Shown: piece after piece, positions 1 to 64,000 of the stretch | Numbering within the stretch: position 1 is the stretch's first letter | Layout of the letters: each line of letters starts with the position of its first letter | DNA from: Raillietiella orientalis | Taxonomy: Eukaryota | Reading direction: 5' to 3' | Length of the DNA stretch: 64,000 bases | Assembly: GCA_036172245.1 (NCBI GenBank) | Contig: JAYWIR010000053.1 | Span: 248,001-312,000, forward strand | Program-made: the position numbers and the translations under genes | Notes under the pieces: model-generated | Databases searched by the model: none | The model's input: only the letters and a program-made list of their open reading frames with translations | Told to the model about the DNA's origin: nothing

Positions 1-701
1 GGGGTTGCTTCTGCCTACTGTGACCGCTGCGGAGCGACGGAGTCGTTTCCGCACCTTGTTATGGACTGCGGTGCCCTCTGGCTACTGTGGAAAAGGCTAG
101 CAGCAGCTCTTCCGTCATTAGAAGACACCGCTCGAGAAGTGCTGCGACGGTTCTTCCAGACACAAGGACTTTCGATGGCTGCGACGATTTCCACTGTTGG
201 TTGCATCCGCGCCATCGTCACAGTCCGAGACGTGCTGGAGAATACTGGACAGCAATGTTGTGTCACCAGGAAGGCAGCGGACTTCATCAGGTCGGCAGCT
301 GCGGGGCGACACTTATATGAAGACACAACGGAGGAGCTAAGCGGTATCCATCGCCGGATCAGCAACGGCTTAGAACGACGAAATCGGTGAACCGCCCTCA
401 TTTATTTTTGATTGGTTTTTGTGTTCTAGCGTCCTTTTCCCTATACGCTCCGCAGTCCTTTTGCTGCTAGAACTCTTGAATTTCCCGTTGAGTGCTTGCA
501 ACAACAAGGTTCCCTTGCCCCCTACTCCCATTTACAATTTTGTTTTTTTTTTGGACTCCACTCAGTCGTCCATGTTCTTCCGTTTTCCTGGCCTGCGTGC
601 AAAGGGTGCATCTCCGATGCATGTTTTCAGAGTAGAGAGCTGAAAACAGTCGTTTCCAGTTCGTTTATGTCAATAAACGTCCCACCGTGACCGGGTGAAA
701 A
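1..701 (+). mobile_element. 3' end of an L1/Tx1-like LINE (E-like): ORF2 C-terminal zinc finger, stop at 388-390, 3' UTR and terminal hairpin
   Basis: Frame reads CDRCGATESFPHLVMDC...RRISNGLERRNR*, similar to the E C-terminus at 51764-52042. Ends AATAAA(672)...CCGGGTGAAAA. Confidence 0.85.
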
Positions 702-3700
702 ATTTCAACGTTCGCCTGAAACCAGATGGGCAGAATCACGAGCGTGAACTGCTCAAAGAGGTGTGCATGTCGGTGCACACCTCCAATTTGTTGGCCAGTG
801 CACCGGGGATGGAGAAGAGCATCGACCACGTGTTTCTTGACGTGCACCTGTGCCCTCGCGTGGGCAGGCGCGGCAAGTTACCGTGCGAGCTGTCCGACCA
901 TCGCTCGATAGTTCTCGAGATCCATCCGCGCTACAGGGGCCCCCCCTCGTCAGCGTGGCGTCTCCCAGCGGACTGGCTGAAGCTCCCGGACGCGGCGGAA
1001 CATCTCCGCACGTTCATACGGAGCTTCAGGCTGCGGACACTCCAGGATTCGGACCGCTTCAAGCGGTCGGTACAGGAGTTCGGCGACCAGTCAACACTGC
1101 ACCGCCAACCTACGGGTTTTGGGACCGGGGTCCGTAACGAACGAGCGTACCTGTAGGCCCGTCGTTACGCCTGAACCCCCGAAATCCGCAGGCTGGTGGA
1201 ATACAAAGCAAGAGCAGAGAGGCAAGCCGGTCAGTCCGGATCGGCCAGCTTGGTGGACGATCTGGGCCAAAAGCACTCGGCACCCGCCCAAATGTGCGGC
1301 CTGCTGGGGAGTTACTACTCCTCCCTGTATGCCAGGGCACCTCCTGAGAGGAACGTTTTACGACTCCTGCTTCCGGAAGGCGCTCCAGAGATCGGGGACG
1401 AGAAAAAGACCATCGACTAGTCTTTCACGATAAACGAGATCCTCTCGGCCATCGGAAAGCTCGAAAGGCGCAAGGCTCCAGGGGAGGACAGCCTGCCCGC
1501 GGTATTTTACCAAACTTTCGCTGCTGAACTTACCTTCCTGGTACAGCAACTCACATTGCTGATACGCGAGACAGGTGACTTTCTTGCCTCGTTTCGTTCG
1601 GCAAAGGTGCGTCTCCACCCTAAGGGAGAAGATCTGAGGAGCATGAACAACTAGCGACCCATCTCAATAGTAAATGAGCACGCCAACTTGCTGGCTAGGG
1701 TTTGGGCAGAGCGTCTGGGACGGGTTGCCAACATCTTCATCAGCCCGGAACAGACTTATGCTGTTGCCAGGTGAAGCATGGAGGCGAATCTGTTCCTCGC
1801 AAGTACATGGTGGCAGTTGAAACAAAGCAAAGACCAGGGAGGTCAAAAGAATCCTGGATTCTCCTCTGACCAGGGAGCGGACGCTTTTCATGGAAGAGCC
1901 GCGCCCGGTGCGCTTGCGGTCGCAGTCGATCTGCGTAAAGCGTTCGATTGCGTCGACCAGGAACTACTTCCGGAACTCCTGGAACGCTTGGGATTCCTAA
2001 CCGTCTTCCGGGCTCACCTGCGCTCCATTTGGCGCTTCGCTCTAATAAACATCTCTTTTAGCGGCCGGCACGTATGCGGCGTGCCGGTTCGGCGTGGCAT
2101 AAGGCAGGCTGACAGTCTGAGCCCTTTGCTCTTCAGCATCTACTTCGACCTGTTGCTGAGGGCATAAAGAAAGAATCTGGAAACCCTGCTAAGCTCGTGT
2201 CGCGGCACGCCTGCCGTGTCGGCCTACGCCGACGACCTTCTGCTCCTGCTCCACAAGTCCAGCCCGGCGTCGACGCTCGAAGATTTTTTAAAGTTGCTGC
2301 GCCGCGGGACAAGCCTCGAGGTGAACAGAGAGAAATCTTCCATCGTTCCAACATCACCATTACTTTTAAGCAATACGGCGTTGGCCAGACGGCCGGACTA
2401 GGTCCGCTTGGGGATCCCCACGGGTAGGTGCTTCAAGTACCTTGGCGTTCCGTTGGGGGACTTTTGCGTTGCAGAAGCCTGGTCAGACCGTCTCCAACAG
2501 GTGGAGTTGGCGATCGGCCCGTTCCGGAACGGCAAGTTTTACTTGCAGGAGCGGGCCGCGGTGTGGAACGCGTTCGAGGCCATCCTCCTTCGCCCCTTAA
2601 TTTTTGTTCGCCCCGCCCCTCCTATTATACAGAGACGGACCAAAGCCCTCTTGAGGACTGCTCTTTGGGGCACAGCGAGTTCGCGAGTCCGATTGAAAGA
2701 CTTGTTGGCTGCACGCATGGATGGTGGCTTGGGCCTCCTTCGTTGGAGTGCATCCAACTACAAACAACACTTCGAAAGTTAGCCCTTGCGGCTAGCTTAT
2801 GGACGACGCCATGGTGCGATCCGGCTCGGCTCCTCGCCAGAAGAGCGACCGGCTACAAGGATTGTCCTCAATCCTCTTGGCCTACCAGCGCAGCCTTTCC
2901 AACTGTGGCTTCCATTTGCGCCAGATGGTCGCCCTGATGATGGAGAATACCTAAATCTGCTCCCTCTTCGCGAACTGCACTGCCTGGCTTCAGGTGTCAG
3001 AATCCGCGTAGGCTAAGATCGACGGCACGAGCGAGGCGGAATACAACTGCCTACGACGAAGACCGCACGCTCGAGAGCCGCTGCAGGAGATTATCAACAC
3101 GTCCCGAAAGTTTCTTTGAGCTTCTTTAAGCCCCCTTGCCCCCGTTTTGTCCTCCCTGAAAAACACTAGAAGCAGCAACGTGCGAGCAGCGAGGGAAGTG
3201 TCCTGCCTTATCCGAGGCAGGAAAAAACCTTTAAAGGCGTGGACGACTCGGGAGCTAACGGACGCTGTTTTTCTGAGCGTCTTTCCGAACAGACTCTTAC
3301 GCTGGGGCGCGCTGCTCGGTATACCTCCGGAGGAGGTGATGCTGCCCCCAGCGTGTTGGGACAACTGCACCCTTGCCCTGAGGTGGCAGGAGACGGCGTT
3401 TCTTCTGCTCCACTGGGGACTTTTAAGCAGAGCACGTCTGTCTCGCTGGACATCGAAGAATGTGGATGCTAATTGTGCAGAGTGCGGGGAAAGGGAGACC
3501 TTCCCCCACTTGATCCTGGAGTGTGTTGTACTCCGCGAAATGTGGGACAGACTATCGTCGATCCTCAACATTCCGGAGGGTGACCCGAAAAACATATTCA
3601 GACGCCTCCTGACGCCAGACGGCTTGCCAGACTCAGGGAAGGTAGCAGTTCTCTGCTGCATACGCGGTATCCTGGAAAAGTGGACCGCGTCTAAGAGAGG

Positions 3701-4114
3701 AAGGACCAGCCGGAATGCCATCTACTGGGCAGCGATCTCCTTCGAGAAACCGTGCCGTTGGCGCCGACTTAATAAAAATTTGCCGGCACTTGTTCGCAGC
3801 CGAAAGTGGATGCAAGGGCCTGCTCACGGCGCACCGTGATCCCCTCCCTCCCTCCCCATCCCCAAACAACATTGCCCTCCACACGTTATTCTTTTTTTTT
3901 TTTTGTTTTATTTTTATTTTCTCCGCCCCGACGCTAGTGAGAAGGACCATATCGGCCTCCGGGTCGGTAAGGACAAGTGCAACAATACGACGATAATCTT
4001 CTGAATGTCCTAAATAGGTAAATTAACTTTGTTCAAAAATTTAGACCTTATTATGAAATTTTTGTATTCTGAAAAATGTGAATAATGAAAGTCCCAGCTT
4101 ACCCGGGTTAAAAA
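702..4114 (+). mobile_element. Decayed family F LINE: ORF2 from (D)FNVRL through RT to zinc finger, plus 3' UTR
   Basis: IDH/SDH (695-1156), DLRKAFD and GIRQADSLSPLLF (1778-2167), YADD (2216-2401), KYLG, CAECGERETFPHLILEC (3147-3839). Many stops. Degenerate hairpin and AAAAA at 4091-4114. Confidence 0.88.
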
Positions 4115-4117
4115 CCT

Positions 4118-5130
4118 AACAATCCGGATCCGCCAGCTTGCTGGGCGATCAAGTTTAGGAATGCTTAGCTCCAGCGAAAATAAAGCGCGTGACTATTACT
4201 CCTAATTGTACGCGCGTAGGACAACAGAGAGCGCCGTGGCGCAGCGCTTGCTTCCGCAAGGCGCTCTCGCGTTACAGGAGGTGCAGAAACATCAACTCGA
4301 GGGACCTTTCTCGATGGCGAAGATCATTTCCGCCATCGGAAAGCTATGAAAAAGGAAAGCATCAGGAGAAGCCGGTCTGCCCGCGGAGTTCTACCAAGGC
4401 TTCGTGGCGCAGCTGGCCTCCCAGGTGCATCGGCTTTCTATGCTGATCCGAGAACAAGGGGACTTCCTCAAATCGTTCCGGTCAGCTAGAGTATGTCTCC
4501 GGCCGGAAGGAGGAGACAATCGCAACGTACGCAACTGGCGTCTTATCACAGTAGTAAATGCGGATGCAAAGTTGCATGCCAAGCTTTGGGCTGAGCGACT
4601 GGGACGGGTAGAGGAATCCGTTGTGTGTCCGGAGCAGATATACGCTGTTCCAGGACGATTTATGATGGCCAACCTGTTCCTCTCCAGTACTTGATGACAG
4701 TTGCAACAAAGCGAAGACCAGGAAGGTCAAGAGAATCCTGGATTTTCTTCTGACCAGGGACGAAGCGCACTATATGGAAGAGCCGCTACCGGACACTGGG
4801 TAATGTGGATGCCCTCTGTGTCGAGTGCGGTGGAAGAGAAACCTTCCCGCATCTGACCCTCGAGTGTGTCGCCCTGGATGGACTCTGGAGTAGAATCGCT
4901 CCAATCCTCCATCTTCCAGTTGGCGACTCTAAGGAACTTTACCGTCCCCTCTTTCCGCGTGACGGCGTGCGCCCCGCCGCGTCTCTAGCAGTCCTGTGCT
5001 TCGTATGCGGTATTGTGCAAAGGTGGCACGCCAGAAGAAGAGGCCCAAGATGCAGGGACGCCATCCACTAAACGACGATCTCTTTAGAGACGGCGACAAG
5101 GTGGCGTCTACCTTCAACAGTGGAACCCCG
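4118..5130 (+). pseudogene. Internally deleted ORF2 fragments (RT N-terminus joined to zinc finger region)
   Basis: NWRLITVVNADAKL (4404-4694) jumps near 4790 to CVECGGRETFPHLTLEC (4805-5071). Confidence 0.75.
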
Positions 5131-6810
5131 CGCGGAGTTTGTCGCAGTGGCTGACCCAGCTTCCGAAGCTTTGGCTTTTGCAGCCGCCTTCTCGCGATAA
5201 GCGACGGAGACAGAGCACGCAGCCGTAGTGTGTACCTGGGTACGCACCTTCTTTGACGTGCTTCTCTTTTTCCTCCCACCCACCTTAAGGATGGGGAACA
5301 CTGAAGGGTCAACTTTCTTCTTCCCCTTTGTGGGCGTCCTAGAGACGGGAGTCCAGCCCGCGTCGGTGACGCCCTCCTGGGAGGCCAACGACTCCCTCAT
5401 TTGTTGGGCCGGAGATGCCGGCTCACGTTTCGCGCTCGCGGTGGGAGACGGCTCCGTCCCCGATACGCACTGCACCTGCTCCTTAGCCGATGCAGGCGAA
5501 ACGGCGGTCATTGCCGTCGTCCCGCGAGGCACTATTGCAGCCTTTGCTGCTCGTGCCTTCGGCGTGGAAGACGTGAGCTCCACCGCCGTAGGAGGAGACT
5601 GCCGTTCAGAGGCAGCTCCGAGGGTACCCGCGCACGGTTTCCCGTGTGCTCCGCTGGACGCGCAAGCGGACGCGGACGGTTCAGCAGCCTTGATTGAATG
5701 CGTGCCCGCACTCTTAGTCTGCTTCGAAGGGGGCGATTTGCCCCCAGGGCGACGTGGTATATTTCCCGGATGCGCGGCTGTCTGGGATGGTTACTTCCCT
5801 GAAGCAACCGCGCAAACTTTCGCGAGACCGCCACTCGAAGATGCCCCGCGCATCGCGCCCAAATTCCTCCGTGGAACAATGGGGTATCTTTTCGGCGCGG
5901 ACGGGGTCGATTGCTGGCGGCTTTTCGCCTGATGCTTTCTCTTCAGCTCGGCGCACTCTTTGATGGAGTGGCCGAGCTGTCTACAATAGCGGCAGATGTG
6001 TGAAGGGCACTTCCACGGACTGTGGCCCTCGCCACCGCAAATGCCGCAAGCCGGTCGCTGACCGGCAAATTTCAGGTGGACGATCGCATCGCCTACCTGC
6101 AAGTGCGGAGGCATTTGCCTGCTATCCGCCATGGTGACACGCGCTATGGCAAGTCGGCTGTAGAGAGATGCAATCCTTTTGACAGGATTGTCTGCTCTCC
6201 ACAGCGCGTGCACCGTGGAGAATGCACTTAGTGCAGCGACGAGCACGCGATCGGGCGTGTCCACCTTGACGGCGGATATTCGGACCACGAACGACTGGAC
6301 CATGGCCGACGGGACGACCTCCTTCCCGCGGATATTTAGCAGGGTGCGGAGAAGGCGCGGGACTAGGGATGCTTCTTTGCAGTGCACCTCCCAGTGTCCA
6401 AGAGCGTTAACCGGCATGACGGCCAGGAGGTCGTCCTGTCGGTCCGCGACGCGCAAAAGCTCGTCCCACAAATTTTCTTAGACCCAGACGGAGATAGAAG
6501 CACTCACCTGATAGCAGAGCGCAGGCTTGTAGCCATGGGCTGCACATGCCTGCAGCTCAGCTTCTTCGGGTGGTGCTCCGTTGGCTACCGCCGCCTTGAC
6601 GACGGCGGCGAAGCTTCTCGCCGGTGGCGAGACACAAGAATCAGAGGCGGACCGGACATCTGAAGTAGAGTCTCCACTGCCAGTAGCAGCCTCCATATCC
6701 ATCTTTTGCTGCAGAGGCTCCGTGGACATCCCAGTGGACGCACTCGTGCAAACCACACACAAAAAGACGGAAAGGAATCGCGCTGGAGGAGCAACACAGA
6801 ACACGTCTGT
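5130..6810 (-). mobile_element. Family G LINE 5' part: 5' UTR and disrupted ORF1 (ATG at 6729)
   Basis: MSTEPLQQKMD...; CGICGGEGHSPWKCPSHICRYCRQLGHSIKEC double knuckle (ORF 5791-6471); in-frame stop at 6478; 5' motif AGACGTGTTCT. Confidence 0.82.
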
Positions 6811-6824
6811 GCGGCCGTTGTCGT

Positions 6825-8780
6825 TTATTACCCGGTTGCGCCGGGACGTTTATTATAATATCAACTGCGAACTGTGTTCCCAGGCGAGGGGAACAGAAAA
6901 TGGGGAGTAGATTTCCCGGAACGCAGTCCGGACACACTGAGAGTTCGGAACGGGAGGGGGTAAGACAATAAATAAATAAACTGGGTGGGGGGGCGGGGAC
7001 AGGGGTATACCGTCTAACCGTTTCTATTCTCAGAACCGGCGGTGAATGCCGCCGATCTCCATCCTCACTTCTGCTCCAGGATGTGGCCACCCGGCAGCCA
7101 TTTGCAGGTTGCAGGCTGCGGTGTCGGGGACCGATGTTGGGACTGCTCGCATCTGCAATACGTGGCGGGCCCTGACAATGGCGCGGACGCAGCAGATGAT
7201 TGCGACGACCGCTCCAAGAGAAAGTCCCCCACGCGTGTAGAAGCGGCGCATCCAATCCAGTGCGGTGTGTCCAGGGTGCAGGAGCGCTGAAGACAGCCAC
7301 TGCCACAGCTCCTGGAGGGCTCCGCACTCAAACAGCAAATGCGGAAGCGATTCCATCGCTCCGCATTTGGCACAGTTCGGGAACGCAACTCCCCCGGAAA
7401 TCAGTTGCGCCTGCTAATTGCAGCACAAATTCCAATGCACCAGCAGAAAAGCGTCCTGCTTCCACCGAAGGGGGAAGAGTGTCGCGTCCAAACACGCAGA
7501 TGGGACCACAAGTTCATCGGTGGGCACCCCGAGGAGCTCACTCCACCGGAGAAGCCCCTTTGCAAGAATGCGAAGTGAGGCAGCGTCTGCCACTTCGCAA
7601 GTCCGCCAGCCGCCCAGCAGTTGGGTTTCGCCTGCGATTTCGCAAGTGATCTCCCACCTCGCCGGCAGGTCACTGTCATCTCGCACCATCATTGCACACA
7701 GTGCTTCGGCGAGTGGCGTAGCGGCTAGGCGTGTCCACTGGTCCTGGTCTTCCTGCACCTCCCCCACTGGACAGTATACGGAAAGTTTCACGCAATGGAG
7801 TTCCAAACTGGACACATCCTGTTGCGCTGCCCAGGACGATAAGGCTTCCTGCCTCCAGGCGTTGACATTCGTCGGCCGGCAGGGGATCCACTCATGTTAC
7901 CCCAGAAGCGTGGCGAGCTGCTTCAAAGGGAAGCCGAATCCTCTCTGGGCGCGCTCCGTGCGTAGATGCAACAAACGTAGTCCGTCGCCACCCGTGCTGC
8001 GCCTCAGCAGCAGCCGCGCTGGAGCACAGCAGGGAGTAGTCCAGAGCTGCGCACAAAGTGCCAGCATGCGGAACTGCACTAGCAGTCTGATCCGCTCCAG
8101 CGTCAGGATGCCCAATCCTGCATACCGCCGAGGAGCCGCCAAGTCCTTCAGGCGTATCCTGGACCTCCCCGGTCCCCACAGAGCGTTACGCAACAAGCCT
8201 TGCGCCCGGCGCTTAGCCGAGTAGGGAGGGGGACAAACAAAAAAGAGAGGGCCGGAAGAAAAGGGGCAACGAAAATGTTCCACACGAAGGCCCGTTCCGA
8301 TAGGAGAAACCTGCCGCCTCGGAGCGGGCCCAGAGCAGTCTCGGCCTTGTGAAGGCAGTCCGACCTCGCTTCTGCAGGACAGAAGGCGCCCAAGGGAACG
8401 CCGAGGTACTTCAAGCACCTGCCCTTGGGGATCCCCAGGCGGATCAAGTCGGACTGCCCCTCCCACGTAGAGCCATCCGGTACAACAGTTGATTTCGTCC
8501 TGTTTACGCTCAGGCCCGCTCCCCGACGAATGAGCTTGAAAAAGTCCTCGAGCCTGGACGCTGGGGTGGACATCGGCAGCAGGAGAAGGTCGTCAGCATA
8601 GGCGACCACGGCCGGTGTTCCCGGGCAGGAGCTCGGCAGGTTGGCCAGCGTCAGCCTGTACGCCCTCAGCACCAACTCAAAGAAGATGCTGAAGAGCAGA
8701 GGGCTTAAGCTGTCTCCCTTCCTGATACCCCGACCTATGGAAACACCGTACACGTGACGCCCGCTGAAAGAGATACAGCA
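6825..8780 (-). mobile_element. LINE 3' part (probably family G): RT C-half, zinc finger, 3' UTR, terminal hairpin
   Basis: GIRKGDSLSPLLFS, YADD, KYLG (8148-8966); frameshifted C-terminus; reverse strand ends AATAAACGTCCCGGCGCAACCGGGTAATAA. Confidence 0.85.
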
Positions 8781-8782
8781 TA

Positions 8783-9664
8783 ACGCGACCACTTTCCCCT
8801 GAACCGTCTTTCTCCCGGTTTCCGCGAAGCGCTGAGGAACGACCGGGCATAACACCACGCCCGTCTTTACTCTAGGACTCCTGACATTCGACGCCTGGCG
8901 GAGTATAAAGCTGGGGCTGAGCGACAGACCTGGCAATCCGGGTCGGCAAGCTAGCTGAACGCCCAAGGCCAGGAATGCTCAGCTCCGGGGAGAATAAACC
9001 TCATCCTGCGGGACTATTACTCCTCCTTGTAAGCGCGTAGAACAACAGAGCGCGCCGTGGCGCAGCGCTTACTGCCGCCAGGCGCCCACGCGCTACAGGA
9101 GGAGCAGACACATCAAGTCGAGGAGCCTTTACCGATGGCGGAGATCGTCTCCGCCATCGGAGAGCTCAGAAAGAGGAAAGCATTAAGGAAAGACGGTCTG
9201 CCCGCGGAGTTCTACTAAGGCTTTGTGGCGGAGCTAGCCCCCCTGATGCATCGGCTTTGCATGCTGATCCGAGAACAAGGGGACGTCCCCAAATCGTTCC
9301 GGCCAGCTAGAGTACGTCTCCTGCCGAAAGGAGGAGACAATCGCGACGTAGGCAACTGCCGTCCCATCACAGTAGTGAATGCGAATGCGAAGTTGCTTGC
9401 CAAGCTTTGGGCTGAGCGACCGGGACGGGAGGCGGAATCCGTTGTGAGTCCGGAGCAGATATACGCTGTTCCCGGAGGAAGCATGGAGGCCAACCTGTCC
9501 CTCTCCAGTACATGCTGGCAGTTGCAACAAAGCGAAGACCAAGGAGGTCAAGAGAATCCTGGATTCTCCTCTGACCAGGGAGGGGACGCCTTTAATGGAA
9601 GAGCCGCGTTCGGTGCCCTTGCGGTCTCAGTCGATCTGCGTAAAGCGTTCGATTGCGTCTACCA
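8783..9664 (+). pseudogene. Family F-like ORF2 fragment (linker to RT motif DLRKAFDCV)
   Basis: ORF 9225-9710 has PKGGDNRDVGNCRPIT and the F-type loop EDQGGQENPGFSSDQG; similar to 4118-4790. Confidence 0.8.
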
Positions 9665-10379
9665 GTTGCAAGTGCGGAGGCATTTGTCTCCTATCCGCCA
9701 TGGTGAATAGCGCCATGGCAAGTCCGCTGTGGATTGATGCAATCCTTTTGATCGGATTTTCTGTTCTCTACAGCGCGTGCACCGTGGCGAATGCTCCTAG
9801 TGCAGCGACGAGCACGCAATCGGGCGTGTCCACCTGGACGGCGGATAATCGGACCACGAACGACTGGTCCATGGCCGACGGGACGACCTCCTTCCCGCGG
9901 ATATTTAGCGGGGTGCGGAGAAGGCTCTGGACCAGGGATGCCTCCTTGCAGTGCACCTCCCAGTTTCCGAGCGCGTTAACCGGCATGACATACAGGAGGT
10001 CGTCCTGTCAGACCCTGACGCGCAAAAGCTCGTCCCACAAATTTTCTTTGACCCTGTCGGAGATCACAGCACTCACCCGATAGCAGAGCGCAGGCTTGTA
10101 GCCATGGGCTGCATATGCCTGCAGCTCTGCTTCGTCGGGCGGTGCTCCGTTGGCTGCCGCCGCCTTGACGACGGCGGCGAAGCTTCTCGCCGTTGGCAAG
10201 ATACAAGAATCAGAGGCGGACCGGACATCTGAAGTAGAGTCTCCACTGCCAGTAGCAGCCTCCACATCCATCTTTTGCTGCAAAGGTTCCGTGGACATCA
10301 CAGTGGACGGACTCGGGCACACCACACACAAAAAGACGGAAAGGAATCACGCTTGAGGAGCAACACAGAACACGTCCGT
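9665..10379 (-). mobile_element. Second family G 5' part (5' UTR and ORF1 N-half)
   Basis: Near copy of about 6095-6810 (MSTEPLQQKMDVEAATGSGDS; MPVNALGNWEVHCKEASL). Confidence 0.85.
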
Positions 10380-10393
10380 GCGGCCGTGGTCGT

Positions 10394-11505
10394 GGAACAC
10401 GTCCCCACCGAACGCCGCAAGGTAGAAATCGCTGCTACCGAGGAGCAACCCCTCTGTTGACTCTGTCAACAGGAAGGGGAGCAAGCCGGCGGCGGCGTCC
10501 GTCATCGACACCACCATCGATGACGTAGGCTTCGCGCGAGCCGCGGTGGAGCTGGCAGCCTCGTTGCAGCCAGAACCCTCCATGGCTGGCAAGAAGGCTG
10601 TAAGGCGTACGGCCTCCCCTCAGAAGTCCCCCACTTCCGACTCCGAGGTGGAAGCGGAAAGCGTAGCATCCGTTTCCACGGCACCGCGCAAGAAGGCTGG
10701 ACGTGAGTCCACAAAGCCAAGGAAGCTCGTCTCCCCCGTCGAAGGGGAAGAGATGGCTTCCGCAAGCGAGGGTGCCATGAGCGTGGCAAACTCGCGGGAC
10801 CCGTTGCACGAGAGACTCCCTTGCACGGACACGGAAGGAATGGAAGGAGTGGAGGCCGAACAGGTGCCTCAGGTGCCTGAGAAGGCCAAAACCCCCATGG
10901 ACATCCCGCCTGCCTCGCAAGAGGCGGGCTCCCCCACACCTTAATCTTCCCAGCAGTAATGCCGGGAATCTCCTCCCGCCGTCGTCTGCGCATCGCCGTT
11001 AGGAACGTGAACGGCATGACAGACGCCGGCAGGATACGAGACATGGCCGCCCTTCTCGAGTCCTACGACCTTGCGCTGCTGCAGGAGATCCACGTGATCT
11101 CTGCAGAAGAAGCGCAAGAGATCGAACGAATCTCCGGAGGGCAGCTATGGTACAGGAGTAAGAGAGCGAAAGGTTGCGGTGTCGCCTATCTGCTTCGGCC
11201 AGCCTTCGAGGCCGCGGCTTGGAACGTGGGGTTTGACGATCACGGTCGTGTCAACCTGCTGACTCTCAGGTGGTCCGACTCGATCGATCTGATCGTCACG
11301 AACGTGTACGCACCGAGCGGCCCGGACCTGATGACCAGGAGTGCGAGGAAAGAGTTTTTCCTTGCCCTCCGGCGAGACTGGCTGACCGAAGCATGCGTGC
11401 GGAATGCCCATCTGGTTGCAGGCGATTTCAACGTTTGCCTCAAACCATATGGGCAGAATCCCGAGCGTGACCTCGTCGAAGAGGTATGCATGGCGGTGCA
11501 CGTGG
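10394..11505 (+). mobile_element. Family F fragment: ORF1 C-terminus, TAATG junction and endonuclease N-part (ATG 10959)
   Basis: AAVELAASL..KKAVRR; MPGISSRRRLRIAVRNVNG, QEIH, NVYAP, GDFN. Confidence 0.85.
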
Positions 11506-12338
11506 ACCACGCAGTCAAACGCTTTATGCAGATCGACTGCGATCGCTAGGGCTCCCTTCCCCACCTGGAAGTCCTGTCCCTGCCCGGCTGACGCCCCCAA
11601 AGCGGGGCTACCGATCCTTCCCTCTTCCTTTTCTTTACTACTCTGCACATGAAACCATGTGCTCGCGAAGAAGAGGTTGGGCTCCATACTTCGCCCGGGA
11701 ACAGCGTAAGTCTGCTCCGGGCTAATTATGGAATTGGCCACCTCCCCCAGACTCGAAGCCCACAGTCCGGCTATCAACGTGGCTTCGGTGTTCACAATTG
11801 TGATCGGACGCCAGTTGCTGAGTTTCCTGAGGTCTCCTCCTTTCGGAAGGAGCCTCACTCTGGCTGATAGAAACGAGGCGGGTACATCGCCTTCATCTCG
11901 GCTCAGCCTTGTCAACTTAAGCACCAGGGGTGCCAACTCTTCCGCGAAGCACTGAAAAAACTCCACAGGCAGGCCGTCCTCCCCTGGTGCTTTCCGCCTC
12001 TTGAGCCTTTTGATACCGGCGAGAATTTCGCCGGTGGTAAAAGGCTCGTCGAGGCTTTCCTCCTCCTCCTCCCCTATTGCCGGGGCACCGTTCGGAAGCA
12101 AGCGCCGAGAGGCATCTTGGTCCGGGGGCGCCCTGGCGTAAAGGGAGGAATGATAACGCCGCACGAGGTGCCGTATTCTAGCCGAAGCCGAGTGCTCCCG
12201 GCCCTGGTCGTCCAGCAAGCTGGCCGATCCGGATTGCCAGACTTGACGTTCGGCCCCGGCTCGGTACTCTGCCAGGCGACGGACATTTGAGGTCCTCGCG
12301 TAACGACGGGCATACAAGTACGCTCTTTCGTTACGGAA
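11506..12338 (-). pseudogene. ORF2 linker/RT fragment (RNERAY to DLHKAFDCV), probably the continuation of the D element at 17013-19662
   Basis: ORF 11145-12587 contains KAPGEDGLPVEFF, NWRPIT and DLHKAFD. Confidence 0.8.
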
Positions 12339-14651
12339 GGACGTATTTTTTCTTCGCTCCCGAGTGAGTCGACAGAAAGCGGTTTTTTTCTTTGTGTGTG
12401 TTCGTGTGGAACATCGTTGGTGTCCGATGGCAGCGATGCCTGAGGACACTATGATAGAGGTAGGTGTGGGGAAGGCTTGCCCACCCCCACAGCCTACAGA
12501 CTCAGGGGCGTCCGCCCCGGAATCGCCCTCGCGGCTCAAGGCGAGGAGCTGGAGCGCCATGGTGGCCGCGCCGAGCGCGGAAACCATGTCCGAGATGGCG
12601 GCCTACCGGGCAGCTGGGTACAAGCCCAGCTTGGTTTACCAGGTAGGCAATCTCTTTGACGGGCGAACTGCCCGCGCTTTTTCGAAAGCGCTGCAGAACG
12701 CCAACGTGTTGGAAAAGGACCTTGACGGTCTATCCGTGCACAACGGGGGTCAGCGCGTCGAGGTTGTCTGCAAGGACATCACTTCGGCGCAAAGCTTGAT
12801 TACCACACCGCTAAACGTGGACGGACGCAAGATCCTACCAGTCACGATGGACCGCTCCGTAGTGGTCCATCTGACAGAAATCACCAGCCGCATGACGCGT
12901 TCTGCGGTTGGTGATCAGTTAAGAATGTATGGAGATGTTCACGTTCTATGGCCAAAGGCCACAATCTTCAGTGGCTACGAGAGCCTTTTCGGAGGGCAGG
13001 CCGCCGCGCGCGTGACGGTGAAGGAGAGTGGGCTTCCCCACAAACTAGAGGTCAATGGCGAAGTCGTAGACCTCTGGTACGTGAAGAAACCCCGCTTTTG
13101 TGGCTGCTCCAATGCAGAAGGAGACTTGCGCAAGCGGTGCCCGAACATTGTGTGCCACTTATGTGGAGAGAAGGGCCACGTACGCCGCGTATGCCCTAAA
13201 CGCCCCACTCCGGTGCCGCCTGCTGCAAAGAAAGCACAGGCAAAACGCGGAAAATTGGTCAAAAGACCAAAAAGAGATACTGGCCGGCAGCAGCACCTAG
13301 CCTCTGTTCCTCCCACACAGGCGTCGGAAGAAAAACCCTCCGAAGACGCGGGAGTCCAAGACGGCTGGCAGCTGGTCAATGCCAGGAAGGAGAAAAAGGT
13401 GCCCCCCGCGAAACCCGCGAAAGCGGTAAAAAAGACAGCCGCCAAGGCGAAAAAACCTGGGGCGCGCTCTAAGACCATGCGGGAGTGTACGGTGGCACTG
13501 GAGCGCATAGTCGTTCCCGAGATTGCCACCCGGGGCGACGAGCCTTCCCTTGCCGTTTCCGCCGCGCCCGAGGATCGCGACGGCGAACCCTCTGTTTACA
13601 CAGTGGGTGAGCCGCGCGAAATAGCGACGGTCGAAGTCGAGGACGCCGCGTTCGCTCAGGCGGCGGAGGAGCTCGCGTCCACGCTGGCGGAGCGTGGAAA
13701 CCCCTCGCGCAAGGCCGTGCGAAGGCCGGCTCCGGCGAAGAAGGCCCCCACTGGAGAGTTAGGCCTGGGGGCCGGAAGTACATCCTCCTCTCGGAGACAC
13801 CCCCTAGGAAGTCGGGACGCAAGTCAAAGAAACCCAGGAGGCGCCTCCCCTCCACCACCGAGGAGGAGAAGCGGGAAGTTAGCGGTAGCGTGGGAATCCC
13901 GGAGGGGGAACTCCCACGCTCGGAAGCCGTCGAGCCGGCCACCCCCATGGAGGAGTGTGAGCAGGGAAGCGAATTCCTTCCCCTAGTCGCTGAGCCTGAA
14001 CAGAACGCCCCCATGGAGGAGGGCCAACAGGTAGGCGCGACCCCAACTGAGGGTGACCCGCTCGACGCGCTGATAGCCTTGGAGGAGGGGGACCAGGTGC
14101 ACGCAGCGCCTGACCCTCCTCCTTCACCTAGCGTCCCGCCCCAACAGGTGGCGGACGCCGCATCGCCATCTTCCCAGGAATAACACCTGGGCTCGCCAGT
14201 CGCCGTAGGATTCGCGCTCCCTGTTGGAACGTCAACGGGCTGCGCGACGACGGTAACCGGCGAGATAGGGCCGACACTCTGCGTCACTTCGAATTGGCGT
14301 TGCTGCAGGAGATTTACGTGATCACCGCGGCAGACGCTCAGGAGATTCAGGCAATCGCGGGGGGTCGACTGTATTGGCGATGCGCCTGCCGCAACACCTC
14401 TGGGATCGCGTTCTTCGTGAAGACATCCATCGACGCAGCCGTATAGGTCGTACGGTTTGATGACGACGGTCGCATTGGTCAGCTGATTCTCAGCTGGTCC
14501 GACTCGATGGACCTAATCGTCACAAACGTGTTTGGACCAAGCGGCAAACAGGGGTACCGCTACCGCACCAGGCTGCTGGAAACCCTGAAGCGCGACTGGC
14601 TGGCGGATACCAATGTGCGAAAGGCTCACCTGATAGCGGGAGATTTCAATC
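12339..14651 (+). mobile_element. Family C1 LINE 5' part: 5' UTR, ORF1 (12427-14183, one frameshift near 13790), TAACA junction, endonuclease up to GDFN
   Basis: MAAMPEDT..., CPNIVCHLCGEKGHVRRVC; closely similar to the 46620-48470 copy. Confidence 0.9.
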
Positions 14652-14810
14652 GAGTGCGGACGTGTTTTTCTTCGCTCTCGTCTCCGGGCTTTCACTCGCT
14701 TCATCCTGGTGTCGAGCATTCTGACGACGATGTCGACCAACCCCGGAGCTGCTGAAGTTGGAGGAACAGCATCCGGATCTGCAATCGAAAAACCGACGGC
14801 CGCATCAGGA
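14652..14810 (+). mobile_element. Family E 5' end fragment inserted at the GDFN codons
   Basis: GAGTGCGGACGTGTTTTTCTTCGCTCTCG and MSTNPGAAEVGGTASGSAI match the 5' end of E at 57354 (minus strand). Confidence 0.85.
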
Positions 14811-14814
14811 CGGC

Positions 14815-17012
14815 CGAAGGAGCATAATAAGCAATCGGAATTCAGCTGCGTCCGTCGGTGGGGGACCGGATGGTCGGGAGGGGAGAGGAGCCCTCGCGGT
14901 CGCAATCGATTTGCATAAAGCATTCGATTTCGTCGACCAGAATCTCCTTTTAAAGCTTCCGGAACGCCTGGGCTTGCCGGCCTTTTTGCTGGCCTACCTG
15001 CGTTCCAGCTGGCGCGACGCGCTTATTAATGTTTTTCTTAGAGGATCCACCGAGTACAGCGTGCCGGTACGACGCGGCATACGGCAGGGAAACAGCCTCA
15101 ACCCCTTGCTCTTCAGCGCCTATTTGGAATTGGTGCTGAGAGCATACAGGGAGACTCTGGCACAACTGCCGTGCTATTGTCCCGGTACGCCTGCGGTTTC
15201 GGCATACGCGGACGATCTTCTGCTACTGCTCCCTATGTCCACCAAGGGTTCGGCGGTCGAGGAGTTCTTCGACCTGCTGCATCGGGGGACCGGACTTATG
15301 GTGAACAGGGCGAAGTCGTCCGTGATGCCAGTCGCAGAGGCGTAGGCAGGGCAGCTGGACTGGGTCCGTTTGATGATCCCAACGGTGAGGCACTCCAAGT
15401 ACCTTGCTCTGCTGCTAGGGGACTACTCCCCTGCGGAAGCGTGATCCGGCTGCCTTCAGAAGGCTCAGGCGGCTAGCGGCCCGTTCCAGGACGGCAGGTT
15501 CTACCTGCAGGAACGGGCCGCGGCGTGGAACGCGTTTGCGGCACCCCTCCTTCGCCCCTTGCTTTTTGTTTGCCCCCCCTCAGCGGAGTCAAAGAAGAGG
15601 ACGAAGGACCTCCTGAGAATCGCCCTTTGGGGTAGAGGGAGGCCCTGAGTCCGTCTTTCGGATTTGTGCGCTCCTCTCGGGATGGTGGTCTGGGCCTCCT
15701 GACGTTGGAGCGGCTGGAGCTACAGCTCCAGTTCCGAGTTGTCGCCCTTATGGGAGAAAATTGGTGCACCCCTTGGTGCCTCCCTGCACGTCTCCTCGTC
15801 GAGCAAGCCACCGGCAATGCGGGACTCTCGTGCTACTTTGCACTCCGAAGCCCCATCTGCCACTGCGGACTTCAGCTTCGAAGGGCGGCCAAGCTCGTAA
15901 AGACCAACTCGGAGCGGACCCTCGTACGCCCCGCGAACGGTCCTGCCTGGTTGCAGGAAACCGTCCGCACGTGGGCGATGACTCAGGAGCAGAGCCCGCA
16001 ACACGAGCGAATAGCTCTGTTCGGGCCTCACGCCCACCGCACGCTCCGAGAAATCTTCAAGGATCCCCGAAGGAGAGCGTGGGCTCATTGAACCTCACTT
16101 GCTGCGGTACTGCCTACCCTACGGGAACATCTGGGCAGCGACGTCGCGGCACAATGGGAGGTTACTGTCAAGATCGCCAGCAGGGCAAAGAAGATCGGGG
16201 ATTGAACAACGGGTCAGCTCACCGACGCTGCGACCCCGAGGACCACCCCAAATCGACTTTTGCGCTGGGGAGAGCTACTGGATGTTCCAGAGGAACATCT
16301 GGAGTGGCCCCCGGTGCTCATGGAGTCGCGCACCCTCCCCATGAAGTGGAAACAGTCGGCACTGCTGGTGTTGCATTGGGGCCTCCCCTGCAACGCCCGC
16401 CGACACCACTAGACGGGGGGGTGTCAACCCCAATTGTGTCAGGTGCGGGGAGAGGGAATACCTCCCCCACCTGCTAGTGGAATGTCTTGCCCTCCGTCCC
16501 TTGTGGGAACGCTTTGCCGCAGCCCTTTGGATCCTTGGAGGCAACCCCAGATACGCTTTGCGCCCCCTCTTCGTCCGTGACGCCCTGCCTCCAGCGGCCT
16601 CGCTTGCAGCCCTGTGCTGTCTACGCGGGATCGTCGTGGCATGGAGCAAAGCGACGGGAGGATCCAGCGACAGGAATGCCAACGTGTATGCCGCCCGTTT
16701 CCTCTGGATGGCGACGCAATGGCCCCATCTGGAACCACACACGCAGAAGCAGCTTTCCGGCATCCTCCAGAGGATGACGGACCCTCCCAGCAGACTGCGA
16801 TACCTTCCCGCTCCCTCCCTGATTTTTGTTTATTTTTTTGTTATCTTTTTGTTTCGTTCCCCCTCCCCTCTGCTGCCGAGGTCGACCGCGATGCTCTGCG
16901 CATTGGTAGCCCGGCAAGCATATCTTTCCAGGGCGTGGCTGGACTACTGGGCCAGTCACAGATTATATAGGTTTATTCGTGAGAATAAACGTCCCGGCGC
17001 ACCCGGGTTTCA
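14815..17012 (+). mobile_element. Family H LINE 3' part (decayed RT, zinc finger, 3' UTR, hairpin)
   Basis: DLHKAFD, GIRQGNSLNPLLF, YADD (14758-15345); AATAAACGTCCCGGCGCACCCGGGT at 16984-17008. Confidence 0.85.
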
Positions 17013-19662
17013 AGCAAGATTGCGGAGGGTGACGCCTCTCAGGAATTCGCGAAGGTGTTCCTTCGCACCTGAGAGTCTCGTCCAGTCCCCAGGCAGACGC
17101 CACTTTCTGGATGGGGGCCCCTTGTCGTGCGGGCACACCTAGAATATCAACCGGAAATGGTCAGATAGCTCCGACGCAACTTTCCTCCGTTTGCCGACCC
17201 GTGAACACAGGTCGACATCCAGAAAGACGTGGTCGATGCTGCTGACCATTTCCTAAAGATCACAAGACCGGCTTCGTCGAAGCGCACGCCCCTCACGGCT
17301 GCGTCGACTGCCGGCTCCATAAAAAACGCGACGCCGCAGTTGTATCGGGTGTCGCATTGCCACATCAACCGTCCCCCTGCGATCCTTTCGATCTCCTGGG
17401 CATTCTCCGCGGTGATCACGTGGATCTCCTGCAGGAGCGCCAGGTCGAAGTCACGCAGGGTGGCGGTTGTTTCGCGTCTCTTACCGTCGTCGCGCAGCCC
17501 GTTCACGTTCCAGCAGGCCACGCGTAATCGACGGCGACAGGCGAGCCCAGGTGTTACTCCTGGGAAAGTGGCAATGGGGCTCCCGCCACCTGGTCGGGCG
17601 GGACGGATGCATGAACGGGATCACCGCGCACCGGTTCTCCCTCCTCCATGGGGGCCGATTCCTTGGCGGACCGCAACGGTTGAATGGGGCGGGTTTCACG
17701 CACCTGCTCCCCCTCTTCCATGGGGGCCGATTCGTCGGCTGCGTTAAACGGCAGGGGGGAGCGGTTGTCAGCTGTCTGCTCCCCCTCCTCCATGGCTATC
17801 TCCTGGACAGGTTCCACCGATGGGAGAGGGCGGCAATCACTCACCTTATCCCCCTCCTCCATGGGGGTCTCCAGTTGCTCGGTAACGGAGGGTGGGAAAA
17901 TCCCTCCCTCCGTTCCCACGCTGCCGGCTTCCCCCTCGGATGCCGGTGCGTCCCCCTCTTTCTTTGTCGGGATGCGCCTCTTATGATTGTTGGACTTCCG
18001 TCCAGTCTTCTTCGGAGGCGCCTAAGCGGAGGAGGACGCACTTTCGGCATCCGGTTCGTGGTCACCTGTCCGAGGTGCCTTGCTCGCGGCCGGCCTTCGC
18101 AAGGCCTTTCGCGCGCCGTTCTCACGCTCCGCGAGTTCGGCTACGAGCTCCTCCGCCGCCTGCTGGAAGGCGGCTTCCTCGATTGCGGCGAGCGCGTCGC
18201 ACGGCTCCCCCTCTGTTTGCACAGAGGGTTCGCCTTCCTCGATCGCGGCTTCGGCGTCAACCAGGCGGGAGATATCTCCCCCGGTGGAGGTCTCGGGGAT
18301 CTCCTCTCGCTCCAAAGCGACTGAACATTCGCGGAGCAAAGCGCGGCGTTGCCTTCTATTTAGAGAAGTTGTCACGGGTTCCGCTGTCGGTTCTTCGGTT
18401 TTTCGAATTTTTTTACTTTTCGGCTTCGCTGTCCGCCATTCCTCGTTGTCACCAGTGTCGTCGGGAGTTTTCTCGACCGCCGTTTGCTGGGAGCTTTCGG
18501 ACTCTGGCTTTTTGCTTGGCCTTTCCTTCGCTTCAGTAGTCTTGCTTGTTTTCTCCGAGCGTTTCCCCTTAACTTTTTTCAAAGCAGAGGGAGCTGTAGG
18601 TTCCCGCTTTGGGCACACTTTTCGGAGGTGGCCCTTCTCCCCGCAGTGAAAACACTGGATGTGAGGGCACCGTTTTTTTAGGTGCCCTTTTGCATCACAG
18701 TGCCCACAGTACTTGGGCTTGCCCACGTTCCAGACGTCGACGACCTCGTTGACGACGTCGAGTTTGTGGGGCAGCCCGCCGTTTCCGTGGACCGTCCCAC
18801 GCGCTGCAGCCATGCCACTGAACAGTATTCCGTATGTTTGGAATACGTTGGGCTTGGTGCAGAGCGCGTGCACCGTACCATGTTTTTGCAACTCTTCTTG
18901 CACGCCAACTTTGGTCATGAGAAGACTTACACTTGTAAGGTGGGCAACAATGGTGCGGTCCTCCGTTACGGGGAAGACCTTTCGGCCTTCCAGAGTGATG
19001 GGAGTGTTCAGCAGGCGTTGAGCCAGACTTGCATTTTTGCAAGTCAGCTCCACCCGCTGGCCACCAGTCATCACGGAGAGACCTTCCAGGTCTTCCTCTT
19101 TGACATTCAACCGCTGTAACTCTCTTTCAAAGTTACGAGCGGTGTTTCCCACAAACAGGTTTCCTACCTTGTAAATCAAGGACGGCTTGTATCCTTGTTC
19201 CAGGTAGGCCTGTTGTTCTGCTAAGGCAGCAGGAGATGGCGCTGCAGCCACGGAGCTCCAGGTCTTCGTGAATGGAGCAGGTGGAACCAAGGACGCGATT
19301 GCCAACTTTTTCAAGGGAGTGGTTGTGGCCTTTTCCAAGGAGGCGGTTGTCCCCTTTTTCAAGGGAGCGGTTGCGGCCTTTTGCACGAGGACGGTTGCTC
19401 CCTTTTGCAAGGTGGCGGCAGCCCTTGTTCCAGGAGAGGCGCTTGCCCCCTTTTTTAAGGGGGCGGTTGCTCTCTCCTCCGTGGTGGCGGTTGCCCCAAC
19501 CTCAATAGGTTGAGGAGAGGAGCAATCCTCTCTTCCGCCGACTTCCATCGCGGTGTCCTCAGGCATTTCTGCCATTGGACACCGCAGATGTTCCACACAC
19601 AAACACTAACGAAAATGAACGCTTTACAAGAGGCACAGAGGAGCGCCAAAAAAACACGTCTG
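17013..19662 (-). mobile_element. Family D LINE 5' part: 5' UTR, ORF1 (19575-17554, frameshift near 18025), TAACA junction, internally deleted endonuclease
   Basis: MAEMPEDTAMEVG; CGHCDAKGHLKKRCPHIQCFHCGEKGHLRKVC; CWNVNG, QEIH. Confidence 0.88.
19300..19470 (-). repeat. Degenerate 24-bp coding minisatellite in D ORF1 (TAPLKKGA-like, about 6 units)
   Basis: ATAPLKKG / AATLQKGA / TVLVQKAA / TAPLKKGT / TASLEKAT / TTPLKKLA. Confidence 0.75.
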
Positions 19663-22005
19663 CACGCCAAGTTGCTAGCAAAGGTTTGGGCAGAGCGTCT
19701 GGGACGGGTTGTTAACATCTTCATCAGCCCGGAACAGACATATGCTGTTACCGGGCGAAGCATGGAGGCGAACCTGTTCCACGCTTCCACCTGGCAAGAG
19801 CTCCAACATGAAAGGAGCTTGGTGCGCAGCCGGAATTCCGGAGCGTGCGCCGGCAAAGGGTTGGATGGTCGGGTGGGAGAGGGAGCCCTTGCGGTCGCAA
19901 TCGACTTGCGGAAAGCATTCGATTGCGTCGACCAGAATCTCCTTCTGGAGCTTCTGCAACGCTTGGGCTTCCCGGCGTCATTAGTGGCCTATCTGCGCTC
20001 CTGCTGGCGCGACGCGCTCATCAACGTTAATTTCAACGGGCAGACCGTGCACGGCGTGCCGGTGCGGCGTGCGAACCGGCAGGGAGACAGCCTGAACCCC
20101 TTGCTCTTCAGTACCTACTTTGAGTTGGTACTGAGAGCGTACAGGGGAACTCTGGCGCACGTGCCGCACGACTGTGCCGTTACGCCGGCCGTTTCAGCAT
20201 ACGCGGACGACATTCTGCCGCTGCTCCCTATGTCCCCCCGCCTGCCGCGGTCAAGGAGTTCTTCCACCTGATGCATCGGGAAACCGGACTTAAGATGAAC
20301 AGGGCGAAGTCGTCCGTGATGCCAGTTAGTGGGGCGTGGGCAAAGCAGCAGGACTGGGTCCGTTTGGGGATCCTTACGGTGTTGTAATTTAAGTAGCTTG
20401 GTGTGCCGTTGGGGGACTACTCCCCTGCTGAAGCGTGGTCCGGCTGCCTCCAAAGAGTAGAGACGGCGATCGGCCCGTTCCGAGGCGGCACGTTTTGCTG
20501 CCTGAACGGGCCGCGGTTTGACACGTTCGCGGCTCCTCTCCTCCGCTCCCTGCTTTTTGCTTGTCCTCCCACAGAGAGAATTAAAAAGCAGACAAAAGAC
20601 CTCCTCCGTATCGTTTTTTGGGGCAACGGGAGGGCCCGAGTCCGCTTAGAGGACTTGTGCGCTCCGCGTCGGGACGGTGGTCTGGGCCTACTGACGCTTG
20701 ATCGGCTGGAGCTTCAGCACCAGTTCCGATCGTCGGCACTCGTTCCAGAGTTGTGGTGCACCTGTTGGTGCGTCCCTGCACGTCTCCTTCTATAGCAATC
20801 CACCGGCAAGACGGGACTGACGTCGTTTCTTGCACTCCGTCGCCGCGTCAACCGATGCTGACTCCAACTACGGAGGGTGGCTGCGCTGTATCGGAAAAAC
20901 CCAGGATTGCTCACCTGTCGCCCGTTGAAGGGTAGTGCTTGGTTGCAGGAAACCGTTCCAACGTGGGGACAGTTCGGCATGCAACGCTCCCAACAGTAAC
21001 GAAGGTACCTGTTTGGGGGTTACAGAAGTTGCACGCTCCGCGAGATCCTGGAGGATCAAAAGAAGAGAGCGTGGGCAGGAAGAACCTCCCTCGCTGCTTT
21101 CCCTGCTGGAAGATCTGGACAGCGATGTTGCGGCGAAGTGGGAGGATTCAGTTACAATCTCCGGAAAGGAAAGGAAAATAGGAGAGTGGAAGACGGTTCA
21201 GTTAGCAGACGCTGCGTCTTCTAGTACGCCTCCCAATGGACTTCTGCGCTGCGGCGCGCTGCTCGATGTTCCCATTGAACATCTGAAGTGGCCCCCGGTG
21301 CTCATGAACACTTCCGCCCTCTCCTTAAAATGGCAGGAGTCGGCTCTTCTGTTGCAGCACTGAGGACTCCCCTGCAACGCCCACCGACACCACTGGACCT
21401 GGAGAGCGGTGGACCCCAATTGCGTCAGGTGTGGGGAACAGGAGTCCCTCCCCCACCTGATAGTGGATTGTGTTGCCCTTCGACCCATTGGGTTTTGCTT
21501 TGCCGCAGCCATCGGAATCCCCTGCGGCAACCTCAGGGACGCACTGAAAGCCCTCTTCGTTGCCGAAGCCCTTCCTCCAGCGGCCACGTTAGCAGCTTTG
21601 TGCTGCCTACGCAGGATCTTCACCGCTTGGAGGAAGGCTACGGGAGGACAACGCGACCAAGGTGCCATCCAGCCAGCCTCCCAGTTCCTGAGGAGGGCGT
21701 CCCGATGGCCCCACCTGGATCCAGAAATACAGAAGGAGATTGCCGGCATCCTGCAAAGGATGCAACGAGCCCACCAGCAACTGTGATCCCTTCCCTTACC
21801 CTCTCAACTTTTCTTTTTCTTTTTTGTTTTGTTTTTTGTTTTTCCCCCTTAACCCTGCTGCCGTGGTGGACCGTACTGGTCTGCGAACCGGTGACCCGGC
21901 AGACTCTGTCTTTCTTGGTGCGTGGCTGGAGCAATGGTCCAGCCACCGCACGTCTTTGTAAAAGTTAATTTTACAATAACCGCCGCGGCGAAATCCGGGT
22001 GAAAA
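19663..22005 (+). mobile_element. Family H-like LINE 3' part (RT to 3' end), decayed
   Basis: AKLLAKVWAERL, DLRKAFD, YADD, CVRCGEQESLPHLIVDC; degenerate terminal hairpin at 21975-22005. Confidence 0.87.
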
Positions 22006-25000
22006 TCCATCGCTTTGCAGAGATCGACGGCGACCGCCAAAGCACCTATCGTTCCCTTCTTCCGTCGGCGCCTGTTTTTCTTGCCTGCGGCAGTGACTTT
22101 AGCGGCAGCCTGGCTTTGCTGCGCCACAACTTCCTGCAGCTGCATCCATGTACGCGCGAAAAGGATGTTCGCCTCCATGGATCGTCCCGGAACCGCGTAG
22201 GTTTGTTCCGGCATCACCACAGATTCCGCGATACTTCCTAACCGCGCTACCCACAGCTTGGAAAACAACTCGACGTTCGAGTTCACCGAGGTGATCGGAC
22301 GCCAGTTGTTAAGTTGACGCAAGTCTCCGCCTTTCGCCAGGAGACGCACCTTCGCTGGGCGGAAGGAATCCGGGACATTCCCGGATTCACTCATCAGCGT
22401 CGCGAGTTTCAGCGTCAAGGGAATGAGCTCCACTGCGAAGCACTGATAAAACTCTGCAGGGAGCCCATCCTCGCCTGGCGCCTTTCGTCTCTTCAGCCCA
22501 GCGATTGAGGACGAAAATTCATCCGACGTGAAGGGCTCGTCGAGAAGTTCGCGTTCCTCCTCGTCGACAACACGAGCATCCTGAGACAGGAGTATCTCAG
22601 AAAGAATATCCTCCATCGGGGATTCCGCGTCCAGCGAGGAGTAGTAGCGTCTCACAATGCGGCGTACTTCGACTGGGGCCGAACATTCCTGGCCCTTGTC
22701 GTCCAACAGGCATGCTGCTCCGCACTGCCAGACCTGGCGCTCGGCCCTCGCCTTGTACTCTGCGAGACGCCCGACATCGGCGCGTCTCGAAAACGTGCGG
22801 GCCTGCAGAAAGTCTCTACTGTTGGCCACGCCCTCTCCGAAACCGCCTGGAAGCCAATGCAAGCGAAATTGGCAGCAGAACTCGCGGACAGATCTGTTGA
22901 GATCGTCCCAGTCCGCAAGTTCTTGAATGGCAAAGCATCGGAGGTATCCACGTAGATGCTCCGCAGCCTCCGGTTGGCTAAGCCAATCCGCCTGCATCCT
23001 CCAGTTTTGCAACGGAGGCCCCCTGCTTGGCGGAAGGATCTCAAACTCCAACCTGTGGTGGTCAGAAAGCCTAGTGAACAATCTTCCTCTCCTACCCACA
23101 CGCGAATGCAGGTTTTCATCGAGGAAAACGTGATCGAGCGATCTTTCCATTCCAGGTTCGCTGACCATCAAGTTGGCAGCGTGCACGGACGCGCACATAT
23201 CGAGGGGCAGCGCCCGCTCCCTCGGGCGGCTCCAATCGTCGGAGAGCAGGCGGACGTTGAAGTCCCCAGCGACGAGGTGCGCCACTTGGAAACCGGAGTT
23301 GTTGAGCCAGTGTCTCTGCACCTCACCAAAGAAAGCTACTCTTTCTTCGAGGAAGCGAGAGGCACTCGGCGCGTAGACGTTCGTAACGACGAGATCGATG
23401 GACTCGGACCACTTGATGACAAGCTGGCCTATCCGTCCGTCGTCATCCAAACGAACACTACGCACCGCTTCCGCCATTTTTCCTCTTACGAGGAACGCGC
23501 CGCCGCACGTGTGTGCGCCGCCGCACCGCCAATGTAGCGTTCCGCCTGCGCGCTCCTGGATTTCGGCTGCCTGCTCGTCGGAGATTACGTGAATCTCCTG
23601 CAGGAGCGCGAGGTCGGAGGGGCGCAGGGCGTTGGCTACTAATCGCCTCTTCTCGTCGTTCTGTAGTCCGTTCACGTTCCAACACGTTACGGACAGACGA
23701 CGAGAAGACGCGATTCCTCGCATTACTGCTGGGAAGGTGGCGGTTTTTTGCTCGCTTTATCCGGCGAGCAAACGGCGAGCAGCACGACTGGCTGGAGGGG
23801 ACGGTCGCCACCGTCCTCTGTCGTGCTGCATGCATGTAATGCCTCCACGCCAGGCTTAACCCCGTCGGGTTTCGTGGAGACTTCGCGTGGCTTCGCGGCT
23901 AGCGTTGCCTGGCTGCCTACTTTTGGTATGCGCGCACACGCTTTCGAACGAGTTGTCCTCGTCTCGGTGATCGGAACAGCATCCATTTCGGAGTCCGACC
24001 GGCGCATGTTCGATCGGGTTTCGGCCTCCCGCGAAGCAGTGACAGGTTCTGCTGGATTGCCAGCTGTCCTGTTTTCGTTTTCCGTCACCAGAGCATCGCT
24101 TTTGGTGACGGCTGCTTTCCCGGCGCGCGGGTTTTCAGCGTGCTCACGCGCAGTTGCACGAGGGAACTTTGCTGAAGTCTTCTTTACTTCACTACGGTTC
24201 CTCACTTCGCGTGGCGCCGTAAATGGAGATTGTGCTCCATTGCCATCTTTGAAGCCATCCGCGTCTTTAAACGGGAGCACTTTCGATGGGTTCGACACGC
24301 TCGTCATGGACGCTGCCTTCGGAAGGGCTTTTACTCCCTTCTTTGGCATGGCATCCGCGCCAGTCGAGAGCTTGCTCTCTGACTGCGACGGCGTGAGATT
24401 CTTCTCCGCCTTCGCGGTGTTGGATCGCGACGCGGATTTTTTTTTTGCCAACTTTCGAAGTCGACACGGCACAACCCTTCTTACCCGATTTGGGCTTCTC
24501 AGCCACTGCAGTAGGTGAAGGAATGGATCTGACGGTACTGGAAGTGTCCTTACCGCCGTTGTCCATTGACGTCCCCGCCGGTTGCTCGAACTCCGAAAGA
24601 GCCGGGCGTGCTTGGGAAGGACAGCTATTGCGCCTAGGGGGACTTACCATTGCCCCGGATTCCCCGCACCCTTTCTTTTGCGGCTCCCCTGCCGCGAGAG
24701 GGGGCGCGCAGGGCTTCGCGTGCGAGGTTTCCTGCTGCTTTAGGTCGACATTCCGCCTCGCGTGTTTTCGGAATTTCTGCCGTGGGGTCTCCAGGTTTTT
24801 CGCAGATTTTTTCTTTTTATCCGCGCTTGGTTTTTTAAGATGGAGCTCCGCGGCTGCCTTTTTTCGCAAAAGATCCGGTCAATTTTTCAATTGGTGCCCG
24901 GATAGTTTGCAATAACGGCATTTTCCAGAGGGGCTTTTATCCAAACAATGCCCCTCCTTCCCGCATTGCTCGCACGTTCTTACTTTGCCCACGAACCACA

Positions 25001-25626
25001 CGTTAACGACCGTGTCTTTCACCTGTAGTTTGGTGGGCAGCAGACGGCGGTCCGGCATTGTAAGCCGGACTCCAGCGACTCCGCGGTGTATGGACGGGAA
25101 GTCCTTGAGGTTGCTACGCACCCTCCACAGCGCATGGACCGTGGCGAATTTCGCCAACGCGTTCCGAATATCAATATCTGAGATTCATGACTCGATGTCG
25201 AAAATCTCCGCCACAAATGAGTCATCCATGGCTGCCGGGAAGACCTCCTGGCCACGGATCGACAACGGGGTGCGCAGCAAGCGTTGCACAAGTGCAGCGT
25301 CTTTGCAACGCACCTTGAAATAGCCCATATTATTTACGGGCATAATGGCGAGGAGGTCCTCCTCCCGCACGCCAACAGGGGTCAGTTCATCGTTGAACTG
25401 ATTCCCGTCGCGCGCAGAAAGAAAACCACTCACCTTATATCGGAGAGAAGGTCTATAGACTTGGGCTACGTATGCATGCATCTCCGACTCGTCGAGTGGT
25501 TTCCCTTTGACGGCTGCTGTGGCAGCAACGTCAGCAAAACTCCTCTCCATTATCGAGAAAGACGAAGTGGAGGCGGCCGTCGGTTCCGCGATTGCAGATC
25601 CGGATGCTGTTCCTCCAACTTCAGTA
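22006..25626 (-). mobile_element. Family E copy 2: ORF1 (frameshifted), TAATG junction, ORF2 endonuclease and RT N-part
   Basis: ORF 21849-23723 MRGIASSRRLSVTCWNVNG...DLCKA; near copy of about 53640-57256. Confidence 0.9.
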
Positions 25627-25734
25627 CAAGCGCGGACGACCGTAAAGTGAGAGGACGAGTTTTTCGGTGCTTCCGAAAACCGTCTTTTTTGCGAGTGACG
25701 GTGTTTTTCTAGGTGCGGTCGTTCCTGGGCAGAA

Positions 25735-27405
25735 ATGCCCGAGGACACCGCCACCACGGCGAAGGGGGGCGAGCGAACCTCGTCTCCCCAACCCATGGAT
25801 GTGAGGGACATGTCCCCCACGGAATCGTCCCACGCCCAGGCGAGGGCTTGGAGCGCGGTGGTGGCGGCGCCTGCGCCGCCCCCCGCAGAGGAACAGCGGG
25901 CTTACATGGCCGACGGGTATAACCCGGCCTTGTTATACAAGGTAAATGGCCTGTACTTCCCCGCGGTTTTACGGTCGTTCGCGGCCGAATTTAAGAAATT
26001 GAAAGTCCCGGAGGAAGAAGTCCTCGGGCTTTCCGTGCGAAGTGGCGGGCAGCTGGTTGAGCTGAACTGCAAGTCTGCAGGGATGGCTCAGCAGCTGCTC
26101 CGCCTGCCGGTGACCGTGAACGGTCGAAGAATCTTCCCGTTCACGGCGGACAACTCCATCGTTGTCCACCTCACCGGTATTACGATGAGAATGGCCACGA
26201 CCGCCGTTCGGGAAAGTTTGGAGAAGTTCGGGACGGTCCACGCGTTGTGGGCAAAACCCAATGTCCTGGGTTACACCAGGGCATTTAGTGGTTACGCCGC
26301 TGCGCGCGTGACGGTACGTGCCGAGGGTGGGCTACTTCACAGACTGCAGGTCGGGGAGGAGGAGATCGACCTGTGGTATGTGGGGAAACCCGTATACTGC
26401 GGCTTTTGCCAGGTGTCGGGGCACCTGAAGAAGAGATGCCCCAACATCGTGTGCTTGGGCTGCGGCGCAAAGGGGCACATCAGGCAGATGTGCCCCAACA
26501 GAAAAAGGTCAGTTCCTACAGGCGCGAGGAAAGCAGACACGCCGAAGGAACAGGAACGAAGCCACGAAATGGCAGAAACCCACCCTGCAGACCAACCCGC
26601 TGCTCAGCCATCCACCAGCGAACAACCAGCTGGAGAAAGCGCCGAGAACGAGGAAGGTTGGCAGAAGGTGGAGAAGAGGAAAAAGGCCCCGAAGAAGGAG
26701 GTCAAACGAATCACCAAGGCGGCACCGCTGAAGAAGAAGCAGGTGATCCGCGCTTGTTCGGTAAAAATCGAACGCGTGTCGGTCATAAAAACCGCCGAAA
26801 AAATAGCGGTAAAACCGATCGATACCGTCGACTCCGCGCCGATCGCGCCCGCAGTGACGTCACCATCAGCTGGCGACAATGCCGCTCCGGCATTGCCAGC
26901 GAAGGACGTCTGCGCGGCGATCGATGAAGCCGCTTCCATTGCGCCTGCGCCGTGTGTCGGTGCGGAAAGCGAGGAGGTGGCGCGAATCGAAGACGCGACC
27001 TTCGAGCAGGCCGCGGAAGAGCTGGCAGCCATGTTCAGGCGGCCTGCCAAGGCCGAAAAGAAGGCCTTGAGACGACCGGCGACGGCGAAGGGCCCGGAAT
27101 CTTCCGGGTCCGACGCTGAAGCCGGTTGCTCTACTTCCGCAGCCGTGCCGAAGAGGAAAGCTGGCAAGAAGGCCGGATGCCCGAGACGTGTCGCCTCCTC
27201 CCAAGTGGAGAAGCCCATGTCATCGGGCACGGAGGAGGAGGCAATGTGCGTCGCGTCACGCGAGCCTTCTCCGATCCGTGTCTCGGAAGCCAGCGCAATG
27301 GAAGTCGCTGCTGACGACGTGCTCCCGGGTGAGCAGCCGACCGTCGTCACGGCCGCCAACGAGCCGCCTCCCGAAAGGGAGGAGGCCGCCTCCACCCCAC
27401 CATAA
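25735..27405 (+). CDS. LINE ORF1, gag-like nucleic-acid-binding protein with two CCHC zinc knuckles (556 aa, intact)
   Basis: CGFCQVSGHLKKRCPNIVCLGCGAKGHIRQMC; open from ATG to TAA; directly precedes ORF2. Confidence 0.9.
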   Translation: MPEDTATTAKGGERTSSPQPMDVRDMSPTESSHAQARAWSAVVAAPAPPPAEEQRAYMADGYNPALLYKVNGLYFPAVLRSFAAEFKKLKVPEEEVLGLSVRSGGQLVELNCKSAGMAQQLLRLPVTVNGRRIFPFTADNSIVVHLTGITMRMATTAVRESLEKFGTVHALWAKPNVLGYTRAFSGYAAARVTVRAEGGLLHRLQVGEEEIDLWYVGKPVYCGFCQVSGHLKKRCPNIVCLGCGAKGHIRQMCPNRKRSVPTGARKADTPKEQERSHEMAETHPADQPAAQPSTSEQPAGESAENEEGWQKVEKRKKAPKKEVKRITKAAPLKKKQVIRACSVKIERVSVIKTAEKIAVKPIDTVDSAPIAPAVTSPSAGDNAAPALPAKDVCAAIDEAASIAPAPCVGAESEEVARIEDATFEQAAEELAAMFRRPAKAEKKALRRPATAKGPESSGSDAEAGCSTSAAVPKRKAGKKAGCPRRVASSQVEKPMSSGTEEEAMCVASREPSPIRVSEASAMEVAADDVLPGEQPTVVTAANEPPPEREEAASTPP

Positions 27406-27413
27406 ATACACCA

Positions 27414-30400
27414 ATGCGTGGGCTCGCCTCCTGCCGCCGCTTGCGCATCACCTGTTGGAATGTCAACGGGTTGCGCGACGACGGAAAGAGGCGAGATGTA
27501 GCCGCCATACTGCGAGACTTCGACCTGGTGCTCCTGCAAGAGACGCACGTTCTCCGACCGGGAGATGTCCAGGAAATCGAAAGAATCGCGGGAGGGCGGC
27601 TAATGTGGAGGAACGGAACGGACAACTCCTGCGGAGTGGCCTTTCTGCTAAAGCCAACCGTCGACAACTCACTGCGCAGTGCACGGTTCGACGGGGATGG
27701 TCGAGTTGGGCAGCTTGTGTTCAAGTGGTCCGACTCGATCGACCTCGTAGTCACGAACCTGTACGCTCCGGTGAGCAGCCACAGGGCCGAGGAACGCACT
27801 GCGTTATTCGAAACCTTGCGGCGAGACTGGTTGGCCGAAGCAGGCGTGCGAAGGGCGCACCTCATTGCGGGCGATTTCAATCTCCGCCTGCTGGCAGGTG
27901 CGCCCAGCGGACGAGCACAGCTGGTCAACGAGTTGTGCGCAGCCACGCATGCGCGCAACTTGTTGGCCGGCGATGCCGGGAGAGATCGGAACATCGACCA
28001 CATGTTCCTCGACAACCACCTGTGCACGCGGGTGGGAACTCGAGGAACGCTCCCGGCAGAGCTGTCCGACCATCCACGGCTCGTGCTCGAGTTACATCCG
28101 CGCAATAAGGGCCCTCCCCTGAAAACATGGCGCCTGCCAGGGGATTGGTTGCGCCTCGCAGGAGCGGCGGAACATCTACGCTGTTTCCTGCGAGGATTCC
28201 AGCTTCACACGCTTGCGGACTGGGACGAAATGAAGTGCTCAGTCCGTGAGTTTTGCGACCAGTTTCCCCTGGAACGTCTTCCGCCGGGCTTCGGTGAGGG
28301 TGTCCGGAACGAGCGGGCGTACCTACAGGCGCGCCGTTATTCCCGGCGTCCCGACGTCCGTCGCCTGGCTGAATTCAAGGCTGAGGCGGAGAGGCAGGCC
28401 TGGCAGTCAGGCTCGGCCTGCCTGCTGGATCATCAGGGCCAAGAACTCTCCAGCCCAGCCCAGGTAAGCCGCATCGTGCGGGAGTTTTAGTCCTCCTTGT
28501 ACGCGCCACTGACACCTGAGCGCCATTTCGCGCAGCGCCTGCTGCCGGATGGCGCTCCCGCGCTCAAGGAGGAGGACCGTTCCAGATGGGCGGAACCGTT
28601 CACGATGGCGGAGATCATCTCCGCCATCAACAGGCTAAAGAGAAGGAAGTCACCAGGGGAGGACGGCCTGCCCGCGGAGTTTTACCATCGCTTCGCGCCA
28701 GAGCTGTCCCCCCTGGTGCTCAGGTTAAGTGCGCTGATCCGCGAACACGGCGAAGTTCCCGCCTCGTTCCGGTCAGCTAAAGTACGTCTCCTGCCGAAGT
28801 CAGAAGACTTACGCAACATTGGCAACTGGCGTCCCATCACAGTAGTGAATGCGGACGCAAAGTTGTATGCCAAGTTGTGGGCTGAGCGTTTGGGGCGGGT
28901 GGCCGCTTCCGTGGTGAGTTCCGAGCAGACCTATGCTGTTCCCGGACGAACCATGGAGGCCAACCTGCTCCTCGCCAGCTCATGGTGGCAGTTGCGACAA
29001 CGCGTTGCACAGGACGGTCAAGGGAGCCTCGCGCCCCCTCTGACCAAGAAGATCGGGCAGAGGGTGGGATGGACTCGGCGGGAGCCTTTGCCGTCGCGGT
29101 CGATTTGCACAAAGCATTCGACTGCGTCGACCAGGATCTCCTTCTGGAGCTCCTGGAACGCATGGGTTTCACGGCCGTGCTCCAGTCCTACCTGCGCTCC
29201 TGCTGGCGCAACGCGTCTATGAATATTTGTTTCAGCGGCCGGCACGTGTACGGCGTGCCAGTGCGCCGCGGCATACGGCAGGGTGACAGCCTGAGCCCCT
29301 TGCTCTTCAGCATCTACTTTGAGTTGGTGCTTAGGGCATACAGGGTAACTCTGGCAGCCCTGCCGAGCTCGTGTGCCGGCACGCCTGCCGTGTCGGCCCA
29401 TGCAGACGATCTTCTGCTGCTGCTTCCCGGGTCCACTCCGGCGAGTGCGCTCGAGGATTTCTTCGAGTTGCTGCGCCGCGGGACGGGCCTGGAGGTGAAC
29501 AGGGCGAAGTCGTCCATGGTCTTCGTCGGTTCGGCGTGGGCTGGACGGTCGGATTTGATCCGCTTGGGGATCCCCACGGACAGGTGCTTCAAGTACCTAG
29601 GCGTTCCGATGGGGGAATTCTGCGCAGCAGAAGCCTGGTCCGACCGTCTCCAAAAGGCAGCGTTGGCGACCGGTCCGTTCCAAGAAAGCAAGCTTTACTT
29701 GCAGGAACGGGCCGCGGTGTGGAACGCGTTTGCGGCCCCCCTTCTTCGCCCCCTACTTTTTGTGTGCCCCGCCCCTTACTTCATTCGTAAACGAGCAGCG
29801 GGCCTCCTGAGGACAGTCCTTTGGGGCAAAGGGAGGTCCCGTGTGAGGCTCAAAGACTTGTGCGCTCCACGTAAGGACGGAGGACTTGGCGTTCTTACGC
29901 TGGAGCGCATTGAACTACAACTCCGGTTCAGGACTCTCGCCCTTGCGGCGGAATTGTGGGACACGCCTTGGTGCGTTCCAGCACGCCTCCTGGCCCAACG
30001 AGCCTGCGGATTCGACGGACTTTTGTCGTTTCTGCTGGCACGCGACCGCAGAGAAGCACACGGCTGCTTAATCCTGCGTCGCATGGAAGTTGCGGTACGG
30101 GAGAACGCCTGGATCTCCTGCCGCCCAGGGAACTACTCTGCATGGCTGCACGAGTCTGTGTCCACCTGGGTAAAGATCCACGTTTCGGCGGGCACAAGAA
30201 ACACTTGCCTGCAAAGGCACGCCCGCTGGAAACTGCAGGAGATCGTGCAGTCCCACGAAAAGCGCATGTGGGCTTTGATTACCCCCCTTGCCCCAGTGCT
30301 GCCCTTCCTCATCGACGCCAGGGACAGTAGGGAGCTTGGGAAATGGAACGTGTCCTGCACGATTGGAGGCAGGACACAAACGATTATGGCGTGGACATCT

Positions 30401-30969
30401 CGGCAGCTAGCGGACGCTGCGACACCGAGAGTCCCGCCTAACGGAATTCGACGCTGGGGCGAGCTACTCGGACTATCTCCGGAGGAGATGAAGTGGCCCC
30501 CGGCGTCCTGGAACAATGGATCCCTCCCCCTGAAATGGCAGGATGTGGCGTTGCTTGTGGTCCTCTGGGGACTTCCATTCAAAGCACGCCTTCATCACAC
30601 AACCCGGGGGGCTGTGGATCCTTATTGTGACCGGTGCGGGGAAAAAGAGACCTTCCCCACCTTCTCATCGAGTGCAGTGCCATCCGCCCTTTATGGGATC
30701 GCCTTACGGCGATCCTGGACTTGCGCGGATGCGGCCCTAAGGACGTTTTTAGGCTCCTCTTCCGTAGTGACGCCTTGTCCCCCCCCTCTTCTGTAGCAGT
30801 CCTCTGCTGCAGTCGAGGGATCGTGGCGGCTTGGAACGCCACCAGAAGAAGACGTCAGCCAACTGGCAACGCCTTACGGTTCACCCGCCTATTCGTCCGA
30901 GACGTCTGCAAGTGGCGCCACTTGGGCGCAGAGAGGACTCAGCTTGTACGGATCCTAAATAGGATCTAG
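27414..30969 (+). pseudogene. LINE ORF2 (APE endonuclease, RT, zinc finger), disrupted
   Basis: Stop at 28488-28490, frameshifts near 29040 and 30660, YADD changed to HADD; other EN and RT motifs present. Confidence 0.9.
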
Positions 30970-31193
30970 AGGACCTATCCGCCCGCACGGTGATCCCCTC
31001 CCTGCCCTACCATTCCCGAAACATTTGCTCCCTCCCATACTTCAACTATTTGTTTGTTTTTTGTTTTGTTCTTTCCCAACCCCCGCGGATCGGATGGACC
31101 TCTACGGCATAGCGCCCGTAAATACCAAGCTGTTTTGTAGTGGTGGACCTTTGGGTTCACCACGCGACAATCCATTGTGATTTTATTCTTTTG

Positions 31194-31224
31194 AATAAAT
31201 GCCCCGGCATATCCGGGTGAAAAA
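31194..31224 (+). terminator. Conserved 3'-terminal signal: AATAAA, CCCGG-CATAT-CCGGG hairpin, short A run (representative of 12 copies)
   Basis: Same arrangement at every complete 3' end in the window. Confidence 0.8.
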
Positions 31225-34200
31225 GCGGTTCCGGCTCCGTGCGGCGAAATCGCTACGGTCGCGATCGATAGCGCGGCACACGTTGACGCGAGCGAATCTA
31301 TTGTTCCAGTCCAGTCCACTGGAAGCGTTGTAGTGGCGAGCGAAAGCTCAGCCGCTGCGGTTCCGAACGATAGCGCGCCAGTTGCCGCTATCGAATCGGT
31401 TGTTACGTCACCCGACCTGCCAACAGGCGGCGAAATCCGTGATGACGTGGAACGCATCTCTGATGCAAACTCCGCGCAAGCCGCGGAAGAATTGGCTGCC
31501 TTCCTGAGGCAGCCCGTCAAGGCCGAGAAGAAGGCCGTTCGACGCCCGGCTACGGCAAAAGACCCGGAAACCTCCGAGTCTGACGCCGAAAGCGGGAACT
31601 CGCCCTCCGTTGGCTTGCCGAAAAGAAAACATAAAAATGCAACAGGTGCTCGTAGGCGTGCTGTCACCTCTCAGGAAGAGGTTGAAATGGCATCTGACAG
31701 CGAGGAAGAGTCCATGTGCGTTGCACAATGCGACTCCGTGCCTGAGAGCATCCTTTACCAACTGTTAACTCAGTCCACGGCCGACGGAGTGAGCGATGCC
31801 CCTGAACACTCCAACGACATGGACCCGGACCACCCGTCTTCTGAACAGGAGGCGGTTTCTTCCACCCCACCATAACAACACCATTGCGTGGACTCGCCTC
31901 CTCTAGCCGCTTGCGAATAACCTGTGGGAATGTCAACGGGTTGAGCAGCGACGGGAAGAGGCGAGACGTAGCCGCCATTCTGCGAAACTTCGACCTGGCC
32001 CTACTGCAAGAGACTCACGTGCTCACAACAGAAGCAGGCCAGGATTTCGAAAGAATCACAGGAGGGCGGCTACTGTGGAGGAACGGAACAGACTACTCCT
32101 GCGGAGTGGCCTTTCTGCTGAAGCCGGCAGTCGAAAACTCTCTGCGTAGCGTTCGGTTCGACGGGGACGGTCGAGTTGGACAACTTGTTCGCAAGTGGTC
32201 CGAATCGATCGTCCTCGTTGTGACGAGCATATACGCGCCAATGAGCAACCACGGGGCCGAGGAACGCGCTGCGTTCCTCGAATCCCTGCGGCGAGACTGG
32301 CTGGCTGAAGCAGGCGTACGGAAGGCGCACCTCATTGCGGGCGATTTCAATCTCCGCCTGCTAGCAGGTGCACCCAACAGACGAGCACAGCTGGTCAACG
32401 AGTTGTGCGCAGCAATGAATGCGCGCAACTTGTTGGCCGGTGATACCGGGAGAGATCGGAACATCGATCACATGTTCCTCGACAACCACCTGTGCACGCG
32501 GGTGGGAACTCGTGGAACGCTCCCGGCAGAGCTGTCCGACCATCCACGGCTCGTGCTCGACCTACATCCGCGCAACAAGGGTCCTCCCCTGAAAACGTGG
32601 CGCCTGCCAGGGGACTGGTTGCGCCTCGCAGGAGTGGCGGAACATCTGCGCGCCTTCCTGCGAGAATTACATCTTCAGACGCTCGCGGACTGGGACGAAA
32701 TGAAGTACTCAGTCCGCGAGTTTTGCGAACAGTTTCCCCTGGAGCGTCTTCCTCCGCGCTTCGGAGAAGGTGTCAGGAACGAGCGAGCCTACCTTCAGGT
32801 CCGCCGGTATTCCAGACGACCCGACGTTAGTCGCCTGGCGGAATTCAAAGCTGAGGCGGAGAGGCAGGCCTGGCAGTCAGGCTCGGCCTGCTTGCTGGAC
32901 CATCAGCGCCAAGAACGCTCCAGCCCAGCTCAAGTAAGCCGCATCGTGCGGGAGTTTTATTCCTCCTTATACGCGCCATTAACACCCGAGTGCCAATTCG
33001 CGCAGCAGTTGCTGCCGGATAGGGCTCCCGCGATCGGGGAGGAAGTTTGTTCCAGGTTGTCGGAACCATTTACGGTGGCAGAGATTGTCTCCGCCATCAG
33101 TAAATTAAAGACAAGAAAGGCACCAGAAGAGGACGGCCTGCCCGCGGAGTTTTACAAACACTTCGCGACAGAGCTGGCTCTCCTGGTGCTCAAGATAAGT
33201 ACGCTGATCCGCGAACACGGCGAAGTTCCCGCCTCGTTCCGATCAGCAAAAGTACGTCTCCTGCCGAAGTCAGGAGACCTACGCAACATTAGCAACTGGC
33301 GTCCCATCACAGTGGTGAATGCGGACGCAAAGTTGTATGCCAAATTGTGGGCTGAGCGTTTAGGACCGGTGGCGGATTCCGTGATCAGCCCGGAGCAAAC
33401 ATACGCTGTTCCCGGGCGAACCATGGAAGCCAACCTGCTCCTCGCCAGCACATGGTGGCAGTTGCAACAGCGCTTTGCACAGGACGGTCAAGGGAGCCTT
33501 GAGCAACCCTCCGACCAGAGAGACCCGGTAGAGGGTGGGGCGGAATCGGCGGGAGCCTTCGCCGTCGCTGTCGACTTGCGCAAAGCATTCGACTGCGTCG
33601 ACCAGGATCTCCTTCTGGAGCTCCTGGAACGAATGGGATTCCCGTCCGTGCTCCAGTCTTACCTGCCCTCCTGCTGGCGCAACGCGTTGATTAACATTGT
33701 TTTCAGCGGCCGGCACGTGTATGGCGTGCCAGTGCGCCGCGGCATCCGGCAGGGTGACAGCCTGAGCCCCTTGCTCTTCAGCATCTACTTTGAGTTGGTG
33801 CTGAGGGCATACAGGGTAACTCTGGCAACCCTGCCGAACTCGTGTTACGGCACGCCTGCTGTGTCGGCCTATGCAGACGATCTTCTGCTGCTGCTTCCCG
33901 GGTCCACCCCGGTGAGTGCACTCGAGGACTTCTTCGAGTTGCTGCGCCGCGGGACGGGCCTGGAGGTGAACAGGGCGAAGTCGTCCATAACTTGTACCGG
34001 CTCGGCGTGGGCTGGACGGTCGGACTGGATCCGCTTGGGGATCCCCACGGGCAGGTGCTTTAAGTACCTTGGTGTTCCGTTGGGGGAATTCTGCGTGACA
34101 GAAGCCTGGTCCGACCGTCTACAAAAGGCATCGTTGGCGATCGGTGCGTTTCACGAAGGCAAGTTTTACGTGCAGGAACGGGCCGCAGTGTGGAACGCGT

Positions 34201-35689
34201 TTGCGGCCCCCCTTCTACGCCCTTTACTTTTTGTGTGCCCCGCTTCTTATTTCGTCAGGAAAAGAGCAGCGGGCCTCCTACGGACAGTCCTTTGGGGCAA
34301 AGGGAGGTCCCGTGTGCGTCTTAAAGACTTGTGCGCTCCACGTAAAGACGGTGGACTTGGCCTACTTACGCTGGAGCGCATGGAAGTACAATTTCAGTTT
34401 AGGACTCTCGCCCTTGCGGCGGAATTGTGGGACACGCCTTGGTGCGGTCCAGCACGACTTCTGGCCCAGCGAGCCTCAGGATATAGCGGACTTTCTTCGT
34501 TTCTCTGGGCGCGCGACCGCAGACAAGCACACTCCGGCTTTCATCTGCGGCGCATGGCCGTTGTGGTTCGGAAGAACACCTGGATCTCCTGCGTCCCAGG
34601 GAACTACTCGGCATGGTTGCACGAGACAGTCTCCACTTGGGAAAAGCTTCACGTTCCGGCGGGCACAAAAAACACTTGCCTGAAAAGGCACGCCCGCTGG
34701 ACGCTACAGGAGATCGTGCAGTCCCACGATCAGCTTCTGTGGGCCCTGATAACCCCGCTTGCTCCTGTGCTGCCCTTCCTACAAAACGCTAGAGACAACA
34801 GGGAGCAGGGGAAATGGACCGTATCCTGCACCATCAAAAGTAGGACACAAAAGATTAAGGCGTGGACATCTCGGCAGCTAGCGGACGCTGCGACGCCGAG
34901 TGTCCCGCCCAACGGAATCCGACGCTGGGGAGAGCTACTCGGACTATCTCCGGAGGAGATGAAGTGGCCCCCAGCGTCTTGGAATAGTGACTCTCTCCCC
35001 CTGAAATGGCAGGAGGTGGCGCTGCTCGTGATACATTGGGGTTTACCCTTCAAGGCACGCCTCTCTCACTCCACTCGGGGGGCTGTGGATTCCCAGTGCG
35101 ACCGGTGCGGGGAGAAAGAGACATACCCCCACCTCCTTATTGAGTGCATTGCTCTCCGCCCTCTCTGGGATCGTCTTGCAGCAATCCTGGACATTCGCGG
35201 AGGCGGCCCTAAAGATGTTTTTAGGCGACTCTTCTTGCGTGATGCCTTGTCCCCTCCCGCTTCTGTGGCAGTTCTTTGCTGCATTAGAGGGATCGTGTCG
35301 GCTTGGAACGCGACAAGAAGAAGGCGCCAAGCTTGCGGCAATGCGGTACACTGGACTCGCCTTTTTGTGAGAAACATTTGCAGGTGGAGACACCTGGGTG
35401 CACAACGGACGCAGCTTGTGAAGATCCTGAACAGGATCTAGAGGACCTTTAAGCGTGCAATGTGATTCCCGTCCCGCCCTCCCTTCCCAAACATAAGTAC
35501 TCCCTCCAACTTTTACATTTTTTTGTCTGTTTTGTTTTTTTCTTCCCGTTCCCGCGCGTTGGAAGAACCTCGACGGTTTAGAACCGGCAAGAAGCAGGCT
35601 GCTTTGTGCTGAACCATCAGGTTCTTCACCCGAAAATTACATGTATTTTTATTTTTTTAAATAAATGCCCCGGCATATCCGGGTAAAAA
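31225..35689 (+). mobile_element. 5'-truncated family B2 LINE (ORF1 C-terminus, intact ORF2, 3' UTR)
   Basis: ORF1 tail ends at 31875; ORF2 open; terminal hairpin at 35660-35689. Confidence 0.92.
31875..35441 (+). CDS. LINE ORF2: APE endonuclease, reverse transcriptase, C-terminal zinc finger (1188 aa from ACA; no AUG start)
   Basis: NVNG, QETH, YAP, GDFN, IDH, SDH; NWRPIT, DLRKAFD, GIRQGDSLSPLLF, YADD, KYLG; CDRCGEKETYPHLLIEC. Uninterrupted frame; start codon is inferred. Confidence 0.93.
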   Translation, partial: TTPLRGLASSSRLRITCGNVNGLSSDGKRRDVAAILRNFDLALLQETHVLTTEAGQDFERITGGRLLWRNGTDYSCGVAFLLKPAVENSLRSVRFDGDGRVGQLVRKWSESIVLVVTSIYAPMSNHGAEERAAFLESLRRDWLAEAGVRKAHLIAGDFNLRLLAGAPNRRAQLVNELCAAMNARNLLAGDTGRDRNIDHMFLDNHLCTRVGTRGTLPAELSDHPRLVLDLHPRNKGPPLKTWRLPGDWLRLAGVAEHLRAFLRELHLQTLADWDEMKYSVREFCEQFPLERLPPRFGEGVRNERAYLQVRRYSRRPDVSRLAEFKAEAERQAWQSGSACLLDHQRQERSSPAQVSRIVREFYSSLYAPLTPECQFAQQLLPDRAPAIGEEVCSRLSEPFTVAEIVSAISKLKTRKAPEEDGLPAEFYKHFATELALLVLKISTLIREHGEVPASFRSAKVRLLPKSGDLRNISNWRPITVVNADAKLYAKLWAERLGPVADSVISPEQTYAVPGRTMEANLLLASTWWQLQQRFAQDGQGSLEQPSDQRDPVEGGAESAGAFAVAVDLRKAFDCVDQDLLLELLERMGFPSVLQSYLPSCWRNALINIVFSGRHVYGVPVRRGIRQGDSLSPLLFSIYFELVLRAYRVTLATLPNSCYGTPAVSAYADDLLLLLPGSTPVSALEDFFELLRRGTGLEVNRAKSSITCTGSAWAGRSDWIRLGIPTGRCFKYLGVPLGEFCVTEAWSDRLQKASLAIGAFHEGKFYVQERAAVWNAFAAPLLRPLLFVCPASYFVRKRAAGLLRTVLWGKGRSRVRLKDLCAPRKDGGLGLLTLERMEVQFQFRTLALAAELWDTPWCGPARLLAQRASGYSGLSSFLWARDRRQAHSGFHLRRMAVVVRKNTWISCVPGNYSAWLHETVSTWEKLHVPAGTKNTCLKRHARWTLQEIVQSHDQLLWALITPLAPVLPFLQNARDNREQGKWTVSCTIKSRTQKIKAWTSRQLADAATPSVPPNGIRRWGELLGLSPEEMKWPPASWNSDSLPLKWQEVALLVIHWGLPFKARLSHSTRGAVDSQCDRCGEKETYPHLLIECIALRPLWDRLAAILDIRGGGPKDVFRRLFLRDALSPPASVAVLCCIRGIVSAWNATRRRRQACGNAVHWTRLFVRNICRWRHLGAQRTQLVKILNRI

Positions 35690-37129
35690 CGCAGTGACGT
35701 CACCATCAGCTGACGACAATGCCGTTCCGGCATTGCCAGCGAAGGACGTCTGCGCGCCGATCGATGAAGCCGCTTCCATTGCGCCTGCGCCGAGTGTCGG
35801 TGCGGAAAGCGAGGAGGTGGCGCGAATCGAAGAGGCGACCTTCGAGAAGGCCGCGGAAGAGCTGGCAGCCATGTTCAGGCGGCCTGCCAAGGCCGAAAAG
35901 AAGGCCTTGAGACGACCGGCGACGGCGAAGGGCCCGGAATCTTCCGGGTCCGACGCTGAAGCCGGTTGCTCTACTTCCACAGCCGTGCCGAAGAGGAAAG
36001 CTGGCAAGAAGGCCGGATGCCCGAGACGTGTCGCCTCCTCCCAAGTGGAGGAGCCCATGTCCTCGGGCACGGAGGAGGAGGCAATGTGCGTCGCGTCACG
36101 CGAGCCTTCTCCCGTCCGCGCCTCGGAAGCCAGCGCAATGGAAGTCGCTGCTGGCGTCGTGCTCCCGGGTGAGCAGCAGACCGTCGTCACGGCCGCCAAC
36201 GAGCCGCCTCCCGAGGCGAGGAGGCCGCCCACCAACTACCACACCATCGCGGGCTCGCCTCCCGCCGGCGCTGGCTTGCGCATCACCTGCCGAATGTCAC
36301 GGGTTGCGCGACGACGTAAAGAGGCGAGATGTAGCCGCCATACTGCGAGACTTCGACCTGGTGCTCCTGCAAGAGACGCACGTTCTCCGACCGGGAGATG
36401 TCCAGGAAATCGAAAGAATAGCGAGAGGGCGGCTACTGTGGAGGAACGGAACGGACAACTCCTGCGGAGTGGCCTTTCTGCTAAAGCCAACCGTCGACAA
36501 CTCACTGCGCAGTGCACGGTTCGACGTGGATTGTCGAGTTGGGCAGCTTGTGTTGAAGTGGTCCGACTCAATCGACCTCGTAGTCACGAACCTGTACGCT
36601 CCGGTGAGCAGCCACAGGGCCGAGGAACGCACTGCGTTCTTCGAAACCTTGCGGCGAGACTGGTTGGCCGAAGCAGGTGTGCGAAGGGCGCACCTCATTG
36701 CGGGCGATTTCAATATCCGCCTGCTGGCAGGTGCGCCCAGCGGACGAGCACAGCTGGTCAACGAGTTGTGCGCAGCCATGCATGCGCGCAACTTGTTGGC
36801 CGGCGATGCCGGGAGAGATCGGAACATCCACCACATGTTCCTCGACAACCACCTGTGCACGCGGGTGGGAACTCTAGGAACGCTCCCGGCAGAGCTGTCC
36901 GACCATCCACAACTCGTGCTCGAGTAACATCCGCGCAATAAGGGCCCTCCCCTGAAAACATGGCGCCTGCCAGGGGATTGGTTGCGCCTCGCAGGAGCGG
37001 CGGAACATCTACGCTGTTTCCTGCGAGGATTCCAGCTTCAGACGCTCGCGGACTGGGACGAAATGAAGTGCTCAGTCCGTGAGTTTTGCGACCAGTTTCC
37101 CCTGGAACGTCTTCCGCCGGGCTTCGGTG
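35690..37129 (+). mobile_element. 5'-truncated B1 copy, left part (ORF1 tail and endonuclease), interrupted at the GFG codons
   Basis: Near copy of 26850-28297; breaks at CCGGGCTTCGGTG and resumes at 48471. Confidence 0.9.
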
Positions 37130-40100
37130 TTGCCACCCGGGTACGCCCGGGGCGTTTATTGATAAACTTTACATGCGTGGTACAAGGCCCCACCACGGCC
37201 GTAAACACAGGACCTGTCGGGACACCGGGACGCAGCCCGGCGTGGCACTCCCCGACAGCGAAGGGGGATGGGGATGAGACAAAAAGTAAAATAAAAAGAA
37301 ACAAACAAAAAGAAGTTGGAGGGCAGGGAAGGGATCACTGTTCGCTGTGGGGAGGGCCCATCCGTCGAACGAAGCCCTCGAGGTCAGCCTGCATATTCCC
37401 CAGTTGGGGCCATCCGGCAGTTCTTCGCAAGAAGCGTTTCGCATACGGGATGAAGTCCCTCGCCTGTGGACCCACTCCTTCGTTGTTGGCGTCGCTCCAT
37501 GCCCCCACGATGCCACGGACGCAGCACAAGGCTGCGATGGCTGCGGCTGGCTGCAGTGCGTCCTTCACGAAGAGGGGCCGAAGAACGTCTCTGGGGGTGC
37601 TGCCCGTAGGGATCCCGAGGGTCGTCCCGAACCGTTCCCAAAGGGGTCGGAGGGCAGCACAATCCACAATAAGGTGGGGAAGTGACTCCCGCTCCCCGCA
37701 CCTGGCACACGCAGGATCCACAGCTCTCCTCGTCCAGTGGAAGCGGCGCGCGTTGCAGGGTAGACCCCAGTGCAGCAAAAGCAACGCCGACTCTTGCCAC
37801 TTGAGGGGCAGGATCCTGGATTCTTTGATCACCGGGGGCCACTTCAGCTCATCCCTGGGAATGGCGAGCAGCTCGCCCCATCTTAACAATCCTCGCGGCT
37901 GGACGCTCGAGGTCGAGGCGTCGGCCAGTTCTCCTGTTGTCCAGCCGCTGATCAACTTCTCCCGTCCCTCGATGCAGCAGGAGACTTGCCGACTTGGCGT
38001 CCGGGTGCTGTGAAGTGCCCTCCTTAGGAAGGGTAGCGCCGTAGCTAGGCAGGTCGTCTCTGCCCACGTGCATCTTGCTGGACTCTCCAGGAGATTCCGC
38101 AGCGTGCAGCGGGCGTAGGGGCTGCATCGGAGACGATTCCACGTCTCGTGGCTCCTCTGGTTGACTACTGCCCACGTTCCCATATTCTCCTCCAGCCAGG
38201 CGGGGGAGTTGGCGGGGCAGCAAACCATCCAGCTGTTCTCCTTGGCCAATGTTGCCATGCGCCCGAGCAGTAGGCCGCATCTTCGCATCTTCCGGCCACG
38301 GCTCAGAAGAAAAGACGCGAGTCCATCGCACCGGGACACACGGCTGGCCAGGAGGCGGGCCGGAGTGCACCAAGGGGTGCTCCACATCTTCGCTGCGATG
38401 GCGAAGGTTCGCCACCGCAGCTGCTTTTCCACGCGCTCCAGCGTCAGGAGGCCAAGACCGCCGTCCCAACGCGGAGCGCACAAGTCCTTCAGTGGGACTC
38501 GGGGCCTCCCCTTGCCCCAAAGGGCGATACGGAGGAGGTCCTTCGTCCTCTTCTTGGATTCCACGGTGGGGGGGCAAACAAAAAGCAAGGGGCGGAGGAT
38601 GGGGCCGCGAAGGCGTTCCAAACCGCGGCCCGTTCCGGCAAGTGAAACTTGCCTTCCAGGAACGGGCCGATCGCCGTCTCGACTTTTTGAAGACAGCTGG
38701 ACCACGCTTCCGCAGGGGAGTAGTCACCCAACGGCACACCAAGGTACTTGGGGCACCTCGCCGTAGGGATCCCCAGACGGACCCAGTCCTGCTGCCCTGC
38801 CCACGCCGCACCTACTGGCACCACCGACGACTTCGCCCTGTTGACCTGCAGTCCGGTCCCACGGCTGAGCAGATCGAAGAAGTCTCCGACCGCCTTTGCC
38901 GGGGTGGACATAGGTAAGAGGAGCAGAAGAACGTTAGCATAGGCTTCTGCGGCGGGCGTGCCGGGGCACGAGCTCGGCAAAGAGGCCAAAGTCACCCTAT
39001 GTGCTCTCAGCACCAACTCAAAGTAGGTGCTGAAGAGCAGGGGACTCAGGCTTTCGCCTGAGTCCCCTGCTCTGCCGGTGCGGCGGGGCTTATGCACCGC
39101 CGCACCGGCACGCCATATACCTTTTGTCTGCTGAGAAAGATGCAGATAATCGCATTCCGATATCAAGAGCGCAGCTGGGTGATTAAAGAGGGTGAGAAGC
39201 CCCTGCGACCAAGGAGCTCAAACAAAAGCTCCTGTTCAACACAGTCGAACGCTTTATGGAGACTGACTGCGAGTGCTACGGCTTCTTTTCCTTACTGGAG
39301 TCCCTTCCCTTCCCTGCTGGCGGCCCCAAAGTAGGGTTGCCGATTTTTCCTTTCCCTTCCTCACCCTCTGACATCTCTGGGTGTGCATCCATGTGCTCGC
39401 GAAGAAGAGGTTGGCATCCATACTTCGCCCGGAAACAGCATATGTCTGCTCCGGGCTAATTATGGATTCTGCCATCTGCCCTAAAGCGATGCCTATAGCC
39501 TGACAACCAACTTGGCGTCCGTATTCACAATCGTGAACGGACGCCAGTTGTTCAAATTTCTAAGGTCTCCCCCTTCCGGAATGAACCTCACTCTGGCTGA
39601 TCGAAACTAGGCGAGAACATCGCCTTCGTCTCGGATCAACATTATCAACTTAAGCAGCAGGGGTGCCAGCTCTTCCGCGAAGCTCTGAAAGAACTTTGCA
39701 GGCAAGCCGTCTTACCCTGGAGCTTTCCGCCTCTTGAGCCTTCTGATACCGCCGAGAATTTTGCCGGTGGTAGAAGGCTCATCGAGGCTTAAGGACTCCT
39801 CCTCCCCTATTGCCGTGGCACCATCCGGAAGCAAGCGCCGAGAGGCGTTTCGATCCGGGGGCTCCCTGGCGTAAAGGGAGGAATAAAAACTCCGCACGAG
39901 ATGCCGTACCGACGCCGGGGACGAACATTCCCGGCCCTGGTCGTCCAGCAAGCTGGCCGACCCGGATTGCCATGCTTGGCGTTCGGCCCCGGCGCGGTAC
40001 TCGGCCAGGCGACGGACATTAGAGGTTCTCTCGTACCTACGAGCCTGTAAATAGGCCCGATGGTTGCGAGCACCCTCGAAGAATCCGGAAGGCAGGCGAT

Positions 40101-42806
40101 CCTGAGGGAACTGCTCACAGAAATCGCGGTCCGATTCCTTAAAAAGGTCCTAGTCCTGGAGATTCCGGAGCGTGACGCCTCTCAGGTATTCGCGAAGGTG
40201 TTCCTTCGCACCTGAGAGTGGCATCCAGTTCCCCGGCAGACGCCAATCCCTGGATGGCGGTCCTTTGTCGCAAGACCGCATCTCGAAAATTAACCGGGAA
40301 TGATCCGACAACGTCGACGCAACCCTCCCCCGTTTGCCGACCCGTGAACACAGGTCAGCGTCCAGGAAGACGTGGGCGATGCTGCGGACCATTCCTTTCT
40401 CACCCGCGAACAAGTTGCGCGTACGCATGGCGGCGCACAACTCGTTCATCGCGTTATCTTGTGTTTCTGGCTCACCTGATAACAGACGGAGATTGAAATC
40501 TCCCGCTATCAGATGAGCCTTCCGCCCGTTCGTGTCCGCCAGCCAGTCTCGCTTCAGGGATTCCAGCCGCCTGGTACGGTCGCTGTATCCCTGTTTATTG
40601 CTAAGGGCGTACACATTCGGGACGATCAGTTCGATCGAGTCGGCTAAGCTGACAATCAGCTGACCGACACGACCGTCGTCATTGAAGCGCACGCCCTTCA
40701 CGGCAGCGTCGATGGCCGGCTTCACGAAGAACGCGACCCCGCAGGTGTTGCGGAGGCCGCACCGCCAATACAGCCGACCCCCCGCGATCGTCTCGATCTC
40801 CTGGGCGTCTGCCGCGGTGATCACGTGGATCTCCTGCAGCAGGGCCAGGTCGAGCTCACGCAGGGTGTCGGCCGTATCTCGCCGGTTACCGTCGTCGCGC
40901 AGCCCGTTGACGTTCCAACAGGCGGCGCGAATCCGACGGCGACTGGCGAGCCCAGGTGTTATTCCTGGGAAGATGGCGATGCGGCGTCCCCCACCTGTTG
41001 GGGCGGGACGCTAGGTGGAGGAGGAGGGTCAGGCGCTGCGTGCACCTGGTCCCCCTCCTCCATGGGTAACGGCGCGTCGAGCGGCTCACCCTTAGATGAT
41101 GTCGCGCCTACCTGTTGGCCCTCCTCCATGGGGGCGGGCTGTTCAGGCTCGGCGACTGCAGGGAGGACTTCGCCCCCCTGCTCACCCTCCAACATGGGGT
41201 GGCCGGCTCGACGGCTTCCGAGCGTGGGAGTTCCCCCTCCTGGATTCCCACGCTACCGCTTCCTTCCGGTTTCTCCTCCTCGCTGGTGGAGGGGAGGCGC
41301 CTCCTGGGCTTCTGGGACTTGCGTTCCGACTTCCTGGGGGGTGCCTCCGAGGAGGAGGATGCACTTCCGGCCCCCAGGTCCGACTCACCTGTGGGGGCCT
41401 TTTTCGCGGGAGCCGGCCTTCGCACGGCCTTGCGTGAGGGGTTCTCACGCTCCGCCAGCGTGGACGCGAGCTCCTCCGCCGCCTTTGCGAACGCGGCGTC
41501 CGCAGTGTCGACCGGCGCGTCGCGCGGCTCTCCCTCTGTGTAAACAGAGGGTTCGCCGTCGCGAACCTCGGGCGCGGCGGAAACGGCGAGGGAAGGCTCG
41601 TCGCCCCGGGTGGCAATCTCGGGAACGGCTATGCGCTTCAGTGCTACCGTACACTCCCGCATGGTCTTAGAGCGCGGCCCAGGTTTTTTCGCCTTGCAGG
41701 CTGTCTTTTTTACCGCTTTCGCGGGTTCCGCGGGGGGCACCTTTTTCTCCTTCCTGGCCTTGACCAGCTGCCAGCCGTCTTGGACTCCCGCGTCTTCGGA
41801 GGGTTTTTCTTCCGACGCCTGTATGGGAGGAACAGGGGCTAGCGGCTGCTGCCGGCCAGTATCTCTTTTTGGTCTTTCGACCAGTTTACCGCGTTTTGCC
41901 TGTGCTTTTTTTGCAGCAGGCGGCACCGGAGTGGGGCGTTTAGGGCATACGCGGCGTACGTGGCCCTTCTCCCCGCATAAGTGGCACACAATGTTCGGGC
42001 ACCGCATGCGCAAGTGTCCTACTGCATTGCAGTAGCCACAAAAGCGGGGTTTCCCCACGTACCAGAGGTCTACGACTTCGCCATTGACCTCTAGTTTGTG
42101 GGGAAGCCCACTCTCCTTCACCGTCACGCGCGCGGCGCCCTGCCCTCCGAAAAGGCTATCGTAGCCATCGAAGATTGTGGCCTTTGGCCAAAGCGCGTGA
42201 ACATCCCCGTACTTTCTTAACTGATCACCAACCGCAGACCGCGTCATGCGGCTGGTGATCCCTGTCAGATGGACCACTACGGAGCGGTCCATCGTGATTG
42301 GTAGGATCTTGCGTCCATCCACGTTCAGCGGGGTGGTTATCAAGCTTTGCGCCAAGGTGATGTCCTTGCAGACAACCTCAACGCGCTGACCCCCGCTTAG
42401 CACGGATAGACCGTCAAGGTCCTTTTCCAACACGTTGGCGTTCTGCAGCGCTTTCGAAAAAGCGCGTGCAGTTCGCCCGTCAAAGAGATTGCCTACCTGG
42501 TTAACCAAGCTGGGCTTGTACCCAGCTGCCCGGTAGGCCGGCATCTCGGCCATGGTTTCCGCGCTCGGCGCGGCCACCATGGCGCTCCAGCTCCTCGCCT
42601 TGAGCGGCGAGGGCGATTCCGGAGCGGACGCCCCTGATTCTGTAGGCTGTGGGGGTGGGCAAGCCTCCCCACACCTACCTCCATCGTGGTGTCCTCAGGC
42701 ATCGCTGCCATCGGACACCAACGATGTTCCACACCAAAGAACAATAGAAAAAACCGCTTCCTTTCGACTCACTCGGGAGCGAAGGAAACACACGTCCACT
42801 CGCCAA
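37130..42806 (-). mobile_element. Full-length family C1 LINE, copy A (decayed, mosaic)
   Basis: Both termini match copy B; frameshifts and stops in ORF1 and ORF2; YADD changed to YANV. Confidence 0.92.
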
Positions 42807-42817
42807 GGGCTTCGGTG
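42807..42817. repeat. Target-site duplication GGGCTTCGGTG between tandem C1 copies (other copies: 37119-37129 exact; 48471-48481 GGGATTCGGCG)
   Basis: Read directly at the three junctions. Confidence 0.85.
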
Positions 42818-43023
42818 TTGCCACCCGGGTACGCCCGGGGCGTTTATTGATAAACTTTACATGCGTGGTACAAGGCCCCACCTCGGCCGTAAACACAGGA
42901 CCTGTCGGGACACCGAAACGCAGCCCGGCGTGGCACTCCCCGACAGCGAAGGGGGATGGGGATGAGACAAAAAGTAAAATAAAAAAGAAACAAACAAAAA
43001 GAAGTTGGAGGGCAGGGAAGGGA

Positions 43024-46000
43024 TCACTGGTCGCTGTGGGGAGGGCCCATCCGTCGAACGAAGCCCTCGAGGTCAGCCTGCATATTCCCCAGTTGGGGCC
43101 ATCCGGCAGCTCTTCGCAAGAAGCGTTTGGCATACGGGATGACATCCCTCGCCTGTGGACCCACTCCTTCGTTGTTGGCGTCGCTCCATGCCGCCACGAT
43201 GCCACGGACGCAGCATAAGGCTGCGATGGATGCGGCGGGCTGCAGTGTGTCCTTCACGAAGAGGGGCCGAAGAACCTCTCTGGGAGTGCTGCCCGTAGGG
43301 AGCCCGAGGGTCGTCCCAAACCGTTCCCAAAGGGGTCGGAGGGCTGCACACTCCGCAATAAGGTGGGGAAGCGAATCCCACTCCTCGCACCTGGCACACG
43401 CAGGATCCACAGCTCCCCTCGTCCAGTGGAAGCGGCGCGCGTTGCAGGGTAGACCCCAGTGCAACAAAAGCAACGCCGACTCGTGCCACTTCAGGGGCAG
43501 GATCCTGGATTCTTTCATCACCGGGGGCCACTTCAGCTCATCCCTGGGGATGGCGAGCAGCTCGCCCCATCTTAACAATCCTCGCGGCTGGACGCTCGGG
43601 GTCGAGGCGTCGGCCAGTTCTCCTGTTGTCCAGCCGCTGATCAACTTCTCCCGTCCCTCGATGCAGCAGCAGACTTGCCACCTTGGCGTCCGGGTGCTGT
43701 GAAGTGCCCTCCTTAGGAAGGGTAGCGCCGTAGCTAGGCAGGTCGTCTCTGCCCACGTGCATCTTGCTGGACTCTCCAGGAGATTCCGCAGCGTGCAGCG
43801 GGCGTAGGGGCTGCATCGGAGACGATTCCACGTCTCGTGGCTTCTCTGCTTAACTACTGCCCACGTTCCAATATTCTCCTCCAGCCAGGCGGGGGAGTTG
43901 GCGGGGCAGCAAACCATCCAGCTGTTCTCCTTGGCCAATGTTGCCATGCGCCCGAGCAGTAGGCCGCATCTTCGCATCTTCCGGCCACGGCTCAGAAGAA
44001 AAGACGCGAGTCCATCGCACCGGGACACACGGCTGGCCAGCAGGCGGGCCGGAGTGCACCAAGGGGTGCTCCACATCTTCGCTGCGATGGCGAGGGTTCG
44101 CCACCGCAGCTGCTTTTCCACGCGCTCCAGCGTCAGGAGGCCAAGACCGCCGTCCCGACGCGGAGCGCACAAGTCCTTCAGTGGGACTCGGGGCCTCCCC
44201 TTGCCCCAAAGGGCGATACGGAGGAGGTCCTTCGTCCTCTTCTTGGATTCCACGGTGGGGGGGCAAACAAAAAGCAAGGGGCTGAGGATGGGGGCCGCGA
44301 AGGCGTTCCAAACCGCGGCCCGTTCCGGCAAGTGAAACTTGCCTTCCAGGAACGGGCCGATCGCCGTCTCGACATTTTGGAGGCAGCTGGACCACGCTTC
44401 CGCAGGGGAGTAGTCCCCCAACGGCACACCAAGGTACTTGAAGCACCTCGCCGTGGGGATCCCCAGACGGACCCAGTCCTGCTGCCCTGCCCCCGCCGCA
44501 CCTATTGGCACAACCGACGACTTCGCCCTGTTAACCTGCAGTCCGGTCCCGCGGCTGAGCAGATCGAAGAAGTCTCCGACCGCCTTTGCCGGGGTGGACA
44601 TTGGCAACAAAAGCAGAAGATCGTCGGCGTACGCTGCTACGGCGGGCGTGCCGGGGCACGAGCTCGGCAATGGGGTCAAAGTCACCCTGTACGCTCTCAG
44701 CACCAACTCAAAGTAGGTGCTGAAGAGCAGGGGGCTGAGGCTATCTCCCTGCCTTATGCCCCGCCGCACCGGCACGCCATACACCTTTTGACCGCTGAAA
44801 GAGACGGTAATTATCGCATTCCGCCAGCAAGAGCGCAGGTAGGAAATCAGGGAGGGTGGGAAGCCCATGCGACCCAGGAGCTCCAAGAGAAGTTCCTGGT
44901 CTACACAGTCGAACGCCTTGTGGAGATCGACTGCGAGCGCTAGGGCCCCCTTCCCCGCCCGGGGGTCCCTTCCCAGCCCGGCTGGCGGCCTTAATGTGGG
45001 GTTGCCGACTTTCCCTATCCCTTTCTTCTCTCTTCTCTGCAGGTGCACCCATGTGCTTGCGAAGAAGAGGTTGGCATACATACTTCGCCCGGGAACAGCA
45101 TAAGTCTGCTCCGGGCTAATTACGGATTCTGCCACCTGCCCCAGACGCGAAGTCCATAGCCCTGCGATCAACTTGGCGTCCGTATTCTCGATCGTGATCG
45201 GACGCCAGTTCTTTAAATCCCTGAGGTCTCCCCCTTTCGGCAGGAGCCTCACTCTGGCTGACCGAAACGAGGCGGGAACATCGCCTTCGTCTCGGATCAG
45301 CCTGATCAACTTAAGCAGCAGGGGTGCCAGCTCTTCCGCGAAGCTCTGAAAGAACTCCGCCGGCAAGCCGTCTTCCCCTGGAGCTTTACGCCTCTTGAGC
45401 CTTTTGATACCGGCGAGAATTTCGCCGGTGGTAAAAGGCTCGTCGAGGCTTTCCATCTCCTCCTCCCCTATTGCCGGGGCGCCATCCTGAAGCAAGCGCC
45501 GAGAGGCGTTTCGATCCGGGGGCTGCCTGGCGTAAAGGGAGGAATAGAAACTCCGCACGAGATGCCGTACCGACGCCGGGGACGAACATTCCCGGCCCTG
45601 GGCGTCCAGCAAGCTGGCCGACCCGGATTGCCAGGCTTGGCGTTCGGCCCCGGCGCGGTACTCGGCCAGGCGACGGACATTAGGGGTTCTCTCGTACCTA
45701 CGAGCCTGTAAATAGGCCCGATGGTTGAGAGCACCCTCGCCGAATCCGGGGGGCAGGCGATCCAGGGGGAACTGCTCACAGAACTCGCGGACCGATTCCT
45801 TAAAAAGGTCCCAGTCCTGGAGATTCCGGAGCGTGACACCTCTCAGGTATTCGCGAAGGTATTCCTTCGCACCTGAGAGTCGCGTCCAGTCCCCCGGCAG
45901 ACGCCAATCCCTGGATGGCGGTCCTTTGTCACGAGGCCGCATCTCGAAAATTAACCGGGAATGGTCCGACAACGTCGACGCAACCCTCCCCCGTTTGCCG

Positions 46001-46620
46001 ACCCGTGAACACAGGTCAGCGTCGAGGAAGACGTGGTCGATGCTGCGGACCATTCCCCTCTCACCCGCGAACAAGTTGCGCGCACGCACGGCGGCGCACA
46101 ACTCGTTCATCGCGTTCTCTTGTGTTTCTGGCTCACCTGTTAGCAGACGGAGATTGAAATCTCCCGCTATCAGGTGAGCCTTCCGCACGTTCGTGTCCGC
46201 CAGCCAATCGCGCTTCAGGGAATCCAGCAGCCTGGTACGGTCGCTGTATCCCTGTTTAACGCTGGGGGCGTACACATTCGTGACGATCAATTCGATCGAG
46301 TCGGACCAGCTGAGAATCAGCTGACCGACCCGACCGTCGTCATCGAAGCGCACGCCCTTCACGGCCGCGTCGATGGTCGGCTTCACGAAGAACGCGACCC
46401 CGCAGGTGTTGCGGAGGCCGCACCGCCAATACAGCCGACCCCCCGCGATCGTCTCGATCTCCTGGGCGTCTGCCGCTGTGATCACGTGGATCTCCTGCAG
46501 CAGGGCCAGGTCGAGCTCACGCAGGGTGTCGGCCGTATCTCGCCTGTTACCGTCGTCGCGCAGCCCGTTGACGTTCCAACAGGCGGCGCGAATCCGACGG
46601 CGACTGGCGAGCCCAGGTGT
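43024..46620 (-). CDS. LINE ORF2: endonuclease, RT, zinc finger (1198 aa from the ACA overlapping the ORF1 stop)
   Basis: Open frame TPGLASRRRIRAACWNVNG...QEIH...GDFN...IDH...SDH...YADD...CARCEEWDSLPHLIAEC; start codon is inferred. Confidence 0.93.
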   Translation of the reverse strand, partial: TPGLASRRRIRAACWNVNGLRDDGNRRDTADTLRELDLALLQEIHVITAADAQEIETIAGGRLYWRCGLRNTCGVAFFVKPTIDAAVKGVRFDDDGRVGQLILSWSDSIELIVTNVYAPSVKQGYSDRTRLLDSLKRDWLADTNVRKAHLIAGDFNLRLLTGEPETQENAMNELCAAVRARNLFAGERGMVRSIDHVFLDADLCSRVGKRGRVASTLSDHSRLIFEMRPRDKGPPSRDWRLPGDWTRLSGAKEYLREYLRGVTLRNLQDWDLFKESVREFCEQFPLDRLPPGFGEGALNHRAYLQARRYERTPNVRRLAEYRAGAERQAWQSGSASLLDAQGRECSSPASVRHLVRSFYSSLYARQPPDRNASRRLLQDGAPAIGEEEMESLDEPFTTGEILAGIKRLKRRKAPGEDGLPAEFFQSFAEELAPLLLKLIRLIRDEGDVPASFRSARVRLLPKGGDLRDLKNWRPITIENTDAKLIAGLWTSRLGQVAESVISPEQTYAVPGRSMYANLFFASTWVHLQRREKKGIGKVGNPTLRPPAGLGRDPRAGKGALALAVDLHKAFDCVDQELLLELLGRMGFPPSLISYLRSCWRNAIITVSFSGQKVYGVPVRRGIRQGDSLSPLLFSTYFELVLRAYRVTLTPLPSSCPGTPAVAAYADDLLLLLPMSTPAKAVGDFFDLLSRGTGLQVNRAKSSVVPIGAAGAGQQDWVRLGIPTARCFKYLGVPLGDYSPAEAWSSCLQNVETAIGPFLEGKFHLPERAAVWNAFAAPILSPLLFVCPPTVESKKRTKDLLRIALWGKGRPRVPLKDLCAPRRDGGLGLLTLERVEKQLRWRTLAIAAKMWSTPWCTPARLLASRVSRCDGLASFLLSRGRKMRRCGLLLGRMATLAKENSWMVCCPANSPAWLEENIGTWAVVKQRSHETWNRLRCSPYARCTLRNLLESPARCTWAETTCLATALPFLRRALHSTRTPRWQVCCCIEGREKLISGWTTGELADASTPSVQPRGLLRWGELLAIPRDELKWPPVMKESRILPLKWHESALLLLHWGLPCNARRFHWTRGAVDPACARCEEWDSLPHLIAECAALRPLWERFGTTLGLPTGSTPREVLRPLFVKDTLQPAASIAALCCVRGIVAAWSDANNEGVGPQARDVIPYAKRFLRRAAGWPQLGNMQADLEGFVRRMGPPHSDQ

Positions 46621-48242
46621 TATTCCTGGGAAGATGGCGATGCGGCGTCCGCCACCTGTTGGGGCGGGACGCGAGGTGGAGGAGGAGGGTCAGGCGCTGC
46701 GTGCACCTGGTCCCCCTCCTCCATGGGTAACGGCGCGTCGAGGGGGTCACCCTTAGGTGGGGTCGCGCCTACCTGTTGGCCCTCCTCCATGGGGGCGGGC
46801 TGTTCAGGCTCGGCGACTGCAGGGAGGACTTCGCCCCCCTGCTCACCCTCCTCCATGGGGGTGGCCGGCTCGACGGCTTCCGAGCGTGGGAGTTCCCCCT
46901 CCGGGATTCCCACGCCACCGCTACCTTCCTGCTTCTCCTCCTCGCTGGTGGAGGGGAGGCGCCTCCTGGGTTTCTGGGACTTGCGTCCCGACTTCCTGGG
47001 GGGTGCCTCCGAGGAGGAGGATGCACTTCCGGCCCCCAGGTCCGACTCCCCTGTGGGGGCCTTTTTCGCGGGAGCCGGCCTTCGCACGGCCTTGCGTGAG
47101 GGGTTCTCACGCTCCGCCAGCGTGGCCGCGAGCTCCTCCGCCGCCTTTGCGAACGCGGCGTCCGCAGTGTCGACCGGCGCGTCGCGCGGCTCACCCTCTG
47201 TGTAAACAGAGGGTTCGTCGTCGCGAACCTCGGGCGCGGCGGAAACGGCGAGGGAAGGCTCGTCGCCCCGGGTGGCAATCTCGGGAACGGCTATGCGCTC
47301 CAGTGCTACCGTACACTCCCGCATGGTCTTAGAGCGCGGCCCAGGTTTTTTCGCCTTGCCGGCTGTCTTTTTTACCGCTTTTGCGGGTTCCGCGGGGTGC
47401 ACCTTTTTCTCCTTCCTGGCCTTGACCAGCTGCCAGCCGTCTTGGACTCCCGCGTCTTCGGAGGGTTTTTCTTCCGACGCCTGTGTGGGAGGAACAGGGG
47501 CTAGCGGCTGCTGCCGGCCAGTCTCTCTTTTTGGTCTTTCGACCAGTTTACTGCGTTTTGCCTGTGCTTTTTTTGCAGCAGGCGGCACCGGAGTGGGGCG
47601 TTTAGGGCATACGCGGCGTACGTGGCCCTTCTCCCCGCATAAGTGGCACACAATGGTCGGGCACCGCTTGCGCAAGTGTCCTACTGCATTGCAGTAGCCA
47701 CAAAAGCGGGGTTTCCCCACGTACCAGAGGTCTACGACTTCGCCATTGACCTCTAGTTTGTGGGGAAGCCCACTCTCGTTCACCGTCACGCGCGCGGCGG
47801 CCTGCCCTCCGAACAGGCTATCGTAGCCATCGAAGATTGTGGCCTTTGGCCAAAGCGCGTGAACATCCCCGTGCTTTCTTAACTGATCACCAACCGCAGA
47901 CCGCGTCATGCGGCTGGTGATCCCTGTCAAATGGACCACTACGGAGCGGTCCATCGTGACTGGTAGGATCTTGCGTCCGTCCACGTTCAGCGGGGTGGTT
48001 ATCAAGCTTTGCGCTAAGGTGATGTCCTTGCAGACAACCTCACCGCGCTGACCCCCGCTTAGCACGGATAGACCGTCAAGGTCCTTTTCTAACACGTTGG
48101 CGTTCTGTAGCGCTTTCGAAAAAGCGCGTGCAGTTCGCCCGTCAAAGAGATTGCCTACCTGGTAAACCAAGCTGGGCTTGTACCCAGCTGCCCGGTAGGC
48201 CGCCATCTCGGCCATGGTTTCCGCGCTCGGCGCGGCCACCAT
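46620..48242 (-). CDS. LINE ORF1 gag-like protein (540 aa from an internal ATG; the homologous start at 48374 is cut off by TGG>TGA at 48249-48251)
   Basis: CGYCNAVGHLRKRCPTIVCHLCGEKGHVRRVC; comparison with the 12427 copy (KARSWSAMVAAP). Confidence 0.85.
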   Translation of the reverse strand: MVAAPSAETMAEMAAYRAAGYKPSLVYQVGNLFDGRTARAFSKALQNANVLEKDLDGLSVLSGGQRGEVVCKDITLAQSLITTPLNVDGRKILPVTMDRSVVVHLTGITSRMTRSAVGDQLRKHGDVHALWPKATIFDGYDSLFGGQAAARVTVNESGLPHKLEVNGEVVDLWYVGKPRFCGYCNAVGHLRKRCPTIVCHLCGEKGHVRRVCPKRPTPVPPAAKKAQAKRSKLVERPKRETGRQQPLAPVPPTQASEEKPSEDAGVQDGWQLVKARKEKKVHPAEPAKAVKKTAGKAKKPGPRSKTMRECTVALERIAVPEIATRGDEPSLAVSAAPEVRDDEPSVYTEGEPRDAPVDTADAAFAKAAEELAATLAERENPSRKAVRRPAPAKKAPTGESDLGAGSASSSSEAPPRKSGRKSQKPRRRLPSTSEEEKQEGSGGVGIPEGELPRSEAVEPATPMEEGEQGGEVLPAVAEPEQPAPMEEGQQVGATPPKGDPLDAPLPMEEGDQVHAAPDPPPPPRVPPQQVADAASPSSQE

Positions 48243-48470
48243 GGCGCTTCAGCTCCTCGCCTTGAGCGGCGAGGGCGATTCCGGGGCGGACGCCCCTGAT
48301 TCTGTAGGCTGTGGGGGTGGGCAAGCCTCCCCCACACCTACCTCCATCGTGGTGTCCTCAGGCATCGCTGCCATCGGACACCAACGATGTTCCACACTAA
48401 CCAACACAACAAAAAAACCGCTTCCTGTCGACTCACTCGGGAGCGAAGGAAACACACGTCCACTCGCCAA

Positions 48471-51404
48471 GGGATTCGGCGAGGGTGTCCGGAACGAGCG
48501 GGCGTACCTACAGGCGCGCCGTTATTCCCGGCGTCCCGACGTCCGTCGCCTGGCTGAATTCAAGGCTGAGGCGGAGAGGCAGGCCTGGCAGTCAGGCTCG
48601 GCCTGCCTGCTGGATCATCAGAGCCAAGAACGCTCCAGCCCAGCCCAGGTAAGCCGCATCGTGCGGGAGTTTTATTCCTCCTTGTACGCGCCACTAACAC
48701 CTGAGCGCTATTTCGCGCAGCGCCTGCTGCCGGATGGTGCTCCCGCGCTCAAGGAGGAGGACCGTTCCAGATTGGCGGAACCGTTCACGATGGCGGAGAT
48801 CATCTCCGCCATCAACAGGCTAAAGAGAAGGAAGGCACCAGGGGAGGACGGCCTGCCCGCGGAGTTTTACCATCGCTTCGCGCCAGAGCTGGCCCCCCTG
48901 GTGCTCAGGTTAAGTGCGCTGATCCGCGAACACGGCGAAGTTCCCGCCTCGTTCCGGTCAGCTAAAGTACGTCTCCTGCCGAAGTCAGGAGACTTACGCA
49001 ACATTGGCAACTGGCGTCCCATCCCAGTAGTGAATGCGGACGCAAAGTTGTATGCCAAGTTGTGGGCTGAGCGTTTGGGGCGGGTGGCCGCTTCCGTGGT
49101 GAGTCCCGAGCAGACCTATGCTGTTCCCGGACGAACCATGGAGGCCAACCTGCTCCTCGCCAGTTCATGGTGGCAGTTGCGACAACGCGTTGCACAGGAC
49201 GGTCAAGGATGCCTCGCGCCCCCCTCTGACCGAGAAGATCGGGCAGAGGGTGGGATGGTTACGGCGGGAGCCTTTGCCGTCGCGGTCGATTTGCACAAAG
49301 CATTCGACTGCGTCGACCAGGATCTCTTTCTGGAGCTCCTGGAACGCATGGGTTTCCCTGCCGTGCTTCAATCTTACCTGCGCTCCTGCTGGCGCAACGC
49401 GTCAATCAATATCGGTTTCAGCGGCCGGCACGTGTACGGCGTGCCCGTACGCCGCGGCATCCGGCAGGGTGACTGCCTGAGCCCCTTGCTCTTCAGCATC
49501 TACTTCGAGTTGGTGCTGAGGGCATACAGGGTAACTCTGGCAACCCTGCCGAGCTCGTGTGCCGGCACGCCTGCCGTGTCGGCCTATGCAGACGATCTTC
49601 TGCTGCTGCTTCCCGGGTCCACCCCGGCGAGTGCGCTCGAGGACTTCTTCGAGTTGCTACGCCGCGGTACGGGCCTGGAGGTGAACAGGGCGAAGTCGTC
49701 CATGGTCTTCGTCGGTTCGGCGTGGGCTGGACGTTCGGATCGGATCCGCTTGGGGATCCCCACGGACAGGTGCTTCAAGTAACTAGGCGTTCCGATAGGG
49801 GACTTCTGCGCAGCAGAAGCCTGGTCCGACCGTATCCAAAAGGCAGCGTTGGCGACCGGTCCGTTCCAAGAAAGCAAGCTCTACGTGCAGGAACGGGCCG
49901 CGGTGTGGAACGCGTTTGCGGCCCCCCTTCTTCGCCCCCTACTTTTTGTGTGCCCCGCCCCTTATTTTATTCGAAAACAAGCAGCGGGCCTCCTGAGGAC
50001 AGTCCTTTGGGGCAAAGGGAGGTCCCATGTGAGGCTCAAGGACTTGTGCGCTCCACGTAAGGATGAAGGACTTGGCGTTCTTACGCTGGAGCGCATTGAA
50101 CTACAACTCAGGTTCAGGACTCTCGCCCTTACGGCGGAATTGTGAGACACGCCTTGGTGCGTTCCAGCACGCCTCCTGGCCCAACGAGCCTTCGGATTCG
50201 ACGGACTTTTGTCGTTTCTGCTGGCACGCGACCGCAGAGAAGCACACGGGTGCTTAATCCTGCGTCGCATGGAAGTTGCGGTACGGGAGAACGCCTGGAT
50301 CTCCTGCCGCCCAGGGAACTACTCTGCATGGCTGCACGAGTCAGTGTCCACCTGAGTAAAGATCCACGTTTTGGCGGGCACAAGAAACACTTGCCTGCAA
50401 AGGCACGCCCGCTGGAAACTGCAGGAGATCGTGCAGTCCCACGAAAAGCGCATGTGGGATTTGATAACCCCCCTTGCCCCAGTGCTGCCCTTCCTCATCG
50501 ACGCCAGGGACAGTAGGGAGCTTGGGAAATGGAACGTGTCCTGCACTATTGGAGGCAGGACACAAGCGATTATGGCGTGGACATCTCGGCAGCTAGCGGA
50601 CGCTGCGACGCCGAGAGTCCCGCCCAACGGAATTCGACGCTGGGGCGAGCTACGCGGACTATCTCCGGAGGAGATGAAGTGGCCCCCGGCGTCCTGGAAC
50701 AGTGGATCCCTCCCCCTGAAATGGCAGGATGTGGCGTTGCTTGCGGTCCTCTGGGGACTTCCATTCAAAGCACGCCTTCATCAGACAACTAGGGGGGCTG
50801 TGGATCCTTATTGTGACCGGTGCGGGGAAAAAGAGACCTTCCCCCACCTTCTCATCTAGTGCAGTGCCATCCGCCCTTTATGGGATCGCCTTACGGCGAT
50901 CCGGGACTTGCGCGGATGCGGCCCTAAGGACGTTTTTAGGCTCCTCTTCCGTAGTGACGCCTTGTCCCCGCCCTCTTCTGTAGCAGTCCTCTGCTGCATT
51001 CGAGGGATCGTGGCGGCTTGGAACGCCACCAGAAGAAGACGTCAGCCAACCGGCAACGCCTTACGGTTCACTCGCCTATTCGTCCGAGACGTCTGCAAGT
51101 GGCGCCACTTGGGCGCAGAGAGGACTCAGCTTGTACGGATCCTAAATAGGATCTAGAGGACCTATCCGCCAGCACGGTGATCCCCTCCCTGCCCTCCCAT
51201 TCCCGAAACATTTGCTCCCTCCCATACTTCAACTATTTGTTTGTTTTTTGTTTTCTTTCCCCAACCCCCTGCGGATCGGATGGACCTCTACGGCATAGCG
51301 CCGGTAAATACCAAAGACAAGTGGTGGACCTTTGGGTTCACCACGCGACAATTTATTGTGATTTTATTCTTTTGAATAAATGTCCCGGCATATCCGGGTG
51401 AAAA
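48471..51404 (+). mobile_element. B1 copy, right part (RT to 3' end), continuation of 35690-37129; several stops
   Basis: Resumes GFGEGVRNERAYLQARR; terminal hairpin at 51375-51404. Confidence 0.9.
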
Positions 51405-51441
51405 CACGGGGACGAGAGCGAAGAAAAACACGTCCGCACTC
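51405..51441 (-). mobile_element. 37-bp 5' terminal remnant of a family E copy
   Basis: CACGGGGACGAGAGCGAAGAAAAACACGTCCGCACTC matches 57318-57354 with one mismatch. Confidence 0.85.
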
Positions 51442-51450
51442 GATTGAAAT
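51442..51450. repeat. Target-site duplication GATTGAAAT (second copy at 57355-57363)
   Basis: Exact 9-bp repeat flanking full-length E. Confidence 0.88.
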
Positions 51451-54400
51451 TTATCACCCGGTCACGCCGGGGCGTTTATTAATAATAATAAACTGGTCAG
51501 GGACAATGTCCCCAACCAACAGAACGACAGAGAACATAGAAAAATTACCGCCACGCAGGCCTGGTAAACAAACCGCTCGCAGCGTGGGGGGAATGAGGGG
51601 AAACAAACAAAAATCAAAAACTGGAGGGAAGGGTAACGGGTTTTTGGTTAGGCTCCGTACTCACGGGGATTTATACGATGAGCACCTAAAATGTTCCGGA
51701 GCCTATGGGGACGCGGGTGTAAAAAGAAAATACAAATTTAGTTTATGGAGTGTAGGGCAATGATCACCGGGTTGGCCGCTGATGAGGGTGTGTAAACCGG
51801 CGGTGTATTGCGGCGAGATTCCTCTTTGTCTCCTCTGTCAAATGAGGCCATCTAGCGGATGCTCCCATGTAGAAGGATGCTTTGCTGATTACTTCTTGGT
51901 GCTGTCCGTTGATTACCAACGCCTGGCGGACGGAAACTATCGCGCGTATGCAACCGATGGTTGCAATCCTTGCGCTTAGTGAAAGCCCGCTCGGCGTGAA
52001 GAATCGTCGCAGCACGTCTCTTGCGGTGTCCACGGGATGCAATAGTGCTGTTGCCAGCCTACGCCACAGTCCTTGTAGGACACCGCAGTCCAGAAGTAGG
52101 TGTGGAATCGACTCCGTCGATCCGCACCGAACGCAGTTCGCAGACGCAAGTCCCCGGAGTCACGATGCCAACGCTCGTTGCACTGAAAACCCCAGTGAAC
52201 GAAAAGCAGCACGGCTTGTTTCCAAGCAAGGGGGAGCAGCGAACTGTCCATACACTGAGGAGGGACTACAAGTTCTTCGGGGGTGACAGCAAGTTCTTCT
52301 GCCCACCGGAGGAGTCCCTTTGCAGTAACACGAGGAGTGGCGGCGTCCGCCAACTCACTTGTCTTCCAGGTGCCAAGGAGTTTGGTTCTTCCCGCTATCG
52401 TGCAGGAAACCACCCACCTCGCCGGTTGGTAACTGTCGTTTCTTGCCCTGAGGGCAGACAGCGCTGCGGCAAGAGGCGTGGCAGCCAGGGTAGAAAACTT
52501 CACCTCGTCCTGCAGTACTTCTTCCAAGGATCGTAGAAAAAATTGGCGCAGGGGGCGAAGATCTTCAGGGCGTATTCCTTGGAACGCCGCCCAGGATTCA
52601 ACAGACTCCTGCCGCCAAGCTTCAAAGTTCATTGGGCGGCAGGAGATCCAAGAGTGTGCTTCCAGAAGTGCGGTCAACTGCCGCAATGGAAACCTGAAAC
52701 CCCGCTTCCTGTATTGAGTGCCCGGCAAAAGCGAGAGAAATCCTCCGCTGCCGGCGCATCTCCGCAGGAGAATGCGAGCTGGCACACACAGGGGGGATGT
52801 CCATAGCTGGGCACACAGTGCCAGCAGTCGGAACTGCACCTGCAGTCCGATTCGTTCCATTGTCAGGATACCCAAACCAGCATCCCGACGCGGAGCTGAC
52901 AAATCTTTAAGGCGGATCCTGGATCTCGCCGGACCTCAGAGAGCGTTCCTGAGCAGGCGTTTAGCCCGCTGTTTTGCCGCATAGGGGGGTCCAAAACAAA
53001 AAACAGGGGACGGAGGAGGGGGGCCACAAAGGTGTTCCAAATAGTCGCCCGTTCCTGCAAGGTAAACTTGCCGTTGAAGAACGGGCTGATGGCCAACTCT
53101 GCTTTCTGAAGACAGTTCGCCCACGCTTCGGCTGCGCCGAAAGCGCCCAACGGAACGCCAAGGTACTTAAAGTACCCGCCCGTGGGAATCCCCAGGCGGA
53201 TCCAGTCGGACTGCCCCTCCCACGACGTACCCACAGGAACGACCACGCTCTTCTCTCTGTTCACGCTCACGCCCGCTCCTCGACGAATCAGGTCGAAGAA
53301 ATCCTCGACACTGGACGCCGGGGTGGACATGGGGAGCAGAAGAAGCAGGTCATCAGCGTAGGCGGCCACGGCAGGCGTTCCCGGGCAGGAGCTTGTCAAG
53401 TGAGACAGCGTCAGCCTGTATGCTCTTAGCACCAACTCAAAGAAGATGCTGAAGAGCAACGGGCTTAAGCTGTCGCCCTGTCGGATGCCCCTACGAACGG
53501 GAATACCATACACGCGGCAGCCGCTAAAGTGATGCAGGTTAGCGCGTGGCGCCAGCACGCGCGCAAATACAGCAGGAGTTGCGCCGGGAACCCAAGGCGT
53601 TCCATAAGCTCCAAAAGCAGCTTCTGGTTTACGCAGTCGAACGCCTTGTGGAGATCGACCGCGACCGCCACGGCACCTGGCGTTCCCTCCTGCCGTCGGC
53701 GCCTGTTCTTTTTGCCTGCGGCAGTGACTTTCGCAGCAGCCTGGCTTTGCTGCGCCACAACTTCCTGCAGCTGCATCCATGTACGGGCGAAAAGGATGTT
53801 CGCCTCCATGGATCGTCCCGGAACCGCGTAGGTTTGTTCCGGGCTCACCACAGATTCCGCGATTCTTCCTAACCGCGCGACCCACAGCTTGGAAAACAAC
53901 TTGACGTCCGAGTTCACCAAGGTGATCGGACGCCAGTTGTTAAGTTGGCGCAAGTCTCCGCCTTTCGGCAGGAGACGCACCTTCGCTGAGCGGAAGGAAT
54001 CAGGGACATTCCCGGATTCACTCATCAGCGTCGCGAGTTTCAGCATCAAAGGAATTAGCTTAACTGCAAAGCACTGATAAAACTCTGCAGGGAGCCCATC
54101 CTCGCCTGGCGCCTTTCGTCTCTTCAGCCCAGCGATGGCGGACGAAAATTCATCCGCCGTGAAGGGCTCGTCGAGACGTTCGCGTTCCTCCTCGCCGACA
54201 ACACGAGCATCCTGAGACAGGAGTATCTCAGAAAGAATATCCTCCGTCGGGGATTCTGCGTAGAGCGAGGAGTAGTAGCGTCTCACAATGCGGCGTACTT
54301 CGGCTGGGGCCGAACATTCCTGGCCTTTGTCGTCCAACAGGCATGCTGCTCCGGACTGCCAGACCTGTCGCTCGGCCCTCGCCTTGTACTCTGCGAGACG

Positions 54401-57354
54401 CCCGACATCCGCGCGTCTCGAAAACGTGCGGGCCTGCAGAAAGTCTCTACTGTTGGCCACGCCCTCTACGAAACCGCGTGGAAGCCGGTGCAAGGGGAAT
54501 TGGCAGCAGAACTCGCGGACAGATCTTTTGAGATCGTCCCAGTCCGCAAGTTCTTGAATGGCAAAGCCTCGGAGGTATCCACGTAGATGCTCCGCAGCCT
54601 CCGGTTGGCTAAGCCAATCCGCCTGCATCCTCCAGATTTGCAACGGAGGCCCCCTGCCTGGCGGAAGGATCTCAAACTCCAACCTGTGGTGGTCAGAAAG
54701 CTCAGTCAACAATCTTCCTCTCCTACCCACACGCGAATGCAGGTTTTCATCGAGGAAAACGCGATCGAGCGATCTTTCCATTCCAGGTTCGCTGACCATC
54801 AAGTTGGCGGCGTGCACGGACGCGCACATCTCGATGGGCAGCGCGCGCTTCCTCGGGCGGCTCCAATCGTCGGAGAGCAGGCGGACGTTGAAGTCCCCAG
54901 CGACGAGGTGCGCCACTTGGAAACCGGAGTTGTTGAGCCAGTGGCTCTGCACCTCACCAAAGAAAGCTACTCTTCCTTCGAGGTAGCGAGAGCCACTCGG
55001 CGCGTAGACGTTCGTAACGACGAGATCGATGGACTCGGACCACTTGATGACAAGCTGGCCTATCCGTCCGTTGTCATCGAAACGAACACTACGCACCGCT
55101 TCCGCCATTTTTCCTCTTACGTGGAACGCGACGCCGCACGTGTGTGCGCCGCCGCACCGCCAATGTAGCGTTCCGCCTGCGCGCTCCTCGATTTCGGCTG
55201 CCTGCTCGTCGGAGATTACGTGAATCTCCTGCAGCAGCGCGAGGTCGAAGGGGCGCAGGGCGTTGGCTACTAATCGCCTCTTCTCGTCGTTCTGCAGTCG
55301 GTTCACGTTCCAACACGTTACGGACAGACGACGAGAAGACGCGATTCCTCGCATTACTGCTGGGAAGGTGGCGGCTTTTTGCTCGCTTTATCCGGCGAGC
55401 AGACGGCGAGCAGCACGACTGGCTGGAGGGGACGGTCGCCACCGTCCTCTGTCGTGCTTCATGCATGTAATGCCTCCACGCCAGGCTGAACCCCGTCGGG
55501 TTTCGTGGAGACTTCGCGTTGCTTCGCGGCGAGCGTTGCCTGGCTGCCTACTTTGGATCGGCGCGCACACGCTTTCGAACGAGTTGTCCTCGTCTCGGTG
55601 ATCGGAACGGCATCCATTTCGGAGTCCGACCGGCGCATGTTCGATCGGGTTTCGGCCTTCCGCGAAGCAGTGACAGGTTCTGCTGGATTAACAGCTGTCC
55701 TGTTTTCGTTTTCCGTCACCAGAGCATCGCTTTTGGTGACGGCTGCTTTCCCGGCGCGCGCGTTTTCAGCGTGCTCACGCGCAGTTGCACGAGGGACCTT
55801 TGCTGAAGTCTTCTTTACTTCATTACGGTTCCTCACTTCGCGTGGCGCTGTAAATGGAGATTGTGCTCCATGGCCATCTTTGAAGCCATCCGCGTCTTTG
55901 GACGGGAGCACTTTGGATGGCTTCGACACGCTCGTCATGGACGCTGCCTTCGGAAGGGCTTTTAATCCCTTCGTTGGCATGGCATCCGCGCCAGTCGAGA
56001 GCTTGCTCTCCGACTGCGACGGCGTGAGATTTTTCTCCGCTTTCGCGGTGTTGGATCGCGACGCGGATTTTTTTTTGCCGACTTCCGAAGTCGACACGGC
56101 ACAACCCTTCTTACCCGATTTGGGCTTCGCAGCCACTGCAGGAGGTGAAGGAATGGATCTGACGGTACTGGAAGTGTCCTTACCGCCGTTGTCCATTGGC
56201 ATCCCCGCCGGTTGCTCGAAGTCCGAAAGAGCCGGGCGTGCTTGGGAAGGACAGCTATTGCACCTAGGGGGACTTACCATTGCCCCGGATTCCCCGCACC
56301 CTTTCTTTTGCGGCTCCTCTGCCGCGAGAGGGGGCGCGCAGGGCTTCGCCTGCGAGGTTTCCTGCTGCTTTGGGGCGACATTCCGCCTCGCGATTTTTCG
56401 GAATTTCTGCCGTGGGGTCTCCAGGATTTTCGCAGATTTTTTCTTTTTATCCGCGCTTTGTTTTTTAAAATGGAGCTCCGCGGCTGCCTTTTTTCGCAAA
56501 AGATCCTGGCAAATTTTTAATTGGTGCCCGGATAGTTTGCAATAACGGCATTTTCCAGAGGGGCATTTATCCAAACAATGCCCCTCCTTCCCGGATTGCT
56601 CGCACGTTCTTACTTTCCAAACGAACCACAGGTGAACGACCGTGTCTTTCACCTGTAGTTTGATGGGCAGCAGACGGCGGTCCGGCATTGTAAGCCGGAC
56701 TCCAGCGACTCCGCTGTGTATGGACGGGAAGTCCTTGAGGTTGCTACGCACCCTCCACAGCGCATGGACCGTGGCGAATTTCGCCAACGCGTTCCGAATA
56801 TCAGTATCGGAGATTTCCGACTCGATGTCGAAAATCTCCACCACAAATGAGTCGTCCATGGCGGTCGGGAAGACCTTCTGGCCACGGATCGACAACGGGG
56901 TGCGCAGCAAGCGTTGCACAAGTGCAGCGTCTTTGCAACGCACCTTGAAATAGCCCATGTCTTTTACGGGCATAATGGCGAGAAGGTCCTCCTCCCGCAC
57001 GCCAACACGGGTCAGTTCATCGTTGAACTGATTCCCGTCGCGCGCAGAAAGAAAACCACTCACCTTATATCGGAGTGCAGGTCTATAGCCTTGGGCTACG
57101 TATGCCCGCAACTCCGACTCGTCGAGAGGTTTCCCTTTGACGGCTGCTGTGGCAGCAACGTCAGCAAAACTCCTCTCCATTGGCGAGAAAGACGAAGTGG
57201 AGGCGGCCGTCGGTTCCGCGATTGCAGATCCAGATGCTGTTCCTCCAACTTCAGTAGCTTCAAGTTGGGTCGACATCGTCGTCAAAATGTACGACGCCAA
57301 GATGAAGCGGATGAAAGCACGGAGACGAGAGCGAAGAAAAACACGTCCGCACTC
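51451..57354 (-). mobile_element. Full-length family E LINE (5904 bp); ORF1 (ATG 57276) and ORF2 (55354-51764) carry frameshifts
   Basis: All EN, RT and zinc finger motifs; TAATG junction; exact 9-bp flanking repeat GATTGAAAT at 51442-51450 and 57355-57363. Confidence 0.94.
57336..57354 (-). promoter_or_regulatory. Conserved 5'-terminal motif (G/A)GACGTGTTT, putative internal Pol II promoter element (representative copy)
   Basis: Motif or close variant near every element 5' end; promoter function is inferred. Confidence 0.55.
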
Positions 57355-59797
57355 GATTGAAATCTCCCGCTATCAGGTGAGCCCTACGCACATTGGTATC
57401 CGCCAGCCAGTCGCGCTTCAGGGTTTCCAGCAGCCTGGTGCGATCGCGGTATCTCTGTTTGCCGCTGGGGCCATACACGTTTGTGACGATTAGTTCGATC
57501 GAGTCGGACCAGCTAAGAATCATCTGACATATCCGACCGTCGTCATCAACCCGCACGCCCTTTACGGCAGCGTCGATGGCCGGCTTCACGAAGAACGCGA
57601 CCTCGCAGGTGTTGCGGAGGCCGCATCGCCAATACAACCGACTCCCCGCGATCGTCTCGATCTCCTGGGCGTCTGATGCAGTGATCACGTGGATCTCCTG
57701 CAGCGGCGCCAGGTCGAGCTCACGCACGGTGTCGGCCCTATCTCGCCTGTTGCCGTCGTCGCGCAGCCCGCTGACGTTCCAACAGGCCGCGCGAATCCGA
57801 CGACGACTGGCGCGCCAGGGTGTTAGTCCTGGGAAAACAACAATGCGGCGTTCGCCACCTGTTGGTGCGGGACGCTAGGTGGAGAAGGAGGAGGGACAGG
57901 TACTGAAGGCACCTGTTCCTCCTCTTCCATCGGTGCCGGCGGGTCGGCCGGATCACCTGCAGGTGGAGTCGCGCCTACCTGTTCGCCCTCTTCCATGGGT
58001 TCGGGCTGCTCAAGTTTCGCGACTGCAGATAGGACTTCACCCCCCTGCTCACACTCCTCCATGGAAGTGGCCGACTCGACGGCTTCCGGGCGTGGGTGTT
58101 TCCCCTCCAGGATTCCCAAGCTGCCGCTTCCTTCTGGCTTCTCCTTCTCGCTGGTGGAGGGGAGGCGCCTCCTGGGATTCTGGGACTTGCGTCCCGACTT
58201 CCTGGGGGGTGCCTCCGAGGAGGAGGATCCGCTTCCGGCCCCCATGTCGCACTCACCTGCGGGGGACTTCTTCGTATGAACCGACCTGCGTACGCCCTTG
58301 CGCGACGGGGTTTCTCGCTCGGCGAGCGTTGCTGCGAGCTCCTCCGCCGCTTTCTCGAAGGCCGCTTCTTCGCCAGCGGCGACCGTTGCCGCGGCCTGCT
58401 CCGCGACCTTATCGAGCGCGGCGTCATCGCTGACGGCGAACGTTGCCGCGGGCTCCTGCGCGACTTTATCGAGCGCGGCGTCCTGGCTGTCGGTGCGCGA
58501 GTCTCGCGTCTCACCCTCTAAACGTAGAATGGGCTCGTCCACGCGAGTATTCATCGGGTCCGCATCAGCTGTTCCGCGAACATTGCCGCGGGCGGACTCG
58601 GCAGGAACGGCTAAGCGTTCCAGTGCCACCGAGCATTCGTGAAGTTGTTTTTTTTTTGAAAGCGGCGCGGCTTTTTTCTTGTTGCCGACAGTTTTCTTCT
58701 CCGGTTTTTCTTCTGGCATCACTTTTTTTTTTTTCTCTTTTCTGGCCTAAACCAGCTGCCAACCCTCCTCCATTTCCGCGTTCACGGGAGCTTTTTCCTC
58801 CAACGTCTGTACGGGAGAAAGGGAGGCTGGCAGTTGTTAACGGCTATTTTGGAGAGCTGGTCTTTCTACCAGCTTTCCACGTTTTCCCTGCGCCCTTTGG
58901 CGGCAGGGGGCACCGGGGTGGGGCGCTTGAGGCACACGCGCCGAACGAGACCCTTTTCGCCGCATAGGTGGCACACAATGTTCGGGCACCTTTTTCGTAG
59001 ATGCCCTACTGCATTTCAGTAGCCACAAAATTGGCATTTCCTCACGTACCAGAGGTCCACCGCTTCTTGGCAGACCTCCAGCTAGTAGGGAAGCGCACCA
59101 CGCTCTTTCACGGTGATACGCGCGGCAGCTTGACCTCCAAAAAGGCTATTGTAGCCTTGGAAAATCGTGGACTTCGGCCACAACGCGTACACTTCTGCGT
59201 GCTTTTGTAACTGTTCGCGAACCCCTCTCCTAGTCATGCGACTGGAGATCCCAGTGAGATGGACCACCACCGAGCGGTCCATCGTCACCGGCAAGATCTT
59301 CCAACCATCAACGATCAGCGGTTCGGTGATCAGGTGTCGGGCCAAGGTGATATCCTTGCATACCACCTCGACCCGCAGCCCGCGGCTGAGGACGCAGAGG
59401 CCGTCCAGATCTTTTTCGAAGGTATTGGCGTTCTGCAGCGCCTTCGTAAAGGCGCGTGCAGTTCGCCCATCGAAAAGGTTGCCTACCTTGTAGACTAGCG
59501 AGGGTTTATACCCCGCTTTCTTGTAGGCTTCCATCTCGGCCATGGCTTCCACGCTAGGCGCGACCACCATTGCGCTCCATGACCTCGGCGTCGCCGGGGA
59601 CGATTCCGGGAAGGATGCCCCTGATCCAGTAGACTGTGGGGACGAACAATCCTCTATCACGCCTACTTCCATCGTGGTATCCTCTGGCAACGCAGCCATC
59701 GGACTCCGACGATGTGCACGCACAAATCACTCAAGAAAAAACCACTCGCCTTGACACGCAGGCGTTGGGCAGTAAAAGCACGTACTCTCTCCACAGC
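57355..59797 (-). mobile_element. Family C2 LINE 5' part (5' UTR, decayed ORF1, TAACA junction, endonuclease to GDFN)
   Basis: MAALPEDTTMEVG, GYKPSLVYKVGNLFDGRTARAF; endonuclease ORF 57260-57727 ends ...IAGDFN. Confidence 0.88.
58320..58490 (-). repeat. 57-bp coding repeat, three units, in C2 ORF1
   Basis: DAALDKVAQEPAATFAVSD / DAALDKVAEQAAATVAAGE / EAAFEKAAEELAATLA. Confidence 0.75.
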
Positions 59798-62744
59798 GGG
59801 GAATCGGCGAGGGAGTCAGGAACGTGCGGGCATACGTTCAGGCCCGCCGTTATTCCAGGCGTCCCGACGTCCGTCTCCTAACAGAATTTAAGGATGAGGC
59901 GGAGAGGCAGGCCTGGCAGTCAGCCTCGGCCTGCCTGCTGGATCATCAGGGCCAAGAACGCTCCAGCCCAGCCCAGGTAAGCCGCATCGTGCGGGAGTTT
60001 TATTCCTCCTTGTACGCGCCACTAACACCTGAGCGCTATTTCGCGCAGCGCCTGCTGCCGGATGGTGCTCCCGCGCTCAAGGAGGAGGACCGTTCCAGAT
60101 TGGCGGAACCGTTCACGATGGAGGAGATCATCTCCGCCATCAACAGGCTCAAGAGAAGGAAGGCACCAGGGGAGGACGGCCTGCCCGCGGAGTTTTACCA
60201 TCGCTTCGCGCCAGAGCTGGCCCCCCTGGTGCTCAGGTTAAGTGCGCTGATCCGCGAACACGGCGAAGTTCCCGCCTCGTTCCGGTCAGCAAAAGTACGT
60301 CTCCTGCCGAAGTCAGGAGACTTACGCAACATTGGCAACTGGCGTCTCATCACAGTAGTGAATGCGGACGCAAAGTTGTATGCCAAGTTGTGGGCTTAGC
60401 GCTTGGGGGGGGGTGGCCGCTTCCGTGATCAGTCTGGAGCAGACCTATGCTGTTCCCGGACGAAGGATGGAGACAGACCTGCTTCTCGCCAGCCCATGGT
60501 GGCAATTGCGACAACGCGTAGTCCAGGAAGGTCAAGGTAGTCTTGCGCTCCCCTCTGACCAGGAACATCAAATAGAGGGTGGGAGGGACTCGGCGGGAGC
60601 CTTTGCAGTCGCGGTCGACTTGCGCAAAGCATTCGACTGCGTCGACCAGGAACTGCTTTTGGAGCTCCTGGAACGCATGGGTTTCCCGGCCGTGCTCCAG
60701 TCCTACCTGCGCTCCTGCTGGCGCAACGCGTCTATGAATATTTGTTTCAGCGGCCGGCACGGGTACGGCGTGCCAGTGCGCCGCGGCATACGGCAGGGTG
60801 ACAGCCTGAGCCCCTTGCTCTTCAGCATCTACTTTGAGTTGGTGCTTAGGGCATACAGGGTAACTCTGGCAGCCCTGCCGAGCTCGTGTGCCGGCACGCC
60901 TGCCGTGTCGGCCTATGCAGACGATCTTCTGCTGCTGCTTCCCGGGTCCACTCCGGCGAGTGCGCTCGAGGATTTCTTCGAGTTGCTGCGCCGCGGGACG
61001 GGCCTGGAGGTGAACAGGGGGAAGTCGTCCATGGTCTTCGTCGGTTCGGCGTGGGCTGGACGGTCGGATTGGATCCGCTTGGGGATCCCCACGGACAGGT
61101 GCTTCAAGTACCTAGGCGTTCCGATGGGGGAATTCTGCGCAGCAGAAGCCTGGTCCGACCGTCTCCAAAAGGCAGCGTTGGCGACCGGTCCGTTCCAAGA
61201 AAGCAAGCTTCACTTGCAGGAACGGGCCGCGGTGTGGAACGCGTTTGCGGCCCCCCTTCTTCGCCCCCTACTTTTTGTGTGCCCCGCCCCTTACTTCATC
61301 CGTAAACGAGCAGCGGGCCTCCTGAGGACAGTCCTTTGGGGCAAAGGGAGGTCCCGTGTGAGGCTCAAAGACTTGTGCGCTCCACGTAAGGACGGAGGAC
61401 TAGGCGTTCTTACGCTGGAGCGCATTGAACTACAACTTAGGTTCAGGACTCTCGCTCTTGCAGCGGAATTGTGGGACACGCCTTGGTGCGTTCCAGCACG
61501 CCTCCTGGCCCAACGAGCCTACGGATGCGACGGACTTTTGTCGTTTCTGCTGGCACGCGACCGCAGAGAAGCACACGGCTGCTTATTCCTGCGTCGCATG
61601 GAAGTTGCGGTACGGGAGAACGCCTAGATCTCCTGCCGCCCAGGGAACTACTCTGCATGGCTGCACGAGTCAGTGTCCACCTGGGTAAAGATCCACGTTT
61701 CGGCGGGCACAAGAAACACTTGCCTGCAAAGGCACGCCCGCTGGAAACTGCAGGAGATCGTGCAGTCCCACGAAAAGCGCATGTGGGCTTTGATTACCCC
61801 CCTTGCCCCAGTGCTGCCCTTCCTAATCGACGCCAGGGACAGTAGGGAGCTTGGGAAATAAAACGTGTCCTGCACTATTGGAGGCAGGACACAAACGATT
61901 ATGGCGTGGACATCTCGGCAGCTAGCGGACGCTGCGACACCGAGAGTCCCGCCTAACGGAATTCGACGCTCGGGCGAGCTACTCGGACTATCTCCGGAGG
62001 AGATGAAGTGGCCCCCGGCGTCCTGGAACAGTGGATCATCCCCCTGAAATGGCAGGATGTGGCGTTGCTTGTGGTCCTCTGGGGACTTCCATTCAAAGCA
62101 CGCCTTCATCACACAACCCGTGGGGCTGTGGATCCTTATTGTGACCGGTGCGGGGAAAAAGAGACCTTCCCCCACCTTCTCATCGAGTGCAGTGCCATTC
62201 GCCCTTTATGGGATCGCCTTACGGCGATCCTGGACTTGCGCGGATGCGGCCCTAAGGACGTTTTTAGGCTCCTCTTCCGTAGTGACGCCTTGTCCCCCCC
62301 CTCTTCTGTAGCAGTGTAGCAGTCCTCTGTTGCATTCGAGGATGTGCGGCTTTCTGGAACGCCAATGCCTAGTACGCCGCCAACCGGCAACGCCTTACGG
62401 TTCACCCGCCTATTCTGTCGAGACGTCTGCAAGTGGCGCCACTTGGGCGCAGAGAGGACTCAGCTTGTACGGATCCTAAATAGGATCTAGAGGACCTATC
62501 CGCCCGCACGGTGATCTTCTCCCTGCCCTCCCATTCCCGAAACATTTGCTCCCTCCCATACTTCAACTATTTGTTTGTTTTTTGTTTTGTTCTTTCCCAA
62601 CCCCCGCGGATCGGATGGACCTCTACGGCATAGCGCCCGTAAATACCAAGCTGTTTTGTAGTGGTGGACCTTTGGGTTCATCACGCGACAATCCATTGTG
62701 ATTTTATTCTTTTGAATAAATTCCCCGGCATATCCGGGTGAAAA
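59798..62744 (+). mobile_element. B1 LINE 3' part (linker, RT, zinc finger, 3' UTR), decayed
   Basis: Starts at GEGVRN; YADD in ORF 60362-61627; hairpin at 62715-62744. Confidence 0.9.
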
Positions 62745-63030
62745 CGCGGTTCCGGCTTCGTGCGGCGAAATCGCTACGGTCGCGATCGATAGCGCGGCAC
62801 ACGTTGCTGCGATCGACACTGTTGTTCCAGTCCAGTCCACTGGAAGCATTGTAGCGGCGTGCGAAAGCTCAGCCGCTGCGGTTCGGAACAATAGCGCGCC
62901 AGTTGCCGCAATCGAATCGCTTGTTACGTCACCCAAATCGCAACAGGCGGAGAAATCCGTGATGACGTGGAACGCATCCCTGTTGCAAACTTCGCGCAAG
63001 CCGCGGAAGAGTTGGCTGCCTTCCTGAGGC
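62745..63030 (+). pseudogene. B2 ORF1 fragment
   Basis: Near copy of 31225-31512. Confidence 0.85.
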
Positions 63031-63415
63031 AGCGACCTCCACTTCGTCTTTCTCGCCAATGGAGAGGAGTTTTGCTGACGTTGCTGCCACAGAGCCGTCA
63101 AAGGGAAACCACTCGAGGAGTCGCAGTTGCGGGCATACGTAGCCCAAGGCTATAGACCTGCTCTCCGATATAAGGTGAGTGGTATTCTTTCTGCGCGCGA
63201 CGGGAATTCGTTCAACGATGAACTGACCCGTGTTGGCGTGCGGGAGGAGGACCTTCTCGCCATTATGCCCGTAAATAATATGAACTATTTCAAGGTGCGT
63301 TGCAAAGACGCTGCACTTGTGCAACGCTTGCTGCGCACCCCGTTGTCGATCCGTGGCCAGAAGGTTTTCCCGGCCGCCATGGGCGACTCATTTGTGGCGG
63401 AGATTTTTGACATCA
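63031..63415 (+). pseudogene. Family E ORF1 N-terminal fragment
   Basis: RAYVAQGYRPALRYKVSG...EDLLAIMPVNNM; inverted copy of about 56825-57205. Confidence 0.85.
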
Positions 63416-63419
63416 GATT

Positions 63420-64000
63420 TTCCGACGTCAGACGTTCATTGAAGTTCGATAGCACTTGTCCTTACTGACCCGGAGGCGGATAAGATCCTTCACTGGCGCC
63501 GGGACGGCAAAAATAAAAGAAAACAAAAACAAAAAGAGAAAAACGTCTGGAGGGCAATGTTTCTGAGGTGGGGGAGGGAAGGAGGGGATCACGGTGCGCC
63601 GTGAGCAGGCCTTTGCATCCGGTTTCGGATGCGAACAAGTGCCGGCAAATGTTTTTGAAGTCGGCGCCAACGGCACGCTTTCTCAAAGGAGAACGCTGCC
63701 CAGTGGATGGCATTCCGGCTGGTCCTACCTCTCCTAGACGCCGTCCACTTCTCCAGGATACCGCGTATGCAGCAGAGCACTGCTACGCTTCCGAAGGCTG
63801 GCAAGCCGTCTCGCGTCACGAGGCGTCTGAATAAGGTTTTCGGGTCACCCTCCGGAATGTTGAGGATCGTCCAGAGTCTGTCCCACATTCCGCGGAGGGC
63901 AACACACTCCAGAATCAAGTGAGAGAAGGTCTCCCTTTCCCCGCACTCTGCACAACTAGCATCCACATTCTCCGTTGTCCAGCGAGACAGGCGTGCTCTG
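63420..64000 (-). mobile_element. Family F LINE 3' part (zinc finger, stop at 63589, partial 3' UTR)
   Basis: CAECGERETFSHLILEC...PAHGAP*, homologous to 3147-3839. Confidence 0.87.

Follow-up and report, generated by a model that had tools for sequence, protein, structure and literature searches.

Sequence-specific LINEs with an APE-type endonuclease and nested LINE clusters of the Zepp type are both known already, and the pattern that we describe here is a variation on both. Tx1L, for instance, inserts into Tx1D transposons. The L1 LINE clusters of Zepp and ZeppL in the green algae Coccomyxa and Chlamydomonas, as portrayed in the relevant passages of the literature, are gene-poor nests of LINEs with frequent 5' truncation and head-to-tail arrays, and those passages attribute the clustering of Zepp to nested insertion that targets existing copies (PMC8226300, PMC3446292). 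The window, by which we mean the whole 64-kb stretch of DNA that was analysed, has this form both in its A1-A2-A3 array and in the nest overall. However, the same passages of the Zepp accounts (PMC8226300, PMC3446292) name neither a fixed nucleotide site nor a target duplication nor cross-family targeting, all of which are present in the window, and the window holds about 10 families compared to the one single ZeppL family that the corresponding section of PMC9940879 gives for Chlamydomonas.

Transposons are among the known targets of sequence-specific LINEs, as stated in the pertinent part of PMC4640811. The Tx1/R1-clade LINEs (Tx1L, Keno, R1) resemble the elements of the window in their APE-type endonuclease, their use of one multicopy target sequence and their fixed orientation. 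In contrast, the targets in the window are conserved protein-coding motifs of sister LINEs, including the endonuclease's own catalytic motif, and several families use different sites within one array. Head-to-tail dimers that arise by a second insertion into the same target have likewise been described in part: Utopia-1_NVit is occasionally found in tandem in U2 genes (in the section on this element in PMC4640811), and double insertions of transposable elements are treated as seeds of satellites (bioRxiv 10.1101/158386). Unlike in these cases, the spacer in the window consists of exactly 8 or 10 bp of duplicated host codons, and the target is the ORF2 of another LINE.

Composition of the window

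The elements and junctions on which our argument rests are the following (T-B and T-X denote the sites of B-type and X-type insertion, respectively):

1..702, plus strand: F1, 3' part of an X-related LINE (55% identity to X1 at the C-terminus), whose 3' hairpin and tail stop at 702, right before the TTTCAAC of host S2
703..4114, plus: S2, a host from a third LINE family (58-61% amino acid identity to A and B), from exactly the GDFN codons (T-X) to its own 3' end
11503..12338, minus: S10, B-like ORF2 fragment (77-83% amino acid identity to B); right end 8 nt from T-B with B''' antisense there, left end just past the KAFD codons
12339..14651, plus: B''', B copy without about the first 10 nt, comprising 5' UTR, ORF1 and ORF2 codons 1-179; its last letters are TTTCAATC (14644-14651) at T-X
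14652..14803, plus: X4, first 152 nt of X, lying in sense within B''' at its GDFN codons
14804..17015, plus: K, 5'-truncated LINE from ORF2 codon ~550 to the 3' end, which abuts D ORF2 near codon 290 in antisense
17016..19671, minus: D, B-related LINE whose 5' end at 19671 is complete and whose ORF2 is cut near codon 290; an internal deletion of ~270 nt spans the GDFN site
19672..22005, plus: G, 5'-truncated LINE; its 3' end abuts X2 in antisense just past the K-A-(F/M)-D codons of RT motif A
22006..25627, minus: main part of X2, from 5' UTR nt ~100 to the KAFD codons (first 37 nt at 51405-51441)
25628..31224, plus: A1, full-length A with T-B and T-X both unoccupied; first in the head-to-tail array A1-A2-A3, which lies antisense inside the X2 5' UTR
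31225..35689, plus: A2, A-subfamily element, 5'-truncated in ORF1, with an intact ORF2 of 1198 aa; abuts the A1 tail directly
35690..37129, plus: A3L, host A3 (left half): C-terminal part of ORF1 and ORF2 as far as codon ~309, with a 10-nt target copy at its end (37120-37129)
37130..42807, minus: B1, full-length B, antisense in A3 between identical 10-nt copies (37120-37129 and 42808-42817)
42808..42817, no strand: B1-B2 spacer, 10 nt that duplicate the target in the host's ORF2 (G-F-G codons)
42818..48471, minus: B2, full-length B with intact ORF1 (542 aa) and ORF2 (1221 aa)
48472..51404, plus: A3R, host A3 (right half): third target copy (8/10 identical) through to the A 3' end
51405..51449, minus: first 37 nt of X2 (51405-51441) and the 8-nt spacer TTTCAATC (51442-51449, minus strand)
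51450..57354, minus: X1, full-length X with intact ORF1 (636 aa) and broken ORF2, in sense orientation in the GDFN codons of B'
57355..59799, minus: B', divergent B-subfamily element (77.6% to B2), from its 5' end, which abuts A4 at T-B, to the GDFN codons; host of X1
59800..62744, plus: A4, A copy from T-B (target copy 59800-59809) to the 3' end
62745..63033, plus: A2-like piece of ORF1 with 92% identity to where A2 begins; its junction with A4 equals the A1|A2 junction
63034..63452, plus: X3, X fragment from X nt ~152, where X4 stops

As had been predicted from a first reading, the window consists of LINEs only: ORF1 and ORF2 protein-level matches cover 92.2% of it, and together with self-similarity the coverage reaches ~97% (96.6%), leaving seven uncovered stretches of at least 60 nt that are mostly 3' UTRs. 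Searches of the window for tRNAs and Rfam families returned no matches. Among 16 long ORFs scanned against Pfam, 6 contained RVT_1 (PF00078) and 4 contained Exo_endo_phos (PF03372; best E-value 2e-13). The C-terminal ORF2 domain zf-RVT (PF13966) scored 26.0 bits in A2 ORF2, under its cut-off of 27.5 bits, and was not detected in B2. The CCHC zinc knuckle PF00098 was found in B2 ORF1 (24.2 bits at a cut-off of 20.8) and more weakly in the ORF1 of D and A1, while a search of X1 ORF1 for it gave no match.

The APE-type endonuclease, the reverse transcriptase and the ORF1 zinc knuckle are features of the L1 superfamily, and each is found here. Database relatives are at most 31% identical. The closest solved structure to a whole ORF2 in the PDB is human L1 ORF2p (E = 1.6e-50; R2 follows at 8e-16), and despite low identity the ORF2 endonuclease of the window aligns with that of human L1 through GDFN. 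Human L1 itself nicks DNA at a short and degenerate sequence and integrates throughout the genome. A hairpin motif is common to 12 element 3' ends; a GC hairpin was predicted in all six 3' ends that were folded and an AU stem upstream of it in five of them. The 3' tails are only 4-6 A-rich nt after the hairpin, whereas Zepp carries a poly(A) tail, and complete copies have precise 5' ends. The window is a nest of about 10 related L1-like families with a CCHC ORF1, an ORF2 with APE endonuclease and reverse transcriptase, and the common 3' double hairpin.

The family B site

B-type elements lie antisense in the ORF2 codons for LPPGFGEG, located between endonuclease and reverse transcriptase, with a 10-bp target duplication. 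The site is occupied in three host copies of two families, namely A3 and A4 of family A and S10 of a B-like family with ~65% nucleotide identity to A. In A3, the tandem copies B1 and B2 (37130-42807 and 42818-48471, both on the minus strand) are spaced by 10 nt only (42808-42817), which repeat the host ORF2 at 37120-37129 and agree with 48472-48481 in 8 of 10 letters. An alignment to the intact A1 shows that A3 resumes after the pair exactly where it had stopped, and the duplication is present in three copies of the constant length seen at this site. At A4|B', too, the insert lies antisense at this site, and the S10|B''' junction, also antisense, falls within 8 nt of it. Occupancy is partial, since A1 and even B2 carry perfect targets without an insert.

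Recurrence of this kind could also arise without any sequence specificity if segmental duplication, unequal exchange or gene conversion had multiplied a few ancestral insertions. Such copying probably created one A|A2 junction, judging from the 95% identity of segment 28283-31513 to 59796-63033 with the same junction in both, and unequal exchange could in principle make the B1/B2 and X1/X2 pairs, but exchange over 8-10 bp of homology is unlikely to have happened twice, in two families. The original prediction had named congruent trees of inserts and hosts as the mark of a single ancestral insertion spread by segmental duplication, and the opposite is seen for B: hosts A3R and A4 are 93.8% identical and their inserts B2 and B' only 77.6%, while the insert nearest to B2 is B''' (91.7%), yet B''' sits in the most distant host, S10, so that the order of similarity is reversed. 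Because host and insert similarities are incongruent, a single duplicated ancestral insertion cannot explain the B site, and the B events were independent.

The family X site

X and its relative F1 lie in sense orientation in the codons for GDFN, the catalytic motif of the endonuclease, cut at GA^TTTCAATC, with the 8-bp duplication TTTCAATC. Three hosts in the window are occupied in this way (B', B''' and S2, the last of a third family), and the claim that one site is hit in different host families is thereby borne out for B-type and X-type elements alike. After X1 (51450-57354, minus strand) come, in this order, TTTCAATC (51442-51449) and the initial 37 nt of another X copy (51405-51441). The TTTCAA(T/C) of the GDFN codons is found at the 5' junctions 14651/2 and 57354/5, at the 3' junction 702/3 and in the X1-X2 spacer. 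These cases include at least two independent hosts in the window, a tandem and one contig from a public run, in which an X 3' end is followed by TTTCAATC and by 10 nt that match family A downstream of GDFN, a junction absent from the window.

Copying of earlier insertions has to be considered here as well. In the 150 nt beside the junction, the hosts of B'''|X4 and B'|X1 are 92.7% identical while B''' and B2 are 84% identical, and this shared conversion-like tract means that the two junctions count as one event rather than as independent ones. At F1|S2, however, insert family and host family both differ from the other X-site cases, and with the public-run contig an A-type element joins the hosts of X. 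Together with the incongruence at the B site, this makes it very unlikely that copied ancestral insertions account for the pattern.

An aim at a region rather than at a site, be it centromeric chromatin or existing LINE DNA as in Zepp, could combine with a weak and short nicking preference whose favoured motifs lie in conserved codons by coincidence. It would fit the passages in PMC8226300 that describe Zepp clusters as nested insertion into existing copies with the fixed sites unnamed, the differing flanks of family A and several other 3' ends, and the other flanks in some public-run contigs: among the flanks listed, one fits the X site, two X-like 3' ends have a non-GDFN flank, and one low-depth joint of B does not fit, since the B 3' end is followed by 16 other letters before an X 5' end and is therefore not at the B site. 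Yet none of the six TTTCAAY sequences outside GDFN (16 such sites in the window in all) carries an X end, and insertions at the B site keep their 10-nt duplication and their orientation even between hosts of only ~65% identity. Likewise, the 14-nt B target occurs in the window at nine sequences with at most two mismatches, compared to 3.2 expected, and the non-homologous near-matches at 7702, 41579 and 47241 are unoccupied. A regional aim with only a weak nicking preference is hence very improbable.

The nick codon is GAC in both X copies and GAT in all eight non-X copies in which it is intact; X may protect its own copies through this synonymous change.

Precise ends, fixed-length duplications, fixed orientation and recurrence across host families argue for fixed-site targeting by B and X. 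Under an analytic chance model that takes the first event as given and asks for two more independent events, each of like orientation and at most 10 nt to either side, in a 5.65-kb element, the probability of recurrence is ~3e-6. We are fairly confident that at least two families insert at a fixed site in the coding sequence of relatives, with the recurrence seen in one 64-kb window.

Other junctions and a possible mechanism

The original prediction gave each family its own fixed target and saw three families in tandems with a spacer of host coding sequence, which holds for B (10 nt) and X (8 nt). Family A has three different 3' flanks and 0-nt spacers to its neighbours, and no fixed site for it emerged in the window. 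In the third head-to-tail candidate, S6 followed by S5 at position 6824, similarity between the two downstream-family copies reaches right to the junction, so that a host spacer cannot be demonstrated, and this pair, too, shows no fixed site.

Many junctions resist a reading as simple nested insertions, among them K|X4, A2-like|X3, S9|S10 and S7|S8. Breakpoints concentrate at conserved motifs, namely GDFN, the KAFD region and ORF2 codon ~206, and several elements end in a cut at the 3' side, a form that is not produced by target-primed reverse transcription. Both observations would suit homology or template switching at conserved motifs, by RNA-RNA jumps or LINE-LINE recombination and without endonuclease targeting, as would the target copy on the 5' side of B2, in which 2 of the 10 letters deviate from the two remaining copies and which equals B's own sequence there. 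At the B and X sites, however, complete termini (3' hairpin and tail, precise 5' end) meet a host that is otherwise uninterrupted and carries a direct duplication of fixed length, and no similarity between element ends and target that could guide a switch was found at either site. We consider it extremely unlikely that switching produced these insertions.

For fixed-site insertion, we propose that the APE endonuclease of each family would recognise its own site. B-type elements would integrate antisense at the L-P-P-G-F-G-E-G codons, with staggered cuts leaving the 10-bp duplication, and X-type elements in sense after a cut within GA^TTTCAATC of the G-D-F-N codons, leaving the 8-bp duplication. 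Reverse transcription would then be primed at the site from an RNA 3' end recognised via its hairpins, and the duplication would restore the target beside the new copy. With the target restored, a second insertion would give a head-to-tail pair spaced only by duplicated host codons, and since every new copy supplies fresh targets, the array would grow on itself and stay gene-free. This pattern is overlaid by 5' truncation, by deletions, by gene conversion or duplication and, for family A, by end-to-end insertion of lower specificity.

More tentatively, the window might be read as a guild of LINEs engaged in mutual hyperparasitism, a possibility towards which we lean less than not. The endonuclease of each family would have evolved to target a different run of codons that relatives cannot change without losing function. 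Such codons are those of the GDFN motif and of the LPPGFGEG linker, and perhaps also those of RT motif A (KAFD), and any successful LINE would import targets for others. The result would be a self-seeding, self-limiting and gene-free array, maybe a centromere-like LINE domain. Fixed-site insertion into relatives could account for how gene-free arrays made only of LINEs build themselves.

LINE families and their common ends

Site-specific targeting by two of the LINE families in the window, B and X, is in our view likely. The DNA has a G+C content of 55-64% without any N, and protein-level matches to ORF1 and ORF2 make up 92.2% of it, rising to 96.6% together with self-similarity; the seven uncovered stretches of at least 60 nt are mostly 3' UTRs. 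Pfam domains found in the 16 longest ORFs were RVT_1 (6/16), Exo_endo_phos (4/16) and CCHC knuckles (3/16), while tRNA and Rfam scans of the window returned neither tRNA genes nor Rfam families and hence no known 5' ribozyme. The intact 1221-aa ORF2 of copy B2 has human L1 ORF2p as its best relative of solved structure (1.6e-50, versus 8e-16 for R2), and of 8000 scored candidates in a protein search with it, 11 were matches, whose identity did not exceed 31% and which carried no information on clade or taxonomy. This ORF2 overlaps ORF1 by 66 nt (46623-46689) and has its first ATG only at codon 194 (codon 133 in A2), so that translation is presumably by frameshifting or reinitiation. Amino-acid identities in four ORF2 regions told apart around 10 families.

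LINE families of the window (working names of copies and fragments)
Family A: copies A1, A3 and A4, and subfamily A2
Family B: B1, B2 and B''', the divergent B', and the B-like fragment S10
Family X: X1 to X4, with the relatives F1 and possibly S6
Other families: S2 (two copies), H (S3 and S7), K, G, D and S9

All families share a 3' end structure composed of an AU-rich stem with AAUAAA, a 5-bp GC hairpin and then 4-6 mostly A-rich nucleotides, and we accepted 12 of 13 motif matches in the window as 3' ends; the match at 26289 was dropped as it lies within an ORF1 and has no AATAAA. Folds predicted for six ends contained the GC hairpin in all six and the AU stem in five, with z-scores of -0.4 to -3.4. 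In the 12 ends, AAUAAA is not free-standing but forms the 3' arm of the AU-rich stem (e.g., 42818-42862 on the minus strand and 31180-31224 on the plus strand), and the 5' arm of this stem, which lies directly upstream of the invariant GC hairpin, differs between families with pairing preserved. The starts of complete copies have a GGACGTGT-type 5' motif in common (7 matches). A metagenome scan with the 3' hairpin motif gave 15 loci, which were rejected as chance matches since 0/15 had a tblastn match to ORF1 or ORF2 of the window. As side observations, a piece of about 28 nt upstream of the S8 5' end (10394-10425, minus strand) resembles the beginning of a 5' UTR of the B/D type, and insertion points recur at such short 5'-UTR stubs (also at 51405-51441). 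About 100 nt of the S2 3' UTR (3981-4080) are AT-rich and missing from the sister copy at 63452-64000, whose similarity to S2 stops at the same point.

The insertion sites of families B and X

The B insertion site, T-B, was seen in A3, a family A element that is split by two B copies.

Host A3 and its inserts
35690-37129, left half of host A3
37130-42807, minus strand, full-length B1
42818-48471, minus strand, full-length B2
48472-51404, right half of host A3

The 10-nt GGCTTCGGTG lies at 37120-37129 and again between B1 and B2 at 42808-42817, a third target copy at 48472-48481 matches it at 8/10 positions, and A3 without the target copies matches the intact copy A1 exactly across the site. 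T-B codes for L-P-P-G-F-G-E-G (codons 302-309 of A2 and 312-319 of B2 ORF2). Two further junctions lie at or near this position, both antisense: A4 begins exactly there (59800) and adjoins the 5' end of B', and S10 (minus strand) ends 8 nt away from it and adjoins B''' at its 5' end, where about 10 nt are missing. A single ancestral insertion spread by duplication would also place several B copies at one site, but does not explain T-B because host and insert divergence are unequal and incongruent in order: the hosts (right half of A3 versus A4) are 93.8% identical and the inserts B2 and B' only 77.6%, yet B''' is 91.7% identical to B2 while its host is only around 65% identical to A. Congruence of hosts and inserts, which would have counted against the original prediction, is thus clearly not seen at T-B.

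Sequences with up to 2 mismatches to the 14-nt B target occur nine times in the window against 3.2 expected. Perfect targets in A1 and in the ORF2 of B2 itself are unoccupied; T-B is therefore short of saturation, and B shows no avoidance of its own family. The copy of the target that flanks B2 on its 5' side (48472-48481), which differs at 2/10 positions from the A3 copies at 37120-37129 and 42808-42817, equals B's own homologous ORF2 sequence (45734-45747), and the corresponding copy of B' (59800-59809) nearly does. By analogy with co-transcribed site-specific LINEs, this copy may have been brought in from the flank of the source element; alternatively, it may reflect two later mutations.

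The X insertion site, T-X, lies in the GDFN codons of the endonuclease. B''' and B' end at the same B2-equivalent base (14651 and 57355) and are directly followed by the precise 5' ends of X4 and X1, respectively, while the S2 start at 703 directly adjoins the 3' tail of F1. When aligned, the junctions B'''/X4, B'/X1 and F1/S2 all fall at GA^TTTCAA(T/C) within A-G-D-F-N codons in sense orientation, and the motif has GDFN as its aligned counterpart in the human L1 endonuclease, residues that we take to be catalytic. After the 3' tail of X1 come TTTCAATC and then the initial 37 nt of a further X copy, forming a head-to-tail pair spaced by an 8-nt duplication; the alignment with host GDFN codons ruled out that TTTCAA is a component of the X 3' tail. 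Of the 16 TTTCAAY occurrences on the two strands of the window, ten are GDFN sites or duplicates of them; the other six had no X end (0/6). Within the 150 nt adjoining T-X, B''' is closer to B' (92.7%) than to B2 (84%), but further away this order is reversed (83% and 89%). The junctions B'''/X4 and B'/X1 therefore probably share ancestry by conversion or recombination and were scored as one event, giving three independent events at T-X: the B-type host junction, the X1/X2 double insertion, and F1 in S2, which involves another insert family as well as another host family.

We also observed that the D of GDFN is encoded by GAC in both X copies (23264 and 54895) and by GAT in all eight non-X copies with an intact codon, a difference located directly at the X nick; synonymous self-protection of X is possible, though the numbers are small. 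D has lost about 270 internal nt, including the GDFN target region (17250-17266; B2-equivalent 46335-46060), and has about 15 unrelated nt instead, which may be the scar of a lost insertion.

Sampled words of the window were present at a fraction of 0.32 in one public sequencing run and next to absent from two runs of the same sample or study; this run may be the window's own sample, so its contigs, which are short and single examples, are not an independent confirmation of the assembly. One of them joins an X 3' end and TTTCAATC to 10 nt matching family A downstream of GDFN, a fourth T-X event. Among the contig ends listed, strict specificity is opposed by two contigs of the same run with an X-like 3' end and an unrelated flank, and by one low-depth contig with a B 3' end, 16 other letters and an X 5' end.

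Other families and remaining junctions

A fixed site for family A was not found in the window, where its 3' flanks are three different sequences. A1 is full length and A2 and A3 are 5'-truncated in ORF1; the three follow one another with spacers of 0 nt and lie antisense inside the X2 5' UTR, flanked by X nt 37 on one side and about nt 100 on the other. The segment 28283-31513 recurs at 59796-63033 with 95% identity and the same A/A2 junction, and looks like a segmental duplicate.

At 22005/6, the 3' end of G adjoins X2 in antisense orientation, immediately past the K-A-(F/M)-D codons of RT motif A. The left end of S10 (around 11500) is not at this position but about 13 nt downstream of it, where the S7 right end (9665) also falls, both after KAFDCVxQ; the clustering of breakpoints near KAFD is suggestive of a candidate site at most. 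Likewise, S9 is cut at about ORF2 codon 206 in B numbering (S9/S10, around 11500), and a B-like copy on a contig of the public run diverges at the homologous base (window 46070, B2), which looks like a further recurrent breakpoint.

Simple nested insertion fails as an account of the whole window, given 3'-side cuts or unrelated neighbours at K/X4, A2-like/X3, S9/S10 and S7/S8. X4 (nt 1-152, ending at 14803/14804) and X3 (starting at 63033/63034) break at the same X position, around nt 152, next to neighbours that are not LINE 3' ends, so these are not simple insertion junctions; the two may be halves of one X element 48 kb of nest apart, or mark a recurrent break or truncation point. Pairs of an inverted 5' segment and a sense 3' segment, D (minus) with G (plus) at 17016-22005 and S6 (minus) with S7 (plus) at 6824-9665, resemble the products of twin-priming inversion as in L1. 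S4 and S6 share only 35% amino-acid identity, so that S4 does not tie S6 to the family of S3 and S7, and twin-priming is a possible explanation of the S6/S7 pair.

Proposed mechanism and relation to known LINE clusters

The junctions show the anatomy of target-primed insertion: the orientation is fixed, the ends are precise, and the cuts are staggered by 10 bp in B and by 8 bp in X. Specificity would stem from the APE endonuclease of each family, and that of X is only 47-55% identical in this domain to A and B. The conserved 3' hairpins would place the RNA for priming; complementarity between tail and target was not visible in the junction alignments at T-B or T-X. The second member of a tandem would have inserted at the target that the first duplication had restored, so that recognition would need the duplicated bases and one flank. 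Every insertion would knock out a competing element, and new targets would come with every new LINE copy; with targets in conserved LINE codons, this loss of competitors and supply of targets would keep the array LINE-only.

The original observation is real and non-random for B and X, while the proposed network, in which every family has its own site in the coding sequence of a relative, is only partly supported; no fixed site is shown for family A. Head-to-tail tandems with host-derived spacers had been ascribed to three families and hold for B and X; in the third pair, S6/S5, similarity of S5 to its sister copy S8 reaches the junction, and no host spacer is discernible.

According to the available text of PMC4640811, APE LINEs of the Tx1 and R1 clades are sequence-specific with targets including transposons, and tandem insertion is occasional. 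Zepp clusters are attributed to nested insertion targeting existing copies in the accessible portions of PMC8226300 and PMC3446292, and ZeppL of Chlamydomonas is described as a single family in those of PMC9940879. The A1-A2-A3 array is like the classical end-to-end pattern of Zepp in form. Fixed coding-sequence targets or cross-family targeting are not named in the available parts of these four papers, a 2025 CENH3 preprint and a Chlorella centromere paper, and the literature searched, original Zepp papers aside, held no LINE families aiming at fixed coding sites in other LINEs. We rate the fixed-site targeting by B and X as a variation on sequence-specific APE LINEs and Zepp-type clusters, which are themselves known.

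If true genome-wide, such targeting would provide a concrete molecular mechanism for the LINE-only, gene-free clusters that have long been noted and are centromeric in some algae. It would be a clear example of competition between retrotransposons that inactivate one another at codons under catalytic constraint, an arms race that lends itself to direct testing through synonymous changes by which the nick is escaped. Such targeting would also provide several natural APE endonucleases with long and distinct recognition sequences, which would be relevant to the origin of specificity in APE-type LINEs and to RNA-templated site-specific insertion.

Follow-up and report, generated by a model that had tools for sequence, protein, structure and literature searches.

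Elements of the window

The window, i.e. the whole 64,000-nucleotide stretch of DNA that was analysed, is a nest of related non-LTR (L1-like) retrotransposons that encode APE and RT, in a GC-rich genome. We note that the label "L1-like" denotes domain architecture and best PDB matches only, and not an RT phylogeny. The copies compared are those inside the window; some of them, including B2, are 5'-truncated. The ORF2 of B2 is intact. The main features of the full-length copy D_46618 are as follows.

42816..48470, (-) strand: D_46618, full-length L1-like non-LTR retrotransposon (blastn against the window, ends read)
46620..48242, (-) strand: ORF1 of D_46618, ATG at 48242, 540 codons, TAA at 46622-46620, with a CCHC knuckle
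48249..48251, (-) strand: TGA private to D_46618, within a longer ORF1 from ATG 48374 (alignment)
43024..46620, (-) strand: ORF2 of D_46618, 1198 codons from ACA plus the stop, in the -1 frame relative to ORF1

Direct repeats of 9 bp lie on both sides of D_46618; the target-site duplication around the D copies reads CCGAA(T/G)CCC, and the one around F_55352 reads ATTTCAATC. ORF2 encodes an N-terminal APE endonuclease followed by a reverse transcriptase (in D, Pfam Exo_endo_phos PF03372, E=1.2e-12, and RVT_1 PF00078, E=4e-22; in B2, PF13966 in addition). Its best matches among solved structures are the human L1 endonuclease and ORF2p, and its atlas neighbours have the same architecture. The nucleic-acid-binding domain of ORF1 is a zf-CCHC (Pfam, E=3.3e-5).

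An earlier note on this DNA had counted the ORF2 of D_46618 as intact. It is, with all 1198 codons still open, but ORF1 has the private TGA at a position where three other copies have TGG. The terminal branch of D_46618 is the shortest in the tree. Its tandem neighbour D_40957 is decayed and 95% identical to it over the aligned bases. A protein search for relatives elsewhere gave 9 matches, the best with 34% identity across one third of the query; the 25 loci from a metagenome scan matched over short stretches, with identities of no more than 41%, and were left out of the comparison.

The ORF1/ORF2 junctions

Ten junctions between the ORF1 stop and the beginning of ORF2 were compared.

10957..10961, (+) strand: TAATG, E
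23721..23725, (-) strand: TAATG, F_23721
55352..55356, (-) strand: TAATG, F_55352
14181..14185, (+) strand: TAACA, C_14181
57821..57825, (-) strand: TAACA, C_57821
17552..17556, (-) strand: TAACA, C_17552, a distinct family
40957..40961, (-) strand: TAACA, D_40957
46618..46622, (-) strand: TAACA, D_46618, the ACA being homologous to the ORF2 ATG of E, F and B1
27403..27416, (+) strand: B1, TAA at 27403, 8-nt spacer ATACACCA, ATG at 27414
31873..31886, (+) strand: B2, TAA, 8-nt spacer CAACACCA, TTG at 31884 in place of the ATG of B1

The overlap site reads TAATG in three copies (E, F, F) and TAACA in five (C1 twice, C2 once, D twice). In each pentamer TAA closes ORF1, and the ORF2 frame, i.e. 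the -1 frame, begins with the codon whose first base is the last A of TAA. The ORF1 tails are scarcely alignable between families, yet the position of the stop holds: in all ten junctions it is no more than 8 nt away from the N-terminal end of ORF2, overlapping in eight copies and at a distance of 8 nt in B1 and B2. At the restart codon only E, both F copies and B1 have an AUG; all five C/D copies have ACA there, and B2 has TTG.

All nine TAATG and TAACA pentamers listed in the earlier note were found where it had placed them. One of them does not belong with the rest, though: B2 had been counted as a further TAACA case, and here the codon aligned with the ATG or ACA of the other copies is TTG. 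Judging from the alignment, the TAACA of B2 is coincidental and not a homologous site, because its sibling B1 has an ATG 8 nt past the stop and B2 has TTG at that place.

The first in-frame ATG of ORF2 is at codon 171 (46110) in D_46618 and at codon 120 (32241) in B2, as had been claimed. A start there would indeed lose endonuclease residues: the NVNG and QE(I/T)H motifs precede the first ATG in both D and B2, and in D so does GDFN. These three motifs of the D and B2 ORF2s align with the motifs of the human L1 endonuclease.

Origin and fixation of the ACA codon

The five TAACA copies form one clade (support 89/85), and E, F and B1, in which the homologous codon is ATG, fall outside it. For these two reasons a single origin of ACA is the simplest explanation of the tree. 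Since 5 of 5 copies of one clade share the same two-base difference from ATG, the codon is not an accident that followed insertion; it is present throughout the diversified C/D clade, i.e. it is fixed. Synonymous divergence inside this clade reaches about 0.3-0.9 per site, and C_17552 and D have an ORF1 protein identity of only 46%. The number of independent lineages among the five copies may be as low as three: the D copies stand in tandem, and C_14181 has its C|F junction in common with C_57821. The similarity between the lineages is mosaic, a hint of recombination, so that part of the divergence behind the dN/dS values below could predate ACA.

Selection on ORF2 upstream of its first ATG

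The ratio dN/dS was calculated over ORF2 codons 1-156 (codons 1-98 for C_17552). In 8 of 8 TAACA pairs the N-terminal endonuclease gave values of 0.19-0.39, at dS of 0.29-0.86 and with bootstrap upper limits not above 0.69; a GC3 of 0.73 could depress these apparent values somewhat. Two wrong-frame controls gave 0.79-2.43, and the comparison of the two F copies, a near-neutral baseline, gave 0.66. Over the whole ORF2 the two D copies gave 0.45 (bootstrap interval 0.34-0.59). The earlier note had named a lack of purifying selection on ORF2 in TAACA families as one result that would refute its reading; such selection is present in every TAACA pair. The low dN/dS upstream of the first ATG suggests that the AUG-less elements went on making a full-length ORF2 protein. 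We note that no TAACA copy is demonstrably active, because the only intact TAACA ORF2, that of D_46618, belongs to the copy with the early private stop in ORF1.

Sequence motifs and RNA structure around the junction

The following features were located in D_46618.

46625..46632, (-) strand: TTCCCAG(G), directly before the stop
46649..46656, (-) strand: upstream arm of a candidate bracketing helix, GGTGGCGG (RNAalifold; pair counts)
46602..46610, (-) strand: downstream arm of the same candidate helix, TCGCCAGTC (RNAalifold; pair counts)

TTCCCAG is identical in 8 of 8 C/D/E/F copies, synonymous ORF1 positions included. A local hairpin with the stop in its loop would have TTCCCAG(G) as its 5' side (CCCAGG 46630-46625, loop AATAACA, CCTGGG 46617-46612). 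This hairpin occurs in C/D, is shifted in register and reduced to 4-5 bp in E/F, and was rejected as indistinguishable from chance. A 13-bp helix in D (46661-46649 with 46586-46576) was also set aside, as the other families do not have it.

In the candidate bracketing helix 86% of cells pair, as compared with 40-64% when the arms are slid against each other, and 1 out of 500 shuffles reaches 86%; these counts were made on the same alignment that yielded the helix, and its compensatory support is a single switch among related sequences. The fold z-scores around six junctions are uneven (-2.7, -1.5, -2.6, -0.6, -0.7 and -0.1). The case for a helix around the stop-start site is no more than suggestive.

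How ORF2 may be translated

What is observed is the junction itself, the fact that it is fixed in one clade, and purifying selection on those ORF2 codons that can be translated only from a start further upstream. We consider it somewhat probable that the C/D lineage makes its ORF2 from a bicistronic RNA by termination-coupled reinitiation without an AUG, the coupling being inferred. The ribosome that ends ORF1 at UAA would remain on the RNA and restart in the -1 frame, at the overlapping ACA or within a few codons of it, and the product would be the full-length endonuclease/RT protein. The UUCCCAG motif or the bracketing helix may play some role in this. The codon used could be ACA itself or an AUY seven codons upstream that is kept in 5 of 5 TAACA copies. 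Against reinitiation, ACA is two positions away from AUG. Ancestrally, an AUG most likely overlapped the stop or closely followed it; UAAUG persists in E and F, and B1 reads UAA, 8 nt and AUG. In the C/D ancestor AUG would then have changed to ACA, and the lineage would have diversified afterwards. A wider claim, to which we would give slightly less than even weight, is that a whole autonomous L1-like clade exchanged the AUG of an ancestral UAAUG for the non-cognate ACA and has replicated in this state for long, with UUCCCAG and the helix perhaps holding the ribosome.

If restart took place seven codons upstream, on the near-cognate AUY, or at position -1 on an AUA, ORF2 would gain a short N-terminal extension. 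We regard this as rather improbable, and as a sub-variant of reinitiation and not a true rival. ORF2-frame codon -7 is ATC or ATT in all five TAACA copies, and the difference between the two is silent in the ORF2 frame while it changes Ser to Leu in ORF1. However, AUC and AUU are weak near-cognates, the AUA occurs in only three of the five copies, and one conserved codon among five related sequences carries little weight. Start codons of reinitiation can sit upstream of the stop, according to the available parts of PMC10275272 and PMC4848598.

The earlier note had also offered frameshifting as an option: ribosomes would undergo a programmed -1 shift in the final codons of ORF1, which would produce an ORF1-ORF2 fusion and make a start codon unnecessary. 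In its favour, ORF2 is in the -1 frame, which in the five TAACA copies continues without a stop for 17-23 codons before the ACA, and frameshifting is the traditional interpretation of overlapping -1 ORFs in several LINEs of insects and plants. The option is nevertheless disfavoured, and we hold it to be unlikely. A slippery heptamer X XXY YYZ in the phase of ORF1 is present in 0 of 10 junctions, in line with the absence of a canonical one noticed earlier, and inspection of the last ORF1 codons by eye gave no site at which the tRNA could re-pair after a slip. The open -1 overlap of 11-27 codons is of the same length as the stretches over which this frame stays open by chance inside ORF1 (median 22, mean 31), and in sister families of the same geometry an ATG stands right at the junction, where a fusion strategy would have no use for one.

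It is less probable still that an AUG is supplied in the RNA, by cis-splicing into UUCCCAG|G, by trans-splicing or by editing of ACA. The invariant TTCCCAG (8 of 8 C/D/E/F copies, synonymous sites included) resembles an acceptor, i.e. a pyrimidine run plus CAG directly before the junction, and the 5' region contains a donor-like GAG|GTAGGT. Joining this donor to the CAG|G acceptor was tried and rejected, as the product runs straight into TAA and is out of the ORF2 frame. Moreover, E and F retain the acceptor-like motif despite having an ATG, and the ORF1 tail is contiguous in 5 of 5 TAACA copies, so that none of them is a retrotransposed spliced form. Editing of ACA to AUG would take two different types of edit. 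DNA contigs add weak evidence: among the 40 of 1054 differences listed there is no joint at the acceptor-like site, and none falls on 46618-46622, from which no conclusion is possible. In this comparison of contigs from the DNA runs X1-X3 with the D element, made at 80% likeness, one 313-nt contig covers the junction with 2 differences; the X2 and X3 contigs matched D only in a low-complexity stretch.

The least probable reading is that C/D elements do without a full ORF2, either borrowing the protein in trans from the ATG families present in the same window or starting at Met171 and lacking the endonuclease; the one intact TAACA ORF2 does belong to a copy with an ORF1 nonsense codon, but dN/dS is 0.19-0.39 precisely on the codons before Met171, with the wrong frames near or above 1, and the two D copies give 0.45 for ORF2 as a whole.

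Comparison with known systems

Termination-coupled reinitiation has a close parallel in SART1, a telomeric non-LTR element of Bombyx mori. It resembles E and F in being APE-type, in its bicistronic RNA and in the ORF1 UAA that overlaps the first ORF2 codon in the -1 frame. Its UAAUG translational coupling was reportedly described by Kojima et al. in 2005. The available text of PMC3894237 and PMC5972666 states that this coupling needs a downstream RNA structure. SART1 has AUG where the C/D lineage has ACA at the same codon. RNA structure near the site is implicated in SART1, whereas here there is only a candidate helix, and this has one arm upstream and one downstream.

Human LINE-1 is L1-type like C/D. 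Its unconventional ORF2 translation is said to have been described by Alisch et al. in 2006, and its AUG-independence was reportedly shown with engineered mutants. As far as the accessible parts of PMC11485995 go, human L1 ORF2 translation is AUG-independent; the sources, in the parts available, also present it as dependent on the translation of ORF1. Natural human L1 retains its AUG and has a 63-nt spacer, according to the portion available of PMC5972666, while in C/D the AUG is naturally absent clade-wide and stop and start overlap.

The VP1/VP2 junction of caliciviruses is like those described here in that stop and start overlap or adjoin after a long ORF. Their upstream element, TURBS, pairs with 18S rRNA through its UGGGA core; a comparable motif is not established in the window. 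In the excerpts available of PMC4848598 and PMC10275272, calicivirus reinitiation works on non-AUG codons at reduced levels compared with AUG, and near-cognate restarts reach about 45% of wild type or less (PMC10275272). Those non-AUG restarts occur in laboratory mutants and not in the wild type, whereas the ACA reported here is natural.

The mechanism of second-ORF translation in LINEs is still called an open question in the available parts of PMC3894237 and PMC11485995. No published natural LINE ORF2 that overlaps the stop and lacks an AUG was found in the literature searched; most subscription journals lay outside its scope, so that this is not proof of novelty. Annotation that requires an ATG would mis-call such ORF2s as truncated or dead, and one L1 survey, in the part of it available, demanded a start codon for every ORF. 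In one genome the same junction occurs as UAAUG, as UAA-8nt-AUG and as UAACA, i.e. as a natural allelic series on what the ribosome needs for restart. If the wider claim on the exchange of AUG for ACA is true, the C/D elements would show by natural example that termination-coupled restart on LINE RNA needs neither an AUG nor a near-cognate codon.

Elements of the window and their ORF1/ORF2 junctions

Related non-LTR retrotransposons are nested throughout the 64-kb window (GC content ~0.59), with dozens of fragments on both strands found by tblastn using one ORF2 and one ORF1 as queries. The long ORF2s contain the Exo_endo_phos (PF03372) and RVT_1 (PF00078) domains, zf-RVT is additionally present in the ORF2 of subfamily B2, and ORF1 carries a CCHC knuckle. 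This three-domain architecture is common to the atlas neighbours and the window elements, and the top solved-structure matches to the ORF2 N-terminus were human LINE-1 endonuclease and ORF2p. Searches of the protein and metagenome collections gave no close relatives, so the copies within the window are the entire comparative evidence, and the comparative analyses cover these copies only.

The main element, D_46618 (copies are denoted by family and junction position), is organized as follows.

ATG 48242, 540 codons, stop TAA 46622-46620, minus strand: ORF1
-1 frame, first homologous codon ACA on the last A of the ORF1 TAA, minus strand: ORF2

ORF2 of D_46618 has 1198 codons from ACA to stop. 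The nine stop-overlapping pentamers listed in the earlier note are all present at the coordinates given there, i.e. three TAATG (E and two F copies) and six TAACA, and the first in-frame ATG lies as deep in ORF2 as it had stated: codon 171 (46110) in D_46618 and codon 120 (32241) in B2. In the alignment to human L1 endonuclease the motifs NVNG, QEIH and GDFN of the D ORF2, which we take to hold the L1 catalytic residues N14, E43, D145 and N147, all precede the first Met. Translation from the first ATG would thus lose essential endonuclease residues, again as the note had argued.

Its grouping of B2 with the TAACA cases has to be given up. The sister subfamilies B1 and B2 (86% nucleotide identity, whole-ORF2 dN/dS 0.26) have the junctions TAA, 8 nt, ATG and TAA, 8 nt, TTG, respectively, and in the multiple alignment it is this ATG/TTG codon, not the TAACA of B2, that aligns with the ATG of E/F and the ACA of C/D. 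The B2 copy is 5'-truncated. In a third B copy, which is decayed (36.1-37.1 kb), the homologous codon is ATC. This B-type element, B3 (36100-37128 and 48480-51153), lacks the TAA at its junction and is split in two near ORF2 residue 312-317, where the D-D tandem is inserted.

Origin and age of the ACA codon

In the maximum-likelihood tree of the endonuclease N-terminus the five TAACA copies form one clade (support 89/85), in which the earliest branch is C_17552 and the shortest terminal branch that of D_46618. Since the homologous codon is ATG in E, F and B1, all of them outside this clade, ACA is most simply read as a single derived two-base change. The clade is old, judging from the ORF1 protein of C_17552, which is only 46% identical to that of D, and from the synonymous divergence among clade members in the endonuclease N-terminus (0.29-0.86).

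Among the TAACA copies, only D_46618 has kept its ORF2 intact. Its longer ORF1, starting 44 codons further upstream at ATG 48374, contains a private TGA (48249-48251, minus strand) where D_40957, C_14181 and C_57821 have TGG; ATG 48242 (context GCCATGG) is the next ATG, 6 nt past the TGA. With this private TGA in D_46618, none of the TAACA copies of the window is demonstrably active.

Selection on ORF2 upstream of the first ATG

The dN/dS ratios were calculated by the Nei-Gojobori method over ORF2 codons 1-156, or 1-98 for C_17552, which is frameshifted further on. The earlier note had let its reading depend on purifying selection on ORF2 in the TAACA families, and dN/dS of the endonuclease N-terminus was 0.19-0.39 in all eight TAACA pairs, with bootstrap upper limits of at most 0.69. 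The two wrong frames of the same DNA gave 0.79-2.43, and the two F copies, whose differences are mostly recent and which we use as a near-neutral reference at this base composition (GC3 0.73), gave 0.66 (0.44-1.03). For the whole ORF2 of the tandem D copies the ratio was 0.45 (0.34-0.59), with wrong frames at 0.75 and 1.50. In these AUG-less elements purifying selection has thus acted on the part of ORF2 that needs a start upstream of the first ATG, and the refuting condition set by the note does not hold.

Note that the five copies may represent only three independent lineages, because the D copies are tandem neighbours and C_14181 and C_57821 have a common breakpoint, where an F-type 5' end follows the GDFN codons. 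Along the element the lineages resemble one another in a mosaic fashion, suggestive of recombination. C_14181 resembles D at ~0.92 in ORF1 and ~0.84 in the endonuclease, and C_57821 has the opposite pattern (ORF1 to ORF2 start); this mosaic among C_14181, C_57821 and D_46618 points to recombination or template switching among lineages.

Translation of ORF2

Overlapping AUG-less ORF2s are known in insect and plant LINEs, where they are usually attributed to frameshifting. Programmed -1 frameshifting is disfavoured here by the sequences. As the earlier note had seen, canonical slippery heptamers are missing: X XXY YYZ occurs in ORF1 phase in none of the 10 junction overlaps. Upstream of the junction the -1 frame stays open over 11-27 codons, about as long as its chance runs in ORF1 (median 22, mean 31), and in sister families with this geometry an ATG sits right at the junction. 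Splicing would be suggested by a pyrimidine-CAG motif before the junction that looks like an acceptor, but GAG|GTAGGT in the 5' region, the one good donor noticed, would join out of frame, into TAA, the ORF1 tail is contiguous in all TAACA copies, and E and F retain the motif despite having ATG. An ORF2 protein borrowed in trans, or a start at Met171, is contradicted by the signal of purifying selection.

At all 10 junctions the distance between the ORF1 stop and the ORF2 N-terminus is either 0 or 8 nt, although elsewhere the ORF1 tails can hardly be aligned across families; by analogy, such tight placement is the likely signature of SART1-type (UAAUG) stop-start coupling. In reviews, SART1 is described as using UAAUG coupling (PMC3894237, PMC5972666, PMC10275272), human L1 ORF2 translation as AUG-independent (PMC11485995), and calicivirus reinitiation as tolerating non-AUG restart codons at lower efficiency, still with Met-tRNAi (PMC10275272, PMC4848598). 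The tightly kept stop position, the absent frameshift signals and these precedents lead us to infer, with somewhat more belief than doubt, that AUG-independent termination-coupled reinitiation is the most likely mechanism. Restart may then take place at ACA, at the near-cognate ATC/ATT 7 codons upstream in the ORF2 frame (present in 5/5 TAACA copies), or at ATA at codon -1 of that frame (only 3/5).

RNA features at the junction

The heptamer TTCCCAG right before the stop does not vary among the eight C/D/E/F copies, even at three positions synonymous in ORF1, whereas the ORF1 tail around it diverges. RNAalifold gave a candidate helix that brackets the stop-start site, pairing GGWGGCGG ~30-38 nt upstream with YTCGCCWSY 9-17 nt downstream. 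In this helix 86% of the alignment cells pair (slid controls 40-64%; equalled by 1 of 500 shuffles), and one U-A pair is switched to A-U between the C1/D copies (C1 being C_14181 and C_57821) and the B and F copies, C_17552 being unpaired there. The helix is only suggestive, as the sequences are few, related and themselves the source of the structure. Single-sequence folds of the junction beat shuffles in D and E (z ~ -2.7 and -2.6), whereas those of F and B do not. In C/D, AAUAACA lies in the loop of a 6-bp hairpin, the register of which is not conserved in E and F.

Element ends and tandem arrays

Elements of different families have the conserved 5' terminus (T)TGGCGAGTG-GACGTGTKTTT-CTTCGCTC, found at:

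48440-48470, minus strand
42776-42806, minus strand
14651-14690, plus strand
57316-57355, minus strand
51395-51440, minus strand
~19660, minus strand

Because it is common to different families, this 5' end may be under functional constraint. The 3' ends read AATAAACGCCCCGG...GGGTG, without a poly(A) tail. In the 3' region of D, a purine-rich segment of low complexity (42962-43003) draws in unrelated contigs of very high depth from runs X2 and X3; these matches are no evidence of the element in those samples.

Some elements stand head to tail, with the target-site duplication repeated between units (42807-42815, 48471-48479, 37119-37127; 51395-51450). The D array is laid out as CCGAATCCC D_46618 CCGAAGCCC D_40957 CCGAAGCCC, and after F_55352 come ATTTCAATC and another F-type 5' end. 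The D copies differ with the dN/dS of 0.45, i.e. not as by simple neutral duplication, and the arrays suggest repeated insertion at a regenerated target. The break in both C1 copies falls at one and the same base within the GDFN codons, GGAGATTTCAATC|GAGTGCGGACG (14650/14651, 57356/57355), and ~156 nt of F-type 5' end follow. The breakpoint would be explained either by F elements inserting site-specifically there or by an old segmental duplication; dN/dS between the two C parts is 0.34, unexpected for neutral duplicates.

Comparison with SART1

The stop-start geometry is that of SART1, whose UAAUG pentamer is shared by E and F, whereas C and D carry a naturally fixed non-cognate codon instead of the AUG. 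No published description of a natural, fixed AUG-less, stop-overlapping LINE ORF2 was found in a search that covered the older subscription literature thinly. Judged from their sequences, the UAAUG, UAA-8nt-AUG and UAACA junctions would constitute a clean natural allelic series with evidence of selection.

Follow-up and report, generated by a model that had tools for sequence, protein, structure and literature searches.

What leads the ends of one retrotransposon family to recur at a single nucleotide within the endonuclease gene of other retrotransposons? We addressed this question in a 64-kb stretch of DNA (the window, to which all positions refer), a nest of L1-like non-LTR retrotransposons with pieces on both strands. 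The elements carry an ORF1 with a putative zinc knuckle and an ORF2 encoding an APE endonuclease and a reverse transcriptase, and window GC is 55–64%. LINE-only composition, with nested insertion into existing copies, extended across all 64 kb. The hallmarks of non-LTR elements were present, namely the lack of terminal repeats, an A-ending 3′ tail, a target-site duplication and frequent 5′ truncation (several 5′-truncated copies belong to families other than E, the family considered here). Tails ended in GATAA, GAAAA or GGCAA behind a hairpin common to 12/12 3′ ends; as covariation was absent from this hairpin (0/5 pairs), we treat it as a conserved motif only. Rfam returned no match at gathering score across the window and, around the 5′ end of E, just two sub-threshold microRNA look-alikes, with no known 5′ ribozyme found there.

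Family E is represented by one full-length copy, E-main, and several partial copies (Table 1). ORF1 of E had no Pfam match, and its CCHC-like knuckles and their spacing were recognised by eye in the translation; in the ORF1 of family C, zf-CCHC scored 18.7 bits, below the curated cut-off of 20.8. ORF2 of E is spread over four frames in the window, its three frame breaks lying at or beside 1-nt insertions present in the contigs of sequencing run X1 (53525, 52983, 52151). Pfam domains PF03372 and PF00078 were detected in E ORF2 (E-values 2e-10 and 5e-8; 7e-9 in the next frame) as well as in the ORF2 of element B. The best solved-structure match was the human LINE-1 endonuclease, and the order of domains, an N-terminal Exo_endo_phos followed by the reverse transcriptase, is that of APE-type (L1/Tx1-like) elements. 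Protein searches and the protein atlas gave no close named relative of E ORF2 or B ORF2; the best protein match was an unnamed 619-aa metagenome protein (59% identity), others reaching at most 32%. The 24-mer that opens E had no match in genome_contigs or viral_contigs. A metagenome scan with the 16-mer CGTGACCGGGTGAWAA, a pattern that is too short, returned 120 loci, 0/120 with an E context; one of these, L034, was dismissed as a chance look-alike.

Table 1 Features of family E and its host elements in the 64-kb window
Feature	Position	Strand	Basis or remark
E-main, full-length family E (5,904 bp)	51451..57354	-	5′ start GAGTGCGGACG..., 3′ end ...AATAAACGCCCCGGCGTGACCGGGTGATAA
E ORF1 (605 codons + stop)	55459..57276	-	ORF list and translation; start codon placed by counting in the peptide
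E ORF2, APE endonuclease and reverse transcriptase	51782..55426	-	tblastn pieces, Pfam
E's own GDFN codons	54887..54898	-	GGGGACTTCAAC; unlike occupied sites, GGAGATTTCAAT
Second E, first ~37 nt, head-to-tail behind E-main	51405..51441	-	Cut by 3′ end of W
W, A-family element	tail ends at 51404	+	Cuts second E after ~37 nt
E 5′ fragment, about positions 1–151	14652..14803	+	About 88% identical to E-main; then 5′-truncated element X
E′, 3′ part of E-like element	1..701	+	Ends ...AATAAACGTCCCACCGTGACCGGGTGAAAA
E-b, internal E copy, about positions 98–3712	22006..25626	-	95.5% identity
E-c, E piece, about positions 151–530	63036..63414	+	95% identity
Host C2, 5′ half: 5′ UTR, ORF1, endonuclease residues 1–179	57355..59798	-	tblastn; ending ...AHLIAGDFN
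Host C1, 5′ half: 5′ UTR, ORF1, endonuclease residues 1–179	12336..14651	+	Ends in ATTTCAATC (14643–14651)
Host F, downstream half	702..4114	+	Starts exactly at ATTTCAACG (D-F-N-V), runs to own 3′ end
9-bp duplication, upstream copy ATTTCAATC	57355..57363	-	D-F-N codons and first base of next codon
9-bp duplication, downstream copy ATTTCAATC	51442..51450	-	Behind E-main

The E termini in the window were strikingly uniform in their surroundings. The E 5′ 24-mer, GAGTGCGGACGTGTTTTTCTTCGC, had three exact matches (14652 +, 51441 −, 57354 −; 0 expected in 100 shuffles), and ATTTCAATC stood directly upstream of 3/3. The E 3′ motif GTGACCGGGTGA had two (687 +, 51465 −). At the first, AAA of E′ is followed by ATTTCAACG (702–710) and host F, reading FNVRLKPDG; at the second, TAA of E-main is followed by ATTTCAATC (51450–51442) and then by another E 5′ end. 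The 8-mer ATTTCAAY, the D-F-N codon block, follows both 3′ ends, whose tails read GATAA or GAAAA, and all five informative E-type termini abut it. Both strands of the window (128,000 strand positions) hold just 12 copies of ATTTCAAY (9.4e-5 per position), nine being GDFN codons of ORF2 copies, one lying between both E elements and two unrelated. Given this rarity, and that most copies are GDFN codons, chance adjacency of the five termini is negligible. Six of the nine GATTTCAAY GDFN sites are empty. The host GDFN aligns with the GDFN (D145/N147) of the human L1 endonuclease.

Uninterrupted paralogues set the breakpoints. For hosts C1 and C2, elements B (46164−) and C4 (40503−) read directly from GGAGATTTCAATC into TCCGTCTG; for host F, element J (11421+) reads from GGCGATTTCAACG into TTTGCC. 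This comparison gives a 9-bp target-site duplication with E in sense orientation, and identical nine bases flank both ends of E-main. A role of ATTTCAATC as a terminal repeat of E was rejected, as uninterrupted hosts have one copy, exactly there. E-type elements thus share their sense orientation, their insertion point within the GDFN codons (to the nucleotide) and a 9-bp duplication in hosts C and F and in the E–E pair. The four junctions placed here by a preliminary description were confirmed by the exact 24-mer and 3′-motif matches together with the paralogues, as were their common orientation and codon position. That the repeat at 51450 is followed by a further E 5′ end was also borne out, though this second E is only ~37 nt long, and the E-like nature of the element ending at 701 was upheld (about 70% nucleotide identity between E′ and E over 223 nt, with the last ~32 nt the same). 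Among the remaining copies, E-b is uninformative on the target because other elements cut both its ends. E-c counts against a fixed site, as its 5′ side abuts the ORF1 tail of an A-like element rather than GDFN codons.

LINE reverse transcriptases are known to jump between templates, and the 5′ junctions could in principle be chimeric cDNAs, made by the enzyme jumping from the E 5′ end onto host-element mRNA with no insertion at GDFN. The co-orientation of host and E at these junctions would fit, but such jumps would repeatedly need the same landing nucleotide and can yield neither an E tail that leads into ATTTCAAY and the rest of a host downstream, nor the flanking 9-bp repeat. Given the 3′ junctions this origin was already disfavoured, and we consider it very improbable.

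Sequencing run X1 bears on both the reality and the range of the junctions. The window differs from the X1 contigs by about 1%, and the three 1-nt frame breaks are missing there, as might be seen if repeats had been mis-joined in a long-read assembly. Against such an artefact, one X1 contig (3,755 nt, 98.6% identical) extends 30 nt across the 5′ junction, another begins at the 3′ 9-bp repeat, and the window itself repeats this junction sequence in three different surroundings; mis-assembly is therefore extremely unlikely. At least two X1 contigs have a loose end at 51442, where the E 3′ end and ATTTCAATC are followed by TCCGTCTGCTATCAG..., a continuation reading LRLLS... that corresponds to a C-like host downstream of the insertion point and has 0 matches in the window at up to three mismatches. 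In at least two further X1 contigs, an E-type 3′ end whose match begins at 51449 is joined to J-like sequence at another endonuclease site. This flank matches 25/28 bases of J at 11093–11120, in the part of the endonuclease that directly follows the QEIH motif, and is the sense strand of J, so that the E-type end is antisense there, unlike at the GDFN site. Among the X1 3′-end junction types listed, one is therefore at the GDFN site and one elsewhere. Run X2 gave no piece matching the window and run X3 a single 35-nt piece, and no RNA run was listed as containing the sequence.

How many independent events the junctions represent depends on the hosts. In C2, B ORF2 residues 1–179 matched at 57895–57356 (85%) and a C-type ORF1 at 59741–58029; in host F, B residues 177–1218 matched at 701–3827 (both tblastn). 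Host F is a separate family, with 58% amino-acid identity to C. Since C1 and C2 are one family, the 'three different hosts' of the preliminary description reduce to two host families, whilst the recurrence across hosts stands. C1 is a mosaic: overall it is 92% like B/C4 and 75% like C2, and it is B/C4-like except for the last ~150–350 nt before the junction. Across the last 149 columns it shares 12 informative sites with C2 versus 3 with B/C4, and C1–C2 identity is 90–96% from −150 to +50 but 70–90% further upstream. Duplication of one event, also raised in that description, was rejected as an origin of the full composites, given an identity of 75% across 2.1 kb. The C1–E and C2–E junctions nevertheless share near-junction ancestry, are not independent and count roughly as one 5′ junction context, and for the ~200 nt around them a duplicate origin was not rejected and may hold.

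Such sharing invites the explanation that one or a few E insertions struck GDFN codons by chance, with no site preference, and that the composite then spread by segmental duplication, unequal crossing-over or gene conversion. The similar repeats of the window do form a recombination-prone array, many nest junctions do not pair as simple nested insertions, and the grouping of the junction-proximal ~150 nt of C1 with C2 is of the expected kind. However, the E′/F junction combines another element and another host family at the same nucleotide, the E–duplication–E tandem and the host-downstream junction in X1 are different junction types, C1 departs from C2 at 25% of positions across 2.1 kb, and families C and A recur likewise at sites of their own. 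We regard chance insertion followed by spread as unlikely.

Homology-assisted 5′ joining has been described for R1 and R2. Under a second explanation, which this would fit, E RNA, cDNA or DNA carrying host flanks from an occupied site would pair at empty GDFN sites, either through read-through transcripts or through the co-converting repair of a break in the manner of intron homing, with homology rather than an endonuclease as the guide. The co-conversion-like tract at the C1 junction, the identity peak centred on that junction and the sense orientation in every case are what it predicts; the ~150-nt C2-like tract upstream of the C1 junction equally fits recombination or read-through RNA. Homology leaves the exact 9-bp duplication around E-main and the presence of E′ in the diverged host F, with differing flanks, unexplained, and a break at the exact nucleotide would still require a specific nick. 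Homology-guided spread is accordingly quite improbable.

On the small numbers of one window, we conclude that E and its relative E′ are probably sequence-specific, APE-type L1-like non-LTR retrotransposons that insert, through target-primed reverse transcription, at the GDFN codons which other L1-like elements carry in their endonuclease gene. The endonuclease would nick the bottom strand between G and A of GGNG^ATTTCAAY, and the freed 3′ end (...GAAAT-3′) would prime cDNA synthesis from the A-ending tail of the RNA, which lies behind the conserved 3′ hairpin. Cleavage of the top strand is predicted 9 bp downstream. Re-insertion into the duplicated site would give head-to-tail E–E pairs. Sealing of the 5′ junction may rely on homology to host sequence carried over in read-through RNA, or the junction may have been copied through recombination; either would account for the C2-like tract beside the C1 junction. 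What E gains is more likely a target that is safe and renews itself within a LINE-only cluster; attacking a catalytic residue for its own sake is the less likely benefit.

Recurrent sites were not confined to family E. In the window, family C lies at CACCGAAGCCC, antisense of GFGEG codons, at 2/2 3′ junctions and 3/4 5′ junctions, and family A has 3/4 3′ junctions at one ORF1-tail site, of which an empty example occurs at 26850. The ORF1 tail hit by family A is poorly conserved. Since C sits at GFGEG and A in this tail, the strategy does not depend on a catalytic target, and the best reading of these sequences is that E may belong to a guild of LINE families that target one another. Tentatively, and with somewhat less than even confidence, we further suggest an ecosystem of transposons on transposons, in which endonucleases each specific for a short coding block of other families (GDFN in sense for E, GFGEG in antisense for C, the ORF1 tail for A) would jointly construct a LINE-only cluster, possibly centromere-like, and keep renewing it, E being self-protected by synonymous recoding of its own GDFN codons.

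The known targets of site-specific APE-type LINEs include rDNA, telomeres, small RNA genes, microsatellites and one DNA transposon. R1Bm (28S rDNA) and TRAS1/SART1 (telomeric repeats) resemble E in having two ORFs, an N-terminal APE-type endonuclease, a fixed orientation and nucleotide, and a short constant duplication, with no close relationship to E seen among the protein matches, where, the unnamed metagenome protein aside, identity reached at most 31%. They insert into multicopy host genes or repeats, whereas E inserts into the coding sequence of other LINEs. In TRAS1, Tx1L and R1Bm the endonuclease itself reads about 10 bp, around the nick for R1Bm and TRAS1/SART1 according to the excerpt of PMC1919474, whereas the specificity of E is deduced from junctions. 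Tx1L of Xenopus laevis comes closest in kind, being an APE-type LINE with a specific target inside another transposable element, Tx1D (PMC1919474, same excerpt); that target is non-coding sequence of a DNA transposon, unlike the catalytic-motif codons of related LINEs hit by E, and several LINE families target one another in the window, unlike Tx1L. If confirmed genome-wide, E and its companions would enlarge the small group of APE endonucleases with known sequence specificity by new natural 9–11-bp examples.

At the level of the cluster, Zepp/ZeppL of green algae also form LINE-only clusters in which nested insertion 'targets existing copies' (PMC8226300, in excerpt), and Zepp has two ORFs and a GC of about 61% versus 53% for the Coccomyxa genome (PMC3446292, in excerpt). 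The window, with its GC of 55–64% and nothing but nested L1-like elements, is similar in these respects. The Zepp passages of these two papers (PMC8226300, PMC3446292) name no nucleotide-level target, unlike the 9-bp site of E. CNL1 of Cryptococcus neoformans, a non-LTR element whose insertions are reported to favour its own copies in arrays, is R2/MoTeR-type, lies beside telomeres and has a specificity stated as undefined in the excerpt of PMC12810828, whereas E is APE-type with a defined 9-bp site. If confirmed genome-wide, the behaviour of these families would explain the in-place growth of LINE-only clusters of the Zepp/ZeppL kind, and the ecosystem suggested above, if true, would supply a nucleotide-level mechanism for Zepp-type 'nested insertion that targets existing copies'. 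In our full-text literature search, no LINE was described as having a conserved coding motif of other LINEs for its fixed target, and no LINE families as targeting one another; original descriptions of Zepp may hold earlier accounts of site preference.

Homing endonuclease genes, inteins and group I/II introns occupy conserved catalytic motifs. By analogy, E is a selfish insert at a conserved, constrained site with a co-converted-looking flank tract. Unlike homing elements, E most likely moves by reverse transcription at a nick, and the insert is unspliced and destroys the host copy; the C2-like tract was read on the upstream flank, the one available. If confirmed, E would offer a clean system for transposon conflict, including target escape by synonymous change. 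The interpretation put forward in the preliminary description is partly supported, in its recurrent sense insertion at the GDFN codons; its homing-like logic, in which each insertion would inactivate a competitor, is conjectural. The catalytic residue as the reason for the target found no specific support, given that C and A recur at their own sites and that of A is poorly conserved. The argument that the site is hard to mutate is weak: its 9 bp include three synonymous third positions, and E's own GDFN reads GAC TTC AAC G versus GAT TTC AAT C at occupied sites.

The junctions of family E at the codons of the host endonuclease motif GDFN, claimed in the preliminary description, were recovered in place by exact matches of the E ends and their flanks. 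The first 24 nt of E (5′ start GAGTGCGG) had three exact matches in the window (14652, plus; 51441 and 57354, minus) versus none in 100 shuffles, and ATTTCAATC stood directly before each start. The 3′ motif GTGACCGGGTGA matched exactly twice. At 51465-51454 it was followed by TAA, ATTTCAATC and a second E 5′ end; at 687-698, in the E-like element E′, it was followed by AAA and ATTTCAACG, continuing as host F (FNVRLKPDG...), where residues 177-1218 of the ORF2 of B, an uninterrupted family C copy, map to 701-3827. The target-site sequence is GGAGATTTCAATCTCCG (E-type variant GGGGACTTCAACGTCCG). B and a second uninterrupted copy, C4, read GGAGATTTCAATC directly into TCCGTCTG across the site, the uninterrupted F-like copy J reads GGCGATTTCAACG into TTTGCC, and ATTTCAATC flanks the full-length copy E-main on both sides. 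The E junctions and these paralogues therefore define a sense insertion between G and A of GGNG/ATTTCAAY with a 9-bp duplication. ATTTCAAY is rare in the window, with 12 occurrences on both strands (9 in ORF2 D-F-N codons, 1 between two E copies and 2 unrelated). LIAGDFNLRL of B aligns with LIMGDFNTPL of the human L1 endonuclease (1vyb, 8sp5), in which GDFN corresponds to residues 144-147 as counted on the printed alignment; we take D145 and N147 to be catalytic residues.

With respect to the INDEPENDENCE of the junctions in C1 and C2, the family C halves interrupted by E, the preliminary description had held that composites duplicated from one event would refute it. Over 2.3-2.4 kb from its 5′ end to the junction, C1 was 91.7% identical to B and 91.1% to C4, compared with only 74.8% to C2, which rules out plain duplication of the composites. 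The junction region told a different story from the composites as a whole. Sites supporting C1=C2 (not B=C4), C1=B=C4 (not C2) and C2=B=C4 (not C1) numbered 24, 429 and 95 before alignment column 2300, versus 12, 3 and 6 in the last 149 columns before the junction. By Fisher test these columns differed from everything upstream at P = 2e-12 and from the upstream endonuclease part by itself at P = 3e-4, with a column cut-off picked after the data were seen. When family A served as outgroup, the 480 nt leading up to the junction held 7 quartet sites in favour of (C1,C2), 5 for (C2,B/C4) and 1 for (C1,B/C4). Identity between the composites peaked at 90-96% from -150 to +50, was 70-90% farther upstream, and was 78% and 92% in the two 50-nt bins past +50, inside E. 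C1 is thus a mosaic, and these patterns indicate that the two junction regions probably share ancestry, so we count them as about one context. This likeness could have come from composites recombining with each other, from co-conversion during break repair, or from an E RNA carrying a host leader that pairs with a new target.

Three contexts beyond C1/C2 stay independent. E′ in F is an element distinct from E (~70% identical over 223 nt), and its host belongs to another family; the window also holds the head-to-tail pair of E copies separated by the duplicated site. The third lies in contigs from a public sequencing run, X1, two of which at 51442 join the E 3′ end and ATTTCAATC to TCCGTCTGCTATCAGTTGATCC..., encoding the LRLLS... 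part of a C-like host. This continuation, read by eye, differs from C4 at 5/30 positions and was not found in the window. A 3,755-nt X1 contig with 54 differences extends 30 nt past the 5′ junction and then ends, one base under the bridging criterion applied. Site-specific insertion, the mechanism put forward in the preliminary description, is supported.

Other evidence weighs against strict GDFN specificity. In two X1 contigs the match to E begins no earlier than 51449 and is followed by a sequence agreeing with J at 25/28 bases (11093-11120), the sense strand of the endonuclease region (HVISAE...QE) directly past the QEIH motif. An E-type 3′ end is thus also present in antisense orientation at a second endonuclease site. 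Other contigs share just the last ~40 nt with E (loose end behind 51480), and the QEIH-site element may therefore be a relative of E. These X1 junctions are among those listed, beyond which the run has 52 more loose ends and 80 more pieces of contigs. In addition, the E piece E-c (63036-63414) abuts ORF1-tail sequence, and of the 9 GDFN sites in the window that read GATTTCAAY, 6 are unoccupied.

Families C and A have recurrent sites of their own. Family C comprises B, C4, C1, C2 and a 3′ piece at 37130-38606. Both of its 3′ junctions read GGCAA followed by CACCGAAGCCC, the antisense of the codons for GFGEG in the ORF2 of other elements, a motif for which we know of no catalytic role. The same 11-mer, C(A/G)CCGA(A/T)(G/T)CCC, precedes the C 5′ end in 3/4 cases and looks like an 11-bp duplication; the C1 5′ junction is shifted by about 25 nt. 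Three of four family A 3′ junctions lie, in sense, at one place in the poorly conserved ORF1 C-terminal tail of A-like hosts, and the full-length A1 adjoins the antisense E piece E-b at about E position 98. Counting E, the nest thus contains at least three families that recur at particular sites, each at its own, within other elements.

Coordinates of family E, C and A features and of the common 3′ ends
Feature	Position	Strand	Remark
E-main	57354-51451	minus	5,904 bp
E-main ORF1	57276 to 55459	minus	
C 3′ junction	37130/37129		flank antisense to ...LERLPPGFG of A-like host
C 3′ junction	42818/42817		next C 5′ end adjoins; head-to-tail pair (B then C4), as in E-E
11-mer before C 5′ ends	48481-48471, 59809-59799, 42817-42807		
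Family C recurrence places	37129-37130, 42802-42818, 48466-48481, 59791-59809, about 12336		about 12336 is the C1 5′ junction
A 3′ junctions at ORF1 tail	31224/31225, 35689/90, 62744/5		
Empty family A site	26850		in A1 itself
Fourth A 3′ junction (element W)	51404/51405		antisense in E 5′ UTR
3′ ends with common hairpin	701, 4114, 6825, 17013, 22005, 31223, 35689, 37130, 42818, 51404, 51451, 62744		at least five families

The recurrent sites of C and A shift the reading of E from a catalytic target to a cluster target. The proposal that a catalytic residue was chosen as a target unable to mutate away is not specifically supported, given the A and C sites elsewhere and the recoded GDFN of E. 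In both E copies (23256-23267, 54887-54898) these codons read GGGGACTTCAACG, i.e. GGGGACTTCAAC; occupied sites are all GATTTCAAY. Synonymous escape from the 9-bp site is thus possible, and the recoding may represent self-immunity or merely lineage history. A target that is safe and renews itself within a LINE-only cluster accounts for E, C and A alike. The best explanation, which we consider fairly probable, is that E inserts site-specifically and belongs to a guild of LINEs that target one another, the independent junctions being few.

The ORF2 of E-main is spread over four frames. Its three frame breaks fall at, or no more than 3 nt away from, places where X1 contigs have one additional base (53525, 52983, 52151), so they represent either indels of the assembly or changes private to this copy; an open-ORF2 version of E may therefore exist, or the assembly carries indel errors.

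The sequence directly shows how E is oriented, where it breaks the host, the 9-bp duplication, the tandem arrangement and the coding capacity. By analogy with target-primed reverse transcription and with TRAS1, Tx1L and R1Bm, in which the endonuclease encodes the specificity (PMC1919474), insertion would begin with a bottom-strand nick at G^ATTTCAAY; the A-ending tail that follows the 3′ hairpin would serve for priming, and a top-strand cut 9 nt downstream would come next. The 5′ side would be sealed by homology help or recombination, and re-entry of E into the duplicated site copy would yield tandems. The same paper treats sequence-specific APE-type LINEs as established, among them Tx1L, whose target is the transposon Tx1D; in contrast, the target of E is a coding motif of other LINEs. 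A full-text literature search found no report of a LINE with such a target. In the later literature, as far as consulted, no nucleotide-level target was found for Zepp-type clusters, the original Zepp descriptions lying outside the comparison.

All 64 kb consist of nested L1-like non-LTR retrotransposon pieces on both strands (GC 0.55-0.64). Intact elements encode an ORF1 with a zinc knuckle, for which the Pfam match was sub-threshold in family C and absent in E, and an ORF2 with APE-type endonuclease (PF03372) and reverse transcriptase (PF00078) domains. Human LINE-1 endonuclease chains were the top solved-structure matches of the nest endonuclease, whereas no named protein came out as a close relative in protein searches. 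The 3′ end AATAAA(C/T)G-CCC(G)G-loop-C(C)GGGT, followed by a few tail bases that finish in AA, was invariant in 12/12 aligned 3′ ends, among which the hairpin displayed no covariation. The 5′ starts are also alike across several families (G(A)GTG..GACGTGT.TTTC..GCTC). This suggests recognition signals used across families and, possibly, cross-mobilisation between them.

Further breakpoints were observed in the window. Element D (minus, 17016-19665) lacks ORF2 residues ~131-208 through a ~230-bp internal deletion at 17243-17249 that removes the GDFN region, a candidate footprint of a lost insertion. Three breakpoints (22005/22006, 11504-11508, 9665), in different hosts, lie in or beside the reverse-transcriptase motif AVDLHKAFDCV, one being the antisense 3′ junction of element Z; this motif may be a further recurrent target. 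Two E pieces, both plus and 48 kb apart, are broken at the same point, about E position 150: the one with its break at 14800-14806 keeps positions 1-~151 before a 5′-truncated element X, and the one with its break at 63034-63036 begins at ~151 behind A-like ORF1-tail sequence. Halves of one copy and another family's target are candidate readings. Finally, an E-related family (ORF1 43-46% identical to that of E) has two 5′ ends (6808-6824, 10377-10393, minus), each preceded by ACGAC(A/C)ACGGCCGCAC, and one of them adjoins the 3′ end of element H in a tandem-like arrangement.
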